NCBI GenBank assembly: GCA_031423975.1
Contig: JANPGQ010000311.1
Location: 1 to 38,551 of the forward strand
Length of the DNA: 38,551 nt
Direction: 5' to 3'
Source: Cytophagales bacterium
Lineage (GTDB): Bacteria; Bacteroidota; Bacteroidia; Cytophagales; Spirosomataceae
Part shown: one piece after another, positions 1-38,551 of the stretch
Numbering within the stretch: position 1 is the stretch's first letter
How the letters are laid out: each line of letters begins with the position of its first letter
The notes under the pieces: model-generated
What the model was told of the DNA's origin: nothing
The model's database searches: none
What the model saw: the letters and a program-made list of their open reading frames with translations, nothing else
Made by a program: the position numbers and the translations under genes

Positions 1-362
1 GGTATTTAGAAGGAGATAAATAACTTTCTGAAAATGCTCGAAATCATATTCAGAATACTCAGAATACAATTTATGCAAGTCATATTAATTTTTTTGAGAT
101 GGCTATAAAAATGAAATTAGGTAAAATTATTACTAAGAGAATCTTAGAAGAGTTTATAAAAGCAACTAAAGATAGCTTCATCGAAATATTACCAAGTGAG
201 GAGGAACATTTTACAAAATATTTAGAAATTCCTTTAATTGCTGAACACAGAAACCCTTTTGATAGACTCTTAATTGCGACTGCTGTTCATGAAAATCTAA
301 GTATTATTTCAGTTGATGAAAAGTTTGGATATTATACAGATTTGATAAAAATAATTTGGTAA
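1..362 (+). pseudogene. PIN-domain (VapC-like) toxin, 5'-truncated by the window edge, with an in-frame TAA
   Basis: The frame of ORF 99..362 extends upstream as (W)YLEGDK*LSENARNHIQNTQNTIYASHINFFEMAIK. This matches the PIN N-terminal pattern but has TAA at 21-23. The C-terminal HRNPFDRLLIATA...IISVD is typical of VapC-like PIN proteins. Confidence 0.8.
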
Positions 363-403
363 AACTTCAATTTTTATATTATTTCACAAAACCACTAAAA
401 ACT

Positions 404-1942
404 ATGCTCGCCAAAACCTTCGGAAGTGCCTTACATGGCGTTGATGCAACCATTATCACCGTTGAAGTTAGCGAAGGACAGGGGCAATTATTCTTCATTG
501 TGGGTTTGCCTGATGGGGCGGTCAAAGAATCCACCCATCGTGTGGAGTCTGCTATTAAACAGGTTGGTTATTTTTTCCCCCGTACAAAAGTTGTCGTTAA
601 CCTTGCCCCTGCGGATATTCGTAAGGAGGGTTCGGCGTATGATTTGCCCATTGCTTTGGGTGTCATCCATGCTTCGGGACAAGCTAATTTGAAGGAACTT
701 GAAAACTATGTAATTATGGGCGAATTAGCCCTTGATGGTTCGCTCAGACCCATCAAAGGGGTTTTACCTATCGCCATCGAAGCCCGAAAAAAAGGATTTA
801 AAGGCTTTATTCTCCCGACAGAAAATGCTTATGAAGCCTCTATTGTAAATAATCTGGACGTTATTGGCGTAAAAAGTTTGAAAGAAGCCGCTGAGTTTCT
901 TAGAGGTTCGCTCAAGATAGAGCCTTTGATTACGGATACTCGTGATATTTTTACCAATTCTCAGAACGATTACGATGCCGATTTTTCGCACGTACAAGGG
1001 CAAGAGAACATTAAAAGAGCCTTAGAAATCACAGCAGCGGGTGGACACAATGCGATTATGATTGGACCTCCTGGGGCGGGCAAAACCATGTTGGCGAAGC
1101 GGATTCCCAGTATTTTACCGCCACTTTCTTTGCAAGAAGCCCTTGAAACTACCAAAATTCATTCGGTAGCGGGTAAATTGGGAGCAAAAGCAAGTTTGAT
1201 TTCTACTCGTCCATATCGTTCGCCACATCATACAATTTCAGATGCGGCTTTGGTGGGTGGTGGCAGTAATCCACAACCTGGCGAAATTTCTTTGGCACAT
1301 AATGGCGTATTGTTTTTGGACGAATTACCCGAATTCAAACGGACGGCTTTGGAGGTGTTGCGTCAGCCTTTGGAAGAACGGAAAGTATGTATTTCAAGAG
1401 CCAGATGGGCAGTTGAATTCCCATCAAGTTTTATGTTGATTGCAAGCATGAATCCCTGCCCATGTGGTTATTACAATCATCCCGAAAAAGAGTGCGTTTG
1501 TGGGCCGGGCGTGGTGCAGAAGTATTTGAATAAAATTTCAGGACCACTTTTGGATAGAATTGATTTGCACGTGGAGGTTACGCCCGTGAAATTCGAGCAG
1601 TTATCTTCCATGAGAAAATCGGAAAGTTCGGCTCAAATTCGTGAGCGAGTGATTAAAGCCCGTGAAATTCAGACCGTTAGATTTAAAGATTATCCAGAAA
1701 TATATTCTAATGCCATGATGCCTTCGCAGATGGTGAAGGAAGTTTGTGTTTTGACAGAAGCAGGAATTGCCCTATTGAAAAGAGCAATGGAACGCCTCCA
1801 ACTTTCTGCCCGTGCCTACGACCGTATCTTGCGGGTAGCCCGAACCATTGCGGATTTGGCAGGTACAGAAGATATTAGAACGGAACATTTGGCAGAGGCA
1901 ATTCAATATCGGAGTTTGGATAGAGAGAATTGGGCGGGATGA
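404..1942 (+). CDS. comM: YifB/ComM family Mg-chelatase-like AAA+ ATPase (512 aa)
   Basis: Motifs VGLPD..VKES..RV, NLAPADIRKEGSAYDLPIA, Walker A GPPGAGKT, RSPHHT, GEISLAHNGVLFLDELPEF, NPCPCG and LSARAYDRILRVARTIADL. ATG at 404 is preferred to the ORF-track start at 356, which overlaps the PIN gene. Confidence 0.95.
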   Translation: MLAKTFGSALHGVDATIITVEVSEGQGQLFFIVGLPDGAVKESTHRVESAIKQVGYFFPRTKVVVNLAPADIRKEGSAYDLPIALGVIHASGQANLKELENYVIMGELALDGSLRPIKGVLPIAIEARKKGFKGFILPTENAYEASIVNNLDVIGVKSLKEAAEFLRGSLKIEPLITDTRDIFTNSQNDYDADFSHVQGQENIKRALEITAAGGHNAIMIGPPGAGKTMLAKRIPSILPPLSLQEALETTKIHSVAGKLGAKASLISTRPYRSPHHTISDAALVGGGSNPQPGEISLAHNGVLFLDELPEFKRTALEVLRQPLEERKVCISRARWAVEFPSSFMLIASMNPCPCGYYNHPEKECVCGPGVVQKYLNKISGPLLDRIDLHVEVTPVKFEQLSSMRKSESSAQIRERVIKAREIQTVRFKDYPEIYSNAMMPSQMVKEVCVLTEAGIALLKRAMERLQLSARAYDRILRVARTIADLAGTEDIRTEHLAEAIQYRSLDRENWAG

Positions 1943-1980
1943 GTTCAGTTATTAGTAAACTTTATCAAATATCAAAAAAG

Positions 1981-2645
1981 CTACCCAATCCATGAGTAGC
2001 TTTTTTGCTTTTGTATATTCTCTGAATTACATGCCTCACAGGGCGTAAAAGCCGTTTCTATGAATTTGTGCAGATATATGAGCCTTTCTTGCATCAGTTT
2101 TGTGTAATCTTCTTCTGTGAGTCCAAGCATACTTTTTAGCATTGATTTCCCTGCCGTAGCAAAGATACAGATTGATAATAGCGTAATTAAAATCTGTTTG
2201 GAGTTGCCTTCTATTTCTCCACTTTCTATCGCTTTTTCGATGTCGTTTAGTAATAAATGGGCTGGATTTTCAATTTTTCCACTTAATAATATTCCCATCA
2301 TGGCATCGGGATTGTTATTAAACTCATTCATCAAAAAGATGTCCATTTCAGGTTCTGAACAAGATTTATCGAAATGACGTGTAGCAAACATCTGCATTTT
2401 TTCAATCATGGTAAAATTGTTTTTACCGAAAATGTCAGTTATGTTATTCGTTTGGGCAAAAATATCTTTCCAAACGGTCTCAAATAATTTCTCTTTATTT
2501 CGAAAATAATAATGCAAAGCTGTTCTACTAATACCTGCTTCATCGGCAATTTCTTGTAAACGTGTGCCAGCTAATCCTTTCCGTAAAATATCTTTTTAGC
2601 GGCTTGCTTAATTTGAGTTTCGGTATCTATAACAGCAGGAGTCAT
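1981..2645 (-). pseudogene. TetR/AcrR family regulator with a 1-nt deletion frameshift
   Basis: ATG at 2645 reads MTPAVIDTETQIKQAAKKIF then goes out of frame. Adding one base to the A4 run at 2585-2588 restores LRKGLAGTRLQEIADEAGISRTALHYYFRNKEKLF (TetR HTH), continuous with ORF 1981..2517. The span is 665 nt, i.e. 3n-1. Confidence 0.85.
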
Positions 2646-2720
2646 GGTTTTGATTTGGTGTTAAACAATTATTACCTGTGGTCATTGTTTAGCTGTACGC
2701 AAAGAAAATATCTATTCATA

Positions 2721-3389
2721 TTATTGCATAATTGGCTCTGATAGTGTTGATTCTTGGCTTACACTTTCCTTACGTTTTAGTTTGAACATAGTTCTGAAAA
2801 TAATATCCCACATCATACTGCTTACTCCGAAACCATTCTCATCGTCATTATAATGATGCACCATGTGATGATTTTTCATTTCTTGCAAAAACGAACTTTT
2901 GAATTTTGCGTGGTGCAAAGCGTAGTGCATCATATCATAGATTAAATAGCCCGAAATGAAACCCGCAAAAAACGGAAATACGTAAACATCACCCAAGACG
3001 TAGTAAAAAAGAGCATAAAAAATTGCTGCAATAGGAGCTCCCAAAAGTGGTGGCATTACCAAACGTTTTGAATCGTTTGGATAGTCATGATGAACCCCAT
3101 GCGTTAAAAAACTGATTCGTTTTCCAAGGTCGGTAGTGGCATGGTAATGAAAAACGAAGCGATGTAAAAGATATTCTGCCAATGTCCAAAATGCTATTGC
3201 TACAACAAATAAACCGATGGTTTGAAGTATTGAAACGCCACTGGTAAAGCCCCGATAAAGGGAATAAATCACTACTGGAACCCAAAAAATGAGGGGCGTA
3301 CTCCAATGTACTCGTGAAAATAAATTGAGAATTGGATTTTTGAAAAGACGAACAGATTCATCTTTGTTTGAGACAAATTTCTTAGCCAT
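2721..3389 (-). CDS. Fatty acid hydroxylase / sterol desaturase family membrane di-iron enzyme (FA2H/Scs7-like)
   Basis: Four His boxes (HRFVFH, HGVHH, HYALHH, HHMVHH), hydrophobic TM segments, RLVMPP and GFGVSS..WD.IF.T motifs. Confidence 0.9.
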   Translation of the reverse strand: MAKKFVSNKDESVRLFKNPILNLFSRVHWSTPLIFWVPVVIYSLYRGFTSGVSILQTIGLFVVAIAFWTLAEYLLHRFVFHYHATTDLGKRISFLTHGVHHDYPNDSKRLVMPPLLGAPIAAIFYALFYYVLGDVYVFPFFAGFISGYLIYDMMHYALHHAKFKSSFLQEMKNHHMVHHYNDDENGFGVSSMMWDIIFRTMFKLKRKESVSQESTLSEPIMQ

Positions 3390-3525
3390 AGATTTTCAGT
3401 TGATTGTTAATGATATAAAATATTAAATTTTATTGTTTGACATTTTAGTTAGTATATTGACAAAATAACTGGTTAAATAATTCCCACCAGCATAATCTTT
3501 AAAAAAAATTAATGTCAATTTCCCC

Positions 3526-4206
3526 CTAAAACATATCATCAAAAAGTACCGTAACAAATATACCAATTGACTGATTATAATATTGAAAAGTACGGTCGTC
3601 GGCTACGTTATTCAAGCCTAAACTGTATGAAATGCCTATTTGGGTGAATTTTTCTACTTGTATGCCAATACCCATATTGAAACCGTAGTCTATTCTATTT
3701 AAGCCATTGCCAAAAGTTCTTACCGTATTGCTAAACGTACTGTCTGCCCTGTTTCTTTCACTGAGCCGAACGCCTGAATAGACATTTTTACCCGTGATTC
3801 CTACGCCTAAATACGGCCCTGCCCATACGCATAATTGCGTACCAAAACTGTCACGATTTCCGAAAACATAATTCAAATTTGGACAAATGTCTAAGTAATG
3901 CAATTCAAGCGAATTTTCGGTATAAGTAGAATCCGTAAAATTGTATTTGGACTGAAAACCACGAGGACTGTAATGAATTTCGGGTTGAAAACTTAGGCTT
4001 TTAGACAGTCTATAACTAACGCCAAAACCTAAATCAACCACGGGTTTTAGTTTAATACTATTACCGAAAGGAATATTGTCGCCATAGACATTTACTGCTT
4101 TTACGCCAAACCGAAAAATGGAGCGTTCTTTTTTGAGTTGAGCAAAACAATGAGCGGTTGTAAAGAAAGATAGACAAGCAATTAGGGTTATAATGCGTTT
4201 AGACAT
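3526..4206 (-). CDS. Outer-membrane beta-barrel protein (PorT/OMP_b-brl_2-like porin family)
   Basis: Signal peptide ending CFA/Q. Motifs FRFGVK, SFQPEIHYSPRG, LHYLD, AGPYLG, DYGFNMGIG and YSLGL. C-terminal Phe. Confidence 0.75.
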   Translation of the reverse strand: MSKRIITLIACLSFFTTAHCFAQLKKERSIFRFGVKAVNVYGDNIPFGNSIKLKPVVDLGFGVSYRLSKSLSFQPEIHYSPRGFQSKYNFTDSTYTENSLELHYLDICPNLNYVFGNRDSFGTQLCVWAGPYLGVGITGKNVYSGVRLSERNRADSTFSNTVRTFGNGLNRIDYGFNMGIGIQVEKFTQIGISYSLGLNNVADDRTFQYYNQSIGIFVTVLFDDMF

Positions 4207-4326
4207 GGATAGGTTGAGTTTAGTTTTGTTAGAGTATATGCAACATAACAGAAAAAAACCATTAAACCAAGTGTCTATTTGTATTTATAACCTTTTGTTT
4301 ATCAAGCGGTAATGATAATTTAATTT

Positions 4327-5298
4327 TCACAAATTGCGAGGGTCGATGATGATACTGTCGTCTTGGGGTTTGGTAAAACGATATTTCAACATGAGTTCGT
4401 GCGAACCTATCTGCCCTTGTGTACCTATTGGTGCGTTGTAGGCATATCCAAATTGAATTTTGGAACTCACTTGTATTTGTAGAAATCCTACGAACAAATC
4501 TCCTAATCGTACATTTTTGGAAGCATCTCTGAATTGCTGATTACTACTGCGATAGGATGTTCCGAGGGTAAGTTTTTCTAATAATTCCAATTTTGCGTTA
4601 AAATCAAAAGTAGGAGGGGCGTTTTCAATCACTTTCACCAAAACCGAAGGCTCAAAGCTAATGTATCGGGTGAGTCTTGCCCGATACCCTATTTCTCCAA
4701 AATAATAGCGTACTTGTTTATTCTGCCCAGTCGAGCCATTTGTCTCGGTCAAACTCAAATCGTTGGGAATAAACTGGGGAACTGATAGTCCTATGTAAAA
4801 ATTTTGATTGTTCAAATACACTCCTGCTCCTATATTGGGCAAATATTTATTGACATTTTGGGTAAAATTTGGGTCGATAGGAGTTCCTGTATTTACGCAC
4901 GTAAGACAGGCTCTGAAATTAGTTGCTCCCGCCTGTACGCCCATGGTCAGATTCATGTTATCATCATTCAGTTTTACTTTATAGGCGTAATTCAAGAGCC
5001 CGCCCGTGCTTTTCACAATGCCCGCAATATCATTAAAAAACTGAAAACCAAGACTCACTTTTTCGCTTTTTAGTGGTAAAACTCCAATAATTGCTTGCAC
5101 CTGTGGGTCACCTTCAAAATCTGCCCCCAGCCATTGTTTTCTGTACAAAACGTTGACTTCGGGCGTAGTTATTTTGCCTATTTGAGCAGGGTTTATCGCC
5201 ATAGGATTAAAAATATATTGCGAATAAACGGCTTCTTGTTGGGCTTGAATATGATAAAATCCGAAGAGGTAAATGAGGGTAAAGAATATCTTTTTCAT
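4327..5298 (-). CDS. Type IX secretion system membrane protein, PorP/SprF family
   Basis: Signal peptide then QQEAVYSQYIFNPMAINPA, YRKQWLG, NYAYK, PNIGAGVY, YIGLSVP, EPSVLVK, LGTSYR, FGYAY and GSHELMLKYRF, the characteristic PorP/SprF motif order. Confidence 0.92.
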   Translation of the reverse strand: MKKIFFTLIYLFGFYHIQAQQEAVYSQYIFNPMAINPAQIGKITTPEVNVLYRKQWLGADFEGDPQVQAIIGVLPLKSEKVSLGFQFFNDIAGIVKSTGGLLNYAYKVKLNDDNMNLTMGVQAGATNFRACLTCVNTGTPIDPNFTQNVNKYLPNIGAGVYLNNQNFYIGLSVPQFIPNDLSLTETNGSTGQNKQVRYYFGEIGYRARLTRYISFEPSVLVKVIENAPPTFDFNAKLELLEKLTLGTSYRSSNQQFRDASKNVRLGDLFVGFLQIQVSSKIQFGYAYNAPIGTQGQIGSHELMLKYRFTKPQDDSIIIDPRNL

Positions 5299-5324
5299 AT
5301 TTCAGTTATCAGTAAATTTGTTTG

Positions 5325-5370
5325 TAAAAATAAAAGTGTTGATTTTCAATGAATTGACTATCAACACTTT
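5325..5370 (-). terminator. Hairpin plus T-rich tail between the 810-aa gene and porP
   Basis: Arms aaagtgttgat (5333-5343) and atcaacacttt (5360-5370) with inner tcaat/attga pairing. On the minus strand it runs into TTTTATTTTT. Confidence 0.6.
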
Positions 5371-5404
5371 CTGTGATTTTTCTGATTTTAAATTTTACAA
5401 TATA

Positions 5405-7837
5405 TTATTTATTAATGCTCTTAGTTTTTACAACTGAATACGGTACACAAACATTTGGTTTACAGCAATCTACGCTAACAAATTCGGCAGGGCAACATCC
5501 TCCTGCGGGACAACTTCCGACTAAGGTAGTAAAGGTATAAGTTCCCACAGAATTTACTCTTAATGTTGATGCCGTTGCACCACTAATTACCGTTCCGTTT
5601 TTATACCATTGAATTCCTTCATAACCCGTTGGAACGGTAATATCATATTCATCACCACTTCCAGAACAGATTTCGATGGGTACATAAAAGCAAGCCGAAG
5701 CATTATCATCTTCCAATATAGGATTGGTGGTGTTACCCGTTGTGTAAGTATTGCCTGGTTTTGAATCTTTATCCACTTGGTCGCAAGTCATTACTTCTGC
5801 AACATTGAAAAAAGTGCCTTGAGCCACAGCCTGAACGGTTATCATCAAATTGATGGTTTGTTGTCCTGCTAAATTTCCAACCGTCCAAATACCCGTAGAT
5901 GAATTATAAGTACCTGTAGAAGTAGCATAAGTTTTAAACAAAACACCTGCTGGCATATAGTCTTTTACACTAACACCCGTTGCTAAATTTGTACTTTGGT
6001 TAGTTAATGAAATGGTATAGGTAATTAAATCACCAATGATAGATTTTTTCTGATTAACCGTTTTTATCAAGGCTAAATCAACTTCTACCTGTGGATTAAC
6101 TATTCCTGTTACCGTGAAAACAGCCCAAGCACTAACGCACTGATTGTTGGTGTTACAAGCCTGATATTGAATAGAGTCTTTACCTACATAACCCGTTGTG
6201 GGCGTATAAGTAAATGCACCATTAGTTGATAAAGTAATACCACCATGGAGTGGTGTTGGTAATGGAGATATTTTCACCGTTAAAGTACCCGCCGGGGTAT
6301 CATTGGCTAATACATTTCCAGAAACTGGGGTATTTACTGGCGTTGAATAAACATCACGTACTGCCACAGGTGCAGTGCTGGTAACGGTGAAAACCGCCCA
6401 AGCTTTTACGCATACATTGTTTACATCGCAAGCCTCATATTGAATAGAATCTTTGCCTACATAACCTGTTGTGGGCGTGTAAGTGAAAGCACCGCTGGTT
6501 GATAAGGTCAAACTGCCATGTAGTGGAGTGGGGAATGGTGATATTTTCACGGTTAAACCTCCGCTTGGTGTATCGTTGTCAAGTACATTTCCAGAAACTG
6601 GCGTGTTGAAAGGCGTTGAATACACATCACGATTTGCCACAGGTTGTACTGGTGGAGGACCCACCGTTGTGAAAACCGCATAAGCCTTTACACATACATT
6701 ATTGCCATTGCAGGCTTCGTATTGAATAGAGTCTTTGCCTACATAGCCCGTTGTAGGAGTATAAGTAAAAGCACCATTGGTCGATAAAGTTAAACTGCCA
6801 TGTAGTGGAGTGGGGAATGGTAAAATTTTCACGGTTAAACCTCCATTTGGTGTATCGTTGGCAAGTACATTTCCAGAAACTGGCGTGTTGAAAGGCGTTG
6901 AATACACATCACGATTAGCTACCGGTGCGGGTCCTGTTACGGTAATAATAATATAGGCTTTATCACAAACACTTCCTGCATCACAGGCTTCGTATTGAAC
7001 GGAGTCTTTACCTACATATCCCGTTGAAGGGGTATAGGTAAATGCTCCCGTTGAAGACATCGAAATACTGCCATGAAGTGGCGTGCCTAATGAGGATATT
7101 TTGACGGTTAAACCCGTTGCTGGAATATCATTGGTGAGAGCATTGCCCGAAACGGCTGTATTAATAGTGGTACTGATATTATCATTAACCGCATCCACAG
7201 TAGGATTAGTACAAAGCGTGTTTAAACAAACGTTATAGCTTTCAAAAACGCCCCCTGCTGGTACAGTTGGGTTACTATAATCGTAAGGATCAGGCGTGAT
7301 TACGATGATTTCGTTCATTCCTGTTACGGGAAAATCCGTATTGGTGTTGTCGGTATGCCATTTAAAATTGACACATCCATCTCCTTTCACAATATCAAAT
7401 TGAATGCAAGCAATGGTGATATAAGCTGTTCCTACTTGTTTAGCACCTGCATTACTGCCTGAATATAAAACATTTAGAGATACCAATCCCATTGTGCCAT
7501 CAGCACTAAGTTTTGACCCCGTTAAGGTTTGAGTTCCGTAGTTGGAATCACTGGCGGGAGCGGCATTCGAGAAATTTTCTTGGCTAATGTTTTTAGGATT
7601 ATTTACAACAGTGGCGTCATAATCAAAACGGAAATTTCCGTCTCCTAATTTGAACGTCGAGTTGGCATCGTGTGCTTTTACCTGTACCTGCAAGACTACT
7701 TTCTTGGTGATACAGTCACTACTTTTTAGTTTGAGTCTAACATCAAACTTTCCATTTGGCGTTGTTTGTGCAATAGACGGCATTGCCCAAAGCAATACCA
7801 TCAGACAAGTTAAAGTGGCGGCTAAAACTTTTCTCAT
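5405..7837 (-). CDS. Secreted 810-aa protein: cohesin-like N-domain, 4 Big_9/cadherin-like Ig repeats, DUF11 domain, Cys-rich C-tail
   Basis: Signal peptide SIA/Q. Repeats of PVA.RD.YSTP.NTPVSGNVL.ND...GAFTYTP.TGYVGKDS.QY.AC. DUF11 pattern VDLALIKTV...GDLITYTI.LTN...ATGVSVKD.MPAG...WTVGNL. Ends CPAGGCCP...CCKPNVCVPYSVVKTKSINK. No type A or type B CTD seen. Confidence 0.85.
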   Translation of the reverse strand: MRKVLAATLTCLMVLLWAMPSIAQTTPNGKFDVRLKLKSSDCITKKVVLQVQVKAHDANSTFKLGDGNFRFDYDATVVNNPKNISQENFSNAAPASDSNYGTQTLTGSKLSADGTMGLVSLNVLYSGSNAGAKQVGTAYITIACIQFDIVKGDGCVNFKWHTDNTNTDFPVTGMNEIIVITPDPYDYSNPTVPAGGVFESYNVCLNTLCTNPTVDAVNDNISTTINTAVSGNALTNDIPATGLTVKISSLGTPLHGSISMSSTGAFTYTPSTGYVGKDSVQYEACDAGSVCDKAYIIITVTGPAPVANRDVYSTPFNTPVSGNVLANDTPNGGLTVKILPFPTPLHGSLTLSTNGAFTYTPTTGYVGKDSIQYEACNGNNVCVKAYAVFTTVGPPPVQPVANRDVYSTPFNTPVSGNVLDNDTPSGGLTVKISPFPTPLHGSLTLSTSGAFTYTPTTGYVGKDSIQYEACDVNNVCVKAWAVFTVTSTAPVAVRDVYSTPVNTPVSGNVLANDTPAGTLTVKISPLPTPLHGGITLSTNGAFTYTPTTGYVGKDSIQYQACNTNNQCVSAWAVFTVTGIVNPQVEVDLALIKTVNQKKSIIGDLITYTISLTNQSTNLATGVSVKDYMPAGVLFKTYATSTGTYNSSTGIWTVGNLAGQQTINLMITVQAVAQGTFFNVAEVMTCDQVDKDSKPGNTYTTGNTTNPILEDDNASACFYVPIEICSGSGDEYDITVPTGYEGIQWYKNGTVISGATASTLRVNSVGTYTFTTLVGSCPAGGCCPAEFVSVDCCKPNVCVPYSVVKTKSINK
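6580..6916. repeat. Near-identical intragenic tandem repeat units (282-nt period)
   Basis: The 55-nt string caagtacatttccagaaactggcgtgttgaaaggcgttgaatacacatcacgatt occurs identically at 6580-6634 and 6862-6916. Confidence 0.85.
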
Positions 7838-7883
7838 GTTTGTATATATTTAATTGAAATTTTTGGTAGTGATTGGTTATTCG

Positions 7884-7954
7884 TTTGCCTTTGTTGGAGT
7901 TTTCTCCAATAAATTGGACGGTAGCTTGTTGGATAAAACTCCAACAAGGGCAAA
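7884..7954. repeat. REP-like inverted doublet (26-bp arms, each itself palindromic)
   Basis: tttgcctttgttggagttttctccaa (7884-7909) versus ttggataaaactccaacaagggcaaa (7929-7954), 2 mismatches. It is flanked by inverted TAACCAA-type heptamers. A related copy lies at 28652-28729. Confidence 0.7.
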
Positions 7955-7997
7955 AAAATAACCCGATAACAAGTAACCAATAACCAATTCCCATTCA

Positions 7998-8912
7998 CTA
8001 ATAATTCACGGTAATGAAACGAGTGAAGTTCTTTCCGTCTGCTCGTTTCACAGCGTAATAATATGTTCCTGGACTTACGGCACGGCTATTATCAAGTCCA
8101 TCTTGATTTGGCTTACCATCCCATTCGTTTTTATAATCGTCTGCTTTGTAAATCACCCTTCCAGAACGGTCAAAAATGGTAATACCCATATTGATATTTT
8201 CAGGATTTTTGATTTCGAATTTATCATTTACTCCATCTCCATCTGGCGAAAACCCCTCTGGAATGAAGAATGATTCGTTGGTTGGCAATTTTGATTCCGC
8301 TGAACAGGTAGATGCTAAATCAATTTTGAGGCTTTCAAAAGTTCCTGTTGCTTTGATATTTTGAAGTTGGAATTCATTATCTCCATTAGCATCTTTGTTT
8401 ATCAAAACTTCGTTCATACCCGTAGCAGGGAAACTCTTTCCCAAGCCTTCTTGCCACTTGATTTCCATGACTGATTTCAAGTCCACAAGGTCGAAACTAA
8501 GGGTTGAGACGGTTAGGTATTGTGTGCTAACCTCAGTAGCACTTTCACCCAAACCACCATAAAAAGTGTTTAAAGAAACGATGCCTTCTTTCATGCGTGC
8601 TGTACTTCCATTCAAATTATGTGAGCCATAATTTTTATCGGAAATTTCACCATGAGATGAGAAAAAGCCTTGCTTTTCGAGGGTTGGATTACTGATAACT
8701 GTGGGATTGTATGCCATTCTGTAATTAGCATCACCCATTTTGAATTTTGATTTTTCATCATGAGCTTTTACTTGTACATCCACTGATAATTTTTTGGAAG
8801 CACAGTCTAATTTCTGGGTGGCGATTCTGACATCGAAAACGCCATTTTGGGCATTCACGGCATGGCTGCCGATGAGCGAAAGCCCTAATATATAAAGATA
8901 TTTTTTGTTCAT
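7998..8912 (-). CDS. 304-aa T9SS substrate: cohesin-like domain fused directly to a type B (gliding motility-associated, CHU_C) CTD
   Basis: Start MNKKYLYILG at 8912, signal peptide VNA/Q. The C-terminus FFIPEGFSPDGDGVNDKFEI...IFDRSGRVIY...YKNEWDG...PGTYYY...FITVNY is the type B CTD pattern. Confidence 0.9.
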   Translation of the reverse strand: MNKKYLYILGLSLIGSHAVNAQNGVFDVRIATQKLDCASKKLSVDVQVKAHDEKSKFKMGDANYRMAYNPTVISNPTLEKQGFFSSHGEISDKNYGSHNLNGSTARMKEGIVSLNTFYGGLGESATEVSTQYLTVSTLSFDLVDLKSVMEIKWQEGLGKSFPATGMNEVLINKDANGDNEFQLQNIKATGTFESLKIDLASTCSAESKLPTNESFFIPEGFSPDGDGVNDKFEIKNPENINMGITIFDRSGRVIYKADDYKNEWDGKPNQDGLDNSRAVSPGTYYYAVKRADGKNFTRFITVNY

Positions 8913-9006
8913 GTCCATTAATTTTTGTGCCTTGTGGCGGTTCGAGAACAAAGTTCATGGTCGGTAAGTATGTTGCAAATACCAAGCCAGTTTTAACACA
9001 GTTCTT

Positions 9007-9066
9007 GGTGAACGGTTTTTCGACTATATTTTTCGCCGTGTACCGTTCACCCTTTACCTTTTACCT
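9007..9066 (-). promoter_or_regulatory. Intergenic hairpin with heptamer repeats just downstream of the 2163-aa gene
   Basis: ggtgaacggt (9007-9016) and accgttcacc (9042-9051) form a perfect 10-bp inverted repeat. The right arm is part of tcgccgt-gtaccgt-tcaccct-ttacctt-ttaccta. Confidence 0.5.
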
Positions 9067-9071
9067 AATTT

Positions 9072-12000
9072 TTAATGCAATACTCCTGAATAACGTCCGC
9101 TATTTTGTTTCCATAAGCTGTTATCCATAAAGTTTGAGTCGGCATCTAAATTGAAATCACTCAATAAATAAATATCAAAACTTCCTGATAAACTCTTCCA
9201 TAGGAGTGAATCTTTGAAATTGATGTCGTAATTATCATTGATAGTAGCTTTTGAACCATCTGCAGCGTACATCACGAACTTAGTACCAACCTGTTTTTCT
9301 CCAAATGATGGAGGGTTTGTTAGCTGATAGCTTTGTTGTGCCGTAAAGTCATACGTAATTTTACCAGCCGATACAGGCACTTTTACGTGCGACATTACCC
9401 CCATGTGATTGCGATGTTCGATAACCACGTAGAATGAACCACTCGGTAAAGTGAAGCATGGATTGACAAAACTAATGTGTCCGTCGCTGTGCAATAAACC
9501 TGCCACACTGAGAGCCTTGCTTGCCTTTGTCGAATCTGTACGAAGCGATACCAAAACCCAATCAACCACCGTAGTAGGATATGCAGTTATGGTTTCTGAC
9601 CCTGTATAACTAAATGGTAATAAATTGTAGGGTTGTCCTCCTGGTGTTGCCACAGCATAATTTCCCACAGGTGTTTGTCCTGGTAATAATCCTCGTTGAT
9701 TCAAAATGGTACTCATCAAACCTGTATTTGAGTCATAAGGTCCTTGAAGAATTACCTTGAAGTCAAACGTAACGCAAGGCTGTTCTAATATAGTAATATA
9801 TGCCGTTGCAGTAGTGCATAAAACTGGCGAACCATTATCACAAACCTTATACGTGAACACATCTGTACCCACAAACGTAGCGTTTGGTGTATAGGTAAAT
9901 GCACCCGTAGTGGCATTGAATACAATCGTTCCGTTGGCAGGGTTGGTCAATTTGGTAAATGCCAATATTTGCCCTGCATCGGGGTCGCTATCGTTCAAGG
10001 CTACTGAGGCTGATACAGATGTGCCTTTGAGCGTAATCTTGTAGTCGTCATTAGCAACTGGTGGATTATTTACTATCCCAACGGTTGCATCTTTTACATT
10101 GATTGTTACTACCGCCGTATCACATTTTGCAGTATTTGAAGCATCACAAACTTTATATTTATAGGTATCAATTCCTACGAATACTGGGTTTGGTGTATAA
10201 GTCATCGTGCCATTTGCATTAGTTACTACTGTACCGTTTAGTAGTGTTCCGATAGCCGTTGGCAAGCCCAAAGTACCTGCTGTATAAGTATCGTTTGCCT
10301 TTACAGAAATAATAACCGCCGTAGCTTTTGGGGTAACAGCATTATCGTCCAATGCCACTGGTAGTGTATTTGCTTGTGGTGTAATGCTGGGATCAATGAT
10401 GGTCAAATATGCCGTAGCATTTGAACACATAATTGGCGAACCATTATCACAAACCTTGTAAGTAAACAAATCACTACCTACGAATCCAGAATTTGGAATA
10501 TAAGTATATGTTCCGTTTGGATTAAAGGTAAGCGTTCCGTTTACTGGGCTTGACGTATTGCTGAAAGTCAAAATCTGTCCTATATTCGGGTCAGAATCAT
10601 TGGTAGCTACTGACGACGTTATGGTTGAATTTTTGTTCAACGTTTTAGCATCGTCCGTTGCTACTGGTGGTTCGTTTTTCACTACATTCATTGACTCATT
10701 TACTGAAACTGTTACGGTTGCAGTACTACATAACGAAGGTGTTCCCGAATCACAAACCTGATACGTGAAGGTATCGTCGCCAGTTGTTCCTGGGGTTGGC
10801 GTATAAGTAATCGTTCCATCAGGATTCACTACTACCGTTCCTTTGGTTGGCGGTGTGGTGATAGTCGGATTCTTCAAAGGCGTACCTTCTGGGTCGGCAT
10901 CATTGGCTAATACATTGATAGTTAAGGGCTTGTCTTTCGGCGTACTCGTATTGTCAGGATTGGCTAATGGTGGCAAATTTGTACCAGAAGTCAATGGCGT
11001 TGTGATGGTAATGGTTACCGTAGCGGTATCACACAATGAAGGCGTTCCGTTATCACAAACCTTGTATTTGAAAGTATCATTACCCGTAGCCGTTGGATTT
11101 GGCGTATAGGTAAATGTTCCGTCTGGCAAAATTGTAACTGTTCCTTTGGTTGGTGTTCCACCCATAATTGGACCCGAAGCTACTAAAGGATTGCCCTCTG
11201 GGTCGGTATCATTGGTCAAAACATTACCTGTTATTGGTGTACCTTTTGGGGTTACGGCAATGTCATTCGTAGCAATTGGAGCATCATTTTTAGGTAATAC
11301 TGTTATTGGAATGATAACATTGGTACAAATTCCTGAAGCATCACAAACTTTTACACAAACCGTATCTTTTCCCGAAAAATTAGGAAGTGGCGTGTAGGTA
11401 ATACAAACCTGATGTGGCGTTGTACTATTATTTACCGTAACCGTAGTAGCACCGTGTTTCGGAGCAGCACATAATGAAACTGTATGCGTTTCGTTGGCAT
11501 CGGGGTCATTTATTGGCAAACAAACCGTTACGGTACTATCTTCAGGTACAATGATTGGCGTTGGCACAATAACTGGAGGGTCTGGTACAGGCGTAACTTT
11601 CACAGGTACTTTGATGGTAGTACAATTTCCATAAGCATCACACACCTTCACACATACCGAATCAGTACCATTAAAATTAGGATTGGGCGTGTAAGTAGTA
11701 CAAACCTGATGTGGTGTTAAAGTATTATTTACCGTGTAAGTAACCGTTCCGTTTAATGCACCACAAGGTGTAACCGTATGAGTATCAACTGCATCAGCAT
11801 CCACAATTGGCATACAGAATGTGATTGGTGTCCCGTCTTCTGGCATCGTTGGTGGCGTAACTGGTGGTGTAATTACTGGTGGTGCTGAATTGATATTCGT
11901 TACCGTCAAAATCACCGTTGCGTTGCTACATAATACTGGCGTTCCGTTATCACAAGTCTTATACGTGAACATATCCGTACCCACATAATTGGTAGCAGGT

Positions 12001-15000
12001 GTATGGGTATATGCTCCTGTTGTTGGATTGAAACCCGTGATTGTTCCGTGCGAAGGAGTTGATAATTGCGTGTAAGTCAATACCTGTCCTGCATTTGGGT
12101 CAGTATCATTTGTGGCTACAAAACCATTCACAGGTACATTTTTAGGTGTTTGCTTACTATCGTCCACAGCATCAGGAGGAAGGTTTACTGCCCCAATTGG
12201 TTTTGGAGTAAGTTCAACCGTTACCGTGGCAGTATCACACTTTGAAGGTATGCCTGTATCACAGATAATATATTTGAAAGTATCCGTTCCCGTAGCCGTT
12301 GGACTGGTTGGCGTGTACGTTACCGTTCCATCAGGATTTACTACTACCGTTCCCTTCGTTGGACCAAAAGCTGGTACAAGCGTTGGAATGGTCAATGGCG
12401 TACCGTCTGGGTCAATGTCATTCGCTTTTACATTAATCACTAATGGCGTTCCTGCTGGTGTAATTACGTTATCATTTACAGCCAAAGGAGGTCTATTTAC
12501 CCCTGGCGTTGAAGTAGGGTCAAATACTTCAATCGCTACCGTTGCCGTATCACAAAGCGTTGGCGTTCCATTATCACAAACACGATATTTGAATACATCC
12601 GTACCCACAAATGTAGGGTTTGGCGTATAGGTATATCCACCTGTTGGCGTTACAGTCAATGTTCCATTAGCTGGTGACTTTACTGGTGTTGTTGATACGG
12701 TCAGTGTTTGTCCTGTGTCAGGGTCTGTATCATTTGTCAAGACGTTTCCAGCTACTGGTATGGCTTTGGGCGTAATGTTTACATCATTGATAGCCACTGG
12801 TTTATCGTTTACAGCCGTTACCGTGACAGGAATTTTTACATCAGTACAAAGCCCCGAAGCATCACATACTTTTACGCAAATGGTATCTACACCATTGAAA
12901 TTAGTAAAAGGAGTATAGGTTACGCAAAGGGTATGCGTTACATTATTTACCGTTGTAGTTGCCGTTCCGTTTTTAGGCGTTGCACAAGGCGTAAGCGTGT
13001 GCATATCACCTACATCTGGGTCAGTTATTGGCATACAAACCGTTTTAGAAGCAGAATCTTCTGGCATCGTAAGCAGTACTGAAATTACGACTGGTGGGTC
13101 TGGTAAGGGCGTAACTGTAATGGGAATAGTTACGTTAATACATTTTCCATAAGAATCACAAATTGTCAAACATACTGAATCTTTACCTGCATAATTTGCC
13201 GTTGGTTTATAATTCAAACAAACTTGATGCGTAGTGTTATTTACAGTTGGAGTGGCTGTTCCATTTTTTGGAACTCCACAAACTGTAACCGTATGCGTAT
13301 CATTTTTATCGGGGTCTGAAATTGGCAAACATAATGTACTAATTGGCGAATCTTCCGCAACCATCTGAGGTGTTGGCGTAACAACTGGTGGGTCTGGCAC
13401 GGGCGAAACCACAACTGGAATTAATACGTTGGTACATAATCCCCCTGCATCACAAACTCTTACACAAATAGTATCCTGACCGTTGAAATTAGGGGCAGGG
13501 CTATAAGTAACACAAACTTCATGCGTAGTATTATTCACAATAGCTGTTGCATTTGAACCCGCTTTTGGCGCAACACATAAACCAGCAGTATGCGTGTCTG
13601 TTCCGTCTGGATCTGTAATTGGTAAACAAATTGTCTTAGCCGCAGAGTCTTCGGGCATAGTAATTTGCTTTGGTAAAACCACAGGAGGGTCATTCACAGG
13701 CGTAACTTTTACGGGTATTTTCACCGTTGTACAAGCTCCATTATTATCACACACTTTCACACAAATCGAATCCGTACCATTAAAATTTGGATTAGGCGTA
13801 TAGCTCAAACAAACCTGTTTGGTGGTAGGATTCGTACTGGCGATAGTAGTTGTTCCGTTGTTTGTCCCACAAATACTTGCGGTGTGCGTATCGGTAGCGT
13901 CAGCATCTGAATAGTTGAAACAAATCGTCAGAGGCGTAGCTGGGTCTTCGGGAGTTGTGGGTGTAACGGCTGGTGGAATAATCACTGGTGCGGTATTAGA
14001 CGGTGCTGTTACTGTCAAATATACCGTAGCGGTATCACACAAAACTGGCGTTCCATTATCACATACTTTATATATGAAAGCATCTGGACCTGTATAGCCC
14101 GTTGTGGGCGTATAGGTATAACCGCCCGTTGGGGTTATAACTACTGTACCATGTGCAGGAGCGGATATTGGTGCGGTGGTGTATGCCAAAATTTGCCCAG
14201 CATTGGGATCAGTATCGTTACCAAAAAATATTCCTGTCAAAGGAGTATTTTTCAGCGTAGTACCTGCATCATCACCTGCAATCGGTTTGTCATTGGCTGT
14301 GATAGGATTATTATCTACCACAACATCAATGGTGGCAGTGGTGGTTGCACACGCTTTTGGCGTAGCATTATCACATACCTGATACGTGAAAACATCTTGC
14401 CCGCTAAATCCTGAATTTGGCGTGTAGGTGTATGTTCCGTTTGGTAAAATAGTTACCGTTCCATTGGTTGGAGGGATTACTGGCGTAGTAGTTGCCGTAA
14501 GCGTTTGCCCTGCATTGGGGTCAAAATCATTACTCAATAAATTGCCAGTAACGGGCATTGAAACATTGGTTTGGGTAACATCGGGTTGAGCAACTGGTGG
14601 TGCATTTACCCCTGGTAAAGATGGTAGTGCCAAGATAGTAATTGTTACCAAGGCAGTATCACACTTTTGTGGAATTACATTATCACAAATTTTATATTTG
14701 AAAATATCTGTCCCCGAATAGCCCGTTGTAGGCGTATAGATATAAGTTCCATTAGCATTTAATACTACTGCACCATGCGTTGGGCTGATAATTGGCGTAG
14801 TGGTAACAATCAATCCAGAGCCAATATCGTTAGTGAGAACTTGTCCAGAAACGGCTATATTTAAGTTAGTAGTATTGATGTCATTTACTGCCAAAATGGG
14901 TGAACAATAGGTACTCATACAAGAATTAGCATTGCCAAAATAACCACTTGCCTTTACGTCTGCTTGTTTATACTCGAAAGAAGGGTCTGTTATAATACCG

Positions 15001-15563
15001 TAAACTTCATTCATACCCGTAACTGGCGATGTTTTGTCATCGTTCCAAGTAAGGTCAAAACAGTCATTTCCATTCACTACGTTAAACTTTATACAAGCTA
15101 CAGTTGCCCATTTAGGAGTAACTAATTTAGCTCCTTGGTTTGAACCAGTATAAAATGTATTCAGCGATACAATTCCTTCGGTAGGACCTTCGCCCGAACC
15201 ATTTAAGTTCTCGAAACCATAATTGGTATCACTCGAAGGAGCTTTTGCTGAATAATTTTCTTGACTCACCAAACTCTGTGCAAAGGTTGGCGAAACACCC
15301 AAAAGCCTCAACTGAGTGGTTTTGAACCGAAAACGATAGTTGGCATCTCCCATCAGGAAGGTGTCGGCAATGGAGGTAGCCCGAACTTGTACGGCAATGG
15401 TGAGCGTTCTGGGTGAGACAGAACAGTCAGTACTTTTGACTGTAAATCTCACATCGAATTTTCCCGCTGCTACGGGATGCATACCACTCTGTGCTCGGGC
15501 GGTACTGATTATTCCCAAAAAGAGAAAAACAGCAGAGAACAGCGTTAATAGCAGTTTTTTCAT
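9072..15563 (-). CDS. 2163-aa secreted adhesin/stalk protein: cohesin-like N-domain, ~17 Big_9/cadherin-like repeats, C-terminal dockerin-like domain
   Basis: Signal peptide ARA/Q. Manual count of 17 repeats (P.A..D...T...ND.DP...G.YTYTP...G.D.F.YKVCD.G.P..CD.ATV). The C-terminal ~235 aa run KVILQGPY...VVDWVLVSLR...EHRNHMGVMS...DINFKDSLLW...DFNLDADSNFMDNSLW. Confidence 0.88.
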   Translation of the reverse strand: MKKLLLTLFSAVFLFLGIISTARAQSGMHPVAAGKFDVRFTVKSTDCSVSPRTLTIAVQVRATSIADTFLMGDANYRFRFKTTQLRLLGVSPTFAQSLVSQENYSAKAPSSDTNYGFENLNGSGEGPTEGIVSLNTFYTGSNQGAKLVTPKWATVACIKFNVVNGNDCFDLTWNDDKTSPVTGMNEVYGIITDPSFEYKQADVKASGYFGNANSCMSTYCSPILAVNDINTTNLNIAVSGQVLTNDIGSGLIVTTTPIISPTHGAVVLNANGTYIYTPTTGYSGTDIFKYKICDNVIPQKCDTALVTITILALPSLPGVNAPPVAQPDVTQTNVSMPVTGNLLSNDFDPNAGQTLTATTTPVIPPTNGTVTILPNGTYTYTPNSGFSGQDVFTYQVCDNATPKACATTTATIDVVVDNNPITANDKPIAGDDAGTTLKNTPLTGIFFGNDTDPNAGQILAYTTAPISAPAHGTVVITPTGGYTYTPTTGYTGPDAFIYKVCDNGTPVLCDTATVYLTVTAPSNTAPVIIPPAVTPTTPEDPATPLTICFNYSDADATDTHTASICGTNNGTTTIASTNPTTKQVCLSYTPNPNFNGTDSICVKVCDNNGACTTVKIPVKVTPVNDPPVVLPKQITMPEDSAAKTICLPITDPDGTDTHTAGLCVAPKAGSNATAIVNNTTHEVCVTYSPAPNFNGQDTICVRVCDAGGLCTNVLIPVVVSPVPDPPVVTPTPQMVAEDSPISTLCLPISDPDKNDTHTVTVCGVPKNGTATPTVNNTTHQVCLNYKPTANYAGKDSVCLTICDSYGKCINVTIPITVTPLPDPPVVISVLLTMPEDSASKTVCMPITDPDVGDMHTLTPCATPKNGTATTTVNNVTHTLCVTYTPFTNFNGVDTICVKVCDASGLCTDVKIPVTVTAVNDKPVAINDVNITPKAIPVAGNVLTNDTDPDTGQTLTVSTTPVKSPANGTLTVTPTGGYTYTPNPTFVGTDVFKYRVCDNGTPTLCDTATVAIEVFDPTSTPGVNRPPLAVNDNVITPAGTPLVINVKANDIDPDGTPLTIPTLVPAFGPTKGTVVVNPDGTVTYTPTSPTATGTDTFKYIICDTGIPSKCDTATVTVELTPKPIGAVNLPPDAVDDSKQTPKNVPVNGFVATNDTDPNAGQVLTYTQLSTPSHGTITGFNPTTGAYTHTPATNYVGTDMFTYKTCDNGTPVLCSNATVILTVTNINSAPPVITPPVTPPTMPEDGTPITFCMPIVDADAVDTHTVTPCGALNGTVTYTVNNTLTPHQVCTTYTPNPNFNGTDSVCVKVCDAYGNCTTIKVPVKVTPVPDPPVIVPTPIIVPEDSTVTVCLPINDPDANETHTVSLCAAPKHGATTVTVNNSTTPHQVCITYTPLPNFSGKDTVCVKVCDASGICTNVIIPITVLPKNDAPIATNDIAVTPKGTPITGNVLTNDTDPEGNPLVASGPIMGGTPTKGTVTILPDGTFTYTPNPTATGNDTFKYKVCDNGTPSLCDTATVTITITTPLTSGTNLPPLANPDNTSTPKDKPLTINVLANDADPEGTPLKNPTITTPPTKGTVVVNPDGTITYTPTPGTTGDDTFTYQVCDSGTPSLCSTATVTVSVNESMNVVKNEPPVATDDAKTLNKNSTITSSVATNDSDPNIGQILTFSNTSSPVNGTLTFNPNGTYTYIPNSGFVGSDLFTYKVCDNGSPIMCSNATAYLTIIDPSITPQANTLPVALDDNAVTPKATAVIISVKANDTYTAGTLGLPTAIGTLLNGTVVTNANGTMTYTPNPVFVGIDTYKYKVCDASNTAKCDTAVVTINVKDATVGIVNNPPVANDDYKITLKGTSVSASVALNDSDPDAGQILAFTKLTNPANGTIVFNATTGAFTYTPNATFVGTDVFTYKVCDNGSPVLCTTATAYITILEQPCVTFDFKVILQGPYDSNTGLMSTILNQRGLLPGQTPVGNYAVATPGGQPYNLLPFSYTGSETITAYPTTVVDWVLVSLRTDSTKASKALSVAGLLHSDGHISFVNPCFTLPSGSFYVVIEHRNHMGVMSHVKVPVSAGKITYDFTAQQSYQLTNPPSFGEKQVGTKFVMYAADGSKATINDNYDINFKDSLLWKSLSGSFDIYLLSDFNLDADSNFMDNSLWKQNSGRYSGVLH

Positions 15564-15643
15564 GCGAAGAATTGTTTAGGATGTACTAATTTATTAAAAT
15601 ATCCATCTACACCTGGCAGGGCGGAGGAGTGGACATACGTTTC

Positions 15644-15832
15644 AATTGATAATTGACAATTGATAGTTGACAATTGATAGTTGACAATTAACTGTGAATG
15701 ATTATTACGATATAAAATGTTTTAGGGATACTTAGGAAGGGAATGTTTTAGTTTCGGGTACTTAAATGTGTGGATTAATATAATTGATAATTGACAATTG
15801 CATACTTAGTATCAATTGTCAATTATCAACTA
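15644..15832. repeat. AATTGAY heptamer array with an inverted copy forming a hairpin
   Basis: Seven tandem heptamers at 15644-15692 (aattgat aattgac aattgat agttgac aattgat agttgac aattaac). A 17-bp perfect inverted repeat: ttgataattgacaattg (15784-15800) and caattgtcaattatcaa (15813-15829). Confidence 0.85.
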
Positions 15833-15834
15833 TA

Positions 15835-18800
15835 TCAATGTGCCACTCCTGAGAAGCGACCATTATTTACTTTCCAAAGCGTATTATCTGAATTATTTAC
15901 ATCCGCATCGAAGTTATAATCTCCTGATAAATAGCGGTCGAAAATACCTGATTGTAACTTCCACAAATTCGAGTCGGCAGCATTGATATCGAAGTTATCA
16001 TTCTGCAATGCCTTCTTATGGTCGGCTGCATACATGACATATTTACCCGCTTTCACTTTCTGACCATACGATGGAGGGTTTGTAAGTGCATAAGAATCAT
16101 TGGTGGTAAAGTCATAGGTAAGCGTACCCGTTGTTACCGTTATTTTCTTATCACTCATTACACCCATGTGGTTACGATGTTCAACCAAAACATAATATGA
16201 ACCGTTGGCAATGGTGAAACATGGATTAACAAACGTTACGTTACCGTCAGCGTGCAGTAAACCTGCGGCTCTGAATACTGGCGTAGTGGTTAATGAATCG
16301 GTTCTTAATGAAATCAATACCCAATCCACTATATCAGTGGCATATCCACCCAATGGCATGGCTTCTGTTCCTGCATAATTCCAAGGAGTTCCCGAATAAG
16401 GCTGACCGTTTGGCGTAGGCGTTGCGGTAATGCCAATTGGAGTTTGTCCTGGTAATAATCCTCTCACATTCAAGAAGTTATTCATCAATCCAGAAACTGT
16501 ATTTAATGGTCCTTCTAATAATACTTTCAGATTAAAGTTTACACAAACACTCAAAATTGGGTCTTTTACAGAGAGATATACCGTAGCAGTATCACATAAA
16601 CTTGGTGTACCATTATCACATACTTTGTAGAGGAATTTATCTGTACCTACGAATGTTGCGTTTGGCGTATAGGCAAACGTTCCATCTGGATTAAAGCTCA
16701 CCGTTCCATTGGCAGCGAGTGTTAATAACGAATACGATAAGGTCTGTCCTGCATTCGGGTCATTATCATTCAAACTTGCACTTTTGTTGATTCCTACACC
16801 TTTGTTGGTGGTGTAAGCATCGTCATTAGCTACTGGTTTGATGTTGCCACCTCCGCTATAATCAGGCGTTACTTTTATTGTTACCGTGGTGGTATCGCAA
16901 AGTGCAGGTGTTTGATTATCACATACTTTATATTTGAATACATCCGTACCCACAAATCCTGTGGCTGGGGTATAAATATAAGTTCCGTTGGTGTTCAAGA
17001 CTGCCGTTCCATTCGTTGGATTCGTCAGTTTTGTGAAAGCTAACGTTTGTCCTAAGTCTGGGTCGAAATCATTTGAAGCCACCGTGCCACTTACTGGAAT
17101 ATTTACCAAAGTCTGATTGACATCGTGTATTGCCGTTGGTTTGTTATTAATTGGCGATACCGTTGGTGCATCTTGGACGTATAAATAAACGTAAGCTATA
17201 TCACATTCGGCAGGTACTTTATTATTACACATTTGATATTGAGCCGAGTCTTTTCCTATAAATCCAGTAGTTGATGTGTAAGAATACGTTCCGTTCGGAT
17301 TTAACGTTAAAGTTCCGTGCGTAGCTGGTGCGAGTAATGAAACCGTTACTGGCAAACCTTTCTTATCGTCATTGGTCAATACATCACCCGTTACCGTAGT
17401 ATTTTTCGGAACGATGTTAATGTCGTCAAATGCTACTGGTGAACTTACCGTTGGAATTGGTGATGGCAACACACTTACGTAAACCGTTGCAGTATCACAT
17501 AAGCTCGGCGTTCCGTTATCACAGGCTTTGTAGGTAAATTTATCAGGTCCTGTATATGCAGTTGTTGGAATATACGTGTATGAACCATCTGCATTTACCG
17601 TTACCGTTCCGTGAACTGGATTCGATACCTTCATGAATGAGAGCGTTTGTCCAGTATTTAGGTCGCTATCATTTGGTGCTACTGTGGCAGTTTTTGCAGT
17701 ATTGATATTAGTAACAATAGCATCATCCTGAGCATTTGGAGCATCATTTCCTCCCACTGGACTCAGTTTAGGCGTTACGTCAATTGTTACACTGGCAGTA
17801 TCACAAAGCACTGGCGAACCTGTATCACAAACCTTATAAGTAAATTTATCTTTACCGATAAATCCACTATTTGGTGTGTAAGTAAATGTTCCGTCTGGAT
17901 TAAATACTAATGTACCATTGACTGGATTTGTCAATTTAGTAGCCGTTAAAATTCCTCCTTCTGGATCGGTATCATTATTGGTTACTTTACCCGAAACTGG
18001 TATATTCACCAAGGTCTGAGCCACATCTGCACTGGCAATTGGTTTATCATTTGCGGTATTTGGCAATGGTGCAACGTTAATATATAACCACGCTTTACTA
18101 CATTCTGCGGGTACTTCGTTATTACAGATTTGGTACTGAACCGAATCTTTACCCACAAATCCAGTGGTTGGAATATATCCATACGTTCCATTAGGACTGA
18201 TGGTTAATGAACCGTGCTTGGCAGTGGTCAATTGCGTAACCACCACTGGCAAACCTTTCTTATCATCATTGGTCAATACATCTCCCGTTACCGTTGTGTT
18301 TATCAACGTATTGTTAATATCATTGACTGCCAAAGGCTGCGTTGATGATGGTGATACGGTCAGATAAATCGTTGCGGTATCACATTTCACTGGTGTGCCT
18401 GCATCACAAACTTTGTAAGTAACGGTATTGCCACCTATTGGTTTACCCGTCAATGGGTCAATGGCTGGCGTGTAGGTTACATTACCCAAAGCATCAATCG
18501 TTACGTTTGGATTACCACCTAACTTGGTGAATGCCAATGGCGTACCTTCTGGGTCTTTATCGTTTCCACTTACATTGTACGTTACTGGTTTACCCTCAAT
18601 TCCCAAAATGGCATCATCAATTGCCACTGGTGGCTGATTGACGGCTGGATTTGGTGTTACAGGCTCAACCGTGATAATCACTTTTGCGGTATCACACAAT
18701 ACTGGCGTTCCGTTATCGCATACTTTGTACTTGAATACATCCGTACCCGTAAATCCTCCGTTTGGCGTGTAAGTGAAAGTACCATTCGGGTTCATCGTTG

Positions 18801-21800
18801 CCGTTCCGTTGGTTGGATTCGTCAATGTGGTGAATGTGAGCGTTTGACCACTATCTGGGTCAAAATCGTTGATACTGGCATTACCACTTACAGGTGTACC
18901 TGCGTTGGTTTGTGTTACGTCATTGAATGCCACTGGTTTATCATTCGCACCCGTTGCTGGGTCAGGAATAACCTTGAATGTTACCCAAGCCGAATCACAT
19001 TCTACTGGCACGGCGTTGTTACAAATCTTATATTTTACCGAATCCACACCCACAAAATTAGGGTTTGGCGTATAGGTATATGAGCCGTCAGGATTCAAGG
19101 CAAATACTCCATTTTTAGCAGGCGTAATTACCGAAGGCGTAACTGGCAAACCTTTCTTATCATCATTGGTCAAAACATTTCCTGTTACTGGCGTATTCAC
19201 ACGTACCACAGCAATATCGTCTTGTGCATCTGGCTGTGTCATAGATGGCTGGGTTCTTAATTCAACTGTTGCGGTATCACACAATACTGGCGAGCCGTTA
19301 TCACACACTTTGTATTTCACCGTGTAAGTTGCTCCTGGCAATGCAGGGTCAATTCCTGGTGTCCAAACCAAAGTACCCGTTGGCGACAATGTTACCATTC
19401 CTTTGGTAGGTTGATTCAACAAAGTATAAGTCAAAGTCTGTCCTGCGTTAGGGTCACGGTCATTTCCTATTACCGAGGTTGTAACAGTTTGTCCACCCGT
19501 CGAAACTACTACATCGTCTCCTGCATCAGGTTTCAAATTAACCGTTAGCGGAAGCGTTGGGTCTAATGGTACTATTTTGATTGTTACCGTAGTAGTATCA
19601 CAAAGACTCGGCGAGCCATTATCACAAATTTTATACTTGAAGACATCCGTACCTACAAAAGTAGGGTTTGGTGTGTAGGTATAAGTTCCGTTGGCATTTA
19701 CCGTAACCGTTCCATTAGCAGGGTCAGAAATCTTACTTGTGGTGAGGGTCTGTCCTAAATCTGGGTCATAGTCATTGCCCAAAACTGAACTCGAAACAGG
19801 CGAACCTTGCTGTGTAACCACATTGTCTGGCATTGCCACAGGTTTGTCATTGCCAGCCGTTGGATATGGAATGGTATTGATATACAACCAAGCCGAATCA
19901 CATTGTACTGGAATTAGGGCATTACAAACCTTGTATTTCACCGAATCACGACCTACATAATGCGGTACGCCGCCCGTAGGATTTGGCGTGTAGGTATAGC
20001 TTCCATTTGGATTAAATACAATCGTTCCATTTTTAGGATTCGTCAATTGTGAAGCCATCAGTGGATTGCCCTTAGAATCATCATTGGTCAAAACATTTCC
20101 TTTTACTGGCGTATTAGGCGAAGTAATGGCGATGTCGTTTTGAGCCACGGGATTCGTGATTTTATCATCCGTTTCTATCGTGATAATCACCGTTGCCGAA
20201 TCACACAATACGGGTGAACCGTTATCACAAACTTTGTATTTGAACGAATCATTACCCACAAAACCAGCAGTTGGTGTGAAGGTATAAGTACCCGTTGTTG
20301 GATTAAATCCTGTGATTGTTCCGTGTGCAGGATTACTTAATTGACTGAATACCAAGGTCTGACCAGCATCTGGGGCGGTGTCGTTTAGGGCAACCGTTCC
20401 TGATTTTGGCGTATTGATTTTCGTTAATAAAGCATCGTCCTGAGCAGCTGGTTTACTGTTTGCATTCAATGGCGTAATGACTGGCGTTACGTCAATTTCA
20501 ACTTTTGCCGAATCGCATTTTACTGGATTCCCGTTATCGCAGGCTTTGTAAGTGAAGTAATCTTTTCCTACAAAACCAACAGTTGGCGTATAAATATAGC
20601 TTCCGTCAGGATTCAACGTTACCGTTCCATGTGCAGGGTCGGTCAATTTCGTTGCCACAAGAACATCACCCAAATCAGGGTCCACATCATTGCCCAACAC
20701 ATTGCCTTTTACGGGAACACCTGCTTCGGTTTTTGCCACGTCATTATTGGCAATTGGCTTATCATTTTGAGGCGATGGCACATCACTTACATTGAAGTAA
20801 ATGTAGGCAGTATCACATCTCACCATTGGGATTTCGTTTACGCAAATCACGTATTTCACCGAATCTTTACCCACATAACCCGTAGTTGGTGTATAGATAA
20901 ACGAACCGTCTGGATTGATAGCAATGATACCATGTTTCGGAGCAGTTCCCGATGGTAAACCTACCACCAGAGGATTGCCTTTTGAATCATCATTGGTCAA
21001 AACATTACCCCCAACAGGCGTGTTTTTAATCGTCATGGCAATATCATTCACCGCATCTGGCTTGTTAGCATCAGGTTGTTTTGGCGGTAAAACTGTCAAA
21101 TAAACCGTAGCCGTATCGCACATTACAGGCGTTCCGTTATCACAAATCTTGTACGTGAACGAATCAGTACCAATAAAAGTAGCATTAGGTGCATAGCTGA
21201 ATGTTCCGTTGGCATTCATGATTACCGTTCCGTTGGCAGGATTCGTTAATTTGCTGAATGCAAGCGGTTCGCCGCCCGACGTATTACCATTCGGGTCGCT
21301 ATCGTTTTGAGCGGAATTACCGTTTACTCCTACGCCTTTATAAGTTACATAGGCATCGTCATTAGCAACAGGTTTGTCGTTTGAATTAGCACTTTTTGGC
21401 TTCACTTCAATTGTTACTGTGGCTATATCACACTTCACTGGCGTTCCGTTATCGCATACTTTGTATTTAAACATATCAATACCCGCAAAGTCCGTAACTG
21501 GAGTGTAGGTATAAGTTCCGTCTGGATTGAATACCAAGATACCGTCATTAGGGTCTGTTAAGTTGGTATAAGTCAATATCTGAGCAATATCTGGGTCGAA
21601 ATCATTATTGCCCACACTACCATTTACTGGCTTATTCAGGTACGTTACCGATACATCATTACTTGCCACAGGCGGATTATTATCAACCATTGAAGGTGGA
21701 TAAGGTAATACGTTCAGATATATCCATGCGGTATCACATAAACTGACAGTATTGCACAGAATGTATTTTGTCGAATCTTTACCGACAAAATTGGCTTTTG

Positions 21801-24800
21801 GTACATAGGTATAATTGCCGTTTGGTAATAAGGTTATCGTTCCGTTTTTTGGAGGAGTAGCCGTTACCAAACTGGTTGTAACTACCTGTCCTGCCTTATC
21901 ATCATTCGTTAAAACATTTCCAGAAACTGGGGTATTTTTAAACGTCAAGTTAATGTCATTAATCGCATTTGGGTTATTGGTAACTGGTGGTATTATTGTT
22001 AAAAATACCGTTGCAGTATCACATAAACTCGGCGTACCATTATCGCATACTTTATACAAGAATTTATCTGTACCTGAATAACCAATAGTTGGGGTATATA
22101 CAAATTGACCCGTTGTTGGATTAATCGTTACCGTACCGTGTGCGGGGGCAGTTACTGGCGTATTTGAATACGTCAATGTTTGTCCTACATTCGGGTCAGA
22201 ATCATTTGGTTTCAATTGATCTGTTACCGCAGTATTCATGGCTGTGATGGCAGCATCATCTTGGGCATTTGGTTTGTCATTGGCAAGTTCGTTGATGTCG
22301 GGACTAACTGTGATGCCTACGCAAGTTGAGTCGCAAGCATTAGATGGATCGCAGATTTTATAACAGAATACATCATTGCCCACAAAATTTGCATTTGGCG
22401 TATAAATAAATGTTCCATCTGGATTAAATACTATCGTTCCATTGACAGGGCTTTTCGTTAAAGTAGCCGTTAAAGGGTCTCCATCTGGTTCGAGGTCATT
22501 GTTTGTAACCTTACCCGAAACAGGAACATTCTTCAAAGTCTGAACCACATCACTATTAGCAATGGGTGGGTTGTTTCCGTTCACAAATGTGCCAGGCAAG
22601 ATGGTGACAATTATCCAAGCCGAATCACATCTTGATGCTGCATTACAAATCACATATTGAGCCGAGTCTTTGCCCACAAAACCAGTTGCTGGGGTGTAAG
22701 TATAAACTCCATTCGTTGCAACTGTCAAGTTTCCATAAATTGGATTTTTTACTAAAATCGGATTCGTAGTAAATGGCAAACCGTTTCCAGTATCATTCGT
22801 AGCGGTATTTCCTGAAACTGGTTTGTTTTTTAAAGTTACGTTAATATCGTTCTGAGCGTCTGGCGTTGGTGCTAACACTACTACATAAACGGTTGCGGTA
22901 TCACACAAAGTTGGACTACCATTATCACAAACCTTATACTTAAACTGGTCTGTTCCGAAGAATCCCGTAGCAGGGGTATAAGTATAATTTCCAGCCGCCG
23001 TAATAGTTACCGTTCCATGTACAGGAGGCGTAGTTGGCGTGGTAGTGTAAGTCAAAGTATTACCATTCGGGTCGGTATCATTAGACTTTAATATACCCGA
23101 AACTGGAATATTAAGATTTGTTAAAGCTGCATCGTCTTGTGCATTTGGACGGTCGTTCGTAGTGCCATTATAGTCTGGCGATACCGTAATTACTACCGTA
23201 GCCGTATCGCAGGCACCCTTTGTATCACAAACTTTATACTGAAATTTGTCTCTACCTGTGAAATTAGGGTCAGGCGTATAAGTATAAGTTCCGTCTGTGT
23301 TTAGCGTAACTGTTCCATTATCAGGCTGTACAATCACCGAAGCGGATAACACATCACCGTCTGGGTCAATATCGTTATTGGTAACTTTGCCCGATACGGG
23401 TATGTTTTTCAAAGTCTGCCCTGCATCGTCGCTGGCAACAGGAGCATTATTGATAAAACGAATTGGGTCAATTACATTGATGGTCAGCCAAGAAGTATCA
23501 CAAAGCGAAGCCGTATTACAAATCACATATTGAACAGAATCCTTACCCACAAAATCAATTGTAGGCGTGTAGGTATATGAACCGTTGGCATTGAGGGTAA
23601 TAGCTCCGTGCAATGGGTCCACCAAAGCATACGGTGTTAAAGTAAAGGCTAAACCTCCACCGTTATCATTGGTCAAAATATTACCCGAAATAGGGTTGTT
23701 TTTTGTTGTAATATTCACATCAAGTTGAGCATCAGGCACGGGAGGTACAACTACGATGTATACCGTTGCGGTATCACATAAACCTGCGGCATCACAAGCC
23801 TTGTATTTTAATTGGTCAGTTCCAAAATAGCCCAAAGTTGGGGTATAAGTGAAAGCTCCATTGACAGCCAAAGCAAAAATTCCGTGGGTAGTTGGCGATG
23901 TCATCGTAGTAGTTAAAACATTACCGTTCGGGTCAGAATCGTTTAAACGAACATTACCCGTAACGGGAACACTCAAGGTAGTACGATACGAATCGTCTTG
24001 AGCGAATGGAGCATCATTGGTGGTTATCCCATTAGCATCTGGTCTGATATAAACTACTGCTTTTGCTGTTGTACACTGGTTCAAATCATCACAAACTTGA
24101 TATTCAAAAGTATCTGTTCCGATATATCCTGGGTTTGACGTGTAAGTATATGAGCCATTGGCATTGATACTCACCGTTCCGTGACTTGGATTACTGACGG
24201 GGATAAGCGTATATTTCAACGCCCCATTTTCAGGGTCAAAATCGTTGCTCGCCAAATTACCCGAAACAGGGATATTCATATTGGTTTGAGCCACATCGTT
24301 TTGAGCAATCGGTGGTAGGTTTGTGGTAATGCTTGGTTTATAAACGTTCAAGTATAAAGTGGCGGTAGTACACAAATTATCTACCGAACAGATTTTATAA
24401 TTAATCGAATCTTTACCCACAAAATCAGTAGATGGCGTGTAAGTATATGTTCCGTTTGGATTGAAAACTATCGTTCCATGATTTGGCGTTGTTGTCGCTG
24501 TAAAGACATCCGTTGTGGTAGTTTTTGTATCATTAGTAGCCACAGAGCTACCTACTGGCACATTTACCAAGGTTACGTTGATGTCATTAATAGCCAATGG
24601 AACGGGTTTAATCGTTACAAGCACCTTAATAGTTGTACAGGTTGCAGTAACCGCATCGCATAGGGTTACACAAACAGAATCTGTACCCACAAAGCCAGGT
24701 TTTGGTTTGTAGGTTATACAAAGTTGTCCGCTTTCAATCGTGGCTAATGCCGTTGCTCCCGCCACCTTTGGATAACCTGGGCAAGAAGCAGCCGTAGCAC

Positions 24801-27800
24801 TTGGACTACCCAAAGTTGCCAAAGGCGTACAAACTTTCACCGTTGAATCCTGTGGGGTAACAATTGGTGCAATACAACTTGATGAGGCAAAAATGGTGGT
24901 TTTAACTACATTACTCACGCAAGGCGAAGCCACGTGTATATTGGTATAAACACCCACACCCAAACCTGTGATAATTAATTTACCGCTTCCGTCAGACGTT
25001 CCTGTAGCTGACAGAACTGAACCACCATCTTTCTCATAATTAAAAATATATGTAGTCGAAGCCGTTAGGCCTGAGAAGGTAATTGAACCGTCATTTCCTC
25101 CGCAAGTGTTTGGACTTGTAGGTTTCACTACTGCCAAAGTACCAGGGCAAGCCGTACAAGCGGCAATCGTTACAGATACTCCCGTTGAAGCAGGACTGAA
25201 ACAATTGGCTGGCGAGCTGGCTTTTGCGTATAAATAATACATGCCAGAAACCGAAACGGGCATAGTTACCAAATCGGTTGCCGTTGGGTTTGTCGCTACA
25301 CTGTGCCACTCTAAGGTAGTGCCAGATGCTGGAGTTGGCTGAACACTGGTTAAATCAACCGTGGTACTTGGACACGTGTTTGACTGTGCCGCTGTGCTAC
25401 TCAACACTGGAGTGGCTGGTGCAGTACAACAAACCGTAATGGTTACAACAGCCCCCTGAGAAGCAGGACTGAAACAATTGGCTGGCGAAGTGGCTCTTGC
25501 GTATAAATAATACGTTCCTGCACCTACCGCCGACGGTGTTGTTACTGAATCGGCAGTAGTTGGATTGCTCGCAACGGTGTGCCATTCTAAGGTAGTTCCA
25601 GATAGTGCAGTAGGTTCTAAACTGGTTAAATCAGCCGTGGTGCTTGGGCATATATTTGATTTAGTGTTGCTTGCCAATACAGGAGCAGACGGTGGTGTAC
25701 AAACCACTGGACAAGCCACAATATTCACCATTATTGGGCTGGTAGCCAGACCATAACAACTTGATGATGGCGAATAATAAGCTGCATAATACGTTCCCGA
25801 TGTAACGGTTGTTGGGTCAGCAATCTGATTCGCTAACGTAGGCGAATTACTGGTATGCCACGTAACATAAGACCCCGCTTTTTTATTGGTACTGTCGATA
25901 TGCGACATTAAATTGACTGTAATGGCAGGGCAAATATTCGTAACAATCGTAGCTGGACAAGGATTTATCGTAACTGTTACTGGACTCGTAGAAGCACCAT
26001 AACATCCTACTATTGTTTCGTAATATGTAGCATAATAGGTGCCTGATACCGCTACCGAAGTAGGGTCTGGTACTTGATTAGTAGCCGTAGCAGTGCTTGC
26101 TGTATGCCACGTAACATAAGAATTTGCGGGCTTGTTAGTGCTATCTATATGAGCCATCAAATTCACAATATTTTCAGGACAATTATTAAAAATATTTGTT
26201 GGACTTGAAACCGTTAGCGTATATGTTTTAGTGATACAGTTTGATGTTGGCGTATTGGTATCACAAACCCTGATACAGTAATAATAAATACCAGCCGTTG
26301 AAGGTGCGGTATAAGTATAAACCCCTGTTGTTGAGTTTGTTACCGTCAAATTGCTTCCCGAAGGAAAAGCCGTTCCACCCGAAGGAATAATACAAGAAGC
26401 CGTATTATCTACCGAATAAACATACGTACCATTTCCACCCGATGGAGTTAAATCCGTACTTGCTGTTCCCGTTTTGGGGGTATTAATCACTGCAGTTTGT
26501 GCAGGTGGATTTGTGGCTGCAATTGGATCTAAACAAACTGAAATAGTTGCATCTACTGAATCCGCAGGGCTGTAACAATTATTCACTTTGTCAAAATACA
26601 ATGCATAATATTTACCTGCCGTTGAAACCGTTGTCAAATTCGTTAAGGTATCGCTTGCTGAGGTTGGTACTTTGTGGGTACTCCAAATTAAGGTTGTTCC
26701 TGCTGGTTTTGTGCCTGTATTTGCTAATCCTGCCAAACTAACTGTAGTTGTAGGACAAGTATTTATTACCGTCGTGGCTGTGATAATTGGGGCAGTTGTT
26801 CCTGCTACGCAAGTAATACAGTTGGCACTTTGTACTAATTTATTTTGGCTATTATTTACAGTCTGTCCTGTGTTTGCAACCGTTGGGACACCTAAAGTTG
26901 TAGTGGTACTTCCAACCGTATTTCCTAAGTTTTTAACTACTGGACTTGTTGAAGTTCCTGTGTAACCTGTTCCGCTGTTTCCACCTGCAATCGTTGAAGT
27001 TACTAAACTGGTAGTTGCAAAATTTGCTCCTCCCTCAATCGCATCTGGGCAACCGTCACCGTCTGAATCTAAATCTATTGTATTTGCTATTCCGTCTCCA
27101 TCCAAATCACAAACGGATGGTACTTTAAACGGTATAAATAAATCGTCAAACCGTACTCTATTTGATGGGTCTGTATTTTGCTCGTCATACAGGTAAAATC
27201 TAAAAAAATAGTTTGTTCCACTTGATAATAATTGTGATGGAATTGGATAATCATATGATAAATATCCTCCTGCTATCATGTTACCAACTTGTTTATCTTG
27301 AAATAACAATGAGGGAGTGGTAAATGCACTGTTATTTGAATACTCTAAGGCTATCTTAAAATTACCACAGTTAAAATCTGGAACCGAATTTGAATTTGTA
27401 AAAAAACCAAGTCCGATGTGTTCAATTGTTATGTTTTGTGATGGTAAAAAAGATACCTGTACGTAATCGTTCCCAATTTTAGCATCGGTAAAATTAGCTG
27501 CTGTTGCATTTCTTATTAAATAAGTATAGGCATAATTATCCGTAGATTCATTAAGTCCTGAACCGAAACTCGTGTTTTGAGTTGAAGAAAAATAACCCGA
27601 AGCTGTAGTAGGGACAAATGTTGCCGCATCACTTTGTCCATTAGAATCATTATGAAGATATTCAATCTGAGATGAAGGACATTCTGCAGTATCTAAAATA
27701 CCATCATTATCATCGTCTAAATCTACGGAGTCGAGTACACCATCACCATCAGAATCAAAATCAACCAATACAACTTTTGTACAAGCACCACCGCCTTGTG

Positions 27801-28776
27801 AGGATGTAACGGTAAGTGATCTATTTCCAACTACACCTGTACCATCAAAAGAAATTGGAATGATTACGGATGTTTGTCCTGCGGTTAATGTTTGCGTAAG
27901 TGTTCCCGTAAAACCTGCTCCTGTTACATTAAAAGTTGCTGCACCAGCAGTAGTACCTGTCAATGGTATTGTCAAAGAACCCGTTTGTCCTGATACGCCA
28001 TTGGCAATAAAAGTGCCTGTGGAAGTAGCTGAGCCACAATTAAACGTAAATTGTGGTGGAATTCCGTAATAACCTCCCCAAGAATTTACATAGTCTAAAC
28101 AACTGACACCTACGGTTGTTTGTACAACTACTACATAACTTGCATTAGGAGTTAATCCTTTCCAAGCAGGGTTAAGTGTATTGGTTTCACTACCGCCAGT
28201 TTGGGCAGAAGTTATGCCATCATTCACCGTGGTTGGTGCTATTGCCGAACCAGTACAAACATTTCCTGCATAACTGTATAGAGCAAACTGCCGTGAATTT
28301 GAAATTTGGTTTAGACACGCTGTAATGTTTATCGTTAATGCATTAGTAGAAAATCCATGAAAAAAGCCAACATTACCATAAGTATCCGTTGTTACTATCC
28401 ATGATTCAGTAATAACTGTAGTTGGCAATTGTATACCTGCAACCGCATGAGCAGTAAGTGCTGCATAAGTGGTAGTTGCTTTTGTTTTGGCATCGGCAGT
28501 GTAGGTACTTGTTTGGCAAGGCAATGCTGCATTATAGCTTGGCGTTTGAGCATAAACCTGTTGAAAGCCTCCTTTCAACATTAACATAAATAATGCTAAC
28601 TGAAAAAATCGCATTTTTAAAAAACGTATGCCGTTAACAGAGTTATTTAACGCTTTTGTTGGTATTTTCACCAACAAGCTACCCTCCGATTTGCTGGTCT
28701 GGGCGACCCCGCTCAACACCAACAAAGGCGAAAAGGCAAAAGTATTTGACGATGGAAAAAGTAGCGGCTTTTTCAT
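15835..28776 (-). CDS. Giant (~4313 aa) secreted adhesin: N-terminal head with Asp-rich Ca-binding motifs, Cys-containing Ig domains, one SprB-like repeat, ~28 Big_9 repeats, C-terminal dockerin-like domain
   Basis: Uninterrupted 13-kb ORF. Start is ATG 28776 (MKKPLL) or 28614 (MRFFQLAL...VYA/Q). TSP3-like motifs [22 protein letters not shown] and [22 protein letters not shown]. The C-terminal domain is paralogous to that of the 2163-aa protein. No type A or type B CTD. Confidence 0.88.
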   Translation of the reverse strand: MKKPLLFPSSNTFAFSPLLVLSGVAQTSKSEGSLLVKIPTKALNNSVNGIRFLKMRFFQLALFMLMLKGGFQQVYAQTPSYNAALPCQTSTYTADAKTKATTTYAALTAHAVAGIQLPTTVITESWIVTTDTYGNVGFFHGFSTNALTINITACLNQISNSRQFALYSYAGNVCTGSAIAPTTVNDGITSAQTGGSETNTLNPAWKGLTPNASYVVVVQTTVGVSCLDYVNSWGGYYGIPPQFTFNCGSATSTGTFIANGVSGQTGSLTIPLTGTTAGAATFNVTGAGFTGTLTQTLTAGQTSVIIPISFDGTGVVGNRSLTVTSSQGGGACTKVVLVDFDSDGDGVLDSVDLDDDNDGILDTAECPSSQIEYLHNDSNGQSDAATFVPTTASGYFSSTQNTSFGSGLNESTDNYAYTYLIRNATAANFTDAKIGNDYVQVSFLPSQNITIEHIGLGFFTNSNSVPDFNCGNFKIALEYSNNSAFTTPSLLFQDKQVGNMIAGGYLSYDYPIPSQLLSSGTNYFFRFYLYDEQNTDPSNRVRFDDLFIPFKVPSVCDLDGDGIANTIDLDSDGDGCPDAIEGGANFATTSLVTSTIAGGNSGTGYTGTSTSPVVKNLGNTVGSTTTTLGVPTVANTGQTVNNSQNKLVQSANCITCVAGTTAPIITATTVINTCPTTTVSLAGLANTGTKPAGTTLIWSTHKVPTSASDTLTNLTTVSTAGKYYALYFDKVNNCYSPADSVDATISVCLDPIAATNPPAQTAVINTPKTGTASTDLTPSGGNGTYVYSVDNTASCIIPSGGTAFPSGSNLTVTNSTTGVYTYTAPSTAGIYYYCIRVCDTNTPTSNCITKTYTLTVSSPTNIFNNCPENIVNLMAHIDSTNKPANSYVTWHTASTATATNQVPDPTSVAVSGTYYATYYETIVGCYGASTSPVTVTINPCPATIVTNICPAITVNLMSHIDSTNKKAGSYVTWHTSNSPTLANQIADPTTVTSGTYYAAYYSPSSSCYGLATSPIMVNIVACPVVCTPPSAPVLASNTKSNICPSTTADLTSLEPTALSGTTLEWHTVASNPTTADSVTTPSAVGAGTYYLYARATSPANCFSPASQGAVVTITVCCTAPATPVLSSTAAQSNTCPSTTVDLTSVQPTPASGTTLEWHSVATNPTATDLVTMPVSVSGMYYLYAKASSPANCFSPASTGVSVTIAACTACPGTLAVVKPTSPNTCGGNDGSITFSGLTASTTYIFNYEKDGGSVLSATGTSDGSGKLIITGLGVGVYTNIHVASPCVSNVVKTTIFASSSCIAPIVTPQDSTVKVCTPLATLGSPSATAASCPGYPKVAGATALATIESGQLCITYKPKPGFVGTDSVCVTLCDAVTATCTTIKVLVTIKPVPLAINDINVTLVNVPVGSSVATNDTKTTTTDVFTATTTPNHGTIVFNPNGTYTYTPSTDFVGKDSINYKICSVDNLCTTATLYLNVYKPSITTNLPPIAQNDVAQTNMNIPVSGNLASNDFDPENGALKYTLIPVSNPSHGTVSINANGSYTYTSNPGYIGTDTFEYQVCDDLNQCTTAKAVVYIRPDANGITTNDAPFAQDDSYRTTLSVPVTGNVRLNDSDPNGNVLTTTMTSPTTHGIFALAVNGAFTYTPTLGYFGTDQLKYKACDAAGLCDTATVYIVVVPPVPDAQLDVNITTKNNPISGNILTNDNGGGLAFTLTPYALVDPLHGAITLNANGSYTYTPTIDFVGKDSVQYVICNTASLCDTSWLTINVIDPIRFINNAPVASDDAGQTLKNIPVSGKVTNNDIDPDGDVLSASVIVQPDNGTVTLNTDGTYTYTPDPNFTGRDKFQYKVCDTKGACDTATVVITVSPDYNGTTNDRPNAQDDAALTNLNIPVSGILKSNDTDPNGNTLTYTTTPTTPPVHGTVTITAAGNYTYTPATGFFGTDQFKYKVCDNGSPTLCDTATVYVVVLAPTPDAQNDINVTLKNKPVSGNTATNDTGNGLPFTTNPILVKNPIYGNLTVATNGVYTYTPATGFVGKDSAQYVICNAASRCDSAWIIVTILPGTFVNGNNPPIANSDVVQTLKNVPVSGKVTNNDLEPDGDPLTATLTKSPVNGTIVFNPDGTFIYTPNANFVGNDVFCYKICDPSNACDSTCVGITVSPDINELANDKPNAQDDAAITAMNTAVTDQLKPNDSDPNVGQTLTYSNTPVTAPAHGTVTINPTTGQFVYTPTIGYSGTDKFLYKVCDNGTPSLCDTATVFLTIIPPVTNNPNAINDINLTFKNTPVSGNVLTNDDKAGQVVTTSLVTATPPKNGTITLLPNGNYTYVPKANFVGKDSTKYILCNTVSLCDTAWIYLNVLPYPPSMVDNNPPVASNDVSVTYLNKPVNGSVGNNDFDPDIAQILTYTNLTDPNDGILVFNPDGTYTYTPVTDFAGIDMFKYKVCDNGTPVKCDIATVTIEVKPKSANSNDKPVANDDAYVTYKGVGVNGNSAQNDSDPNGNTSGGEPLAFSKLTNPANGTVIMNANGTFSYAPNATFIGTDSFTYKICDNGTPVMCDTATVYLTVLPPKQPDANKPDAVNDIAMTIKNTPVGGNVLTNDDSKGNPLVVGLPSGTAPKHGIIAINPDGSFIYTPTTGYVGKDSVKYVICVNEIPMVRCDTAYIYFNVSDVPSPQNDKPIANNDVAKTEAGVPVKGNVLGNDVDPDLGDVLVATKLTDPAHGTVTLNPDGSYIYTPTVGFVGKDYFTYKACDNGNPVKCDSAKVEIDVTPVITPLNANSKPAAQDDALLTKINTPKSGTVALNDTAPDAGQTLVFSQLSNPAHGTITGFNPTTGTYTFTPTAGFVGNDSFKYKVCDNGSPVLCDSATVIITIETDDKITNPVAQNDIAITSPNTPVKGNVLTNDDSKGNPLMASQLTNPKNGTIVFNPNGSYTYTPNPTGGVPHYVGRDSVKYKVCNALIPVQCDSAWLYINTIPYPTAGNDKPVAMPDNVVTQQGSPVSSSVLGNDYDPDLGQTLTTSKISDPANGTVTVNANGTYTYTPNPTFVGTDVFKYKICDNGSPSLCDTTTVTIKIVPLDPTLPLTVNLKPDAGDDVVVSTGGQTVTTSVIGNDRDPNAGQTLTYTLLNQPTKGMVTLSPTGTLVWTPGIDPALPGATYTVKYKVCDNGSPVLCDTATVELRTQPSMTQPDAQDDIAVVRVNTPVTGNVLTNDDKKGLPVTPSVITPAKNGVFALNPDGSYTYTPNPNFVGVDSVKYKICNNAVPVECDSAWVTFKVIPDPATGANDKPVAFNDVTQTNAGTPVSGNASINDFDPDSGQTLTFTTLTNPTNGTATMNPNGTFTYTPNGGFTGTDVFKYKVCDNGTPVLCDTAKVIITVEPVTPNPAVNQPPVAIDDAILGIEGKPVTYNVSGNDKDPEGTPLAFTKLGGNPNVTIDALGNVTYTPAIDPLTGKPIGGNTVTYKVCDAGTPVKCDTATIYLTVSPSSTQPLAVNDINNTLINTTVTGDVLTNDDKKGLPVVVTQLTTAKHGSLTISPNGTYGYIPTTGFVGKDSVQYQICNNEVPAECSKAWLYINVAPLPNTANDKPIASADVAQTLVNIPVSGKVTNNDTDPEGGILTATKLTNPVNGTLVFNPDGTFTYTPNSGFIGKDKFTYKVCDTGSPVLCDTASVTIDVTPKLSPVGGNDAPNAQDDAIVTNINTAKTATVAPNDSDLNTGQTLSFMKVSNPVHGTVTVNADGSYTYIPTTAYTGPDKFTYKACDNGTPSLCDTATVYVSVLPSPIPTVSSPVAFDDINIVPKNTTVTGDVLTNDDKKGLPVTVSLLAPATHGTLTLNPNGTYSYTSTTGFIGKDSAQYQMCNNKVPAECDIAYVYLYVQDAPTVSPINNKPTAIHDVNQTLVNIPVSGTVASNDFDPDLGQTLAFTKLTNPTNGTAVLNTNGTYIYTPATGFVGTDVFKYKVCDNQTPALCDTTTVTIKVTPDYSGGGNIKPVANDDAYTTNKGVGINKSASLNDNDPNAGQTLSYSLLTLAANGTVSFNPDGTFAYTPNATFVGTDKFLYKVCDNGTPSLCDTATVYLSVKDPILSVCVNFNLKVLLEGPLNTVSGLMNNFLNVRGLLPGQTPIGITATPTPNGQPYSGTPWNYAGTEAMPLGGYATDIVDWVLISLRTDSLTTTPVFRAAGLLHADGNVTFVNPCFTIANGSYYVLVEHRNHMGVMSDKKITVTTGTLTYDFTTNDSYALTNPPSYGQKVKAGKYVMYAADHKKALQNDNFDINAADSNLWKLQSGIFDRYLSGDYNFDADVNNSDNTLWKVNNGRFSGVAH
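16560..24600 (-). repeat. Array of 27 Ig-like repeats organised as 9 A-B-C triplets
   Basis: Manual parsing of the translation. The DNA motif ggcaaacctttcttatc recurs at 17351, 18248 and 19145, exactly 897 nt (299 aa) apart. Confidence 0.8.
28652..28729. repeat. Second REP-like doublet, at the 5' end of the giant adhesin gene
   Basis: gcttttgttggtattttcaccaacaagctaccctccgatttgctgg...caccaacaaaggc aligns with the reverse complement of 7884-7954 (gcccttgttggagttttatccaacaagctaccgtccaatttattgg...ctccaacaaaggc), including the spacer. Confidence 0.7.
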
Positions 28777-28800
28777 AAATTTAATTCTGATTGTTTGGTA

Positions 28801-28882
28801 GTACACTCCGTTTTATCGGAGGTACTAAAATTTATTCTGAACGAAACTCATCGCATGAACTCAGTTTAGCCATGCCATGAGT
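28801..28882 (-). promoter_or_regulatory. Two intergenic hairpins between the 854-aa and giant adhesin genes
   Basis: actcatcgcatg (28846-28857) and catgccatgagt (28871-28882), 1 mismatch. Also gtacactccg/cggaggtac at 28801-28825. Confidence 0.5.
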
Positions 28883-28900
28883 AACCTTGTTAAAACCTCT

Positions 28901-31465
28901 TTATTTCAAGCCTGGCACCGTTGTTCCGAGTGGACAAGCGGGTGCTGCCACCGTCAAAGTATAAGTTTTGGTCAAACAGCTTGGTGTGGGCGTAGTGGTA
29001 TCACAAACCTTGATACAATAGTAATATGTACCCGCAGTGGTAGGGGTTGTATAAGTATAAGATCCTGATATTAAATTAGTTATCGTCAAATTACTGCCCG
29101 ATGGTAAAGCTGTTGCACCCAATGGAGCAATACACGAAGCTGAATTATCCACCGAATAAACATAAGAACCATCACCACCTGCGGGGGTCAATTCCGTAGA
29201 AGCATTGCCTGTTTTTATTTGGCTTGGCGTGGCAGTTTGTGCGGGTGGATTCACTGCAGTAAGTGGTAGTGCTGCTGCTGTTACGGTGAGTGTATAGGTT
29301 TTAGTTACACAGCTTGGCGTTGGCGTAGCGGTATCGCACACTTTAATACAATAATAGTAAGTGCCTGCTGCGGCAGGAGTAGTGAAAGTGTAAGCCCCTG
29401 TTGTTGAATTAGTTACTGTCAAATTGCTGCTTAATGGCAAAGCCGTAGCTCCACTCACAGGCGTACATGATGCTGAATTATCTACTGAATAAACATACGT
29501 TCCATTACCACCCACAGGTACTAACTCAGTAGCTGCATTGCCCGATTTAGGACTATTGGCAACGCCAGACTTCGGAGCAGGAGTATTAGTCGTAACGGGT
29601 GGAATACAGGGTTTGATAGTATTATCAAGAGCTTTGGCATAAGTAACTGTGTAATTTACGGCTGCCGTTGGGGTATCATTAGTCTCTTTAGTATTTACCA
29701 AACCGTTTGCACCCACGGCGGTAGTAAATTTATAATCGGGTGTCAAACTGGTAGTTGCTCCTGCCTCAAAAGCATCCGAACAACCATCACCATCCGAATC
29801 CAAATCTTCTGAATTGGCTATACCATCGTTATCAGTATCACACGTTTGGCTAAATGTTACAGTTCCGTTTTCAACGGCAAAAAGTCCTCTACCTGCATTG
29901 GCAACGGTTGAACCATCCGAAAATGCAGTGTAATCAAATGTATAAGTTTGCCCATGACTTCCTACATAAGGTAGCGTATTAGCCGTGTTAGCAGTATTTA
30001 GAGCCGCTTGAAGTTGTGGTTTGGCATAATAACCATTTGTATAAGTAGTTGAGCCTCCGGCATTAAATACTGAAAATAAATCAAAAGATTCACTCACAAT
30101 GCTATAACCCGCAGGAAGCGTTGGTAATGCCGCAATTCCTACCGTAAAAGTTCCTAAATTGACAATAGCGGCTGAACTCAATAATGCTTGTATATCTTGG
30201 TCTGGTCCACCCGCTCCATTGGCCTCCGCTTGTTGGTTTGCCGAAGGGCGACCTGTATAAAGCGAGGCTACGTTCGGGCTAACTCCTGCATAAGTTGCTG
30301 TACCAAAAGCGGCGGTTACACCCGTTGCCCATTTATTATCCGCCCCAAAGAGGTTAATAAAATCTGAATAGGTAACTCTAACAGTAAATGAAGCCCCAAT
30401 AGTAGGAACAGCTAATCCGCTGGTTAATTTATAAGTCAAATCAAAATATCCACCGTCTGTACCCACACCCGTAAAACTGGTAGCAGTGGCATCCATTGTA
30501 TATACTGAATTGGTGTTTGGACATTCTACTACGTCCAAAATACCATCATTATCATCATCAATATCAATGGCATTTCCGATACCGTCTCCGTCTGTATCTT
30601 TATCAACCAAAACATTTTTTGAACAAGTACCCGATCCACCAGATGATGTTACCGTTAAAGTTCGTGTACCCGCCGTGCCAGTACCATCATAAGTAATAGG
30701 AATGGTTACTGAGGTTTGTCCTGCCATAAGCGTAGTAGTTAATACTCCCGTAAAACCAGTACCTGAAACGTTGAAGGTAGTTAGTCCAGACAAGGCATTT
30801 GACAGCCCAACCACAAATGTTCCTACACTGCTCGTTGATGCCACAAATGACCCTGTGGTGCTTGAAACGCTACAATTATAGGCAAACTGAGGGGATACTG
30901 CTCCGTAATATCTGATGGATGAACTTTGATATTGAATACAAGAAGCATCAACCGTTGTTTTAATAACAAAGATATAATCTGTATTGGGAGCAAGCCCAAC
31001 GTATTCATTATTGAAGGTGGAACTATTTCCCCCTTTTCTAACGGCTTGTATTTCAGGTCCTGTACACGCCCCACCACTGCTTTTCAAGTACAAACTACCC
31101 TTCCGAGAGGCAGCCGTATTAGCAATACAGGTTGTGTTTCCGGTTGCTTGGTTAGTTTGAATTTGGTTAATAATACCTACTGTTCCATTAGCATCCGTTT
31201 TCACAGTACCACATTGCGTAAAAGTAGTACCAGGATTATTGGCATACGTGGTTACCCCTGCACCAGATCCAGAAGAAGCAAGAGCAGCAGTGGCATAACC
31301 AGTAGAGGCATTTACCGTACAACCCGTACAAGTAATGCCCTGCAAGGGTAGTTGTGCTTGGACTTTATTCAGAGCCGAAACCCAGAAATACAGTACACAA
31401 ACAAATAAGTTTAACCATAACCTTCTGTTTTTTCTTAGACTTTGTGTTTCGTAAATCGTACTCAT
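28901..31465 (-). CDS. 854-aa secreted protein paralogous to the N-terminal head of the giant adhesin
   Basis: Start MSTIYETQ at 31465, signal peptide VQA/Q. Shares the head domains, the Asp-rich motif pair and the YVYSVDN...YYYCI.VCDT...TKTYTLTV module (2 copies) with the giant protein. Ends [12 protein letters not shown]. No CTD. Confidence 0.85.
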
Positions 31466-31539
31466 TGTATTAATATTTAATCCAGCCAAAGCCAGAAGTT
31501 TGAATGTATTTATTTTTAAATAGTTAATTCTATAAATGC

Positions 31540-31591
31540 AAAAAGCACAATCTATCAAGCAGTATTACTATTGCTTGATAGATTGTGCTTT
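31540..31591 (-). terminator. Strong intrinsic-terminator-like hairpin upstream of the first gene of the adhesin cluster
   Basis: Perfect 20-bp inverted repeat aaagcacaatctatcaagca (31542-31561) and tgcttgatagattgtgcttt (31572-31591). It ends in T5 on the minus strand, ~75 nt before ATG 31465. Confidence 0.7.
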
Positions 31592-32154
31592 AGAAAATCG
31601 TATAGACGAAATTTTATCCGAAACGAAACAAAATGGCGGTTTTGTTGTCATCAGTATTACTAATATAGTATCAAAAAGTCCTTACAAAAAGGGAGTTTCG
31701 AATGTGACTAATTATTAAATTTTGGAACATATGAAATGAATAAAAGAGGTTTTGTAGAAACCAAAACTGTTTATTATTCACTGTTCACTTTATTATGATG
31801 GGTTATATGGGAGCTTGGTTCAAGATATTGAACCATTATTAATACTACAAAATATATGCCGAAAATGAACAATTCATCTGCAACATCTAATTTATCAAAA
31901 TTGTTATTGAGCTAACAAAGGTTAATGGTTGTTGCAAAATGCTGTATTTCAATCAATTATGTACGTATTTTGATTTTTTTATTAAAAATCAACTCTTAAG
32001 TTTTATAGAAATAAATAATTGGTTACAAATGTTGCAAGAGTAGCATAAAGAAATAGCATTCTTAAATTCAAAATCTCCTTTAATCTCAAATATCATACCA
32101 AGCCATCTGTATGATTTCTTCTTAATATTAAAATACACCCTAAGAAATCAGTCG

Positions 32155-32162
32155 TATCTTTG
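32155..32162 (+). promoter_or_regulatory. Bacteroidota -7 promoter element for hemE
   Basis: TATCTTTG matches TAnnTTTG, 31 nt upstream of ATG 32194. Confidence 0.65.
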
Positions 32163-32193
32163 TAGAACGATTAAGAACTCGTAATACAATTTT

Positions 32194-33222
32194 ATGGAAA
32201 TTTTACAAAACGATTTACTTTTACGTGCCGCACGTGGAGAGCAAACCGAACGTACTCCTGTATGGATGATGCGTCAAGCAGGAAGAATTTTAGCAGAGTA
32301 TAGAGCTGTTCGTGAAAAGGCGGGGAGCTTTATTCAGTTGGCAACCAATCCAGAATTGGCTGCCGAAGTAACCCTTCAACCCGTTGATATTTTGGGTGTT
32401 GATGCCGCCATTATTTTTTCAGATATTTTGGTAATTCCCGAAGCAATGGGTTTGCCTTATATAATGGAAGAAAAAACTGGACCTGTTTTTCCAAATGTAA
32501 TCAGTACGATGGCGGATGTGGATAAGCTAATAGTTGCCAACCCCGAAGAAAAATTGAAGTATGTTTTGGATGCCATCAAAATAGTGAAAACTGAATTGAA
32601 CGGACGTGTTCCACTTATCGGTTTTGCGGGAGCTCCATTTACTTTGCTTTGTTACATGATTGAAGGGCGTGGTTCAAAAACATTCTCGAAAGCCAAAAAA
32701 TACCTTTATACCGAACCTGCTCTATCGCACGCACTTTTGCAGAAAATTACGGATAGCACCATTTTATATTTGAAAGCCCAAGTGGCGGCAGGAGCAAACT
32801 TGGTTCAGATTTTCGATTCATGGGCAGGCATTCTTTCGCCCGAACAATACCGTATCTATTCGCTTCCTTATATAAGTCAAATTTGCGATGCTATCACGGA
32901 AGTACCCGTAACGGTTTTTGCCAAAGGCGCATTTTTTGCTCGTGAAGAAATGGGTAAACTCAATTGTGAAGTGATTGGCTTGGATTGGAATATGGACATT
33001 GCCGAGTCTCGTAAACTAATTGGCAATAGCAAAACACTCCAAGGTAACCTTGACCCTTGTGTACTCTACGGCACATTCGATGAAATCAAAAAACAAACTC
33101 GCTCTATGATACAGCAATTTGGAAACCAAAGATATATTGCCAATTTAGGACACGGAGTTTATCCCGATACCCACCCCGACAAGGTGAAGTGTTTTATTGA
33201 TACCGTGAAAGAGGGGATATAA
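32194..33222 (+). CDS. hemE: Uroporphyrinogen decarboxylase
   Basis: Motifs [49 protein letters not shown] and NLGHG. Confidence 0.97.
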
Positions 33223-33308
33223 ATATTTGGCTGTTGGCTGTTTGTGCTTTGCTAAAATAAATCAATATCTTTACGAAAAAAAAATTGCTTTTTAAAACCG
33301 TCAATTAC

Positions 33309-34490
33309 ATGAAAAAGCTATTTACTTTATGGTGTTTGTTATTGTCCATTAGCTCATTTTCACAAGTGGTGATTTATGAGATTTATGGGGGTGGAGGAAA
33401 TAGTGGTTCGGTTTATAAAAATGATTATGTTGTTCTACATAATAATAGCCTGACTACTACTCAAAGTCTTGCTGGATGGTCACTGCAAAATGCTTCCACA
33501 GCAACGTCAAGCACTTGGAAAGTATATCCATTAACTGGTAGTATTCCTCCGGGCGGATATTATTTAATTAAATTTGGTGGCGGCGTAGGTGGTACAACTA
33601 ATCTTCCTGCTGCCGATTTTGATGCAAGTACAGTAGTTGGTACTGGTGGCGTAACAGTTTCAGATTTAGATTTGAACGCTACTAATGGGAAGTTTGTACT
33701 GAGTAATTTGACTACACCTTTAAGTGGAGCAAATCCTACAGGTGGCGTTGTAGATAAGGTAGGATTTGGAACTTCTGGTACAATACCTGATGGCTTTGAG
33801 GGGAGTCCTTTCGTTCCATCCCCTAACATAGTCGGAAATGTAACCAGTATTACCAGAGTTAATAATGGTCAAGATACCCAAAATAATTCTGTTGATTTTT
33901 CTAAAACAACCCCCACGCCTAAAAACTCAGCCACTCAGCCTTTGTTAGTGTCATTAACCTATTTTCAAACAGAAACCACAGGCAATCAACGAGTTAATAT
34001 TCGATGGGAGACCGCCCAAGAAGTAAATAGTAATATTTTTATTTTGGAAAGAAGTCGTAATGCAGTTGATTATAAAACCATTGCGAAGATAGAAGCCGCA
34101 GGAGAATCCAACATGACCAAGCGATACAGTTTTACCGATGAATCTGCTCTTTTTGGCACAAATTATTACCGACTTTCACAGATTGATAAAGACGGAACTA
34201 CCCAAATTTTTCGTCCCCAAGCGGTCATTATTGACGATGCTTCCTTGCCTTTTGGCGTTTTTGCTAATCCAGTTTTTAGCAATACTTTCAACGTAAAAGT
34301 AGAAGATGCTGACGAAGCCAATTTTGAACTAAATGACTTGAATGGAAAGTCTATTCCCTTGAAAACCAATAAATTAACACAGATTATTGTAGAAATAACA
34401 CCCACTGAAAACTTACCTTTGGGAATGTATATTCTCCAGGTTCAGACCTTGGGAAGTTTGAAAATGCACAAGGTATTGGTGGTGAAGTAA
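33309..34490 (+). CDS. Lamin-tail-domain protein with T9SS type A CTD (393 aa)
   Basis: Start MKKLFTL at 33309, signal peptide SFS/Q. LTD pattern QVVI.EIYGGGGNSG..YKNDYV.LHN...SLAGWSLQ...IPPGGYYLI. Pre-CTD module PLLVSLTYF...WETAQE.NS..FILERS...YYRLSQID.DG. CTD VFANP...LNDLNGK...GMYILQV...KVLVVK. Confidence 0.85.
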   Translation: MKKLFTLWCLLLSISSFSQVVIYEIYGGGGNSGSVYKNDYVVLHNNSLTTTQSLAGWSLQNASTATSSTWKVYPLTGSIPPGGYYLIKFGGGVGGTTNLPAADFDASTVVGTGGVTVSDLDLNATNGKFVLSNLTTPLSGANPTGGVVDKVGFGTSGTIPDGFEGSPFVPSPNIVGNVTSITRVNNGQDTQNNSVDFSKTTPTPKNSATQPLLVSLTYFQTETTGNQRVNIRWETAQEVNSNIFILERSRNAVDYKTIAKIEAAGESNMTKRYSFTDESALFGTNYYRLSQIDKDGTTQIFRPQAVIIDDASLPFGVFANPVFSNTFNVKVEDADEANFELNDLNGKSIPLKTNKLTQIIVEITPTENLPLGMYILQVQTLGSLKMHKVLVVK

Positions 34491-35018
34491 CTAAAACTTC
34501 AACCACTCTCCCTTCAACCGCATCACCTGTTCAATCACATCCCTAACTGCTCCTTTTCCACCTTTTTGAGGAGAAATATAATTGGCAATCTCTAAAATTT
34601 CTTCACAAGAATCGGCAGGACAAGTGGCAAAGATATTGGGACGAGACATTACCTCATAATCGGGTAAATCATCACCCATATACAAGATATTTTCTTCTGA
34701 AATTCCCGAATCAGCTAACCATTTTTCATAAATTTCTAATTTACTTTTCCCGCCAGAACCCATGAAAACATCGTGGATTTTAAGGTTTTGCAGACGCTTA
34801 CGCACGCCTTCATGCTTGCCTCCCGTAATGACACAGATATGGTAACCCGCCTGCACTGCACGCTCAATGGCATACCCATCACGGATATGAAACACTCGAT
34901 AATGTTCGCCAGTTTCTAATACGTGAACAGAGCCATCAGTCATTACGCCATCAATATCAAAAACGAAAGTGGTGATATTTTTGAAATTATTAGGGCTTTT
35001 TATATTGTTATTCTTCAT
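34491..35018 (-). CDS. kdsC: HAD-family KDO-8-phosphate phosphatase (YrbI/KdsC-like)
   Basis: Motifs FVFDIDGVMTDG, F.IRDG, VITGG, YMGDDLPD, CPAD and GGKGAVRDVIE. Confidence 0.88.
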   Translation of the reverse strand: MKNNNIKSPNNFKNITTFVFDIDGVMTDGSVHVLETGEHYRVFHIRDGYAIERAVQAGYHICVITGGKHEGVRKRLQNLKIHDVFMGSGGKSKLEIYEKWLADSGISEENILYMGDDLPDYEVMSRPNIFATCPADSCEEILEIANYISPQKGGKGAVRDVIEQVMRLKGEWLKF

Positions 35019-35022
35019 AAAA

Positions 35023-35030
35023 CAAAGGTA
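35023..35030 (-). promoter_or_regulatory. Bacteroidota -7 promoter element for kdsC
   Basis: Minus-strand TACCTTTG (TAnnTTTG), ending 4 nt before ATG 35018. Confidence 0.55.
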
Positions 35031-35185
35031 AGAGGATTGTTTTAGTCTAAGAATTTTAGTTAAACAAAATTACATAGTACAGGGATTTCATCGCTATTCT
35101 TCCCCCTTTCGTCATAACTCATTTTTTATTCAAACCATTCTTGTGTATTTTCGTTATTCACAAAAACACTAACAAACTATTCATC

Positions 35186-37762
35186 ATGCTAAAAATTACG
35201 AAAAAGGCCTTGTGTTTGGCTTCGGTGGTATGTCTAACCCTCACCGCCCAAGCCCAAGACAAAAAAGGAGACGGCAAAACGCCTCCACCCACCACTACTA
35301 CAACACCCCCAAAACCTGCAGAAGCTCCAAAAACAGGTCCCAAACCTTACAAAGAGGTTATTACTGACAAAGCCAAATCAATTAAAGGGCTTTTTACGGT
35401 GCATAAAGTTGAGGATAAGCACTATTTTGAGATTCCAGATTCTTTGTTGGGACACGATATTATGACGATTACTCGTATCGTAAAAACTGCCACTATCCCA
35501 GGTACTTATGGTGGTGAATTATTGAATCGTCAGGTAATTAATTTTGAAAAAGGACCCGACAACAAAGTATTCGTCAGAGCCATTCAGTACATCAATGTTT
35601 CACCAGATTCTACGGCTCCGATGTACAAAGCAGTACAAAACTCAAATGTACAACCCATTGCCCAAGCCTTTGATGTTAAGGCATATAAAAAGGATTCAGT
35701 TTCTAAAAAAGGTAGTACCGTTATTGATGTGACGGATTTCTTCAAAGGGGATAATCAGATTGTTTCTTTATCGCCAGCGACAAAATCGAACTATAAAATT
35801 ACGTCTATTGCTGCCGACCGTTCTTATATTCAGGCCATCAAGTCATTTCCTTTGAATATTGAAATAAAGACGGTGAAAACTTTCAACGGTTCAGCCCCAA
35901 CTCCTTCGTTTGGACCATCTTCGCCAAGTCCGATTCCTTCGGTAAGTATTCCTGCCATTGCAGTTTCAGGAGCAGTTACGATGGAGATAAATACATCAAT
36001 GATATTATTGCCTTCACTTCCGATGAAGCAACGTCTTTTCGACCCCAGAGTTGGCTATTTTGCGAATGGTTACACGACTTTTGACGAAGGTTCACAACGT
36101 ACTGACGACCGTACTTTTGCGGTCAGATGGCGTTTAGAGCCCAAAAATGCTGAAGATGCGACTAAGCAAAAAAATGGAGAATTGATTGAACCTAAGAAAC
36201 CAATCGTTTATTATATCGACCCCGCCACACCCGCTAAATGGCGTAAATATTTAAAAATGGGAGTTGATGATTGGCAAAAAGCCTTTGAAGCCGCTGGTTG
36301 GAAAAACGCCATTAGAGGTGAGATTTTAGCGGATAATGATACGACTATCAGCTTGGAAGATGCTCGTTATTCAGCTATTCGTTATTTTGCTTCAGACATT
36401 GAAAATGCTTACGGACCCAACGTGAACGACCCACGCTCGGGTGAGATTTTAGAAAGTCATATCGGTTGGTATCACAATGTTATGAAGCTCTTAAAAAAGT
36501 GGTACATGACTCAGGCAGGTGCAGTAGATGCCCGTGCGAGAAAAAATAAATTTGATGATGAATTGATGGGAGATTTAATCCGTTTTGTGTCTTCACACGA
36601 GGTTGGACACACCATTGGTTTACGTCATAATTTTGGGTCAAGTAGCACGATTCCCGTTGAAAATCTTCGTAACCCAGCTTGGATTGCAGCTCATGGACAC
36701 ACACCTTCTATTATGGATTATGCTCGTTTTAATTACGTAGCGCAGCCCGAAGATGGCGTAAAAGACCTTTATCCACGCATCGGAGAGTATGATATTTGGG
36801 CAGTGAAATGGGCGTACCAAACCTTGAATGGAGCGACTCCCGAAGATGACCAAAAGACGCTGAATAAGCAATTCATGACGGAATATGCTAAAAATCCACG
36901 CATTTGGTTTGGAACTGAAACGAACCCTTACGACCCACGTACACAGTCGGAATGTATTGGTGATAATAATATGTTGGCGAGCGATTATGGTATCAAAAAT
37001 TTGAAGAGAATCCTGCCAAATCTTACAGAATGGACGAAAGAGGAAGCCCAAGACTACGATATGTTAACTGAATCTTATGGTGAAATTGTCAATCAATATC
37101 GCCGTTATATCGGTCACGTTACCAAAAATGTTGGTGGTATTTATGAAACACCACGTACCTCAGACGAAACGGGTGTAGTCTATGAACCAACACCTCGCAA
37201 TCTTCAAAAAGATGCAGTTTCGTGGTTAAATCGTCAGGTTTTTGAAACGCCAACTTGGTTGATGGATGAAAAAATTATGTCAAAAACTCGCCCAGACCAA
37301 GGCGTTGATGCCATCAGTAGAATTCAGGAATCAGCACTTAATAGCTTGATGTCAACAGACCGTTTGCAACGCCTCATCGAAACAAACAATAAATTTCCAT
37401 CTTCGTATAGCTTGGATGAAATGTTCACTGATATTCGCAATGGCGTATGGTCGGAATTTCGTACTCGCAAGGCAATTGATGGTTCACGAAGAAATTTACA
37501 GAAAATTTATGTAGAGAAAATGATTGCTACCTTGAATGCTACGGGTGCAGCACCAGCGTTCAATTTCTCATTTAGAGGAACGGTTGTGCCACTTGCAGTT
37601 GACCCTCGCAAGACTGATATTGTATCAGTAACTCGTGGACATTTAATGGCACTGAAAGACGAATTAAAACTTGCCTTGCATCAGCCTACTCTTGATAAAA
37701 TGAGCAAATATCACTTGCAAGATTGTTTGTTTAGAATAGAAAAAGGACTTGACCCTAAGTAG
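35186..37762 (+). CDS. Secreted zinc-dependent metalloprotease (DUF5118/DUF5117/DUF4953, EcxA-like; 858 aa)
   Basis: Start MLKITKK at 35186, signal peptide AQA/Q. Motifs KPYKEVIT, DPRVGYF, RWRLEPK, KKPIVYYID, DPRSGEILE, zinc motif HEVGHTIGLRH and Met-turn SIMDY. Confidence 0.92.
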   Translation: MLKITKKALCLASVVCLTLTAQAQDKKGDGKTPPPTTTTTPPKPAEAPKTGPKPYKEVITDKAKSIKGLFTVHKVEDKHYFEIPDSLLGHDIMTITRIVKTATIPGTYGGELLNRQVINFEKGPDNKVFVRAIQYINVSPDSTAPMYKAVQNSNVQPIAQAFDVKAYKKDSVSKKGSTVIDVTDFFKGDNQIVSLSPATKSNYKITSIAADRSYIQAIKSFPLNIEIKTVKTFNGSAPTPSFGPSSPSPIPSVSIPAIAVSGAVTMEINTSMILLPSLPMKQRLFDPRVGYFANGYTTFDEGSQRTDDRTFAVRWRLEPKNAEDATKQKNGELIEPKKPIVYYIDPATPAKWRKYLKMGVDDWQKAFEAAGWKNAIRGEILADNDTTISLEDARYSAIRYFASDIENAYGPNVNDPRSGEILESHIGWYHNVMKLLKKWYMTQAGAVDARARKNKFDDELMGDLIRFVSSHEVGHTIGLRHNFGSSSTIPVENLRNPAWIAAHGHTPSIMDYARFNYVAQPEDGVKDLYPRIGEYDIWAVKWAYQTLNGATPEDDQKTLNKQFMTEYAKNPRIWFGTETNPYDPRTQSECIGDNNMLASDYGIKNLKRILPNLTEWTKEEAQDYDMLTESYGEIVNQYRRYIGHVTKNVGGIYETPRTSDETGVVYEPTPRNLQKDAVSWLNRQVFETPTWLMDEKIMSKTRPDQGVDAISRIQESALNSLMSTDRLQRLIETNNKFPSSYSLDEMFTDIRNGVWSEFRTRKAIDGSRRNLQKIYVEKMIATLNATGAAPAFNFSFRGTVVPLAVDPRKTDIVSVTRGHLMALKDELKLALHQPTLDKMSKYHLQDCLFRIEKGLDPK

Positions 37763-37797
37763 GGATTAGGCGGGTTGCGTAACCGATTAGGTGAATT

Positions 37798-37833
37798 AGG
37801 GATTAGGGATTTAGACCTAATCCCTTTTTTTTT
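37798..37833 (+). terminator. Intrinsic terminator built from GGATTAG heptamers
   Basis: agggattagg (37798-37807) and cctaatccct (37816-37825), followed by a long T run. Confidence 0.8.
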
Positions 37834-37938
37834 AAGAAAAGACGAATAAACTCAAATCTCATAAAACAATTGAAAATTTACAAAACTCTTTTTTAAACTT
37901 TAATTTTACTTTACAAAGTTTACTATTTAATCATAATA

Positions 37939-38361
37939 ATGATGAAAAAATTAGCTATTTATATGCTCAAAAGGGGGCTATATTACAGTCTTAAATACAA
38001 CGTTAAGCCTACAATTCAAGATCATTATGATGAAGCAAAAATTAGAGTCTCTTATATAATTTCTTTATCTTTTATATTTTTTCCAATTATGGGAATAATA
38101 ATGTTAAGTCTAAAATTATTGAGAATCTACAAAACAATATCTAATTCAGTTGCAATTATTGCAGCTATTACTTCAATATTTTTAGTCTTAAATCCAGTTC
38201 AAAAATTCTTAGATAGCATTCCAATTTCTGAAATTCAAGAAAATAGTATTGGTGTACAAAAGAGGTTGGGAAATAATTATATTTGGATGGTTTTATCAAT
38301 TTTGATATTTACTGGCACATATTTTTACTTAATTAGGGTAATATATTTATGCTTCAAATGA
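37939..38361 (+). CDS. Hypothetical membrane protein (~3 TM helices), very AT-rich
   Basis: 140-aa ORF with three hydrophobic stretches that fills the gap between conserved genes. No family recognised. Confidence 0.55.
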   Translation: MMKKLAIYMLKRGLYYSLKYNVKPTIQDHYDEAKIRVSYIISLSFIFFPIMGIIMLSLKLLRIYKTISNSVAIIAAITSIFLVLNPVQKFLDSIPISEIQENSIGVQKRLGNNYIWMVLSILIFTGTYFYLIRVIYLCFK

Positions 38362-38390
38362 ACTCATTAATGTTAAACACATTTTAAAAA

Positions 38391-38551
38391 ATGGACTTCG
38401 GTAAACTTCCCATACATGAGGTAGAAAAGGTAGATTTCACCTTGAAACCCGATAATATTTTTAATGAAAAGGTTTTAAAAAATACTTTAAAAGTACCGCT
38501 CATCAATGTCGGTTGCCCCGTTTGGTCGAATAAAGATTGGCTGGGTAAAAT
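38391..38551 (+). CDS. DUF72 (YecE-like) protein, 3'-truncated by the window edge
   Basis: Not in the ORF track. Manual translation gives MDFGKLPIHEVEKVDFTLKPDNIFNEKVLKNTLKVPLINVGCPVWSNKDWLGK, resembling the Bacteroidota DUF72 N-terminus (MxFGK..DF.L..D...VGC..W...W.G). Confidence 0.7.
   Translation, partial: MDFGKLPIHEVEKVDFTLKPDNIFNEKVLKNTLKVPLINVGCPVWSNKDWLGK

Follow-up and report, generated by a model that had tools for sequence, protein, structure and literature searches.

A putative cohesin-dockerin chain on a T9SS anchor encoded by a Cytophagales bacterium

Our analysis of 38,551 nucleotides of DNA from a Cytophagales bacterium (the whole stretch analyzed, hereafter the window) revealed a locus that probably encodes an ordered cohesin-dockerin chain on a T9SS anchor, in which giant proteins devoid of a CTD may be exported in trans via a 304-aa protein. 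Seven minus-strand open reading frames lie between positions 3526 and 31465, coding for 854, 4313, 2163, 304, 810, 323, and 226 aa, and the seven co-oriented genes of the preliminary description were thus recovered at the sizes given there. Two domains, named X and Y, recur among the encoded proteins, and a six-frame search of the whole assembly (5.19 Mb, 95% complete, 785 contigs) located three copies of X and two of Y, all in the window and with never more than one X per window protein.

The stops between the 4313-, 2163-, 304-, and 810-aa genes are not assembly errors, because an independent contig from another study's sequencing run, covers positions 6883 to 17400 with 61 substitutions in ~10.5 kb, and all indels listed relative to the window are intergenic. 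A single frameshifted gene was excluded by this contig and by the separate signal peptides. Promoter and terminator scans remained near shuffled levels (46 versus 38.1 for sigma-70, whose consensus does not cover Bacteroidota promoters, and 10 versus 11.2, respectively). The RNA match consists of one 254-base contig from one metatranscriptome, too little to speak on expression.

The presumed anchor is the 304-aa protein (7998 to 8912, minus strand, as are all features below), which carries a signal peptide (read by eye), one X (8298 to 8846), and a type B T9SS CTD (8010 to 8264) that passes its cut-off (TIGR04131, 47.3 versus 35 bits; CHU_C likewise). With a porP gene nearby and a T9SS in the genome (SprA and PorV were found), the protein has the features of a type B T9SS substrate. 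We modeled its X with AlphaFold2 (pLDDT 94.5). All 38 rows listed by Foldseek for this model were cohesin entries (best E 4e-6), as were rows 1 to 46 of 50 in VIA (best Z 13.5, rmsd 2.7, 141 residues aligned), the first noncohesin match being integrin domains at Z 9.4. Judging by the predicted model, X has a cohesin fold over the whole domain, which bears out its earlier description as cohesin-like. At the sequence level, identity to the first X is 37 to 40% in an alignment of the three window copies; window X matched no Pfam family, the cut-off for Cohesin (PF00963) not being reached; only 6/80 X relatives reach Cohesin weakly (best E 0.0021), one stretch at L166:5522 combining an X-profile match with a sub-threshold Cohesin match; and neither X nor Y matched a cohesin or dockerin in PDB sequence-profile searches. 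X also matched an Atlas cluster containing 13% Cohesin (score 0.91), at a recognition value that fell short of the threshold.

Both giants end in Y (4313-aa copy, 15838 to 16545; 2163-aa copy, 9075 to 9776, with the dockerin part at ~9075 to 9272), and the two copies are 59% identical. Searches with a model of the 2163-aa copy returned type II X-dockerin chains at Foldseek ranks 1, 2, 4, 5, 6, and 10 (best E 0.038) and in the top eight VIA rows, where they span both parts at Z 5.0 to 5.7 against 3.9 for the next row, although Z values below 8 may reflect a common arrangement only. Confidence is low in the dockerin part (pLDDT < 50 at residues 209 to 234). Y carries duplicated DxNxDxxxNxxD calcium-loop motifs. 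In a type II X-dockerin, each of the two loops (D1, N3, D5, N9, and D12) is followed by a helix. Both window copies have an intact loop 2; in their loop 1, D1 and N9/D12 flank an insertion. Helices are predicted at 187 to 196 and 216 to 225, the latter at low pLDDT. In the predicted model, Y therefore resembles a dockerin preceded by an X-module, as in the type II class, the structural match being weak but class-specific; the proposal that Y is dockerin-like holds to that extent, with the amendment that it is probably not a bare dockerin.

As for X, no Pfam family matched window Y, and the Dockerin_1 (PF00404) cut-off was not reached. Among close Y relatives, 1/32 reached Dockerin_1 (E 0.13), and 1/20 distant relatives scored above the cut-off (26.7 versus 22.9 bits); the Atlas neighbor cluster of Y is 15% Dockerin_1. 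In the best 120 of 934 relatives, Y was terminal in every case, accompanied by X in 30 and by a CTD in none. Loop positions 10 and 11, putative recognition residues, are AA and NS in the 4313-aa giant and FK and FM in the 2163-aa protein; in loop 1, AA recurs in Arcicella-type giants (4/4) and F[KN] in adaptors (7/7).

The 4313-aa protein (15835 to 28776), the candidate tip unit, consists of a mosaic head, 27 Big_9 repeats, and the C-terminal Y, and its signal peptide probably starts at Met55. Its head gave no enzyme match, and the PDB sequence-profile search returned noise (E 0.2 or worse). The 2163-aa protein (9072 to 15563) has X (14898 to 15473), 17 Big_9 repeats, and Y, an architecture suited to an adaptor or stalk, and from the sequence its X is the likely socket for the Y of the 4313-aa protein. 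Both giants have signal peptides and lack a CTD. The 854-aa exported protein (28901 to 31465) is a paralog of the giant head, with DxDxDG repeats, Ig-like modules, and a short conserved Cys tail, and has neither X, Y, nor CTD. We considered whether this gene is a broken or truncated head copy and rejected the idea as improbable, because its 929-aa Arcicella ortholog has the same C-terminal Cys tail. No type A or type B CTD match above cut-off was found on the 4313-, 2163-, 854-, or 810-aa proteins, the sole trace being CHU_C at E 0.036 on the 854-aa protein. None of the seven window proteins matched an enzyme or CBM family in the domain searches, nor do they include dockerin-bearing polysaccharide-degrading enzymes or a CBM-bearing multi-cohesin scaffoldin, by which a cellulosome would be recognized. 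The claim of no recognizable enzymes is thus accurate for the window but not beyond it, where relatives carry peptidases.

The 810-aa protein (5405 to 7837) comprises X (7202 to 7759), four Big_9 repeats, DUF11, and, at 5420 to 5470, the putative sorting motif CVP-CTERM (NCBIfam NF058574, above cut-off), for which our literature search found no publication. Its X, stalk, and tail had all been noted before, and the "Cys tail" can now be named. This protein is possibly an alternative or second anchor, or a side branch. Directly behind its gene, and two genes downstream of the 304-aa CTD gene, lies porP, encoding a 323-aa PorP/SprF-family carrier (4327 to 5298). The 304-aa protein has the X and type B CTD of the surface anchor initially proposed, but porP adjoins the 810-aa gene rather than the CTD gene; the genome has six PorP matches, and window PorP is the putative cognate carrier. 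Type B substrates stay attached to cognate PorP/SprF carriers, according to the accessible parts of two reports (PMC9143113; PMC12618676). Cys-x-Cys in the periplasmic C-tail is the motif of gliding SprF (PMC12635249); neither window PorP nor the eight printed PorP tails from X/Y loci have a C-tail Cys, and linkage to gliding tracks by the SprF mechanism was ruled out for window PorP. The 226-aa small barrel (OMP_b-brl_2, 3526 to 4206) follows porP here and in locus L031; it is probably accessory, because it was not seen behind porP in L032, L033, L049, or L051. We also discarded it as a carrier of CVP-CTERM proteins, as no such barrel was flagged behind CVP genes.

Genomic distribution ties X to Y. 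Among 151 family genomes, 42/43 X-positive genomes have Y; Y occurs with X or X2 in 71, Y alone in 7, X or X2 alone in 6, and neither in 67, figures that are inflated because the loci that supplied the Y and X2 profiles adjoin X or Y, kin genomes moreover not being independent. The anticipated co-distribution of X and Y thus held, and adjacency is frequent: 36/45 strong family Y matches are followed, <400 bp downstream of their end, by an X match, and 9/45 have no X gene directly behind. In metagenomes, an immediately following X gene is absent for 48/66 Y genes; it is present for 18/23 matches of at least 295 bits and for 0/43 below. In the cultured Arcicella aurantiaca and in LKC2W, the order is giant-Y2, X2-Y2, X2x3-Y, X-Y, X-CTD, and throughout this five-link chain each tail class matches the N-terminal module class of the next gene. 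X2 has no Pfam name, and its comparison with the X profile was not significant; its position would make it a candidate cohesin. Fusions were also found, namely, Y-X-CTD in two G277 proteins, X-Big9x20-CTD in G316, and, in G202, Y joined to a Pfam cohesin. In 54 adjacent pairs, X distance follows that of the dockerin part of Y with a partial r of 0.51 (versus 0.23 ± 0.09 and a maximum of 0.44 for 300 random column sets). Inter-protein mutual information is weak: 14/30 top pairs fall in the dockerin part, against 8.3 expected, at ~42 effective pairs. In most chains, the final X gene bears a type A CTD, a type B CTD, or a CVP tail. In loci from across the phylum, 22/34 of the genes that come right after Y have a type A CTD, which would be expected were Y dependent on a partner with a CTD. 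Across the phylum, Y matched in 43/301 sampled genomes. The X/Y system reaches wider than adhesins, since peptidases occur among relatives, and Y numbers 42 and 55 copies in two genomes. Those two genomes have 3 to 4 X matches, numbers that fit poorly with one-to-one towing.

In the assembly that we favor, the C-terminal X-module/dockerin of the 4313-aa protein would dock on the cohesin with which the 2163-aa stalk begins, and the stalk would in turn dock through its dockerin on the cohesin of the 304-aa protein; the latter would cross by the T9SS via its type B CTD and be held at the surface by the PorP barrel (4313 aa to 2163 aa to 304-aa anchor to PorP). The 810-aa X-DUF11-CVP protein may substitute for the anchor or form a branch. 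Binding of X to Y would be Ca2+-dependent, and two orthogonal X-Y specificities would set the chain order. With an Ig repeat of 4 nm, the resulting fibre of ~44 Ig repeats would measure roughly 175 nm and may be adhesive. For export, the least supported step, we favor a scheme in which the 304-aa protein would supply the secretion signal in trans and tow partners already docked in the periplasm.

Other readings share parts of this scheme. It is somewhat unlikely, though a serious competitor, that Y is an unrecognized T9SS export signal and plug, the giants being secreted singly and then docking on a surface cohesin, which would give the same assembly by other export. Y is always C-terminal, like a CTD, among the best 120 of 934 relatives, anchors are few in the two genomes where 42 and 55 Y genes lie dispersed, and CTD echoes occur among the structural matches (8glk_D, Foldseek E 0.41; mirolase CTD, VIA Z 3.5). 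However, these echoes are at noise level and ranked under X-dockerin, a real CTD is retained behind Y in the fused Y-X-CTD proteins, and the type A CTDs on genes directly behind Y argue against a signal within Y itself. X and Y might instead bind without fixed order, the giants docking in parallel on the 304- and 810-aa proteins and the adaptor polymerizing head-to-tail or cross-linking cells. The surplus of three X for two Y, the X-CVP proteins directly behind Y in many loci (17/54 pairs), and the tandem X2/X3-DUF11-CVP proteins of Runella, Arsenicibacter, and Fibrella, which resemble multivalent scaffolds, would suit this arrangement, but we consider it improbable: in Arcicella-type loci each of the three X types has a clade of its own with good support, the two Y types retain different putative recognition residues, and class matching extends throughout the five-link chain. 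The layout points, at the level of sequence, to an ordered chain rather than to interchangeable docking of giants on the anchor.

That X and Y are not partners at all, X being a tip of cohesin fold that binds a ligand, Y a cap that binds calcium, and the cluster no more than an array of paralogous surface-protein genes, is very doubtful. A common fold proves no function, as the Z of 9.4 for integrin domains illustrates, and orphan Y genes are many; yet directional adjacency spans orders and classes, classes match, fusions occur, co-divergence is confined to the dockerin part, X lacks Y in just 1/43 genomes, and the giants would be left with no surface route. Still less probable is a chain that is periplasmic or exported by a non-T9SS route, with the CTD protein and porP serving another function. 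The giants do have signal peptides without CTDs, and a Chlorobium analogue is proposed, in the accessible part of its description, to use T1SS, but the locus has no T1SS or porin-type exporter gene, most chains end in a CTD or CVP tail, and a rod of 27 Ig repeats far exceeds the width of the periplasm.

Among known systems, the C. thermocellum CipA X-dockerin II with SdbA/OlpB type II cohesin and the A. cellulolyticus ScaA-ScaB-ScaC adaptor chain (PDB 2b59, 5k39, 5g5d, and 4u3s) pair a C-terminal X-module plus dockerin plug with a cohesin socket, as predicted here, and have a small surface protein combining cohesin and anchor, as well as adaptors with both modules. Structural identity to the window domains is ~10 to 18%, the beta-part of Y is larger, and its loop 1 has an insertion; the window anchor is a T9SS CTD plus PorP barrel rather than SLH or sortase, the host is diderm and requires export across the outer membrane, and the locus lacks a glycoside hydrolase or CBM3. 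In Chlorobium chlorochromatii, as far as the accessible preprint text goes, Cag_2038/Cag_2037 form a predicted pair of adjacent genes in which an Ig stalk leads to a dockerin and the product of the next gene starts with a type II cohesin followed by further Ig repeats, with an AlphaFold 3-predicted interaction and a proposed extended surface bridge (bioRxiv 10.64898/2026.03.19.712371). Unlike the window, that text describes two genes with InterPro-detectable modules, an RTX/alginate-lyase end, and proposed T1SS export; the partner proposed to lie on the cell side is the dockerin protein, and no CTD anchor, PorP, or multi-step chain is described there. The statement that no characterized system resembles the locus must thus be tempered by this comparable pair, whereas a T9SS-anchored cohesin-dockerin chain in Bacteroidota appeared in no title or abstract that our searches of non-subscription papers found.

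SprB/SprF, Fjoh_3952/Fjoh_3951, and PG1035/PorP/PorE, in the portions of the reports available (PMC9143113, PMC12618676, PMC12635249), share a type B CTD gene near porP/sprF and carrier-bound anchoring, but in SprB-type systems the giant adhesin bears its own CTD, whereas here the CTD is on the 304-aa protein and the giants have none; window PorP also differs from SprF and PorP-PorE in having no Cys-x-Cys tail and no porE neighbor. From the available text on Ca. Stygibacter (Cloacimonadota, a T9SS-related lineage; PMC8542988), a cellulosome-like complex is predicted whose CTD-ended cohesin scaffold and dockerin-bearing hydrolases resemble the many-Y genomes G316 and G277; it differs in having one large tandem-cohesin/CBM scaffoldin, standard Pfam-type modules, and no ordered stalk chain, and is a prediction only. 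ANME and Seep-SRB clusters place noncellulosomal cohesin/dockerin genes beside Ig-like adhesins, with aggregation proposed (PMC10553843); they belong to other phyla without T9SS, and the accessible text describes no assembly model.

More tentatively, a hidden cohesin-dockerin code may give Bacteroidota at large a T9SS signal that is detachable from its cargo, in that small cohesin-CTD proteins would export and anchor CTD-less, dockerin-tailed proteins in trans. Orthogonal plug-socket classes would then yield ordered fibres from several genes, with as many as five links in Arcicella aurantiaca. In the genomes with 40 to 55 dockerin genes, peptidases, esterases, amylases, and adhesins would join into surface complexes resembling cellulosomes. 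The CTD is the feature by which T9SS cargo is defined and predicted; should a cohesin-CTD partner bring Y-tailed proteins to the surface, a whole class would escape secretome prediction. If the assembly is as proposed, cellulosome-type construction would extend to diderm surface fibres, long adhesins could be built and re-tipped from separate genes, and new cohesin-dockerin pairs would become available for surface display.

All seven minus-strand genes (3526-31465) and the module layout claimed in the preliminary description were recovered in the window, with family matches to Big_9 (the stalk), the type B CTD, PorP/SprF, DUF11, CVP-CTERM and the small barrel; X, Y and the heads received no family name in the scan of the window proteins. 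The entire assembly holds three copies of X (N-terminal in the 2163-, 304- and 810-aa proteins) and two of Y (C-terminal in the 4313- and 2163-aa proteins), all within this locus. In sequencing data of another study, an independent contig spans 6883-17400, and the indels listed there are intergenic only. Intergenic short repeats at 15640-15800, AATTGTCAA-type units in both orientations, are likely a dispersed repeat element; their copy number differs between strains, and loose contig ends gather there. The closest X relatives are Arcicella records (73-84% identity), and the gene order is kept in the relative loci L031-L033, L049 and L051. The locus is patchy, since none of the six same-genus genomes sampled gave an X or Y match. 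The 854-aa protein lacks X, Y and a CTD; it and its relatives (window 28901-28945; L263:14155; L079:10585) share a short C-terminal tail, C-x-x-G-x-x-[AV]-P-x-[LV]-[KR], which is possibly kin to CVP-CTERM. The plus-strand gene at 33285-34490, unrelated to the locus, encodes a protein with a lamin-tail domain and a weak type A CTD.

As judged from its model (80-sequence alignment; pLDDT 94.5), X is a cohesin by fold. All 38 entries listed by Foldseek, of 53 matches at E <= 0.001, were cohesins, and realignment to structures (Z 13.5, rmsd 2.7 over 141 residues) placed cohesins at ranks 1-46 of 50, the best other fold reaching Z 9.4; the initial view of X as cohesin-like thus held. X is almost undetectable from sequence, with weak Pfam Cohesin matches in 6 of 80 members. 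In one distant protein, an X-profile match and a weak Cohesin match coincide in position, and a type A CTD comes after them.

The model of Y (32 sequences) is confident in its beta part and poorly predicted in its helical tail. Foldseek gave Y no match at E <= 0.001, yet type II X-dockerin chains took six of its top ten places and all of the top eight upon realignment, aligning across both parts (Z 5.0-5.7; next 3.9). The tail carries two calcium-loop motifs, one complete and one with an insertion; distant relatives show two regular loops, and one of 20 scanned passed Pfam Dockerin_1. Y probably combines an X-module with a dockerin, a refinement of the dockerin likeness proposed earlier, with a weak structural match. 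Among the 120 best of 934 relatives, Y was always the terminal domain, never accompanied by a CTD, and 30 also carried X.

Y and X occur together, as the preliminary description had anticipated, and their order is directional, from Y gene to X gene. Among 151 family genomes, Y occurred in 78, X in 43 and both in 42; by match coordinates, 45 Y matches are strong (>= 265 bits), and in 36 of these an X match starts <400 bp downstream of the Y end. The remaining nine have no X match within that distance, and a ~650-aa non-X gene follows five of them. At L094, L096 and L098-L101, a strong Y gene precedes a conserved ~650-aa exported protein without X; the single one scanned gave no Pfam match. When X or X2 is counted, a partner is present in 71/78 Y genomes versus 6/73 Y-negative ones, figures that are only descriptive because the profiles derive in part from such loci and related genomes are not independent. 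Across a phylum-wide sample, Y was detected in 43 of 301 genomes, and 22 of the 34 genes directly behind Y (36 minus two duplicates) matched a type A CTD, the locus end cutting 5 of the 12 misses. Against general adjacency, X genes followed only 18 of 66 Y genes in metagenome loci, all 18 within the 23 closest.

A second class extends the pattern. Genes with the distant form of Y, Y2, precede proteins with a second N-terminal module, X2, which the X profile misses and which was detected in 59/151 family genomes on the same protein kinds as X (stalk-Y adaptors, CTD anchors, DUF11-CVP proteins). X2 is an unnamed ~160-aa module, possibly a cohesin, that pairs with Y2 (L080-L092, L107, L260-L261); the anchor at the end of its proteins is a type A CTD, a type B CTD or a CVP tail. 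Tandem X2/X3-DUF11-CVP proteins, which look like small scaffoldins, head giant-protein clusters in Runella, Arsenicibacter and Fibrella (L053-L056, L063-L065, L068, L071, L102, L104, L105). Both Arcicella aurantiaca DSM 22214 and strain LKC2W have the order giant-Y2, X2-Y2, X2x3-stalk-Y, X-stalk-Y, X-CTD, X-DUF11-CVP, PorP, in which each tail precedes the module type paired with it elsewhere; by sequence class, gene order in the chain is matched from tail to next module. The A. aurantiaca giant has head modules in common with the window giant and a tail of the other class. In Arcicella-type loci, loop-1 positions 10-11 read AA in giants (4/4) and F[KN] in adaptors (7/7), and X behind giants and X behind adaptors form separate supported clades. 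Over 54 adjacent pairs, X distance followed the dockerin portion of Y more closely (partial r 0.51) than it did beta-part windows (0.03-0.36) or random column sets (0.23 +/- 0.09, max 0.44), a suggestive result. Fusions comprise Y-X-type A CTD (two G277 proteins), X-20 Big_9-type B CTD (G316) and Pfam cohesin-Y (G202).

In the proposed chain, the giant would dock on the adaptor, the adaptor on the 304-aa anchor and the anchor on PorP, with putative binding at each step; this would line up about 44 Ig repeats end to end. A cognate PorP/SprF carrier takes type B substrates out of the translocon and remains attached to them (PMC9143113, PMC12618676, PMC10994853); SprA and PorV are present in the genome. 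Neither giant (4313, 2163 aa) has a CTD, and export could proceed by towing on the anchor or, alternatively, Y may be the giants' own export signal. The Cys-x-Cys tail described as linking SprF to the gliding track (PMC12635249) is absent from the window PorP, which has no porE neighbour at the locus. The 810-aa protein probably serves as a further anchor or as a branch, because in many loci the partner behind Y is an X-CVP protein; CVP tails without X also occur in the source genome, with more such proteins on its contigs at C87:4641-15619 and C662:2-952 (one of 2437 aa, three in tandem). X-Y adaptor genes are shrunken or broken in Larkinella (L010, L011, L013, L057, L059, L060), immediately upstream of an intact X-CTD gene.

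Y also bears other cargo. M43 peptidase and GEVED heads occur on some close Y proteins (M43 in 4/21 scanned). The complete genomes G316 and G277 encode 42 and 55 Y, 4 and 3 X, and 1 and 2 Pfam cohesin matches, respectively. Pfam identified M12 metalloproteases, alpha-amylase, esterases, CotH kinase, CAP, BNR, GSDH and FG-GAP domains among 20 sampled cargoes, five of which had no match at E 1e-5. The Y genes of G316 and G277 (L264-L285) are dispersed, with loop residues uniform per genome (VADF-like, AFD-like), few cohesin anchors and varied enzymes as cargo. This many-Y/few-cohesin ratio resembles a cellulosome and marks both as candidate cellulosome-like surface complexes, whereas the window locus is not a cellulosome. 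Y also lies inside RHS-repeat, polymorphic-toxin-like proteins (L091:836-5101, L223:3-4724, L243:2-2854, L220:623-4804), ahead of both the end of the RHS core and the variable C-terminus, where it could tether them to surface cohesin.

Among published systems, the closest is a predicted cohesin-dockerin pair in Chlorobium with proposed T1SS export (bioRxiv 10.64898/2026.03.19.712371); other reports describe a predicted CTD-bearing scaffoldin in Ca. Stygibacter (PMC8542988), cohesin/dockerin adhesin clusters in ANME/SRB (PMC10553843) and dockerins in rumen Bacteroidetes (PMC6487960). Our literature search, mostly outside subscription journals, returned no T9SS-anchored cohesin-dockerin chain in Bacteroidota. 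The predicted window system would operate in the manner of type II X-dockerin/cohesin anchoring through adaptors; we conclude that it is real, a known connector type in a new, T9SS-anchored form.

Follow-up and report, generated by a model that had tools for sequence, protein, structure and literature searches.

Predicted cohesin-fold sockets and type II-like X-dockerin plugs probably link the proteins of a type IX secretion-associated gene cluster in Bacteroidota

Three adjacent genes in a 38,551-nucleotide stretch of DNA from a Cytophagales bacterium (the window; contig JANPGQ010000311.1, to which all coordinates refer) encode large and small proteins that begin with the same domain, raising the question of what this shared N-terminal module does. 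The window, contig C311, comes from a genome of 5.19 Mb that is 95% complete and whose closest named relatives belong to Arcicella, with 70–81% identity in the shared domain, hereafter X. The three genes lie in a minus-strand run of seven, separated by gaps of 94–271 bases, that we name E, D, C, B and A, followed by a PorP/SprF-family outer-membrane barrel and another outer-membrane barrel. Gene A (5405..7837, 810 aa) encodes a signal peptide, X, four Big_9 repeats, DUF11 and a putative CVP-CTERM sorting motif (5420–5470); gene B (7998..8951, likely start at Met 8918 or 8912) encodes a signal peptide, X and a type IX secretion system (T9SS) type B sorting domain (CHU_C/TIGR04131); and gene C (9072..15563, 2163 aa) encodes a signal peptide, X, 17 Big_9 repeats and a second domain, Y, described below. 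Gene D (15835..28806, a 4323-aa open reading frame with a likely start at Met 28614) combines an unclassified N-terminal region with 27 Big_9 repeats and Y. Gene E (28901..31558, an 885-aa open reading frame) is a paralogue of the N-terminal part of D (34% identity to D residues 7–601 over 649 columns) and matches neither X nor Y. The PorP/SprF gene occupies 4327..5298 (PF11751, E 7e-60; TIGR03519, E 4e-66). A single contig of an independent sequencing run spans 6883–16600, differing at 59 letters and by 42 gap letters, and so speaks against an artefact of assembly. A promoter and terminator scan stayed at chance level (46 vs 38.1 +/- 5.4; 10 vs 11.2 +/- 3.6). RNA library X18 contains a contig of a ~91%-identical relative across 7133–8994 and library X13 a 254-base piece, such contigs being no proof of transcription.

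A sequence-only reading had proposed that three neighbouring proteins share one N-terminal domain, and comparison of the copies bears this out: X in A (7199..7768), B (8292..8849) and C (14892..15491), all on the minus strand, aligns over ~185 aa at 36–45% identity, and the motifs quoted for it are present in the sequence. Its upper boundaries, 7768, 8849 and 15491, each fall on the Gln following an Ala-Gln junction, and in all three proteins X starts directly behind a leader that resembles a signal peptide. BLASTP connects A with B at E 6e-40 and B with C at E 8e-30. At the DNA level, matches among the copies reach at most 55 bases, indicating old paralogues and ruling out a recent duplication of these genes. 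A profile built from the three copies found these three places in the 5.19-Mb genome and none besides; both X and Y are confined to this locus, with one X per protein.

The same reading had called X cohesin-like by eye, and structure prediction upheld this at the level of the fold. An AlphaFold model of the copy in B, based on a 70-sequence alignment, is a beta-sandwich with a pLDDT of 93.1. All 37 matches listed by Foldseek for this model are cohesin entries (E 2.8e-6 to 5e-4), and in VIA, run against 48,161 chains, the top 20 are all cohesins (Z 13.3–9.1), led by 6kgc_A (Z 13.3, rmsd 2.7 A over 140 residues), with the first non-cohesin fold at Z 8.8. Cohesins thus rank ahead of any lectin, carbohydrate-binding module or unrelated fold; no lectin or carbohydrate-binding module title appears among the matches listed (50 from VIA, 37 from Foldseek), although X may still bear a likeness to them. 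We extend the predicted fold to the copy in A because it is 39% identical to the modelled one, and assign it to the copy in C as well. Residues D41, N43, R45, S93 and N95 are 90–100% conserved and alternate along the predicted strands; mapped by strand register, these polar residues fall on beta-3 and beta-6 and so may lie on the dockerin-binding sheet of cohesins, which we take to be strands 8-3-6-5.

Support from sequence methods is far weaker. Pfam and NCBIfam gave no match to X in the window proteins, Pfam Cohesin (PF00963) matched neither the window proteins nor the genome, and within the family PF00963 weakly matched 5 of 70 members, the best at E 0.0021, below the cut-off. Aligning X with 20 Pfam-type Bacteroidota cohesins by hhalign gave a weak match (probability 8.5%, 34 columns) that takes in the X strand G-D-A-N-Y-R-F-x-Y-D, which aligns with beta-3 of the cohesin 1g1k, G-T-C-N-F-Y-L-G-Y-D. 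PDB sequence searches with X profiles returned nothing significant. From the ESM Atlas came unnamed clusters at 0.90–0.91 and one at 0.87 in which Cohesin is annotated on 14% of members, no more than a lead. Exo_endo_phos2, matched as Pfam noise in 14 of 70 members (best E 0.003), was rejected as the identity of X, whose predicted fold is all-beta. Because X scores below the Pfam Cohesin cut-off yet is predicted to adopt the cohesin fold, we regard it as a new sequence family with a modelled cohesin fold that is not a PF00963 member by score.

Proteins C and D end in a domain of ~236 aa, Y, which the sequence-only reading had not seen. It lies at 9075..9782 in C and 15838..16551 in D, on the minus strand, and the two copies are 58% identical. 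A model of Y (pLDDT 94.1) consists of a beta-sandwich (strands within residues 4–171) and two helices (189–198 and 218–227), each preceded by an Asp/Asn loop. The only VIA matches of this model above Z 5 are X-dockerin dyads of C. thermocellum CipA, 3kcp_A (Z 10.4, rmsd 3.4, 150 aligned) and 5g5d_B (Z 10.1, rmsd 3.9, 151 aligned), both covering the whole model, and the next fold follows at 4.6. The ten best Foldseek matches are likewise chains of type II cohesin-X-dockerin entries, and full-length matches include 5k39_B, 4u3s_B, 5m0y_B and 2b59_B. The second predicted Ca loop has the form D-x-N-x-D-x-x-x-N-x-x-D, with five positions 92–100% conserved in 52 rows, and is canonical in 112 of 120 Y homologues (the best 120 of 280); the first keeps D175, N188 and D191 but carries an insertion. 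A PDB sequence search with the Y profile gave nothing significant. Pfam Dockerin_1 (PF00404) matched none of 20 close Y members and nothing in the genome, and weakly matched 7 of 10 chosen distant Y domains (E 0.0006–0.08, all below the cut-off). Y is therefore predicted, from its model and loop motifs, to be a type II-like X-module and dockerin dyad, with the dockerin part at about 9102–9260 in C and about 15865–16023 in D.

The two domains also travel together. Among 200 genomes of the family, X occurs in 58 and a strong Y match (E<1e-60) in 46; all 46 genomes with strong Y also contain X, and strong Y is absent from every one of the 142 genomes that lack an X match. For 53 of the 72 strong Y domains, an X match starts 64–653 bases downstream on the same strand (limit 1 kb), and this Y-then-X adjacency holds in 45 of the 46 genomes. 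These counts leave out two weaker hits (G118 and G080), with which they become 55/74 and 47/48 genomes, and use 106 of 110 rows of the X list, four fragment rows being omitted. As related genomes are not independent samples, the coupling is a pattern, not a statistic. The complete order Y, X+Y, X+CTD, X+CVP, PorP (CTD, C-terminal sorting domain) recurs in four loci (L004–L007) and, with one extra X open reading frame, in L034. Cultured carriers of the system include Arcicella aurantiaca DSM 22214 and strains of Runella and Larkinella. In a sample of 400 genomes across the phylum, 14 further genomes match X. In five loci from distant members of the phylum (L097–L100, L153) an X gene bearing a type A sorting domain comes immediately after a Y gene, and three phylum-sample genomes combine a weak Y, an X and a CTD within a single chain.

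Exceptions occur on both sides. The remaining 19 of the 72 strong Y domains have no adjoining X gene (13 were fetched, none with X), and seven weaker Y relatives have no X downstream; orphan Y in genomes with X elsewhere fits several clients sharing one anchor. Conversely, a single-contig, 99% complete genome (G041) has an X+CTD gene but yields no match to Y, and the surroundings of the X genes in G328, G367 and G517 revealed no Y either. X without Y does not fit the pairing, unless the partner is too divergent for the Y profile used.

Across relatives, the architectures of X and Y proteins form a grammar of anchors, adaptors, scaffoldins and clients. Among 255 X proteins examined, 216 contain one copy and 39 contain arrays of 2–7, and at the C-terminus they have a CTD of type A or type B, CVP-CTERM, Y or, in occasional cases, another anchor. 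Among the best 120 of 280 Y homologues, the cargo is mostly stalk repeats, with a PF05572 peptidase in 23 and a CotH kinase in 4; in the same 120, no glycoside hydrolase catalytic families were seen.

Gene B has the features of a T9SS type B cargo: a signal peptide (by eye), a type B CTD (PF13585, 71.6 bits; TIGR04131, 47.3 bits), a linked PorP/SprF gene two genes downstream, with A between, and the translocon SprA encoded in the genome. Two studies describe type B cargo as binding PorP-like barrels (PMC9143113; PMC12618676). In the Larkinella and Fibrella loci, the flanking DNA that was fetched showed no PorP gene.

We propose that X acts as a cohesin-fold socket and Y as an X-dockerin plug that probably link the proteins of this cluster into a chain at the cell surface, on the basis of the gene layout, the predicted folds, the Ca-loop motifs, the CTD of B, the PorP gene, the absence of a recognised CTD from C and D, and the Y-then-X order. 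B would exit by the T9SS and stay bound to the PorP barrel, its likely shuttle and anchor, and thereby form the likely anchor of the chain at the surface. The cohesin of B would bind the X-dockerin of C in a Ca-dependent manner. Having its socket N-terminally and its plug C-terminally, C would likely be an adaptor or extender, its 17 Ig-like repeats lifting a second cohesin that would bind the X-dockerin of D, such that each Y would pair with the X of the next gene. D is likely the distal adhesin, its 27 repeats presumably carrying an unclassified tip; the Big_9 stalks would serve to project an adhesive tip. A may be a second or alternative carrier, sorted by CVP-CTERM and offering a third cohesin.

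The chain presupposes that each plug selects its socket. Were X-Y binding without strict order, C would polymerise head to tail into a long filament, its X binding its own Y; B would then be the base and D the cap, and A would act as a terminator or a soluble sink. Both modules do sit on C, as they do in 30 of the best 120 of 280 Y homologues; all three X copies keep the invariant polar residues of the strands; and two loci (L011, L012) run X+Y, X+CTD, PorP with no D-like gene in the flank fetched. Against such a homopolymer, the C-type and D-type Y domains of Arcicella form separate clades with support of 100/100 and 95/93 (in a tree of 52 rows, none dropped, two long branches flagged), and their residues at loop position 10 differ: this position is mostly symmetric (F/F in 71 and A/A in 17 of 112 Y domains among the best 120 of 280 homologues), and reads Phe/Phe in the Y of C and Ala/Asn in the Y of D. 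Two supported clades with different position-10 residues suggest two specificities, and we consider unordered polymerisation improbable.

The weakest step of the ordered chain is the export of C and D, because neither has a recognised C-terminal sorting domain: PF18962, PF13585, TIGR04183 and TIGR04131 gave no match in either at E<=0.1, and their Pfam matches are to Ig-like repeats only. According to PMC9251779, T9SS substrates require a C-terminal domain that is folded. Our favoured guess is that C and D would cross the outer membrane riding on a CTD-bearing cohesin carrier; otherwise, Y itself might be the signal. In its strong form, this second option makes Y a self-sufficient C-terminal folding or secretion module, an unrecognised T9SS signal, with X linked to it only by gene clustering or having some other partner. 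Among the best 120 of 280 homologues, Y always lies within 5 residues of the C-terminus (120/120), with no known CTD behind it (PF18962 or PF13585 in 0/120); a conserved tail follows its second helix, and orphan Y and orphan X genes occur, all of which favour this reading. The model of Y, however, matches X-dockerins far better than T9SS CTD structures (8qb1, Z 3.5 in VIA; 8glk_D, E 0.22 in Foldseek), and in 45 of 46 genomes the gene right after Y encodes a cohesin fold, leaving a stand-alone signal with only a small share of our belief. Last, it is very unlikely that X is a ligand-binding adhesin tip, for carbohydrate or a host surface, that reuses the cohesin fold: its N-terminal place on stalked proteins (in 247 of 255 the first X starts inside the first 110 residues), its conserved aromatics (Y75, Y98, W/Y112 and W133) and the adhesin domains in the VIA list at Z 8.8 and below would suit such a role, but the twenty best structural matches are cohesins, the invariant alternating beta-3/beta-6 residues are polar, and an X-dockerin partner is encoded next door.

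The socket-and-plug chain resembles the type II cohesin/X-dockerin pairs of clostridia (C. thermocellum CipA XDoc with SdbA or ScaC; 2b59, 5k39, 5g5d, 3kcp). Both have the cohesin fold; in both, a large modular protein ends in an X-module fused to a two-loop dockerin; and both include a small anchor with a single cohesin as well as adaptors with both modules. They differ in that structural sequence identity between X/Y and the clostridial modules is 5–16%, with both X and Y below Pfam cut-offs; X and Y are larger than their counterparts (187 vs about 140–170 aa and 236 vs about 156 aa); Y carries an extended first Ca loop; and Big_9 stalks take the place of cellulases. Whereas clostridial type II anchors use SLH or sortase anchoring, the host here is Gram-negative and supplies a T9SS sorting domain and PorP. 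PMC12484212 describes type II pairs as mediating attachment to the surface. The X/Y system would function in the manner of type II cohesin/X-dockerin anchoring without being a cellulosome, since this genome has no dockerin-borne glycoside hydrolases and no multi-cohesin scaffoldin.

Pfam-detectable cohesins occur in 90 of 301 genomes of the phylum, so a cohesin in Bacteroidota is in itself no surprise, and non-cellulosomal cohesins and dockerins were reportedly surveyed by Peer et al. in 2009. In a cellulosome genome survey, a search for the term 'Bacteroid-' finds it in the references only (PMC11557425). In Chlorobium chlorochromatii, Cag_2038 and Cag_2037 are adjacent genes for a C-terminal-dockerin Ig-stalk protein and an N-terminal-cohesin protein (bioRxiv 10.64898/2026.03.19.712371), and as far as the available part of that account goes, they share with X/Y the neighbouring plug and socket genes and the proposed tethering of a giant surface protein. 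Unlike X and Y, their modules are InterPro-detectable, type I secretion is proposed, the cargo is RTX/alginate lyase, and the dockerin protein is the proposed anchor; neither a T9SS CTD anchor nor a three-tier chain figures in that portion of the account.

Non-clostridial Gram-negative cohesin-dockerin assemblies have likewise been inferred from genomes in a cellulosome-like system of Ca. Stygibacter (Cloacimonadota; PMC8542988) and in the 'planctosome' (PMC6461901). In these accounts, the Stygibacter scaffoldin ends in a CTD and peptidases occur as cargo, as in some Y proteins, but both systems rely on enzymes and on plain dockerins that a domain search reveals, whereas the X-dockerin dyad here is missed by Pfam, the cargo in the window is non-catalytic, and the plug-socket gene order is kept across dozens of genomes. 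With its type B CTD and PorP gene downstream, B also resembles T9SS type B cargo with a cognate PorP/SprF, such as SprB-SprF and PG1035-PorP (PMC9143113; PMC12618676); unlike in those pairs, the CTD here sits on a carrier of ~300 aa, with none recognised in the giant proteins. Our literature search, with most subscription journals and supplements outside its scope, found no account of the X/Y family or of T9SS co-secretion of CTD-free proteins.

More tentatively, and with less than even odds in our judgement, the cluster may be one instance of a general Bacteroidota plug-and-socket display that escapes annotation, in which X-dockerin cargo lacking a T9SS signal would hitchhike across the outer membrane on small cohesin-CTD carriers and then be stacked by specific cohesin/X-dockerin classes. 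Cargo under such a scheme would comprise giant adhesins, pappalysin-like peptidases and CotH kinases, and the stacks would be ordered multi-tier chains or scaffoldin-like arrays.

Together, these results give predicted folds, and for each a likely partner, to two domain families that are widespread in Bacteroidota and that standard annotation misses. Since divergent X/Y pairs seem to fall into specificity classes, they could also be used as orthogonal connectors between proteins. For T9SS biology, the chain raises the question of how proteins of several thousand residues that bear no known sorting domain reach the surface, and it would place a type II cohesin/X-dockerin anchor, familiar from clostridial cellulosomes, in a Gram-negative bacterium with a T9SS, where the cargo is adhesin-like or a peptidase.

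In relatives of the Spirosomataceae bacterium, proteins bearing X, the ~185-aa predicted cohesin-fold domain, include a scaffoldin-like group (P0188, P0175, P0193, P0190, P0221, and P0240). Within this group we found tandem arrays of seven or five X copies, proteins in which four or five X domains are followed by a C-terminal domain resembling Y, the ~236-aa predicted X-dockerin dyad, and a minimal X+Y adaptor of 423 aa. A more distant, widespread Y-like family (L089–L093 and L095; E about 1e-20 to 1e-27) differs from Y in its C-terminal tail, and none of these six loci carries an X gene downstream of the Y-like gene.

Searching 200 genomes of the family with X and Y profiles, we identified a collapsed form, in which the X gene is cut, in six genomes. 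At five Larkinella loci (L032:414-1054, L035:9255-9850, L036:9219-9860, L039:9154-9870, and L044:8165-9840), the upstream X gene breaks at a nearly identical point, ~residue 150, and continues, out of frame, into either a stalk repeat or the tail of a Y domain. The right-hand junction takes three different forms, each lying at a short shared sequence. The Larkinella truncations look as though an adhesin island tens of kb long had been lost repeatedly from a single hot spot.

In the window, gene E (28901-31558, minus strand) is a paralogue of the N-terminal ~600 residues (about 27000-28800, minus strand) of the Big_9 stalk protein D, with 34% protein identity and DNA blocks that are 67–78% identical. 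E has neither the stalk array nor Y, and no Pfam family covers this region. E may serve as a spare tip or as one that can be swapped in. Two intergenic stretches, at about 7870-7960 (19 matches on 13 contigs) and about 15630-15700 (10 matches on 7 contigs), have further copies scattered through the genome and probably represent REP-like repeats. Near the X/Y cluster, the opposite (plus) strand encodes a protein that combines a lamin tail domain and a type A sorting domain (33285-34490) and a DUF5117/DUF5118/Met-zincin metalloprotease (35141-37762).

The cohesin protein A carries the only CVP-CTERM motif (NF058574) matched in the whole genome (5420-5470, minus strand), and X-array proteins of relatives often terminate in a CVP-CTERM tail. 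In P0168, P0195, P0200, P0202, and P0223, X is accompanied by an IPTL-CTERM or hydrophobic C-terminal tail and the T9SS domain is absent, which suggests that X may be employed outside Bacteroidota too.

Follow-up and report, generated by a model that had tools for sequence, protein, structure and literature searches.

A small cohesin-fold protein with a T9SS type B C-terminal domain as a putative adaptor for dockerin-tailed giant proteins encoded beside it in a Cytophagales bacterium

In a 38,551-nucleotide stretch of DNA from a Cytophagales bacterium (contig JANPGQ010000311.1; the window), five co-directional genes encode proteins of the secreted type, of which only the smallest, with 304 amino acids, bears a type IX secretion system (T9SS) C-terminal domain (CTD). 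The locus raises the question of how the untagged proteins cross the outer membrane, and whether the small tagged protein takes part. The gene order on the minus strand is 885 aa, 4323 aa, 2163 aa, 304 aa, 810 aa, porP and a small beta-barrel, with intergenic gaps of ~95–270 bp. A promoter/terminator scan stayed at the level of shuffled sequence (44 versus 39.5, and 10 versus 10.5), and co-transcription is therefore not supported by the scan. The closest named relatives belong to Arcicella. In the genome itself, SprA and GldM were found over the cut-off by profile search, indicating that the T9SS core is present. The features of the cluster are listed below, where X is an N-terminal domain and Y a C-terminal tail.

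3526..4206, minus strand: outer-membrane beta-barrel (PF13568; Pfam), after porP; also found 3' of porP in genome G008
4327..5298, minus strand: PorP/SprF-family barrel (P0006; TIGR03519, 223.6 bits, cut-off 90.55)
5405..7837, minus strand: 810-aa protein (P0002; HMMs) with signal peptide, X (7202-7768), four Big_9 repeats, DUF11 and CVP-CTERM
5420..5470, minus strand: CVP-CTERM putative sorting motif of the 810-aa protein (NF058574, 23.3 bits, cut-off 19)
7998..8912, minus strand: adaptor gene, 304 aa (P0001; HMMs, model), with signal peptide, predicted cohesin-fold domain, linker and type B CTD
8001..8270, minus strand: T9SS type B CTD of the adaptor, residues 215-304 (TIGR04131, PF13585)
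8271..8297, minus strand: 9-residue linker, residues 206-214 (sequence, HMM boundaries)
8298..8849, minus strand: domain X of the adaptor, residues 22-205, modelled with a cohesin fold (model, Foldseek, VIA-align)
8850..8912, minus strand: Sec signal peptide, residues 1-21, with Gln after the cleavage site (inspection, hydropathy)
9072..15563, minus strand: 2163-aa putative extender (P0003; HMMs) with signal peptide, X, 17 Big_9 repeats and Y; no CTD
9075..9788, minus strand: tail Y of the 2163-aa protein, predicted X-module plus dockerin, loop positions 10-11 FK and FM (model, structure search)
14898..15491, minus strand: X of the 2163-aa protein, cohesin-like and containing an insertion of 8 residues (alignment)
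15835..28806, minus strand: 4323-aa giant (P0004, probable ATG 28776; HMMs) with N-terminal head region, 27 Big_9 repeats and Y; no X, no CTD
15838..16560, minus strand: tail Y of the 4323-aa giant, with AA and NS at loop positions 10-11 (sequence comparison)
28901..31558, minus strand: 885-aa ORF (P0005, probable ATG 31465; alignment, HMMs), paralogous to the head of the giant but lacking the stalk; X, Y and CTD all absent

The sequence-only reading had described the 304-aa protein as a signal peptide, domain X, a linker of about ten residues and a type B CTD with nothing else, and the HMM boundaries bear this out with a linker of 9 residues. The signal peptide has a K-rich start and a hydrophobic core with cleavage before Q22, as judged by inspection and hydropathy. 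The CTD scored 47.4 bits against TIGR04131 (cut-off 35) and 70.3 bits against PF13585 (cut-off 27). With a C-terminal CTD, an N-terminal Sec signal, porP nearby and the T9SS core in the genome, the adaptor is, judged from its sequence, T9SS type B cargo by every feature examined. The bare X-CTD form was seen in 26 of 84 homologues (295–312 aa, at least 93% query coverage, PF13585 present), and a second group of homologues consists of X-CTD plus one Ig repeat; the alignments indicate that the bare architecture is a conserved family.

The four other proteins had been said to carry Sec signal peptides and no type A or B CTD over more than 8,000 aa, and this held. In the 810-, 2163-, 4323- and 885-aa proteins (8,181 aa together), neither TIGR04131 nor TIGR04183 gave a match at E<=1 (0/4), and by inspection all four have a hydrophobic core followed by an AxA-Q-like site, which in the 4323-aa and 885-aa ORFs is preceded by a long N-terminal extension. 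The scan of all five proteins, which had been suggested as a check, thus shows that the giants are not canonical CTD proteins and that the adaptor is the sole type A/B-CTD protein among the five genes. PF13585 was found weakly in the 885-aa protein (14.6 bits, residues 832-852), under the cut-off. Searches with Pfam and the NCBI HMMs detected no autotransporter barrel or other export domain in the giants, and no catalytic domain was detected by Pfam in the Big_9 partner proteins. On the plus strand, 33285-34490 encodes a protein with a lamin-tail domain and a type A CTD that has no relation to the cluster; the statement that the adaptor is the only tagged protein is therefore true of the gene cluster, not of the window.

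The 304-aa protein has its porP two genes downstream. Type B cargo is described as needing a cognate PorP/SprF protein in roughly stoichiometric amount (PMC12618676), and as being anchored by staying bound to it (PMC9143113; PMC12635249). P0006 is the probable cognate carrier of the adaptor's CTD. The known type B cargo/PorP pairs (SprB/SprF, PG1035/PorP, Fjoh_3952/3951) share with the cluster a Sec signal, a TIGR04131 CTD and a porP gene in the cluster. In systems of the SprB/SprF type, however, the CTD is on the giant, whereas here it is on the 304-aa adaptor, with porP two genes downstream and no adjoining porE. SprF is reported to be linked to GldK through Cys-x-Cys (PMC12635249); the C-terminal tail of P0006 contains no cysteine, and thus no Cys-x-Cys of this kind. 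Whether the PF13568 beta-barrel belongs to the adaptor system is uncertain.

Two points were absent from the sequence-only reading, namely the CVP-CTERM motif on the 810-aa protein and the restriction of Y to the 2163-aa and 4323-aa proteins. The 810-aa protein is probably a second cohesin acceptor. No literature on the CVP-CTERM motif was found. CVP-CTERM-like ends also occur elsewhere in the same genome, in three tandem genes (G000:C87, 4641-15619) and one further gene (C662, 2-952); one of the four scored over the NF058574 cut-off, and no CTD gene lies alongside. The 885-aa protein aligned with the giant's head at 34% identity over 649 columns, and at 55% over 169. Its end consists of a C-x-x-G-T-x-x-P motif that is internal in the giant (residue 666), and gene ends resembling it recur in genomes G016 and G021; such an end might represent another type of joint or signal.

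Domain X begins three proteins of the cluster (304, 810 and 2163 aa), the adaptor's X being 40% identical to that of the 810-aa protein and 37% to that of the 2163-aa protein. A structural model based on 56 sequences (pLDDT 93.9) matched cohesins in all 38 rows listed by Foldseek (best E 1.7e-6), and cohesins filled the top 20 rows of VIA-align (best Z 13.3, rmsd 2.7 Å over 141 residues), the best non-cohesin row having Z 8.9. Domain X thus models as a cohesin beta-sandwich fold. As to the cohesin type, Foldseek puts type II first, and VIA-align ties type I-like with type II rows. The Pfam cohesin family (PF00963) did not match the window's X domains, and matched weakly in two of 101 aligned X proteins (best E 3.1e-4). 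A PDB sequence search with a three-row X profile gave no match, and one with a 56-row profile gave a single cohesin, 1g1k, at E 0.73.

Tail Y ends only the 2163-aa and 4323-aa proteins, whose tails are 58% identical, and is 238 aa long in the former. Outside the cluster, the genome contains no further X or Y. Its model (67 sequences, pLDDT 95.7) shows a beta domain followed by two loop-helix repeats, with helices at 191-200 and 220-229. All of the top ten Foldseek matches were either X-dockerin chains of type II or pieces of scaffoldin that include such a chain (best E 2.7e-5). In an exhaustive alignment against 48,161 chains, two X-dockerin chains scored Z 10.5 and 10.1 over ~150 residues, followed by a lone dockerin (Z 4.8) and an unrelated fold (Z 4.7). 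Tail Y thus models as an Ig-like X module plus a two-helix dockerin. In agreement with this, the tail contains a duplicated Ca2+-binding loop-helix with D/N at positions 1, 3, 5, 9 and 12. The second repeat is canonical (D-x-N-x-D-x-x-x-N-x-x-D), and the first loop has a 5-residue insertion in the window's proteins and is canonical in distant relatives. Pfam Dockerin_1 (PF00404) matched neither of the two tails in the window (0/2); among 29 relatives of Y it was found at E<=0.02 in 11, and over the cut-off in three. A PDB sequence search with Y returned an X-dockerin chain at E 0.16. Intein matches at E 0.49, also met in the PDB sequence searches, were rejected as chance.

Loop positions 10-11 set specificity in clostridial dockerins. 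These positions differ between the two dockerins of the cluster (FK/FM versus AA/NS), and the split is kept in Arcicella-like loci. There are exceptions, since two loci (L034, L036) pair small-residue dockerins with adaptors.

In six solved structures (2b59, 4u3s, 4wi0, 5k39, 5m0y and 5g5d), X and Y match opposite partner chains, cohesin and X-dockerin respectively. Identity to solved structures is 9–16%. A shared fold does not by itself prove an interaction. In our estimate, X very likely binds Y.

Gene pairing was followed through several sets of genomes. Among 61 genomes (the own genome and 60 relatives), X was found in 12, each with a strong Y on the same contig (12/12), and 12 more had a distant Y only, with no match to the narrow X profile. 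Of 42 loci fetched with X, 17 contain a gene for X with a type B CTD; Y lies directly upstream in 15 of these, and in the remaining two the preceding gene is a broken X gene. The 17 are not all independent, seven coming from close Arcicella-like relatives. porP was located within two genes of the X-CTD-B gene in eight of the 17 loci and was absent in eight, the contig ending in one. A Y-ended gene also lay directly upstream in each of five loci that only X had retrieved (5/5). In a phylum-wide sample, 16 of 401 genomes were positive for X and 56 for Y, and 14 of the 15 other X-positive genomes also carried Y; X diverges faster, but some Y may be unpaired. A phylum search whose alignment included CTD columns gave 282/401, a tally that is not an X count; all that was used from it were the five loci spanning X and, for control purposes, 24 CTD loci. 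An X match at E 6e-4 in one genome (G328, locus L088) looks spurious.

The pairing was also approached from the side of Y, using the 29 best Y loci, each from a different other genome. In all 29, Y was at the extreme C-terminus with no CTD after it, as it was in 120 of 120 Y proteins of a separate set. The idea that the CTD had been split off from the giants onto the adaptor is thus not supported, the CTD never being seen after Y. In 18 of the 29 loci the gene after Y, at most 200 bp away, encoded a 309–419-aa protein over the TIGR04183/TIGR04131 cut-off (17 type A, one type B). The other 11 comprised two CTD genes under the cut-off, three cases at a locus edge, two unrelated next genes and four in which no gene was found; one of the three edge-cut loci leads into a Y array ending in CTD genes. 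In the controls, which used self-built CTD profiles, a small CTD protein came next after 13 of 1,637 genes in the own genome, after one of its 43 CTD genes, and after none of 24 CTD genes in other genomes. For 19 genes downstream of Y, the N-terminal domains aligned to X (hhalign 95%, E 3.7e-8), four of the 19 having already scored with X profiles, and a profile of these 19 domains ranked the 304-aa adaptor first of 18,663 genome ORFs (E 2.6e-4). The adaptor feature is real, non-random and widespread.

In five Larkinella species (L027, L029, L030, L031, L040), the X...Y gene that precedes the adaptor is either shortened or divided over different frames, and the adaptor is mostly intact, with an in-frame stop before the CTD in L027. 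This may represent either decay or programmed variation. In another locus (L152, G350:C21), four tandem Y-ended genes precede three type A CTD genes. A second, divergent class of Y ends further giants (4,700–5,000 aa) and 735–739-aa proteins in the upstream part of three clusters (G013:C1, G012:C465, G030:C1), so that some clusters contain four dockerin-tailed genes.

The reading we favour, with a probability of roughly 0.6, is that the adaptor binds the dockerin tail of its untagged giant neighbour, pulls it through the T9SS and stays on the surface bound to PorP. Sec is the inner-membrane route of signal-peptide proteins, and all partners, having signal peptides, would cross the inner membrane in this way. 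Once in the periplasm, the 2163-aa protein would bind the cohesin of the adaptor through its Ca2+-loaded dockerin, and its own N-terminal cohesin would be bound by the dockerin of the 4323-aa giant; the result would be a head-to-tail rod with 44 Ig (Big_9) repeats. This choice of partners is suggested by the Y-then-X gene order, which occurs twice, and by the difference between the dockerins at the recognition residues. In the weakest step, which we infer, SprA and the PorP of the cluster would take up the CTD, and the protein would exit CTD-first with the bound chain behind; the uncleaved type B CTD would then stay on PorP and anchor the rod, by analogy with PG1035/PorP and SprB/SprF. Type A substrates are reported to leave SprA CTD-first, and type B substrates are expected to do likewise (PMC10994853). 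Type B secretion is described as needing more than 200 C-terminal residues (PMC10202324), which in the adaptor would extend over half of the cohesin. Since the giants bear a Sec signal but no detected means of crossing the outer membrane, periplasmic binding with co-export is favoured. That the adaptor anchors a chain of giants is likely on this evidence, and that the giants are co-exported with it through the T9SS is somewhat favoured.

A chain of 44 repeats would be very roughly 180–200 nm long, assuming 4–4.5 nm per repeat. The Big_9 stalks point to adhesion, and the rod probably serves as an adhesin or as a spacer that holds the giant's head off the surface. The sequence-only reading had all the giants either carried by X-Y binding or using Y as an unrecognised secretion signal. 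The first part is strongly, if indirectly, supported by the predicted cohesin and dockerin folds and by gene adjacency across the phylum, but only for the two proteins that carry Y; X-Y binding cannot make passengers of the 885-aa and 810-aa proteins. The 885-aa protein is outside what the adaptor model explains. Untagged Sec proteins with neither Y nor CTD in such clusters include this one and three scanned in genome G030, and another export route or joint may exist for them, which could serve the giants too.

The principal alternative, rather unlikely in our estimate, is that the adaptor is an anchor only, the giants exiting the periplasm unaided by means of an unrecognised signal, be it Y or some other element, and docking on the adaptor afterwards. 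Cellulosome cohesin-dockerin pairs indeed assemble outside the cell after separate export. Moreover, Y is always at the extreme C-terminus, the place expected of a signal; in two genomes (G186, G224) most of the dockerin and cohesin-CTD genes are dispersed; Y-less, CTD-less proteins occur in the same clusters (the 885-aa protein, G030); and CVP-like genes are found elsewhere in the own genome. The type C CTD described in PMC10202324 indicates that unrecognised signals exist. Against this, the fold of Y is that of an X-dockerin dyad, and CTD structures matched its model only at background level (8glk_D, E 0.23 with Foldseek; 8qb1_A, Z 3.5 by alignment), so that Y as a secretion signal is disfavoured. 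The giants also contain no detected autotransporter barrel or export domain, and Y genes are tightly coupled to a CTD protein, be it type A or type B, which is consistent with reliance on it.

It is improbable, on the present data, that X binds Y without the proposed relay, the 810-aa cohesin/CVP-CTERM protein being the main acceptor or both dockerins docking on the adaptor. The cluster does have three cohesins for two dockerins, and X-CVP genes are conserved in or near adaptor loci. However, an X gene directly follows the Y genes in a repeated order, dockerin positions 10-11 differ consistently in Arcicella-like loci, and minimal loci (L040, L045, L046, L048, L057) consist of Y and X-CTD without an adjacent X-CVP gene. 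In three further cases (G033, G035, G428:C7) the gene after Y encodes X with a short Cys-Pro tail and no CTD, which would suit such wiring, but none of these tails matched NF058574 at E<=0.01 (0/3); that CVP-CTERM replaces the CTD on small adaptors is weakly supported by these sequences. Highly improbable is a role of X as a cohesin-like ligand-binding or spacer domain, in which the adaptor would be ordinary type B cargo and the dockerin-like tails Ca2+-binding or self-associating. Jelly-roll and pilin-like adhesin folds do score Z 7.4–8.9 against X, Y is found in more genomes than X, and non-cellulosomal cohesins and dockerins with no assigned role are common. Yet both halves of one known type of complex are adjacent across distant families, far above the controls, and Y accompanies X in nearly every other X-positive genome (14/15).

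Among known systems, the nearest to the favoured reading is SdbA/CipA of Clostridium thermocellum (2b59, 2bm3, 5g5d, 3kcp), which has the same arrangement of a small anchor with one cohesin and a large partner tailed with an X-module and dockerin. In contrast to SdbA, the adaptor belongs to a Gram-negative host with an outer membrane to cross, and has no SLH or sortase cell-wall anchor, with a T9SS CTD and PorP in place of SLH. CipA is a cellulase scaffold, whereas the partners here are Big_9 rods, and the cluster's Y is ~80 residues longer than XDoc of the SdbA/CipA type, at 9–16% identity. By analogy, the adaptor would work like SdbA, but it is not a member of that system, with neither SLH nor a multi-cohesin cellulase scaffoldin as partner.

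Adjoining Ig-repeat proteins with modelled binding have been described in Chlorobium chlorochromatii (Cag_2038/Cag_2037; bioRxiv 10.64898/2026.03.19.712371). Compared by that description, the upstream protein has a C-terminal dockerin and the downstream one an N-terminal type II cohesin, as here, but the pair is attributed to type I secretion (RTX), and the portion of the preprint available mentions neither a T9SS adaptor nor PorP. In Ca. Stygibacter (Cloacimonadota), a CTD-bearing cohesin protein was proposed to hold dockerin-bearing secreted proteins on the surface (PMC8542988). That system, known from annotation only, comprises a 3,755-aa multi-cohesin scaffoldin and enzymes, and the accessible sections of the source give no X-dockerin dyad, minimal adaptor or claim of export. 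Dockerins of rumen Bacteroidetes have been catalogued, with no T9SS link seen in the available part of that study (PMC6487960). Tannerella potempins, considered as piggy-back cargo, were dropped, no such passage being found in the accessible text of PMC9890683. Within the open-access literature (subscription journals and bioRxiv supplements were beyond reach), we found no description of cohesin-CTD adaptors for CTD-less X-dockerin proteins, and no publication in which the T9SS co-exports a protein that has no CTD. The pairing is apparently a combination of two known systems that has not been described. The work of Peer et al. (2009) on non-cellulosomal cohesins and dockerins may list cases from Bacteroidota.

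T9SS secretomes are predicted by the CTD, and if a dockerin tail and a cohesin-CTD adaptor suffice for export, such inventories miss a class of cargo. Of the 401 genomes sampled, 56 contain tail Y, which Pfam misses in most of them. The odds are about even that the cluster exemplifies a hidden class of CTD-less T9SS cargo, in about one in seven of the sampled genomes, in which a C-terminal X-dockerin clips the passenger to a periplasmic cohesin-CTD adaptor and the translocon pulls a non-covalent chain, here a three-protein rod of ~6,800 residues ordered by dockerin specificity. The class would comprise adhesins, metalloproteases and other passengers, with adaptors of type A or B and multi-cohesin scaffolds. 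If this is true, the T9SS translocon can move non-covalent complexes, and the anchoring joint of the cellulosome has been reused across an outer membrane, building very long surface rods from separate genes. The 304-aa adaptor and the 238-aa tail could also serve as a modular tool for surface display.

Tail Y also ends M43 metalloprotease/GEVED proteins (P0191, P0195, P0197-P0201, P0203, P0204, P0208-P0210), so that passengers would include enzymes. The C-termini of the 150 best X proteins, tallied with profiles partly built from the same proteins, were CTD-A in 45, CTD-B in 24, Y in 22, CVP-like in 17, of IPTL/PRTG type in four, and none or truncated in 38; with such mixed ends, X behaves as a docking module with interchangeable anchors. 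At least two X domains were found in 22 of the 150, ten of which end in a type A CTD, and five scaffoldin-like proteins (P0219, P0293, P0301, P0308, P0270) have four to seven in tandem. Four proteins combine X with an IPTL-CTERM tail or a PRTG-plus-transmembrane tail (P0275, P0279, P0280, P0315), and their sequences suggest that X is used outside T9SS hosts too. In one further locus (L151:4974-6206), X is fused to a GCX_COOH (3-coathanger stack) C-terminal domain (NF045639).

Follow-up and report, generated by a model that had tools for sequence, protein, structure and literature searches.

Two adjacent genes in the 38,551-nt window (the whole stretch of Spirosomataceae DNA analysed here) encode large proteins that end in a related domain, denoted Y, which structure prediction identifies as a type II-like X-module-dockerin of the kind found in clostridial scaffoldins. 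Three proteins of the same gene run begin with another domain, denoted X, predicted to adopt the jelly-roll fold of cohesins. [quoted passage not shown] Judging from the models, the two folds and the binding of X to Y are very probably correct, and the odds tilt slightly towards a chain that strictly follows gene order.

A gene run encoding Y tails and X heads

The two C-terminal stretches are the ends of minus-strand open reading frames at 9072-15563 (2163 aa) and 15835-28806 (4323 aa); a plus-strand reading of both was rejected, being interrupted by stops throughout. The sequences, the order of domains and genes, and the linkage of Y to a following X are read directly from the DNA, and the features of the run, in the direction of transcription, are as follows:

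28901..31558, minus strand: 885-aa protein upstream of the giant, without X and without Y
15835..28806, minus strand: 4323-aa giant; ~870 N-terminal residues that match no known family, then 28 Big_9 (tandem-95) repeats and a Y at the C-terminus
15838..16554, minus strand: Y of the 4323-aa giant (P0002); X-module-like part ~16033-16545, dockerin-like part ~15838-16032
9072..15563, minus strand: 2163-aa protein; start resembling a signal peptide, then the X1 head, 17 Big_9 repeats and a Y at the C-terminus
14898..15476, minus strand: X1, cohesin-like head of the 2163-aa protein (P0003); fold assigned by homology to X3
9075..9785, minus strand: Y of the 2163-aa protein (P0001); predicted X-module ~9270-9776 and predicted dockerin-like repeat pair ~9075-9269
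7998..8951, minus strand: 317-aa protein; X3 and a T9SS type B C-terminal domain (CTD; TIGR04131/CHU_C, ~8010-8264)
8286..8852, minus strand: X3, cohesin-like head of the 317-aa protein (P0005), used for the fold and complex models
5405..7837, minus strand: 810-aa protein; X2 head (7202-7765), 4 Big_9 repeats, DUF11, CVP-CTERM tail
4327..5298, minus strand: PorP/SprF-family T9SS shuttle (TIGR03519, PF11751)
3526..4206, minus strand: 226-aa outer-membrane beta-barrel (PF13568), which ends the gene run

The CVP-CTERM stretch of the 810-aa protein is a putative sorting tail (NF058574, ~5420-5470), on which our literature search found no paper. Profile scans detected no T9SS CTD on the 2163-aa protein or on the giant, which also lacks an X head, and no profile match pointed to an overlooked X in the giant or in the 885-aa protein, which is 34% identical to the N-terminal region of the giant over 649 columns. 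The genome (95% complete) encodes SprA and holds exactly two Y and three X copies. The gene order is no assembly artefact, since in a near-identical strain one 18.3-kb contig spans positions 6883-20000 in each of two DNA runs (from a single study). Promoter and terminator scans stayed at chance level (50 against 42.7, and 11 against 12.2).

The Y tail resembles an X-module-dockerin

A preliminary description of this DNA had proposed a paralogous C-terminal domain ending in a dockerin-like motif. The paralogy is borne out: the two copies are identical at 137 of 236 positions (58%, E 2e-104), and all the listed motifs occur in both translations. We folded the copy of the 2163-aa protein (pLDDT 95.5, pTM 0.92); the domain of the giant is assigned through its 58% identity. 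In the model, helices at 190-199 and 219-228 follow Asp/Asn loops, and the structure aligns to the dockerins 2y3n, 2ozn_B and 2vn5_B. Type II X-dockerin chains took all ten first places in Foldseek (E 2.6e-5 to 1.9e-3), before E rose to 0.036 at rank 11, and VIA returned 3kcp_A (Z 10.6, rmsd 3.7, 151 aligned) and 5g5d_B (Z 10.2), with rmsd of 3.7-3.9 and the next fold class at Z 5.7. The match to 3kcp_A and 5g5d_B covers the whole length of the predicted model, in which an Ig-like X-module lies immediately ahead of the dockerin and packs against it. 'Dockerin-like' even understated the case: the first ~170 residues are the predicted X-module that supports type II dockerins. The beta-sandwich CTD that had been considered for the last 65 aa is absent from the model, which has a loop-helix-loop-helix there; a T9SS CTD of type A or B was likewise rejected, as neither TIGR04183 nor TIGR04131 matched.

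Sequence profiles recognise this family poorly. The window copies matched no Pfam or NCBIfam model, including Dockerin_1 (none at E<=0.5), Cohesin and EF-hand, and a single-sequence PDB search gave nothing useful. The HMMER check suggested earlier thus failed on the window copies and succeeded on relatives, with 3 of 28 phylum-wide relatives above the cut-off and 13 of the 28 matching at E<=0.1; within the family there was one weak match in 15 (E 0.059). When a Y profile was compared with the PDB, 13 of the 14 matches at E<=10 were dockerin-bearing chains (best E 0.074).

The second repeat has the calcium ligands expected at loop positions 1, 3, 5, 9 and 12 (D210, N212, D214, N218 and D221), conserved in 69, 66, 68, 59 and 69 of 69 relatives, respectively, and we infer that Y depends on calcium. 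In the first repeat D176, N189 and D192 are conserved in 65, 68 and 69 of the 69, with positions 3 and 5 displaced by a 5-residue insertion. That this repeat carries an insertion, as previously noted, is confirmed by six relatives (L046-49, L051, L055) with an uninterrupted loop, which leave a 5-residue gap on alignment. The residues reported for loop positions 10/11, AA/NS in the giant and FK/FM in the 2163-aa protein, are also correct.

Among the matches listed (120 of 503), Y lay at most 5 residues from the C-terminus in all 120, behind varied cargo; one of these C-terminal matches (P0080) looks truncated.

The X head is a predicted cohesin

The X3 model (pLDDT 91.8) found type II cohesins as its best Foldseek matches (E 1.9e-6), and in VIA the best 19 rows were cohesins, from Z 13.4 (rmsd 2.6, 141 aligned) to 9.5, followed by 9.2. 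Foldseek places type II first, and VIA has its best type II rows (Z 12.0) among and just below those of type I. Pfam Cohesin did not match X1-X3, a PDB sequence search with X gave no match, and only 3 of 25 aligned X relatives matched Cohesin, weakly (best E 6e-4). A quick tree placed X1, X2 and X3 in three separate clades among close relatives (support 99, 99 and 100).

Predicted complex of X3 with Y

One of the six X-Y pairs, X3 with Y of the 2163-aa protein, was modelled as a complex, scoring 0.91 against 0.00 for the best of three controls; at least 98% of contacts agreed between runs and partner pLDDT was at least 94. The score mark was reached by 116 of 157 solved pairs and 2 of 215 mismatched pairs, in a calibration made without the alignments of this analysis and without ligand. 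The pass may reflect memory of solved type II complexes, and close cousins pass too. In independent fold searches, Y and X were matched to opposite halves of one set of solved complexes (4u3s, 5k39, 2b59 and 5m0y).

The predicted interface lists only positions 9-11 of repeat 2; F190 of repeat 1 is unlisted, contact there being still possible. Its core, N218-F219-M220, falls on Asn146-Leu147-Phe148 of CipB repeat 2, the residues that dominate CipB binding (in the part of PMC5141474 consulted). The glycine that goes with Phe at position 10, Gly145, is present in all three X of the window, and the distinct partner preferences suggested in the preliminary description are no more than a possibility. 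Across 69 pairs of Y with the next-gene X, residues 219 and 145 were Phe/Gly in 43, small/non-Gly in 18, small/Gly in 8 and Phe/non-Gly in none, and among 47,040 column pairs this covariation came 9th. Taken together, the interface block showed no enrichment (p 0.14), and a tree-corrected Phe/Gly test, underpowered with just 2 independent supported pairs, gave p 0.5. We therefore rejected residue covariation as proof of the interface, since one contact ranks high and the block does not.

Y genes are followed by X genes in relatives

The family to which Y belongs is large and, in this clade, escapes both Pfam and NCBIfam. With clustering at 50% identity, 8,001 clusters match at E<=0.001, and the family occurs in 107 of 201 genomes of the family and in at least 56 of 401 of the phylum. 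An X starts less than 1 kb downstream of Y in 55 of 74 strong family matches and in all 34 of the best, counts that, like the residue pairs above, include kin genomes and are not independent. The other 19 have no adjacent X, and none was found in the 14 of these loci that were retrieved; in 8 X-less loci Y is followed by a different protein of ~645 aa. A second head family, following Y that ends in QQLP, showed no link to X (hhalign probability under 6%) or to cohesins, T9SS tails being its sole PDB matches. At L150/L151 the run is lengthened to four Y-head links of differing sequence classes.

A head-to-tail chain and its alternatives

In the chain that we favour, Y would act as a portable C-terminal plug whose second loop-helix likely grips the X socket on the next gene's product. 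The giant would presumably attach to X1 of the 2163-aa protein, and the Y of that adaptor to X3 of the 317-aa protein, likely kept at the surface by type IX secretion. The 45 Big_9 repeats and the heads could then project the N-terminal domain of the giant far from the cell. The surface location and adhesive role of the chain are inferred, as are the parts suggested for its members: the giant as distal (tip) adhesin, the 2163-aa protein as adaptor or shaft, the 317-aa protein as surface anchor, and the CVP-tailed 810-aa protein as a second anchor or scaffold. The PorP/SprF protein is likely the cognate shuttle for the type B CTD, following the mechanism described in the part of PMC12618676 consulted. 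As for Y-bearing proteins lacking a known T9SS tail, the likeliest route, at a guess, is export in complex with the CTD-bearing X partner.

Because all three X keep Gly145, self-polymerisation is conceivable: Y of the 2163-aa protein might bind both the X3 anchor and X1 of further copies of its own protein, forming a non-covalent pilus on the T9SS anchor, capped at the tip by the giant, which bears a plug and no socket. X1 and X3 have in common 16 of 24 predicted interface residues (51 of 157 elsewhere), and the corresponding figure in six related loci is 16-18 of 24, above a baseline of 13.0 ± 2.4 (n = 1,988 pairs; 95th percentile 16.65), which speaks against strict orthogonality. Moreover, the Gly145 of X1 suits Phe219 and yet the upstream giant has Asn, such giant-type pairs being the sole 8 exceptions among the 69. 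Ten loci begin with an X...Y gene whose X has no upstream Y, and only one Y and two X were found in G202, with one strong Y and two X in each of G204 and G201. The genomes with such first genes are, however, of unstated completeness, and most carry further or distant Y copies; in the 8 first-gene loci with an anchor, head and anchor have 13-17 of 24 residues in common, at 41-55% identity elsewhere, which is no excess. X1 and X3 also differ consistently at 84/86 and 162-165, the two Y copies differ at 9 of 19 interface positions, and runs such as L150 have a different class at each link. A self-polymerising fibre seems to us unlikely. Quite unlikely, in our estimate, is a loose scaffold in which both Y bind any X with graded affinity and X3 and X2 display them in parallel or in branches, as in a cellulosome, with partners not set by the order of the genes. 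It would fit the motifs G-D-x-N, S-x-N and P-x-x-G-M-N, which X1, X2 and X3 have in common at the core of the predicted face, the two or three tandem X before DUF11 and a CVP tail in relatives (a scaffoldin layout), the many Saprospiraceae Y cargoes without an adjoining X, and the clostridial type II dockerins, which bind every type II cohesin tested (PMC5141474, part consulted). Against it, the tight Y-then-X adjacency, the Phe/Gly pairing and the three stable X clades suggest paired evolution, and X2 has only 12 of 24 interface residues in common with X1 or X3.

It is also conceivable that Y is a relic or repurposed domain, a calcium-stabilised cap or unrecognised secretion signal that does not bind X, its linkage to X reflecting co-export. 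Y does occupy the T9SS CTD position on proteins without a CTD, its length is close to the 150-235 aa given for a complete type B signal (PMC12618676, part consulted), and its first repeat is interrupted. The absence of a TIGR04131 or TIGR04183 match, the complex score and the match of Y and X to halves of the same complexes make this highly improbable.

If the ordered chain is correct, it would offer a surface-display mechanism for many Bacteroidota proteins apparently lacking a secretion tail, its small domains would let CTD-less exit from T9SS cells be tested, and X-Y pairs would supply new cohesin-dockerin parts, possibly orthogonal ones. More speculative, and in our view doubtful, is a non-covalent cohesin-dockerin pilus of Bacteroidota, in which a shaft protein with socket and plug would polymerise head to tail on a small T9SS-anchored cohesin under a cap formed by the plug-only giant, with tail-less subunits passing the type IX translocon by docking on the CTD-bearing partner; this would be a new principle of fibre assembly and a new T9SS export route for a family of thousands of protein clusters.

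Comparison with known systems

The nearest solved counterparts are CipA/CipB of Clostridium thermocellum and ScaA of Acetivibrio cellulolyticus (PDB 2b59, 5k39, 5g5d and 4u3s; PMC5141474), compared here through the parts of those sources consulted. The layouts agree in a C-terminal X-module with two F-hand loop-helix repeats, a hydrophobic position 10, a central place of repeat-2 positions 9-11 in the (here predicted) interface, a small contact by the X-module, and a jelly-roll cohesin on an anchoring protein as partner; the clostridial type II dockerins are described there as having two faces of different preference. Y differs in its low identity (9-13%), in an X-module that is longer (~170 against 98 residues) and has an extended irregular insert at 31-72, and in the loop-1 insertion. 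The host is Gram-negative, the cargo consists of Big_9 repeats and not a cellulase scaffold, the anchors finish with a T9SS type B or a CVP-CTERM tail, and one protein bears socket and plug at opposite ends. A cellulosome was rejected as a class, since the genome has two Y and the six large or linked proteins scanned carry no catalytic or cellulose-binding family, just Big_9, DUF11 and CHU_C.

Our literature search, mostly of titles and without subscription journals, found no description of the family in Spirosomataceae or Saprospiraceae. The non-cellulosomal cohesins and dockerins of Peer et al. (2009) may include Bacteroidota cases.

The X-dockerin on cohesin principle is already known, and a similar two-gene pair of Chlorobium chlorochromatii modelled in 2026 limits the surprise (bioRxiv 10.64898/2026.03.19.712371, part consulted). 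There Cag_2038, which joins 18 bacterial Ig repeats to a C-terminal dockerin, precedes Cag_2037, which has a type II cohesin at its N-terminus and also contains Ig repeats, and binding is again model-based. That system, as far as the part consulted describes it, has two genes, an RTX cohesin partner assigned to type I secretion and modules recognised by standard annotation, whereas the present one runs to as many as four links, has T9SS type B/PorP or CVP anchors, and uses modules that escape Pfam. The cellulosome-like system of Ca. Stygibacter (Cloacimonadota), inferred from genomes alone, is a similar case outside Clostridia: its secreted proteins end in dockerins, and its scaffold combines tandem cohesins with a sorting domain at the C-terminus; its cargo is enzymes on one scaffold with CBMs, and head-to-tail adaptors are not reported in the part consulted (PMC8542988). 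Finally, TIGR04131 on the 317-aa protein and porP/sprF in the run recall the type B cargo and shuttle SprB/SprF (PMC12618676, part consulted), in contrast to which the CTD here is carried by a small adaptor instead of the giant adhesin, and the 810-aa gene separates it from porP/sprF.

Gene run and its two putative anchors

The two stretches of Y, the ~235-residue domain under study, are the C-terminal ends of two minus-strand ORFs encoding a 2163-aa protein (9072-15563) and a 4323-aa giant (15835-28806). All motifs quoted in the preliminary description were found in both translations, and the two Y copies are 58% identical by sequence comparison (E 2e-104). A search of the whole genome found two copies of Y and three of X, the cohesin-like head domain (X1, X2 and X3 in the 2163-, 810- and 317-aa proteins, respectively), every one inside the window. 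Contigs from two DNA runs, both of one study, span 6883-20000 unbroken.

Genes of the run, in transcription order
28901-31558, minus: 885-aa protein, first in the order
15835-28806, minus: giant, 4323 aa; 28 Big_9 repeats, then Y
9072-15563, minus: 2163-aa protein; X1, 17 Big_9, Y
After the 2163-aa gene, minus: 317-aa protein; X3 and a T9SS type B C-terminal tail (CTD)
After the 317-aa gene, minus: 810-aa protein; X2, 4 Big_9, DUF11, CVP-CTERM (NF058574, 5405-5470)
3' of the 810-aa gene, minus: PorP/SprF gene, then small beta-barrel gene (family matches)

Every protein of the run opens with a signal-peptide-like stretch that ends before Gln, as judged by eye. A family search found no T9SS CTD on either Y-bearing protein; SprA is encoded in the genome. 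The nearest named relatives are Arcicella records, with 70-85% identity in Y.

The start of the giant is ambiguous (28614-28806, minus strand), as Met11 and Met65 of the ORF each open a signal-peptide-like stretch ending before Gln. The gap separating the giant's gene from that of the 2163-aa protein (15640-15830) carries short AT-rich repeats, including one 17-mer found 12 times on 10 contigs, and a related strain lacks 29 bases of this region. The 885-aa protein has no X, no Y and no T9SS tail. Over its N-terminal ~600 aa, DxDxDG repeats included, it matches the giant, with 34% identity across 649 columns and a further block at 55%; its short Cys-Val-Pro-like terminus resembles tails in four related loci (L058, L063, L069, L070) and is possibly a CVP-CTERM relative. 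The flanks (356-3389, 32194-37762) look ordinary, with a magnesium-chelatase-like ATPase, a TetR-like regulator, fatty acid hydroxylase, HemE, a KdsC-like phosphatase and a zinc metalloprotease. The flanking gene at 33285-34490 encodes a lamin-tail protein, in which the family search also gave a weak match to a type A T9SS tail.

Fold of Y and X

The end of Y had been described as dockerin-like, with a good repeat 2 and an inserted repeat 1. This description held: all five ligand positions are retained in repeat 2, against three in repeat 1, which is interrupted by five inserted residues. The suggested profile check gave nothing, the window copies falling below the Pfam cut-off for Dockerin_1 and having no relevant match in Pfam or NCBIfam; structure prediction supported the idea. 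The Y model (104 sequences, pLDDT 95.5) has a beta module up to residue 172 followed by two loop-helix units, and in Foldseek type II X-module-dockerin chains fill ranks 1-10 (E 2.6e-5 to 1.9e-3; rank 11, E 0.036). VIA, a separate structure aligner, gave CipA chains at Z 10.6 and 10.2 over 151 residues, followed by lone dockerins (Z 5.7, 5.1). Of 14 matches of the Y sequence profile in the PDB, each weak, 13 are dockerin-bearing chains, and Dockerin_1 matches 13 of 28 phylum-wide Y relatives at E<=0.1, three above cut-off. We infer that Y binds calcium.

The X3 model (54 sequences, pLDDT 91.8) resembles cohesins: its best Foldseek matches are type II cohesins, and cohesins of types I and II, intermixed, occupy the top 19 VIA rows. 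Pfam Cohesin matches 3 of 25 aligned X members weakly. In solved complexes common to both searches, X and Y match opposite chains. The X-Y pair is predicted to act like a type II X-dockerin/cohesin anchor and is probably a distant homologue; because the window copies lie below the cut-offs of Pfam and this is no cellulosome locus, we do not assign it to the dockerin, cohesin or cellulosome families.

Linkage of Y and X in relatives

Y is C-terminal in 120/120 of the matches listed (503 found), on cargo that includes Big_9, GEVED, peptidase M43 and SprB; X is present as well in 32 of these 120 proteins, N-terminally in 23 and directly before Y in nine. Across 201 family genomes, X lies within 1 kb downstream of 55 of 74 strong Y matches (E<=4e-49), including 34/34 of the top ones, and is present in 46 of 47 genomes with a strong Y, with 12 X genomes having no strong Y; these counts, and those that follow, are overstated because kin genomes are not independent. 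Inspection of 14 of the 19 Y loci without adjacent X found none with X as the next gene and eight with another conserved protein. In these eight loci (L032, L033, L035, L037, L040-L043) the protein, of ~645 aa with a signal peptide, is encoded within 50 nt of the Y gene; its N-terminus does not match X, and it is a possible different partner for Y.

At least 56 of 401 phylum genomes have a Y match (up to 7 candidates scored per genome). The next ORF, scanned at 24 of 28 phylum loci, carries a T9SS type A tail in 15 (14 above cut-off), and has no family in five, while four are unrelated; the heads of 20 of these ORFs match X as a profile with 96% probability. Some relatives look like scaffoldins, with X repeated in tandem two or three times ahead of DUF11 and a CVP tail, and in L150 and L151 the run is lengthened to four Y-head links.

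Predicted complex and partner specificity

Modelling X3 together with the 2163-aa protein's Y and two calcium ions gave scores of 0.91, 0.90 and 0.91, and three controls gave 0.00, against a mark reached by 116/157 solved and 2/215 mismatched pairs; contact agreement between runs was at least 98% and partner pLDDT at least 94. The pass may reflect mere likeness, because similar complexes are already solved. The predicted interface centres on N218-F219-M220 of repeat 2, and PMC5141474 has CipB binding dominated by the equivalent positions. F190 of repeat 1 is absent from the listed predicted interface residues, which is no proof of no contact.

Distinct partner preferences had been proposed from the specificity positions. 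From 75 unique Y/next-X pairs, six with an uninterrupted loop were set aside. In the remaining 69, every Phe at Y219 is matched by Gly at X145 (43 pairs), every non-Gly at X145 by a small Y219 residue (18), and eight are giant-type (small Y219, Gly at X145). This column pair ranks 9th of 47,040 by corrected mutual information; the interface block as a whole shows no enrichment in covariation (p 0.14), and the tree gives 5 and 4 changes, of which only two supported pairs are independent; both run the way expected (p 0.5). Repeat-2 position 10 thus looks like a real determinant, in line with that part of the proposal; however, X1, X2 and X3 all retain Gly145.

Competing readings

We propose that all proteins of the run would likely reach the periplasm by Sec, and that the 317-aa protein would likely be exported by T9SS with a PorP/SprF shuttle, by analogy with T9SS cargo in PMC12618676. 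Its cohesin would likely grip the tail of the 2163-aa protein, whose own head would likely grip the giant; as a guess, both Y proteins might be exported by piggybacking. An ordered head-to-tail chain, giant to 2163-aa to 317-aa protein, is the reading we rank highest and hold to be fairly probable. A self-polymerising fibre of the X...Y protein, ranked next, seems unlikely, and a loose scaffold with partners not fixed by gene order less likely still.

X1 and X3 share 16/24 interface residues (baseline 13.0 +/- 2.4), X2 shares 12/24 with each, and the two Y copies are identical at 10/19 interface positions; on the tree the heads form three stable clades. In ten loci the X...Y gene comes first, and its head is no closer to its own anchor than baseline. 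The window offers a clean test between the ordered chain and the fibre.

Precedents in print are the Chlorobium dockerin-cohesin gene pair Cag_2038/Cag_2037 and a CTD-bearing scaffold from Cloacimonadota; PMC6247017 reports dockerin or scaffoldin proteins absent from two soil Cytophagales. No description of the Y/X family was found in the literature searched. The window contributes a run of several links that is complete and has two putative anchors, and a candidate Phe/Gly determinant.

Related systems

CVP-CTERM (NF058574), of which we found no mention in the literature searched, ends the X2 protein, whose gene is followed by porP/sprF and the small beta-barrel gene, and also seven scaffoldin-like relatives in which three X domains stand in tandem (P0130, P0133, P0134, P0136-P0138, P0140). 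Another class of Y terminates in QQLP (L045, L050, L052-L054, L056-L058, L060-L063, L065-L070). After it come heads of a second family, often T9SS type A-tailed, in long head...Y runs; these heads are homologous among themselves (99.5%), with no homology to X detectable by profile comparison. A 1520-aa hybrid in L150/L151 connects the QQLP class with the window's Y class.

In L202-L222 (Saprospiraceae records) and L081-L149, Y has Gly at position 10 and sits on many different cargo proteins, mostly with no X nearby, the pattern expected of tails that dock in trans on a scaffold whose gene lies elsewhere. X stands immediately before Y in one chain in L187, L189, L193, P0065, P0073, P0086, P0090 and P0091, a layout reminiscent of the cohesin-X-dockerin end of CipA; the predicted binding face is degenerate in all three such loci checked.

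Follow-up and report, generated by a model that had tools for sequence, protein, structure and literature searches.

A predicted cohesin-dockerin adaptor protein with 17 Ig repeats, encoded between a giant adhesin-like protein and a T9SS type B cohesin anchor in a freshwater Bacteroidota bacterium

The stalk gene and its neighbours

The stretch of DNA analysed (the window; 38,551 nucleotides) came from a freshwater Bacteroidota bacterium and carries a gene for a protein with one module (X) at the N-terminus and another (Y) at the C-terminus, which is referred to here as the stalk (Table 1). The gene order giant-Y, X-Ig17-Y, X-T9SS type B anchor, X-CVP protein and PorP was kept in 7 further genomes of the genus. 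The stalk gene is no assembly chimera, because an independent 18.3-kb contig (run X3) spans positions 6883-17499 with 62 substitutions, and the gaps listed are only intergenic.

Table 1. Features of the stalk locus, with positions in the window
Feature	Position	Strand	Basis
Stalk gene, 2163 aa: cohesin, 17 Ig repeats, X-module/dockerin (predicted extender)	9072..15563	-	ORF and domain searches
Stalk, Sec signal peptide, aa 1-24, ending A-R-A, then Q	15492..15563	-	sequence reading
Stalk X, cohesin-fold domain, aa 34-222	14898..15464	-	AF2 and Foldseek
Stalk, 17 Big_9/cadherin-like Ig repeats	9777..14897	-	Pfam, local HMM, Cys list
Stalk Y, first part: transthyretin-like beta-sandwich, likely X-module	9264..9776	-	weak matches only
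Stalk Y, second part: likely dockerin, two Ca-loop/helix repeats	9075..9263	-	motif, profile, tree
Giant, 4323 aa: head region, about 27 Ig repeats, C-terminal Y (15838-16545)	15835..28806	-	domain and sequence comparison
Anchor, 317 aa: cohesin (8301-8843), T9SS type B C-terminal domain (8001-8264)	7998..8951	-	PF13585 E 5.8e-20, TIGR04131 E 1.8e-12
810-aa protein: cohesin (7211-7753), 4 Ig, DUF11, CVP-CTERM putative sorting tail (5408-5470)	5405..7837	-	NF058574 E 4.1e-5
PorP/SprF beta-barrel, expected type B anchor partner	4327..5298	-	PF11751 E 7e-60, TIGR03519; role according to PMC10202324
885-aa secreted protein akin to the giant head region, no X or Y, short Cys-containing tail	28901..31558	-	sequence comparison

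Both Pfam Big_9 and a local HMM counted 17 Ig repeats in the stalk (aa 219-1925 by the latter), in line with the ~17 of the earlier note, with 2 Cys in 11 of them and 6 Cys in the other 6; these Cys would form disulfides. A D-x-D type acidic motif was found in 12 of the 17 repeats, and Y occupies aa 1930-2163. No Cys was read in residues 1-45, so the protein is not a lipoprotein. Since the signal peptide is separated from X by only about 9 residues, the stalk has no head domain, as had been proposed, and it carries no catalytic module beside its one cohesin and one C-terminal dockerin (both predicted). The T9SS C-terminal domain (PF13585/TIGR04131) was absent from the stalk and the giant in profile searches and present in the 317-aa neighbour.

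Profile searches of the whole genome (95% complete) found three X and two Y modules, all within the locus, and no second protein with both, which bears out the earlier claim that the stalk is their sole joint carrier. The X of the stalk was 37% identical to that of the 317-aa protein (E 2e-32) and 42% to that of the 810-aa protein (E 7e-44), and its Y was 56% identical to that of the giant (E 3e-94); X and Y were unrelated to each other (hhalign probability 0.2). Both Y proteins are Ig-repeat proteins, and the giant is likely a tip adhesin. SprA was found in the genome, whereas dockerin-bearing polysaccharide-degrading enzymes and PF00404 were not (G000, 95% complete).

Promoter and terminator scans were at chance (44 versus 38.4 and 10 versus 12.7, respectively). 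The motif TAnnTTTG was absent upstream of the stalk gene in the window and in 7 relatives, so there was no sign of separate, stronger stalk expression.

An X-first gene directly followed 39 of 48 Y-ending genes, a count inflated by the fetching of loci mostly via X, and in all genomes of the genus with a visible junction the next gene after that of the giant carried a stalk-clade cohesin. The X-Ig(9-24)-Y architecture recurs in Saprospiraceae and accounts for 17 of 23 long X-proteins (own stalk counted), the Ig repeat number ranging from 9 to 24 between genomes.

X as a predicted cohesin

The AF2 model of X (pLDDT 94.7, pTM 0.91) gave 25 Foldseek matches at E <= 0.001 (best E 1.8e-5), and all 40 matches listed were cohesin entries, with TM from 0.37 to 0.55. 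As modelled, X is a cohesin fold, a nine-stranded jelly-roll, to which neither a Pfam family nor, by single sequence or 96-row profile, a PDB sequence was matched. The sheet by which cohesins bind dockerins is named 8-3-6-5. On the putative binding face of X the polar residues N42, R44, S100 and N102 are conserved, and conservation was 0.81 for this face versus 0.52 for the rest. A profile from an alignment contaminated by the anchor C-terminal domain matched only the corresponding domain of GhpA, and that alignment was dropped.

The stalk cohesin forms its own clade with a unique insertion after strand 3, and differs from the anchor cohesin by fixed residues at flanking positions (e.g. 46, 91-94 and 110); the X tree was built by a quick fallback method, its deep forks are unresolved, and no order of events is claimed.

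Y as a likely X-module and dockerin

The second repeat of Y has a canonical calcium loop (D-F-N-L-D-A-D-S-N-F-M-D, i.e. D1-N3-D5-N9-D12), and the first retains D..D7-N9-D12 with an insertion. A 15-row Y profile matched only dockerin chains in the PDB, weakly (3 of 3 rows, E 0.098-1.4), and a 35-row profile found no dockerin there. With the single Y sequence, the search of PDB sequences gave nothing significant, and Y hit no Pfam family, Dockerin_1 included; one of 12 Y relatives tested passed (E 6e-8), and two more fell below the cut-off. When Y was predicted alone, the beta-sandwich was confident over residues 1-146 and residues 165-234 had pLDDT below 50, with one helix; with a different predictor, the Y chain reached pLDDT 87-90 when paired with X versus 73 with an unrelated protein. 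The beta-sandwich had no Foldseek match at E 0.001, the weak rows of Y (E 0.2-0.45) including the X-Doc chains 4wi0_B, 4u3s_B, 5g5d_B, 2b59_B and 5k39_B, and the best hit of a wide VIA structure search (Z 5.4) was uninformative and left the dockerin part uncovered. With a duplicated Ca-loop motif and a weak fold match, Y is likely an X-module plus a dockerin.

The cohesin-dockerin links might instead be mainly a detachable export signal (piggyback on T9SS), or Y might be no functional dockerin, the stalk then being a plain surface Ig-repeat protein. The missing T9SS domain of stalk and giant, the weak structural evidence for the dockerin part and the huge size of the Y family (E <= 0.001 gave 11,887 cluster representatives; 134 of the best 150 end in Y and have no X) agree with this; however, in 35 of 35 rows the Ca-loop residues of Y vary hardly or not at all, X is better conserved on its putative binding face than elsewhere, and a signal role alone needs no 9-24 spacer repeats. 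This explanation is considered very improbable.

Comparison with known systems

Ruminococcus flavefaciens ScaH is a cohesin with a C-terminal dockerin that is inserted between the ScaE anchoring cohesin and its X-dockerin partner and whose own dockerin recognises its own cohesin (PMC5301203), and it is treated as a variable-length spacer in PMC12270676 and PMC12484212. Like ScaH, the stalk has one cohesin, one C-terminal dockerin (predicted) and no catalytic module. Unlike ScaH, it has 17 Ig repeats between its modules, a diderm T9SS type B/PorP protein as anchor, an adhesin-like giant instead of a cellulosome as cargo, and a cohesin for which sequence searches detected no match among the cohesins of PDB or Pfam. 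Ruminococcus bromii Amy4 also joins a cohesin and a C-terminal dockerin in one chain, which bind each other and were proposed to multimerise (PMC4611034); unlike the stalk, Amy4 is an enzyme with no long Ig stalk, and sortase-anchored Sca2 takes the place of T9SS.

The cohesin fold of X resembles that of type II cohesin/X-dockerin pairs (Clostridium thermocellum CipA, Acetivibrio cellulolyticus ScaA-ScaB; best TM 0.55, to type II 1qzn), and the predicted beta-sandwich of Y lies directly before the likely C-terminal dockerin, X-Doc chains being among its weak rows; identity, however, is 5-16%, the first Ca loop here has an insertion on a nine-residue scale, and no enzyme-bearing dockerins were found in this genome.

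SprB-SprF is a T9SS type B adhesin with its cognate PorP/SprF. As in such adhesins, whose C-terminal domain genes cluster with PorP (PMC10202324), the type B gene here lies with PorP and SprA is in the genome; unlike them, the domain is on a small separate cohesin protein, and the long Ig-repeat proteins are without it.

The stalk shares an anchor-stalk-tip logic with type V pili (FimA, Mfa1) of Bacteroidia, and the Y beta-sandwich is transthyretin-like, Bacteroides fimbrial-type proteins topping the VIA list at Z <= 5.4, a value unremarkable by the tool's grading. Type V pilins have a lipoprotein signal with an N-terminal Cys and a donor-strand link, whereas the stalk lacks the lipoprotein Cys, is a 2163-aa subunit and has a predicted cohesin-dockerin link instead. 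The pilus-like assembly route proposed earlier is thus distinct from type V pili but not wholly new, given the self-binding cohesin-dockerin proteins and variable-length spacer adaptors of Ruminococcus (PMC4611034, PMC5301203 and PMC12270676).

Possible self-binding and order of the chain

The predicted complex of the stalk's own X and Y scored 0.50, graded weak by the tool, versus 0.00 for the best of 3 controls, and the runs shared at least 93% of contacts with partner pLDDT of 87-90. In calibration, the test was passed by 116 of 157 solved pairs and by 2 of 215 mismatched ones, scores of 0.60 or less comprising 18 solved pairs and both mismatches; the score may arise from resemblance to solved cohesin-dockerin structures, and partners are not ranked by it.

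At 25 putative binding-sheet positions, picked after viewing the alignment, the stalk cohesin was 0.92-0.96 identical to the anchor cohesin (0.28-0.33 elsewhere) and 0.68-0.80 identical to the CVP cohesin (0.40-0.43 elsewhere) in five genomes, and in one genome (G021) it mismatched the anchor face (0.60). With whole strands, stalk and anchor were 0.63 identical; null pairs averaged 0.55, and 16% of the 2222 reached 0.63, which is not significant. Because the face that the two cohesins share also matches the family consensus, it may have been retained from an ancestor. Self-compatibility of the stalk, on which the filament of the earlier note depends, is plausible at about even odds.

A realistic alternative, to which appreciable weight is given, is a strictly ordered single-copy adaptor like ScaC/ScaB, in which the giant dockerin binds only the stalk cohesin and the stalk dockerin only the anchor, giving one fixed length and a specificity switch but no polymer. 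The dockerins of stalk and giant form separate, well-supported clades (SH-aLRT 96 and 97) and differ by fixed residues at positions 10-11 (F-K and F-M in the stalk, A-A and N-S in the giant), and F at position 10 was missing from both giant repeats in 6 of 6 rows and kept in stalk repeat 2 in 7 of 7. These position-10 residues suggest two putative specificity classes, from which a chain of single copies in fixed order would follow; the separate clade, insertion and flanking differences of the stalk cohesin fit it, as does the giant, stalk and anchor order under the Y-then-X adjacency rule. The 9-24 repeats could tune length without a polymer, and avoidance of self-binding would prevent periplasmic chains. 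Yet rejection of its own F-type dockerin predicts changes in the stalk cohesin face, whereas 6 of 7 positions at which the stalk equals the anchor and not the CVP cohesin lie in putative binding strands, versus 1 of 12 at which it equals the CVP cohesin. Moreover, 9 genomes from outside the genus had a complete stalk gene, and in 6 of them no other close-type Y protein was found. A related argument, that Saprospiraceae stalks have no partner but themselves, was weakened by 5-9 Pfam dockerins in 5 of 5 genomes tested, whose assemblies are incomplete.

Two parallel docks were also considered, the small-residue dockerin of the giant binding the diverged cohesin of the CVP protein, and the stalk forming an uncapped fibre by docking on itself as well as on the anchor. 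Two modules have left the family consensus, the giant dockerin and the CVP cohesin, and in three Runella-type loci of one lineage (L209, L212 and L213) the gene right after an A/A dockerin gene encodes a cohesin-CVP protein. A one-residue code, in which T86 would go with a non-F dockerin, nevertheless failed, T86 standing beside F/F dockerins in L141, L142 and L084; a head-less, uncapped fibre would have no evident job, and wherever the junction is seen in the genus, a stalk-clade cohesin comes next after the giant gene. This arrangement is improbable.

Proposed assembly

With X as a cohesin and Y as a likely X-module/dockerin, the earlier view of the stalk as an extender between anchor and tip is well supported by the fold, the Ca-loop motif and the Y-then-X adjacency. 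The preferred reading, at a probability of roughly 0.45, is an enzyme-free, ScaH-like adaptor scaffoldin that lengthens the link between anchor and adhesin and can likely insert more than once. An Ig repeat is about 4 nm long, and each stalk copy would add about 70-80 nm by its 17 repeats. All parts, which have signal peptides, would be exported by Sec; the 317-aa protein, from its observed domains, would then be exported by T9SS and held by PorP (mechanism as in PMC10202324). Folds and gene order suggest that the anchor cohesin would be bound by the stalk dockerin in a Ca-dependent manner, and that the stalk cohesin, with the anchor's putative face residues, would take the dockerin of the giant or of another stalk. 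Short chains would result, their variable length being governed by relative affinity and by the stalk:giant:anchor ratio, as has been suggested for ScaH. The stalk and the giant, whose lack of a T9SS signal counts against this reading, might, at a guess, cross the outer membrane by piggyback on the anchor.

A long pilus-like filament of stalks is unlikely, and it is similarly doubtful that the locus represents a new class of surface filament, in which 70-80 nm Ig rods would be joined head-to-tail by cohesin and dockerin, nucleated by the T9SS type B/PorP anchor, capped by the giant, exported by piggyback and set in length by subunit ratio.

Significance

Bacteroidota would thus make adhesin assemblies that contain no enzymes, using a cohesin/X-dockerin family that escapes sequence searches of Pfam and PDB. 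The locus is a small testable set of three predicted cohesins and two predicted dockerins, and cultured relatives exist (L037). Self-binding or not, it raises the question of how long proteins with no T9SS signal get to the surface. If the stalk binds itself, it would offer a modular filament route unlike type V pili, and a true filament would be a pilus made of cellulosome parts.

Gene cluster and architecture of the stalk

The minus-strand run in the window comprised six genes, encoding proteins of 885, 4323 (the giant), 2163 (the stalk), 317 (the anchor) and 810 (the CVP protein) amino acids and PorP/SprF. Domain X also opened the anchor and the CVP protein, and domain Y also closed the giant. 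The earlier note had described the stalk as carrying both modules with Ig repeats between them; this held, with 17 Big_9-type repeats, and a whole-genome profile search (genome 95% complete) placed all three X and both Y copies in this one cluster. A second, independent contig ran across the stalk gene, and no gap was listed within it. The nearest named records were from Arcicella (L037, 84% in X), and the best matching DNA runs were from freshwater sediment. The anchor combines its cohesin with a T9SS type B signal, a PorP gene adjoins and SprA was found in the genome; one study (PMC10202324) proposes that the cognate PorP retains type B cargo.

Coordinates of the features (window in forward-strand numbering, L records in their own)
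Feature	Coordinates	Strand	Composition
Giant	15835..28806	-	4323 aa, Y-ending
Stalk	9072..15563	-	2163 aa: signal peptide, X (aa 34-222), 17 Big_9-type repeats, Y (aa 1930-2163)
Anchor	7998..8951	-	317 aa
CVP protein	5405..7837	-	810 aa: cohesin, 4 Ig, DUF11, CVP-CTERM tail
Spacers after giant, stalk, anchor	15564-15834, 8952-9071, 7838-7997		long predicted hairpins after the stop codons
Cys-led tail	28904-28950		C-x-x-G-x-x-V-P-x-L-K type
CVP-CTERM tail	5408-5470
Larkinella deletions	about 9200-11500 in L075, L077, L079, L081, L082, L086, L087, L088		adhesin island deleted
Extra gene of G008	L024:2539-3516		326 aa: stalk-clade cohesin, one Ig repeat
Head-cohesin-Y proteins	L133:8577-13421, L134:1887-7145, L070:3-5507, L197		cohesin directly before Y
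Distant subfamily, same plan	L135:2029-7161		1111-aa weak-X ... Y protein, then two small weak-X proteins

The hairpins could tune transcript stability and hence subunit ratio. The spacer after the giant also held heptamer repeats present at many genome sites and a 29-nt variation between strains. Cys-led short tails were seen on secreted proteins without X, Y or the T9SS C-terminal domain (CTD), in the window and in L028, L029, L069, L076 and L133; they look like the CVP-CTERM tail, of which three further likenesses occurred elsewhere in the genome, and are possibly another sorting or strand-addition signal.

Identity of X and Y

The structure of X was predicted with confidence (AlphaFold pLDDT 94.7) from a 96-row alignment and compared with the PDB by Foldseek, which gave 25 matches with E values of 0.001 or lower; every entry among the 40 matches listed was a cohesin, of types I to III (identity 5-16%, TM 0.37-0.55). 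Sequence searches with X against PDB sequences (single sequence and profile) and Pfam gave no cohesin match. On the modelled fold, X is identified as a diverged cohesin. Its family was spread over 65 loci across Spirosomataceae, Saprospiraceae and other Bacteroidota; in one other family, 11 of 201 genomes matched X, some of them with as many as 17 scored copies.

For Y, a confident beta-sandwich was predicted over about residues 1-146, and the 65-residue tail was left unfolded when predicted alone. The tail consists of two repeats, the first containing an insertion and the second a canonical dockerin loop (D1, N3, D5, N9, D12). Three PDB chains, each a dockerin, were weakly matched by a 15-row Y profile, and no dockerin by a 35-row profile; Pfam Dockerin_1 scored 1 of 12 Y relatives above its cut-off and two more below it. 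The similarity of the sandwich to transthyretin-like domains, X-dockerin chains included, was not significant. Y is likely an X-module/dockerin dyad, less firmly identified than X. At an E-value limit of 0.001, the Y family comprised 11,887 cluster representatives; among the best 150, Y stood at the end without X in 134, together with X in 13 and internally in 3. Among the relatives P0174, P0101 and P0196, tandem Y arrays were seen, one of five copies ahead of a type A-like tail and another of three copies behind a peptidase-like region; a single Y sat inside an RHS-type protein.

Conservation in relatives

Of 24 further genomes in the genus, 8 had a match to X; seven of these had the whole stalk flanked by a Y-ending protein and an anchor, and the eighth was interrupted by a contig end. 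The gene following 48 distinct Y-ending genes was X-first in 39, a share inflated by the retrieval of most loci via X, non-X in 3 and undetected in 6, four of which stand close to where a contig or locus ends. The long proteins found with X numbered 23, of which 17 were X-Ig(9-24)-Y and 6 ended in a type B signal. In Larkinella, Spirosoma, Runella and Fibrella loci a Y protein and an anchor occurred without a stalk, some with CVP proteins of two or three cohesins; by these gene orders, therefore, the stalk is an optional insertion between cargo and anchor.

Multi-cohesin DUF11-CVP proteins (L069, L071, L072, L074, L076, L089, L092, L093, L095, L099) were small and scaffoldin-like, in Runella, Fibrella, Arsenicibacter and related records. 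The extra G008 gene, between giant and stalk, encodes neither dockerin nor CTD, and its product could be a cap or decoy. The head-cohesin-Y proteins often had a degenerate cohesin face; no X was detected in the following gene in 3 of 4 cases, two of these with a type A T9SS cargo-like end. The small weak-X proteins of L135 carry type A-like tails.

The eight Larkinella deletions span the first cohesin gene to the last dockerin gene. Their left junction was constant, at F-P codons of the cohesin, and the right one lay just before the dockerin's first helix in six, in the second loop in one and in an Ig repeat in one, the last yielding a frameshifted cohesin-Ig2-Y. Undeleted forms were L059/L080, which lie on one chromosome at a distance of about 80 kb, and L061/L083. 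The pattern suggests that excision has recurred at a fixed site, one possible origin of X...Y fusions.

Possible self-binding of the stalk

In favour of self-binding, a predicted complex of X with the stalk's own Y, the pairing on which the earlier note's head-to-tail polymerisation depends, reached a score of 0.50, and none of three controls rose above 0.00 (partner pLDDT 87-90; at least 93% of contacts agreed between runs). This value is graded weak: the threshold was passed by 116/157 solved and 2/215 mismatched pairs, and scores of 0.60 or under included only 18 solved pairs and both passing mismatches. It could also stem from resemblance to solved cohesin-dockerin pairs. Also in favour, stalk and anchor cohesins in five genomes were identical at 0.92-0.96 over 25 putative dockerin-binding face positions, selected after the alignment had been seen and by general cohesin topology, and at 0.28-0.33 elsewhere (one row took its CVP cohesin from a sister genome); the stalk cohesin was overall nearer the CVP cohesin, yet unlike it on the face. 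G021, a genome handled separately, gave 0.60. With whole strands the contrast went the same way, at 0.63 vs 0.49 for the front sheet and 0.39 vs 0.50 for the back sheet; against self-binding, 16% of null pairs reached the observed stalk-anchor value.

Likewise in favour, in nine genomes outside the genus with a complete stalk, each close-type Y found lay in a protein also bearing X, and the stalk was the sole such protein found in six. Against self-binding, ordinary dockerins (5-9 per genome, in 5/5 outside-genus genomes tested) could be the stalk-cohesin partner instead, and the stalk cohesin there differed from the anchor cohesin at positions 98 and 104. Also against it, at the putative recognition position 10 giant dockerins had A, N or S in both repeats (6/6 rows) and stalk dockerins F in repeat 2 (7/7 rows); the two fall in separate clades, which fits two putative specificity classes and would be consistent with an ordered chain. 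A T9SS signal was absent from both stalk and giant, and self-binding ahead of export would be a difficulty for the self-binding reading. We put self-binding of the stalk at about even odds; self-chaining is plausible, and a long pilus-like filament of stalks is unlikely.

Comparison with known systems

ScaH of Ruminococcus flavefaciens is described as lodging between an anchor and its cargo, as recognising its own cohesin and as a variable-length spacer (PMC5301203, PMC12270676, PMC12484212), and the stalk would resemble it in mode of action as an adaptor between anchor and cargo. Amy4 of R. bromii (PMC4611034) has a self-compatible cohesin-dockerin pair in one protein, as the stalk may. Cohesins and dockerins also occur outside cellulosomes, as in ANME archaea (PMC9012536). 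A cellulosome component was rejected for the stalk, no enzyme dockerins having been found in its genome, and the stalk was judged not to be a type V pilin. No description of a T9SS/PorP-anchored cohesin-dockerin adhesin assembly was found in the mostly open-access literature, at the level of titles and abstract openings. The stalk, previously without annotation as such, is real and conserved and is best read as a cohesin-Ig stalk-dockerin extender of a T9SS-anchored adhesin kit.
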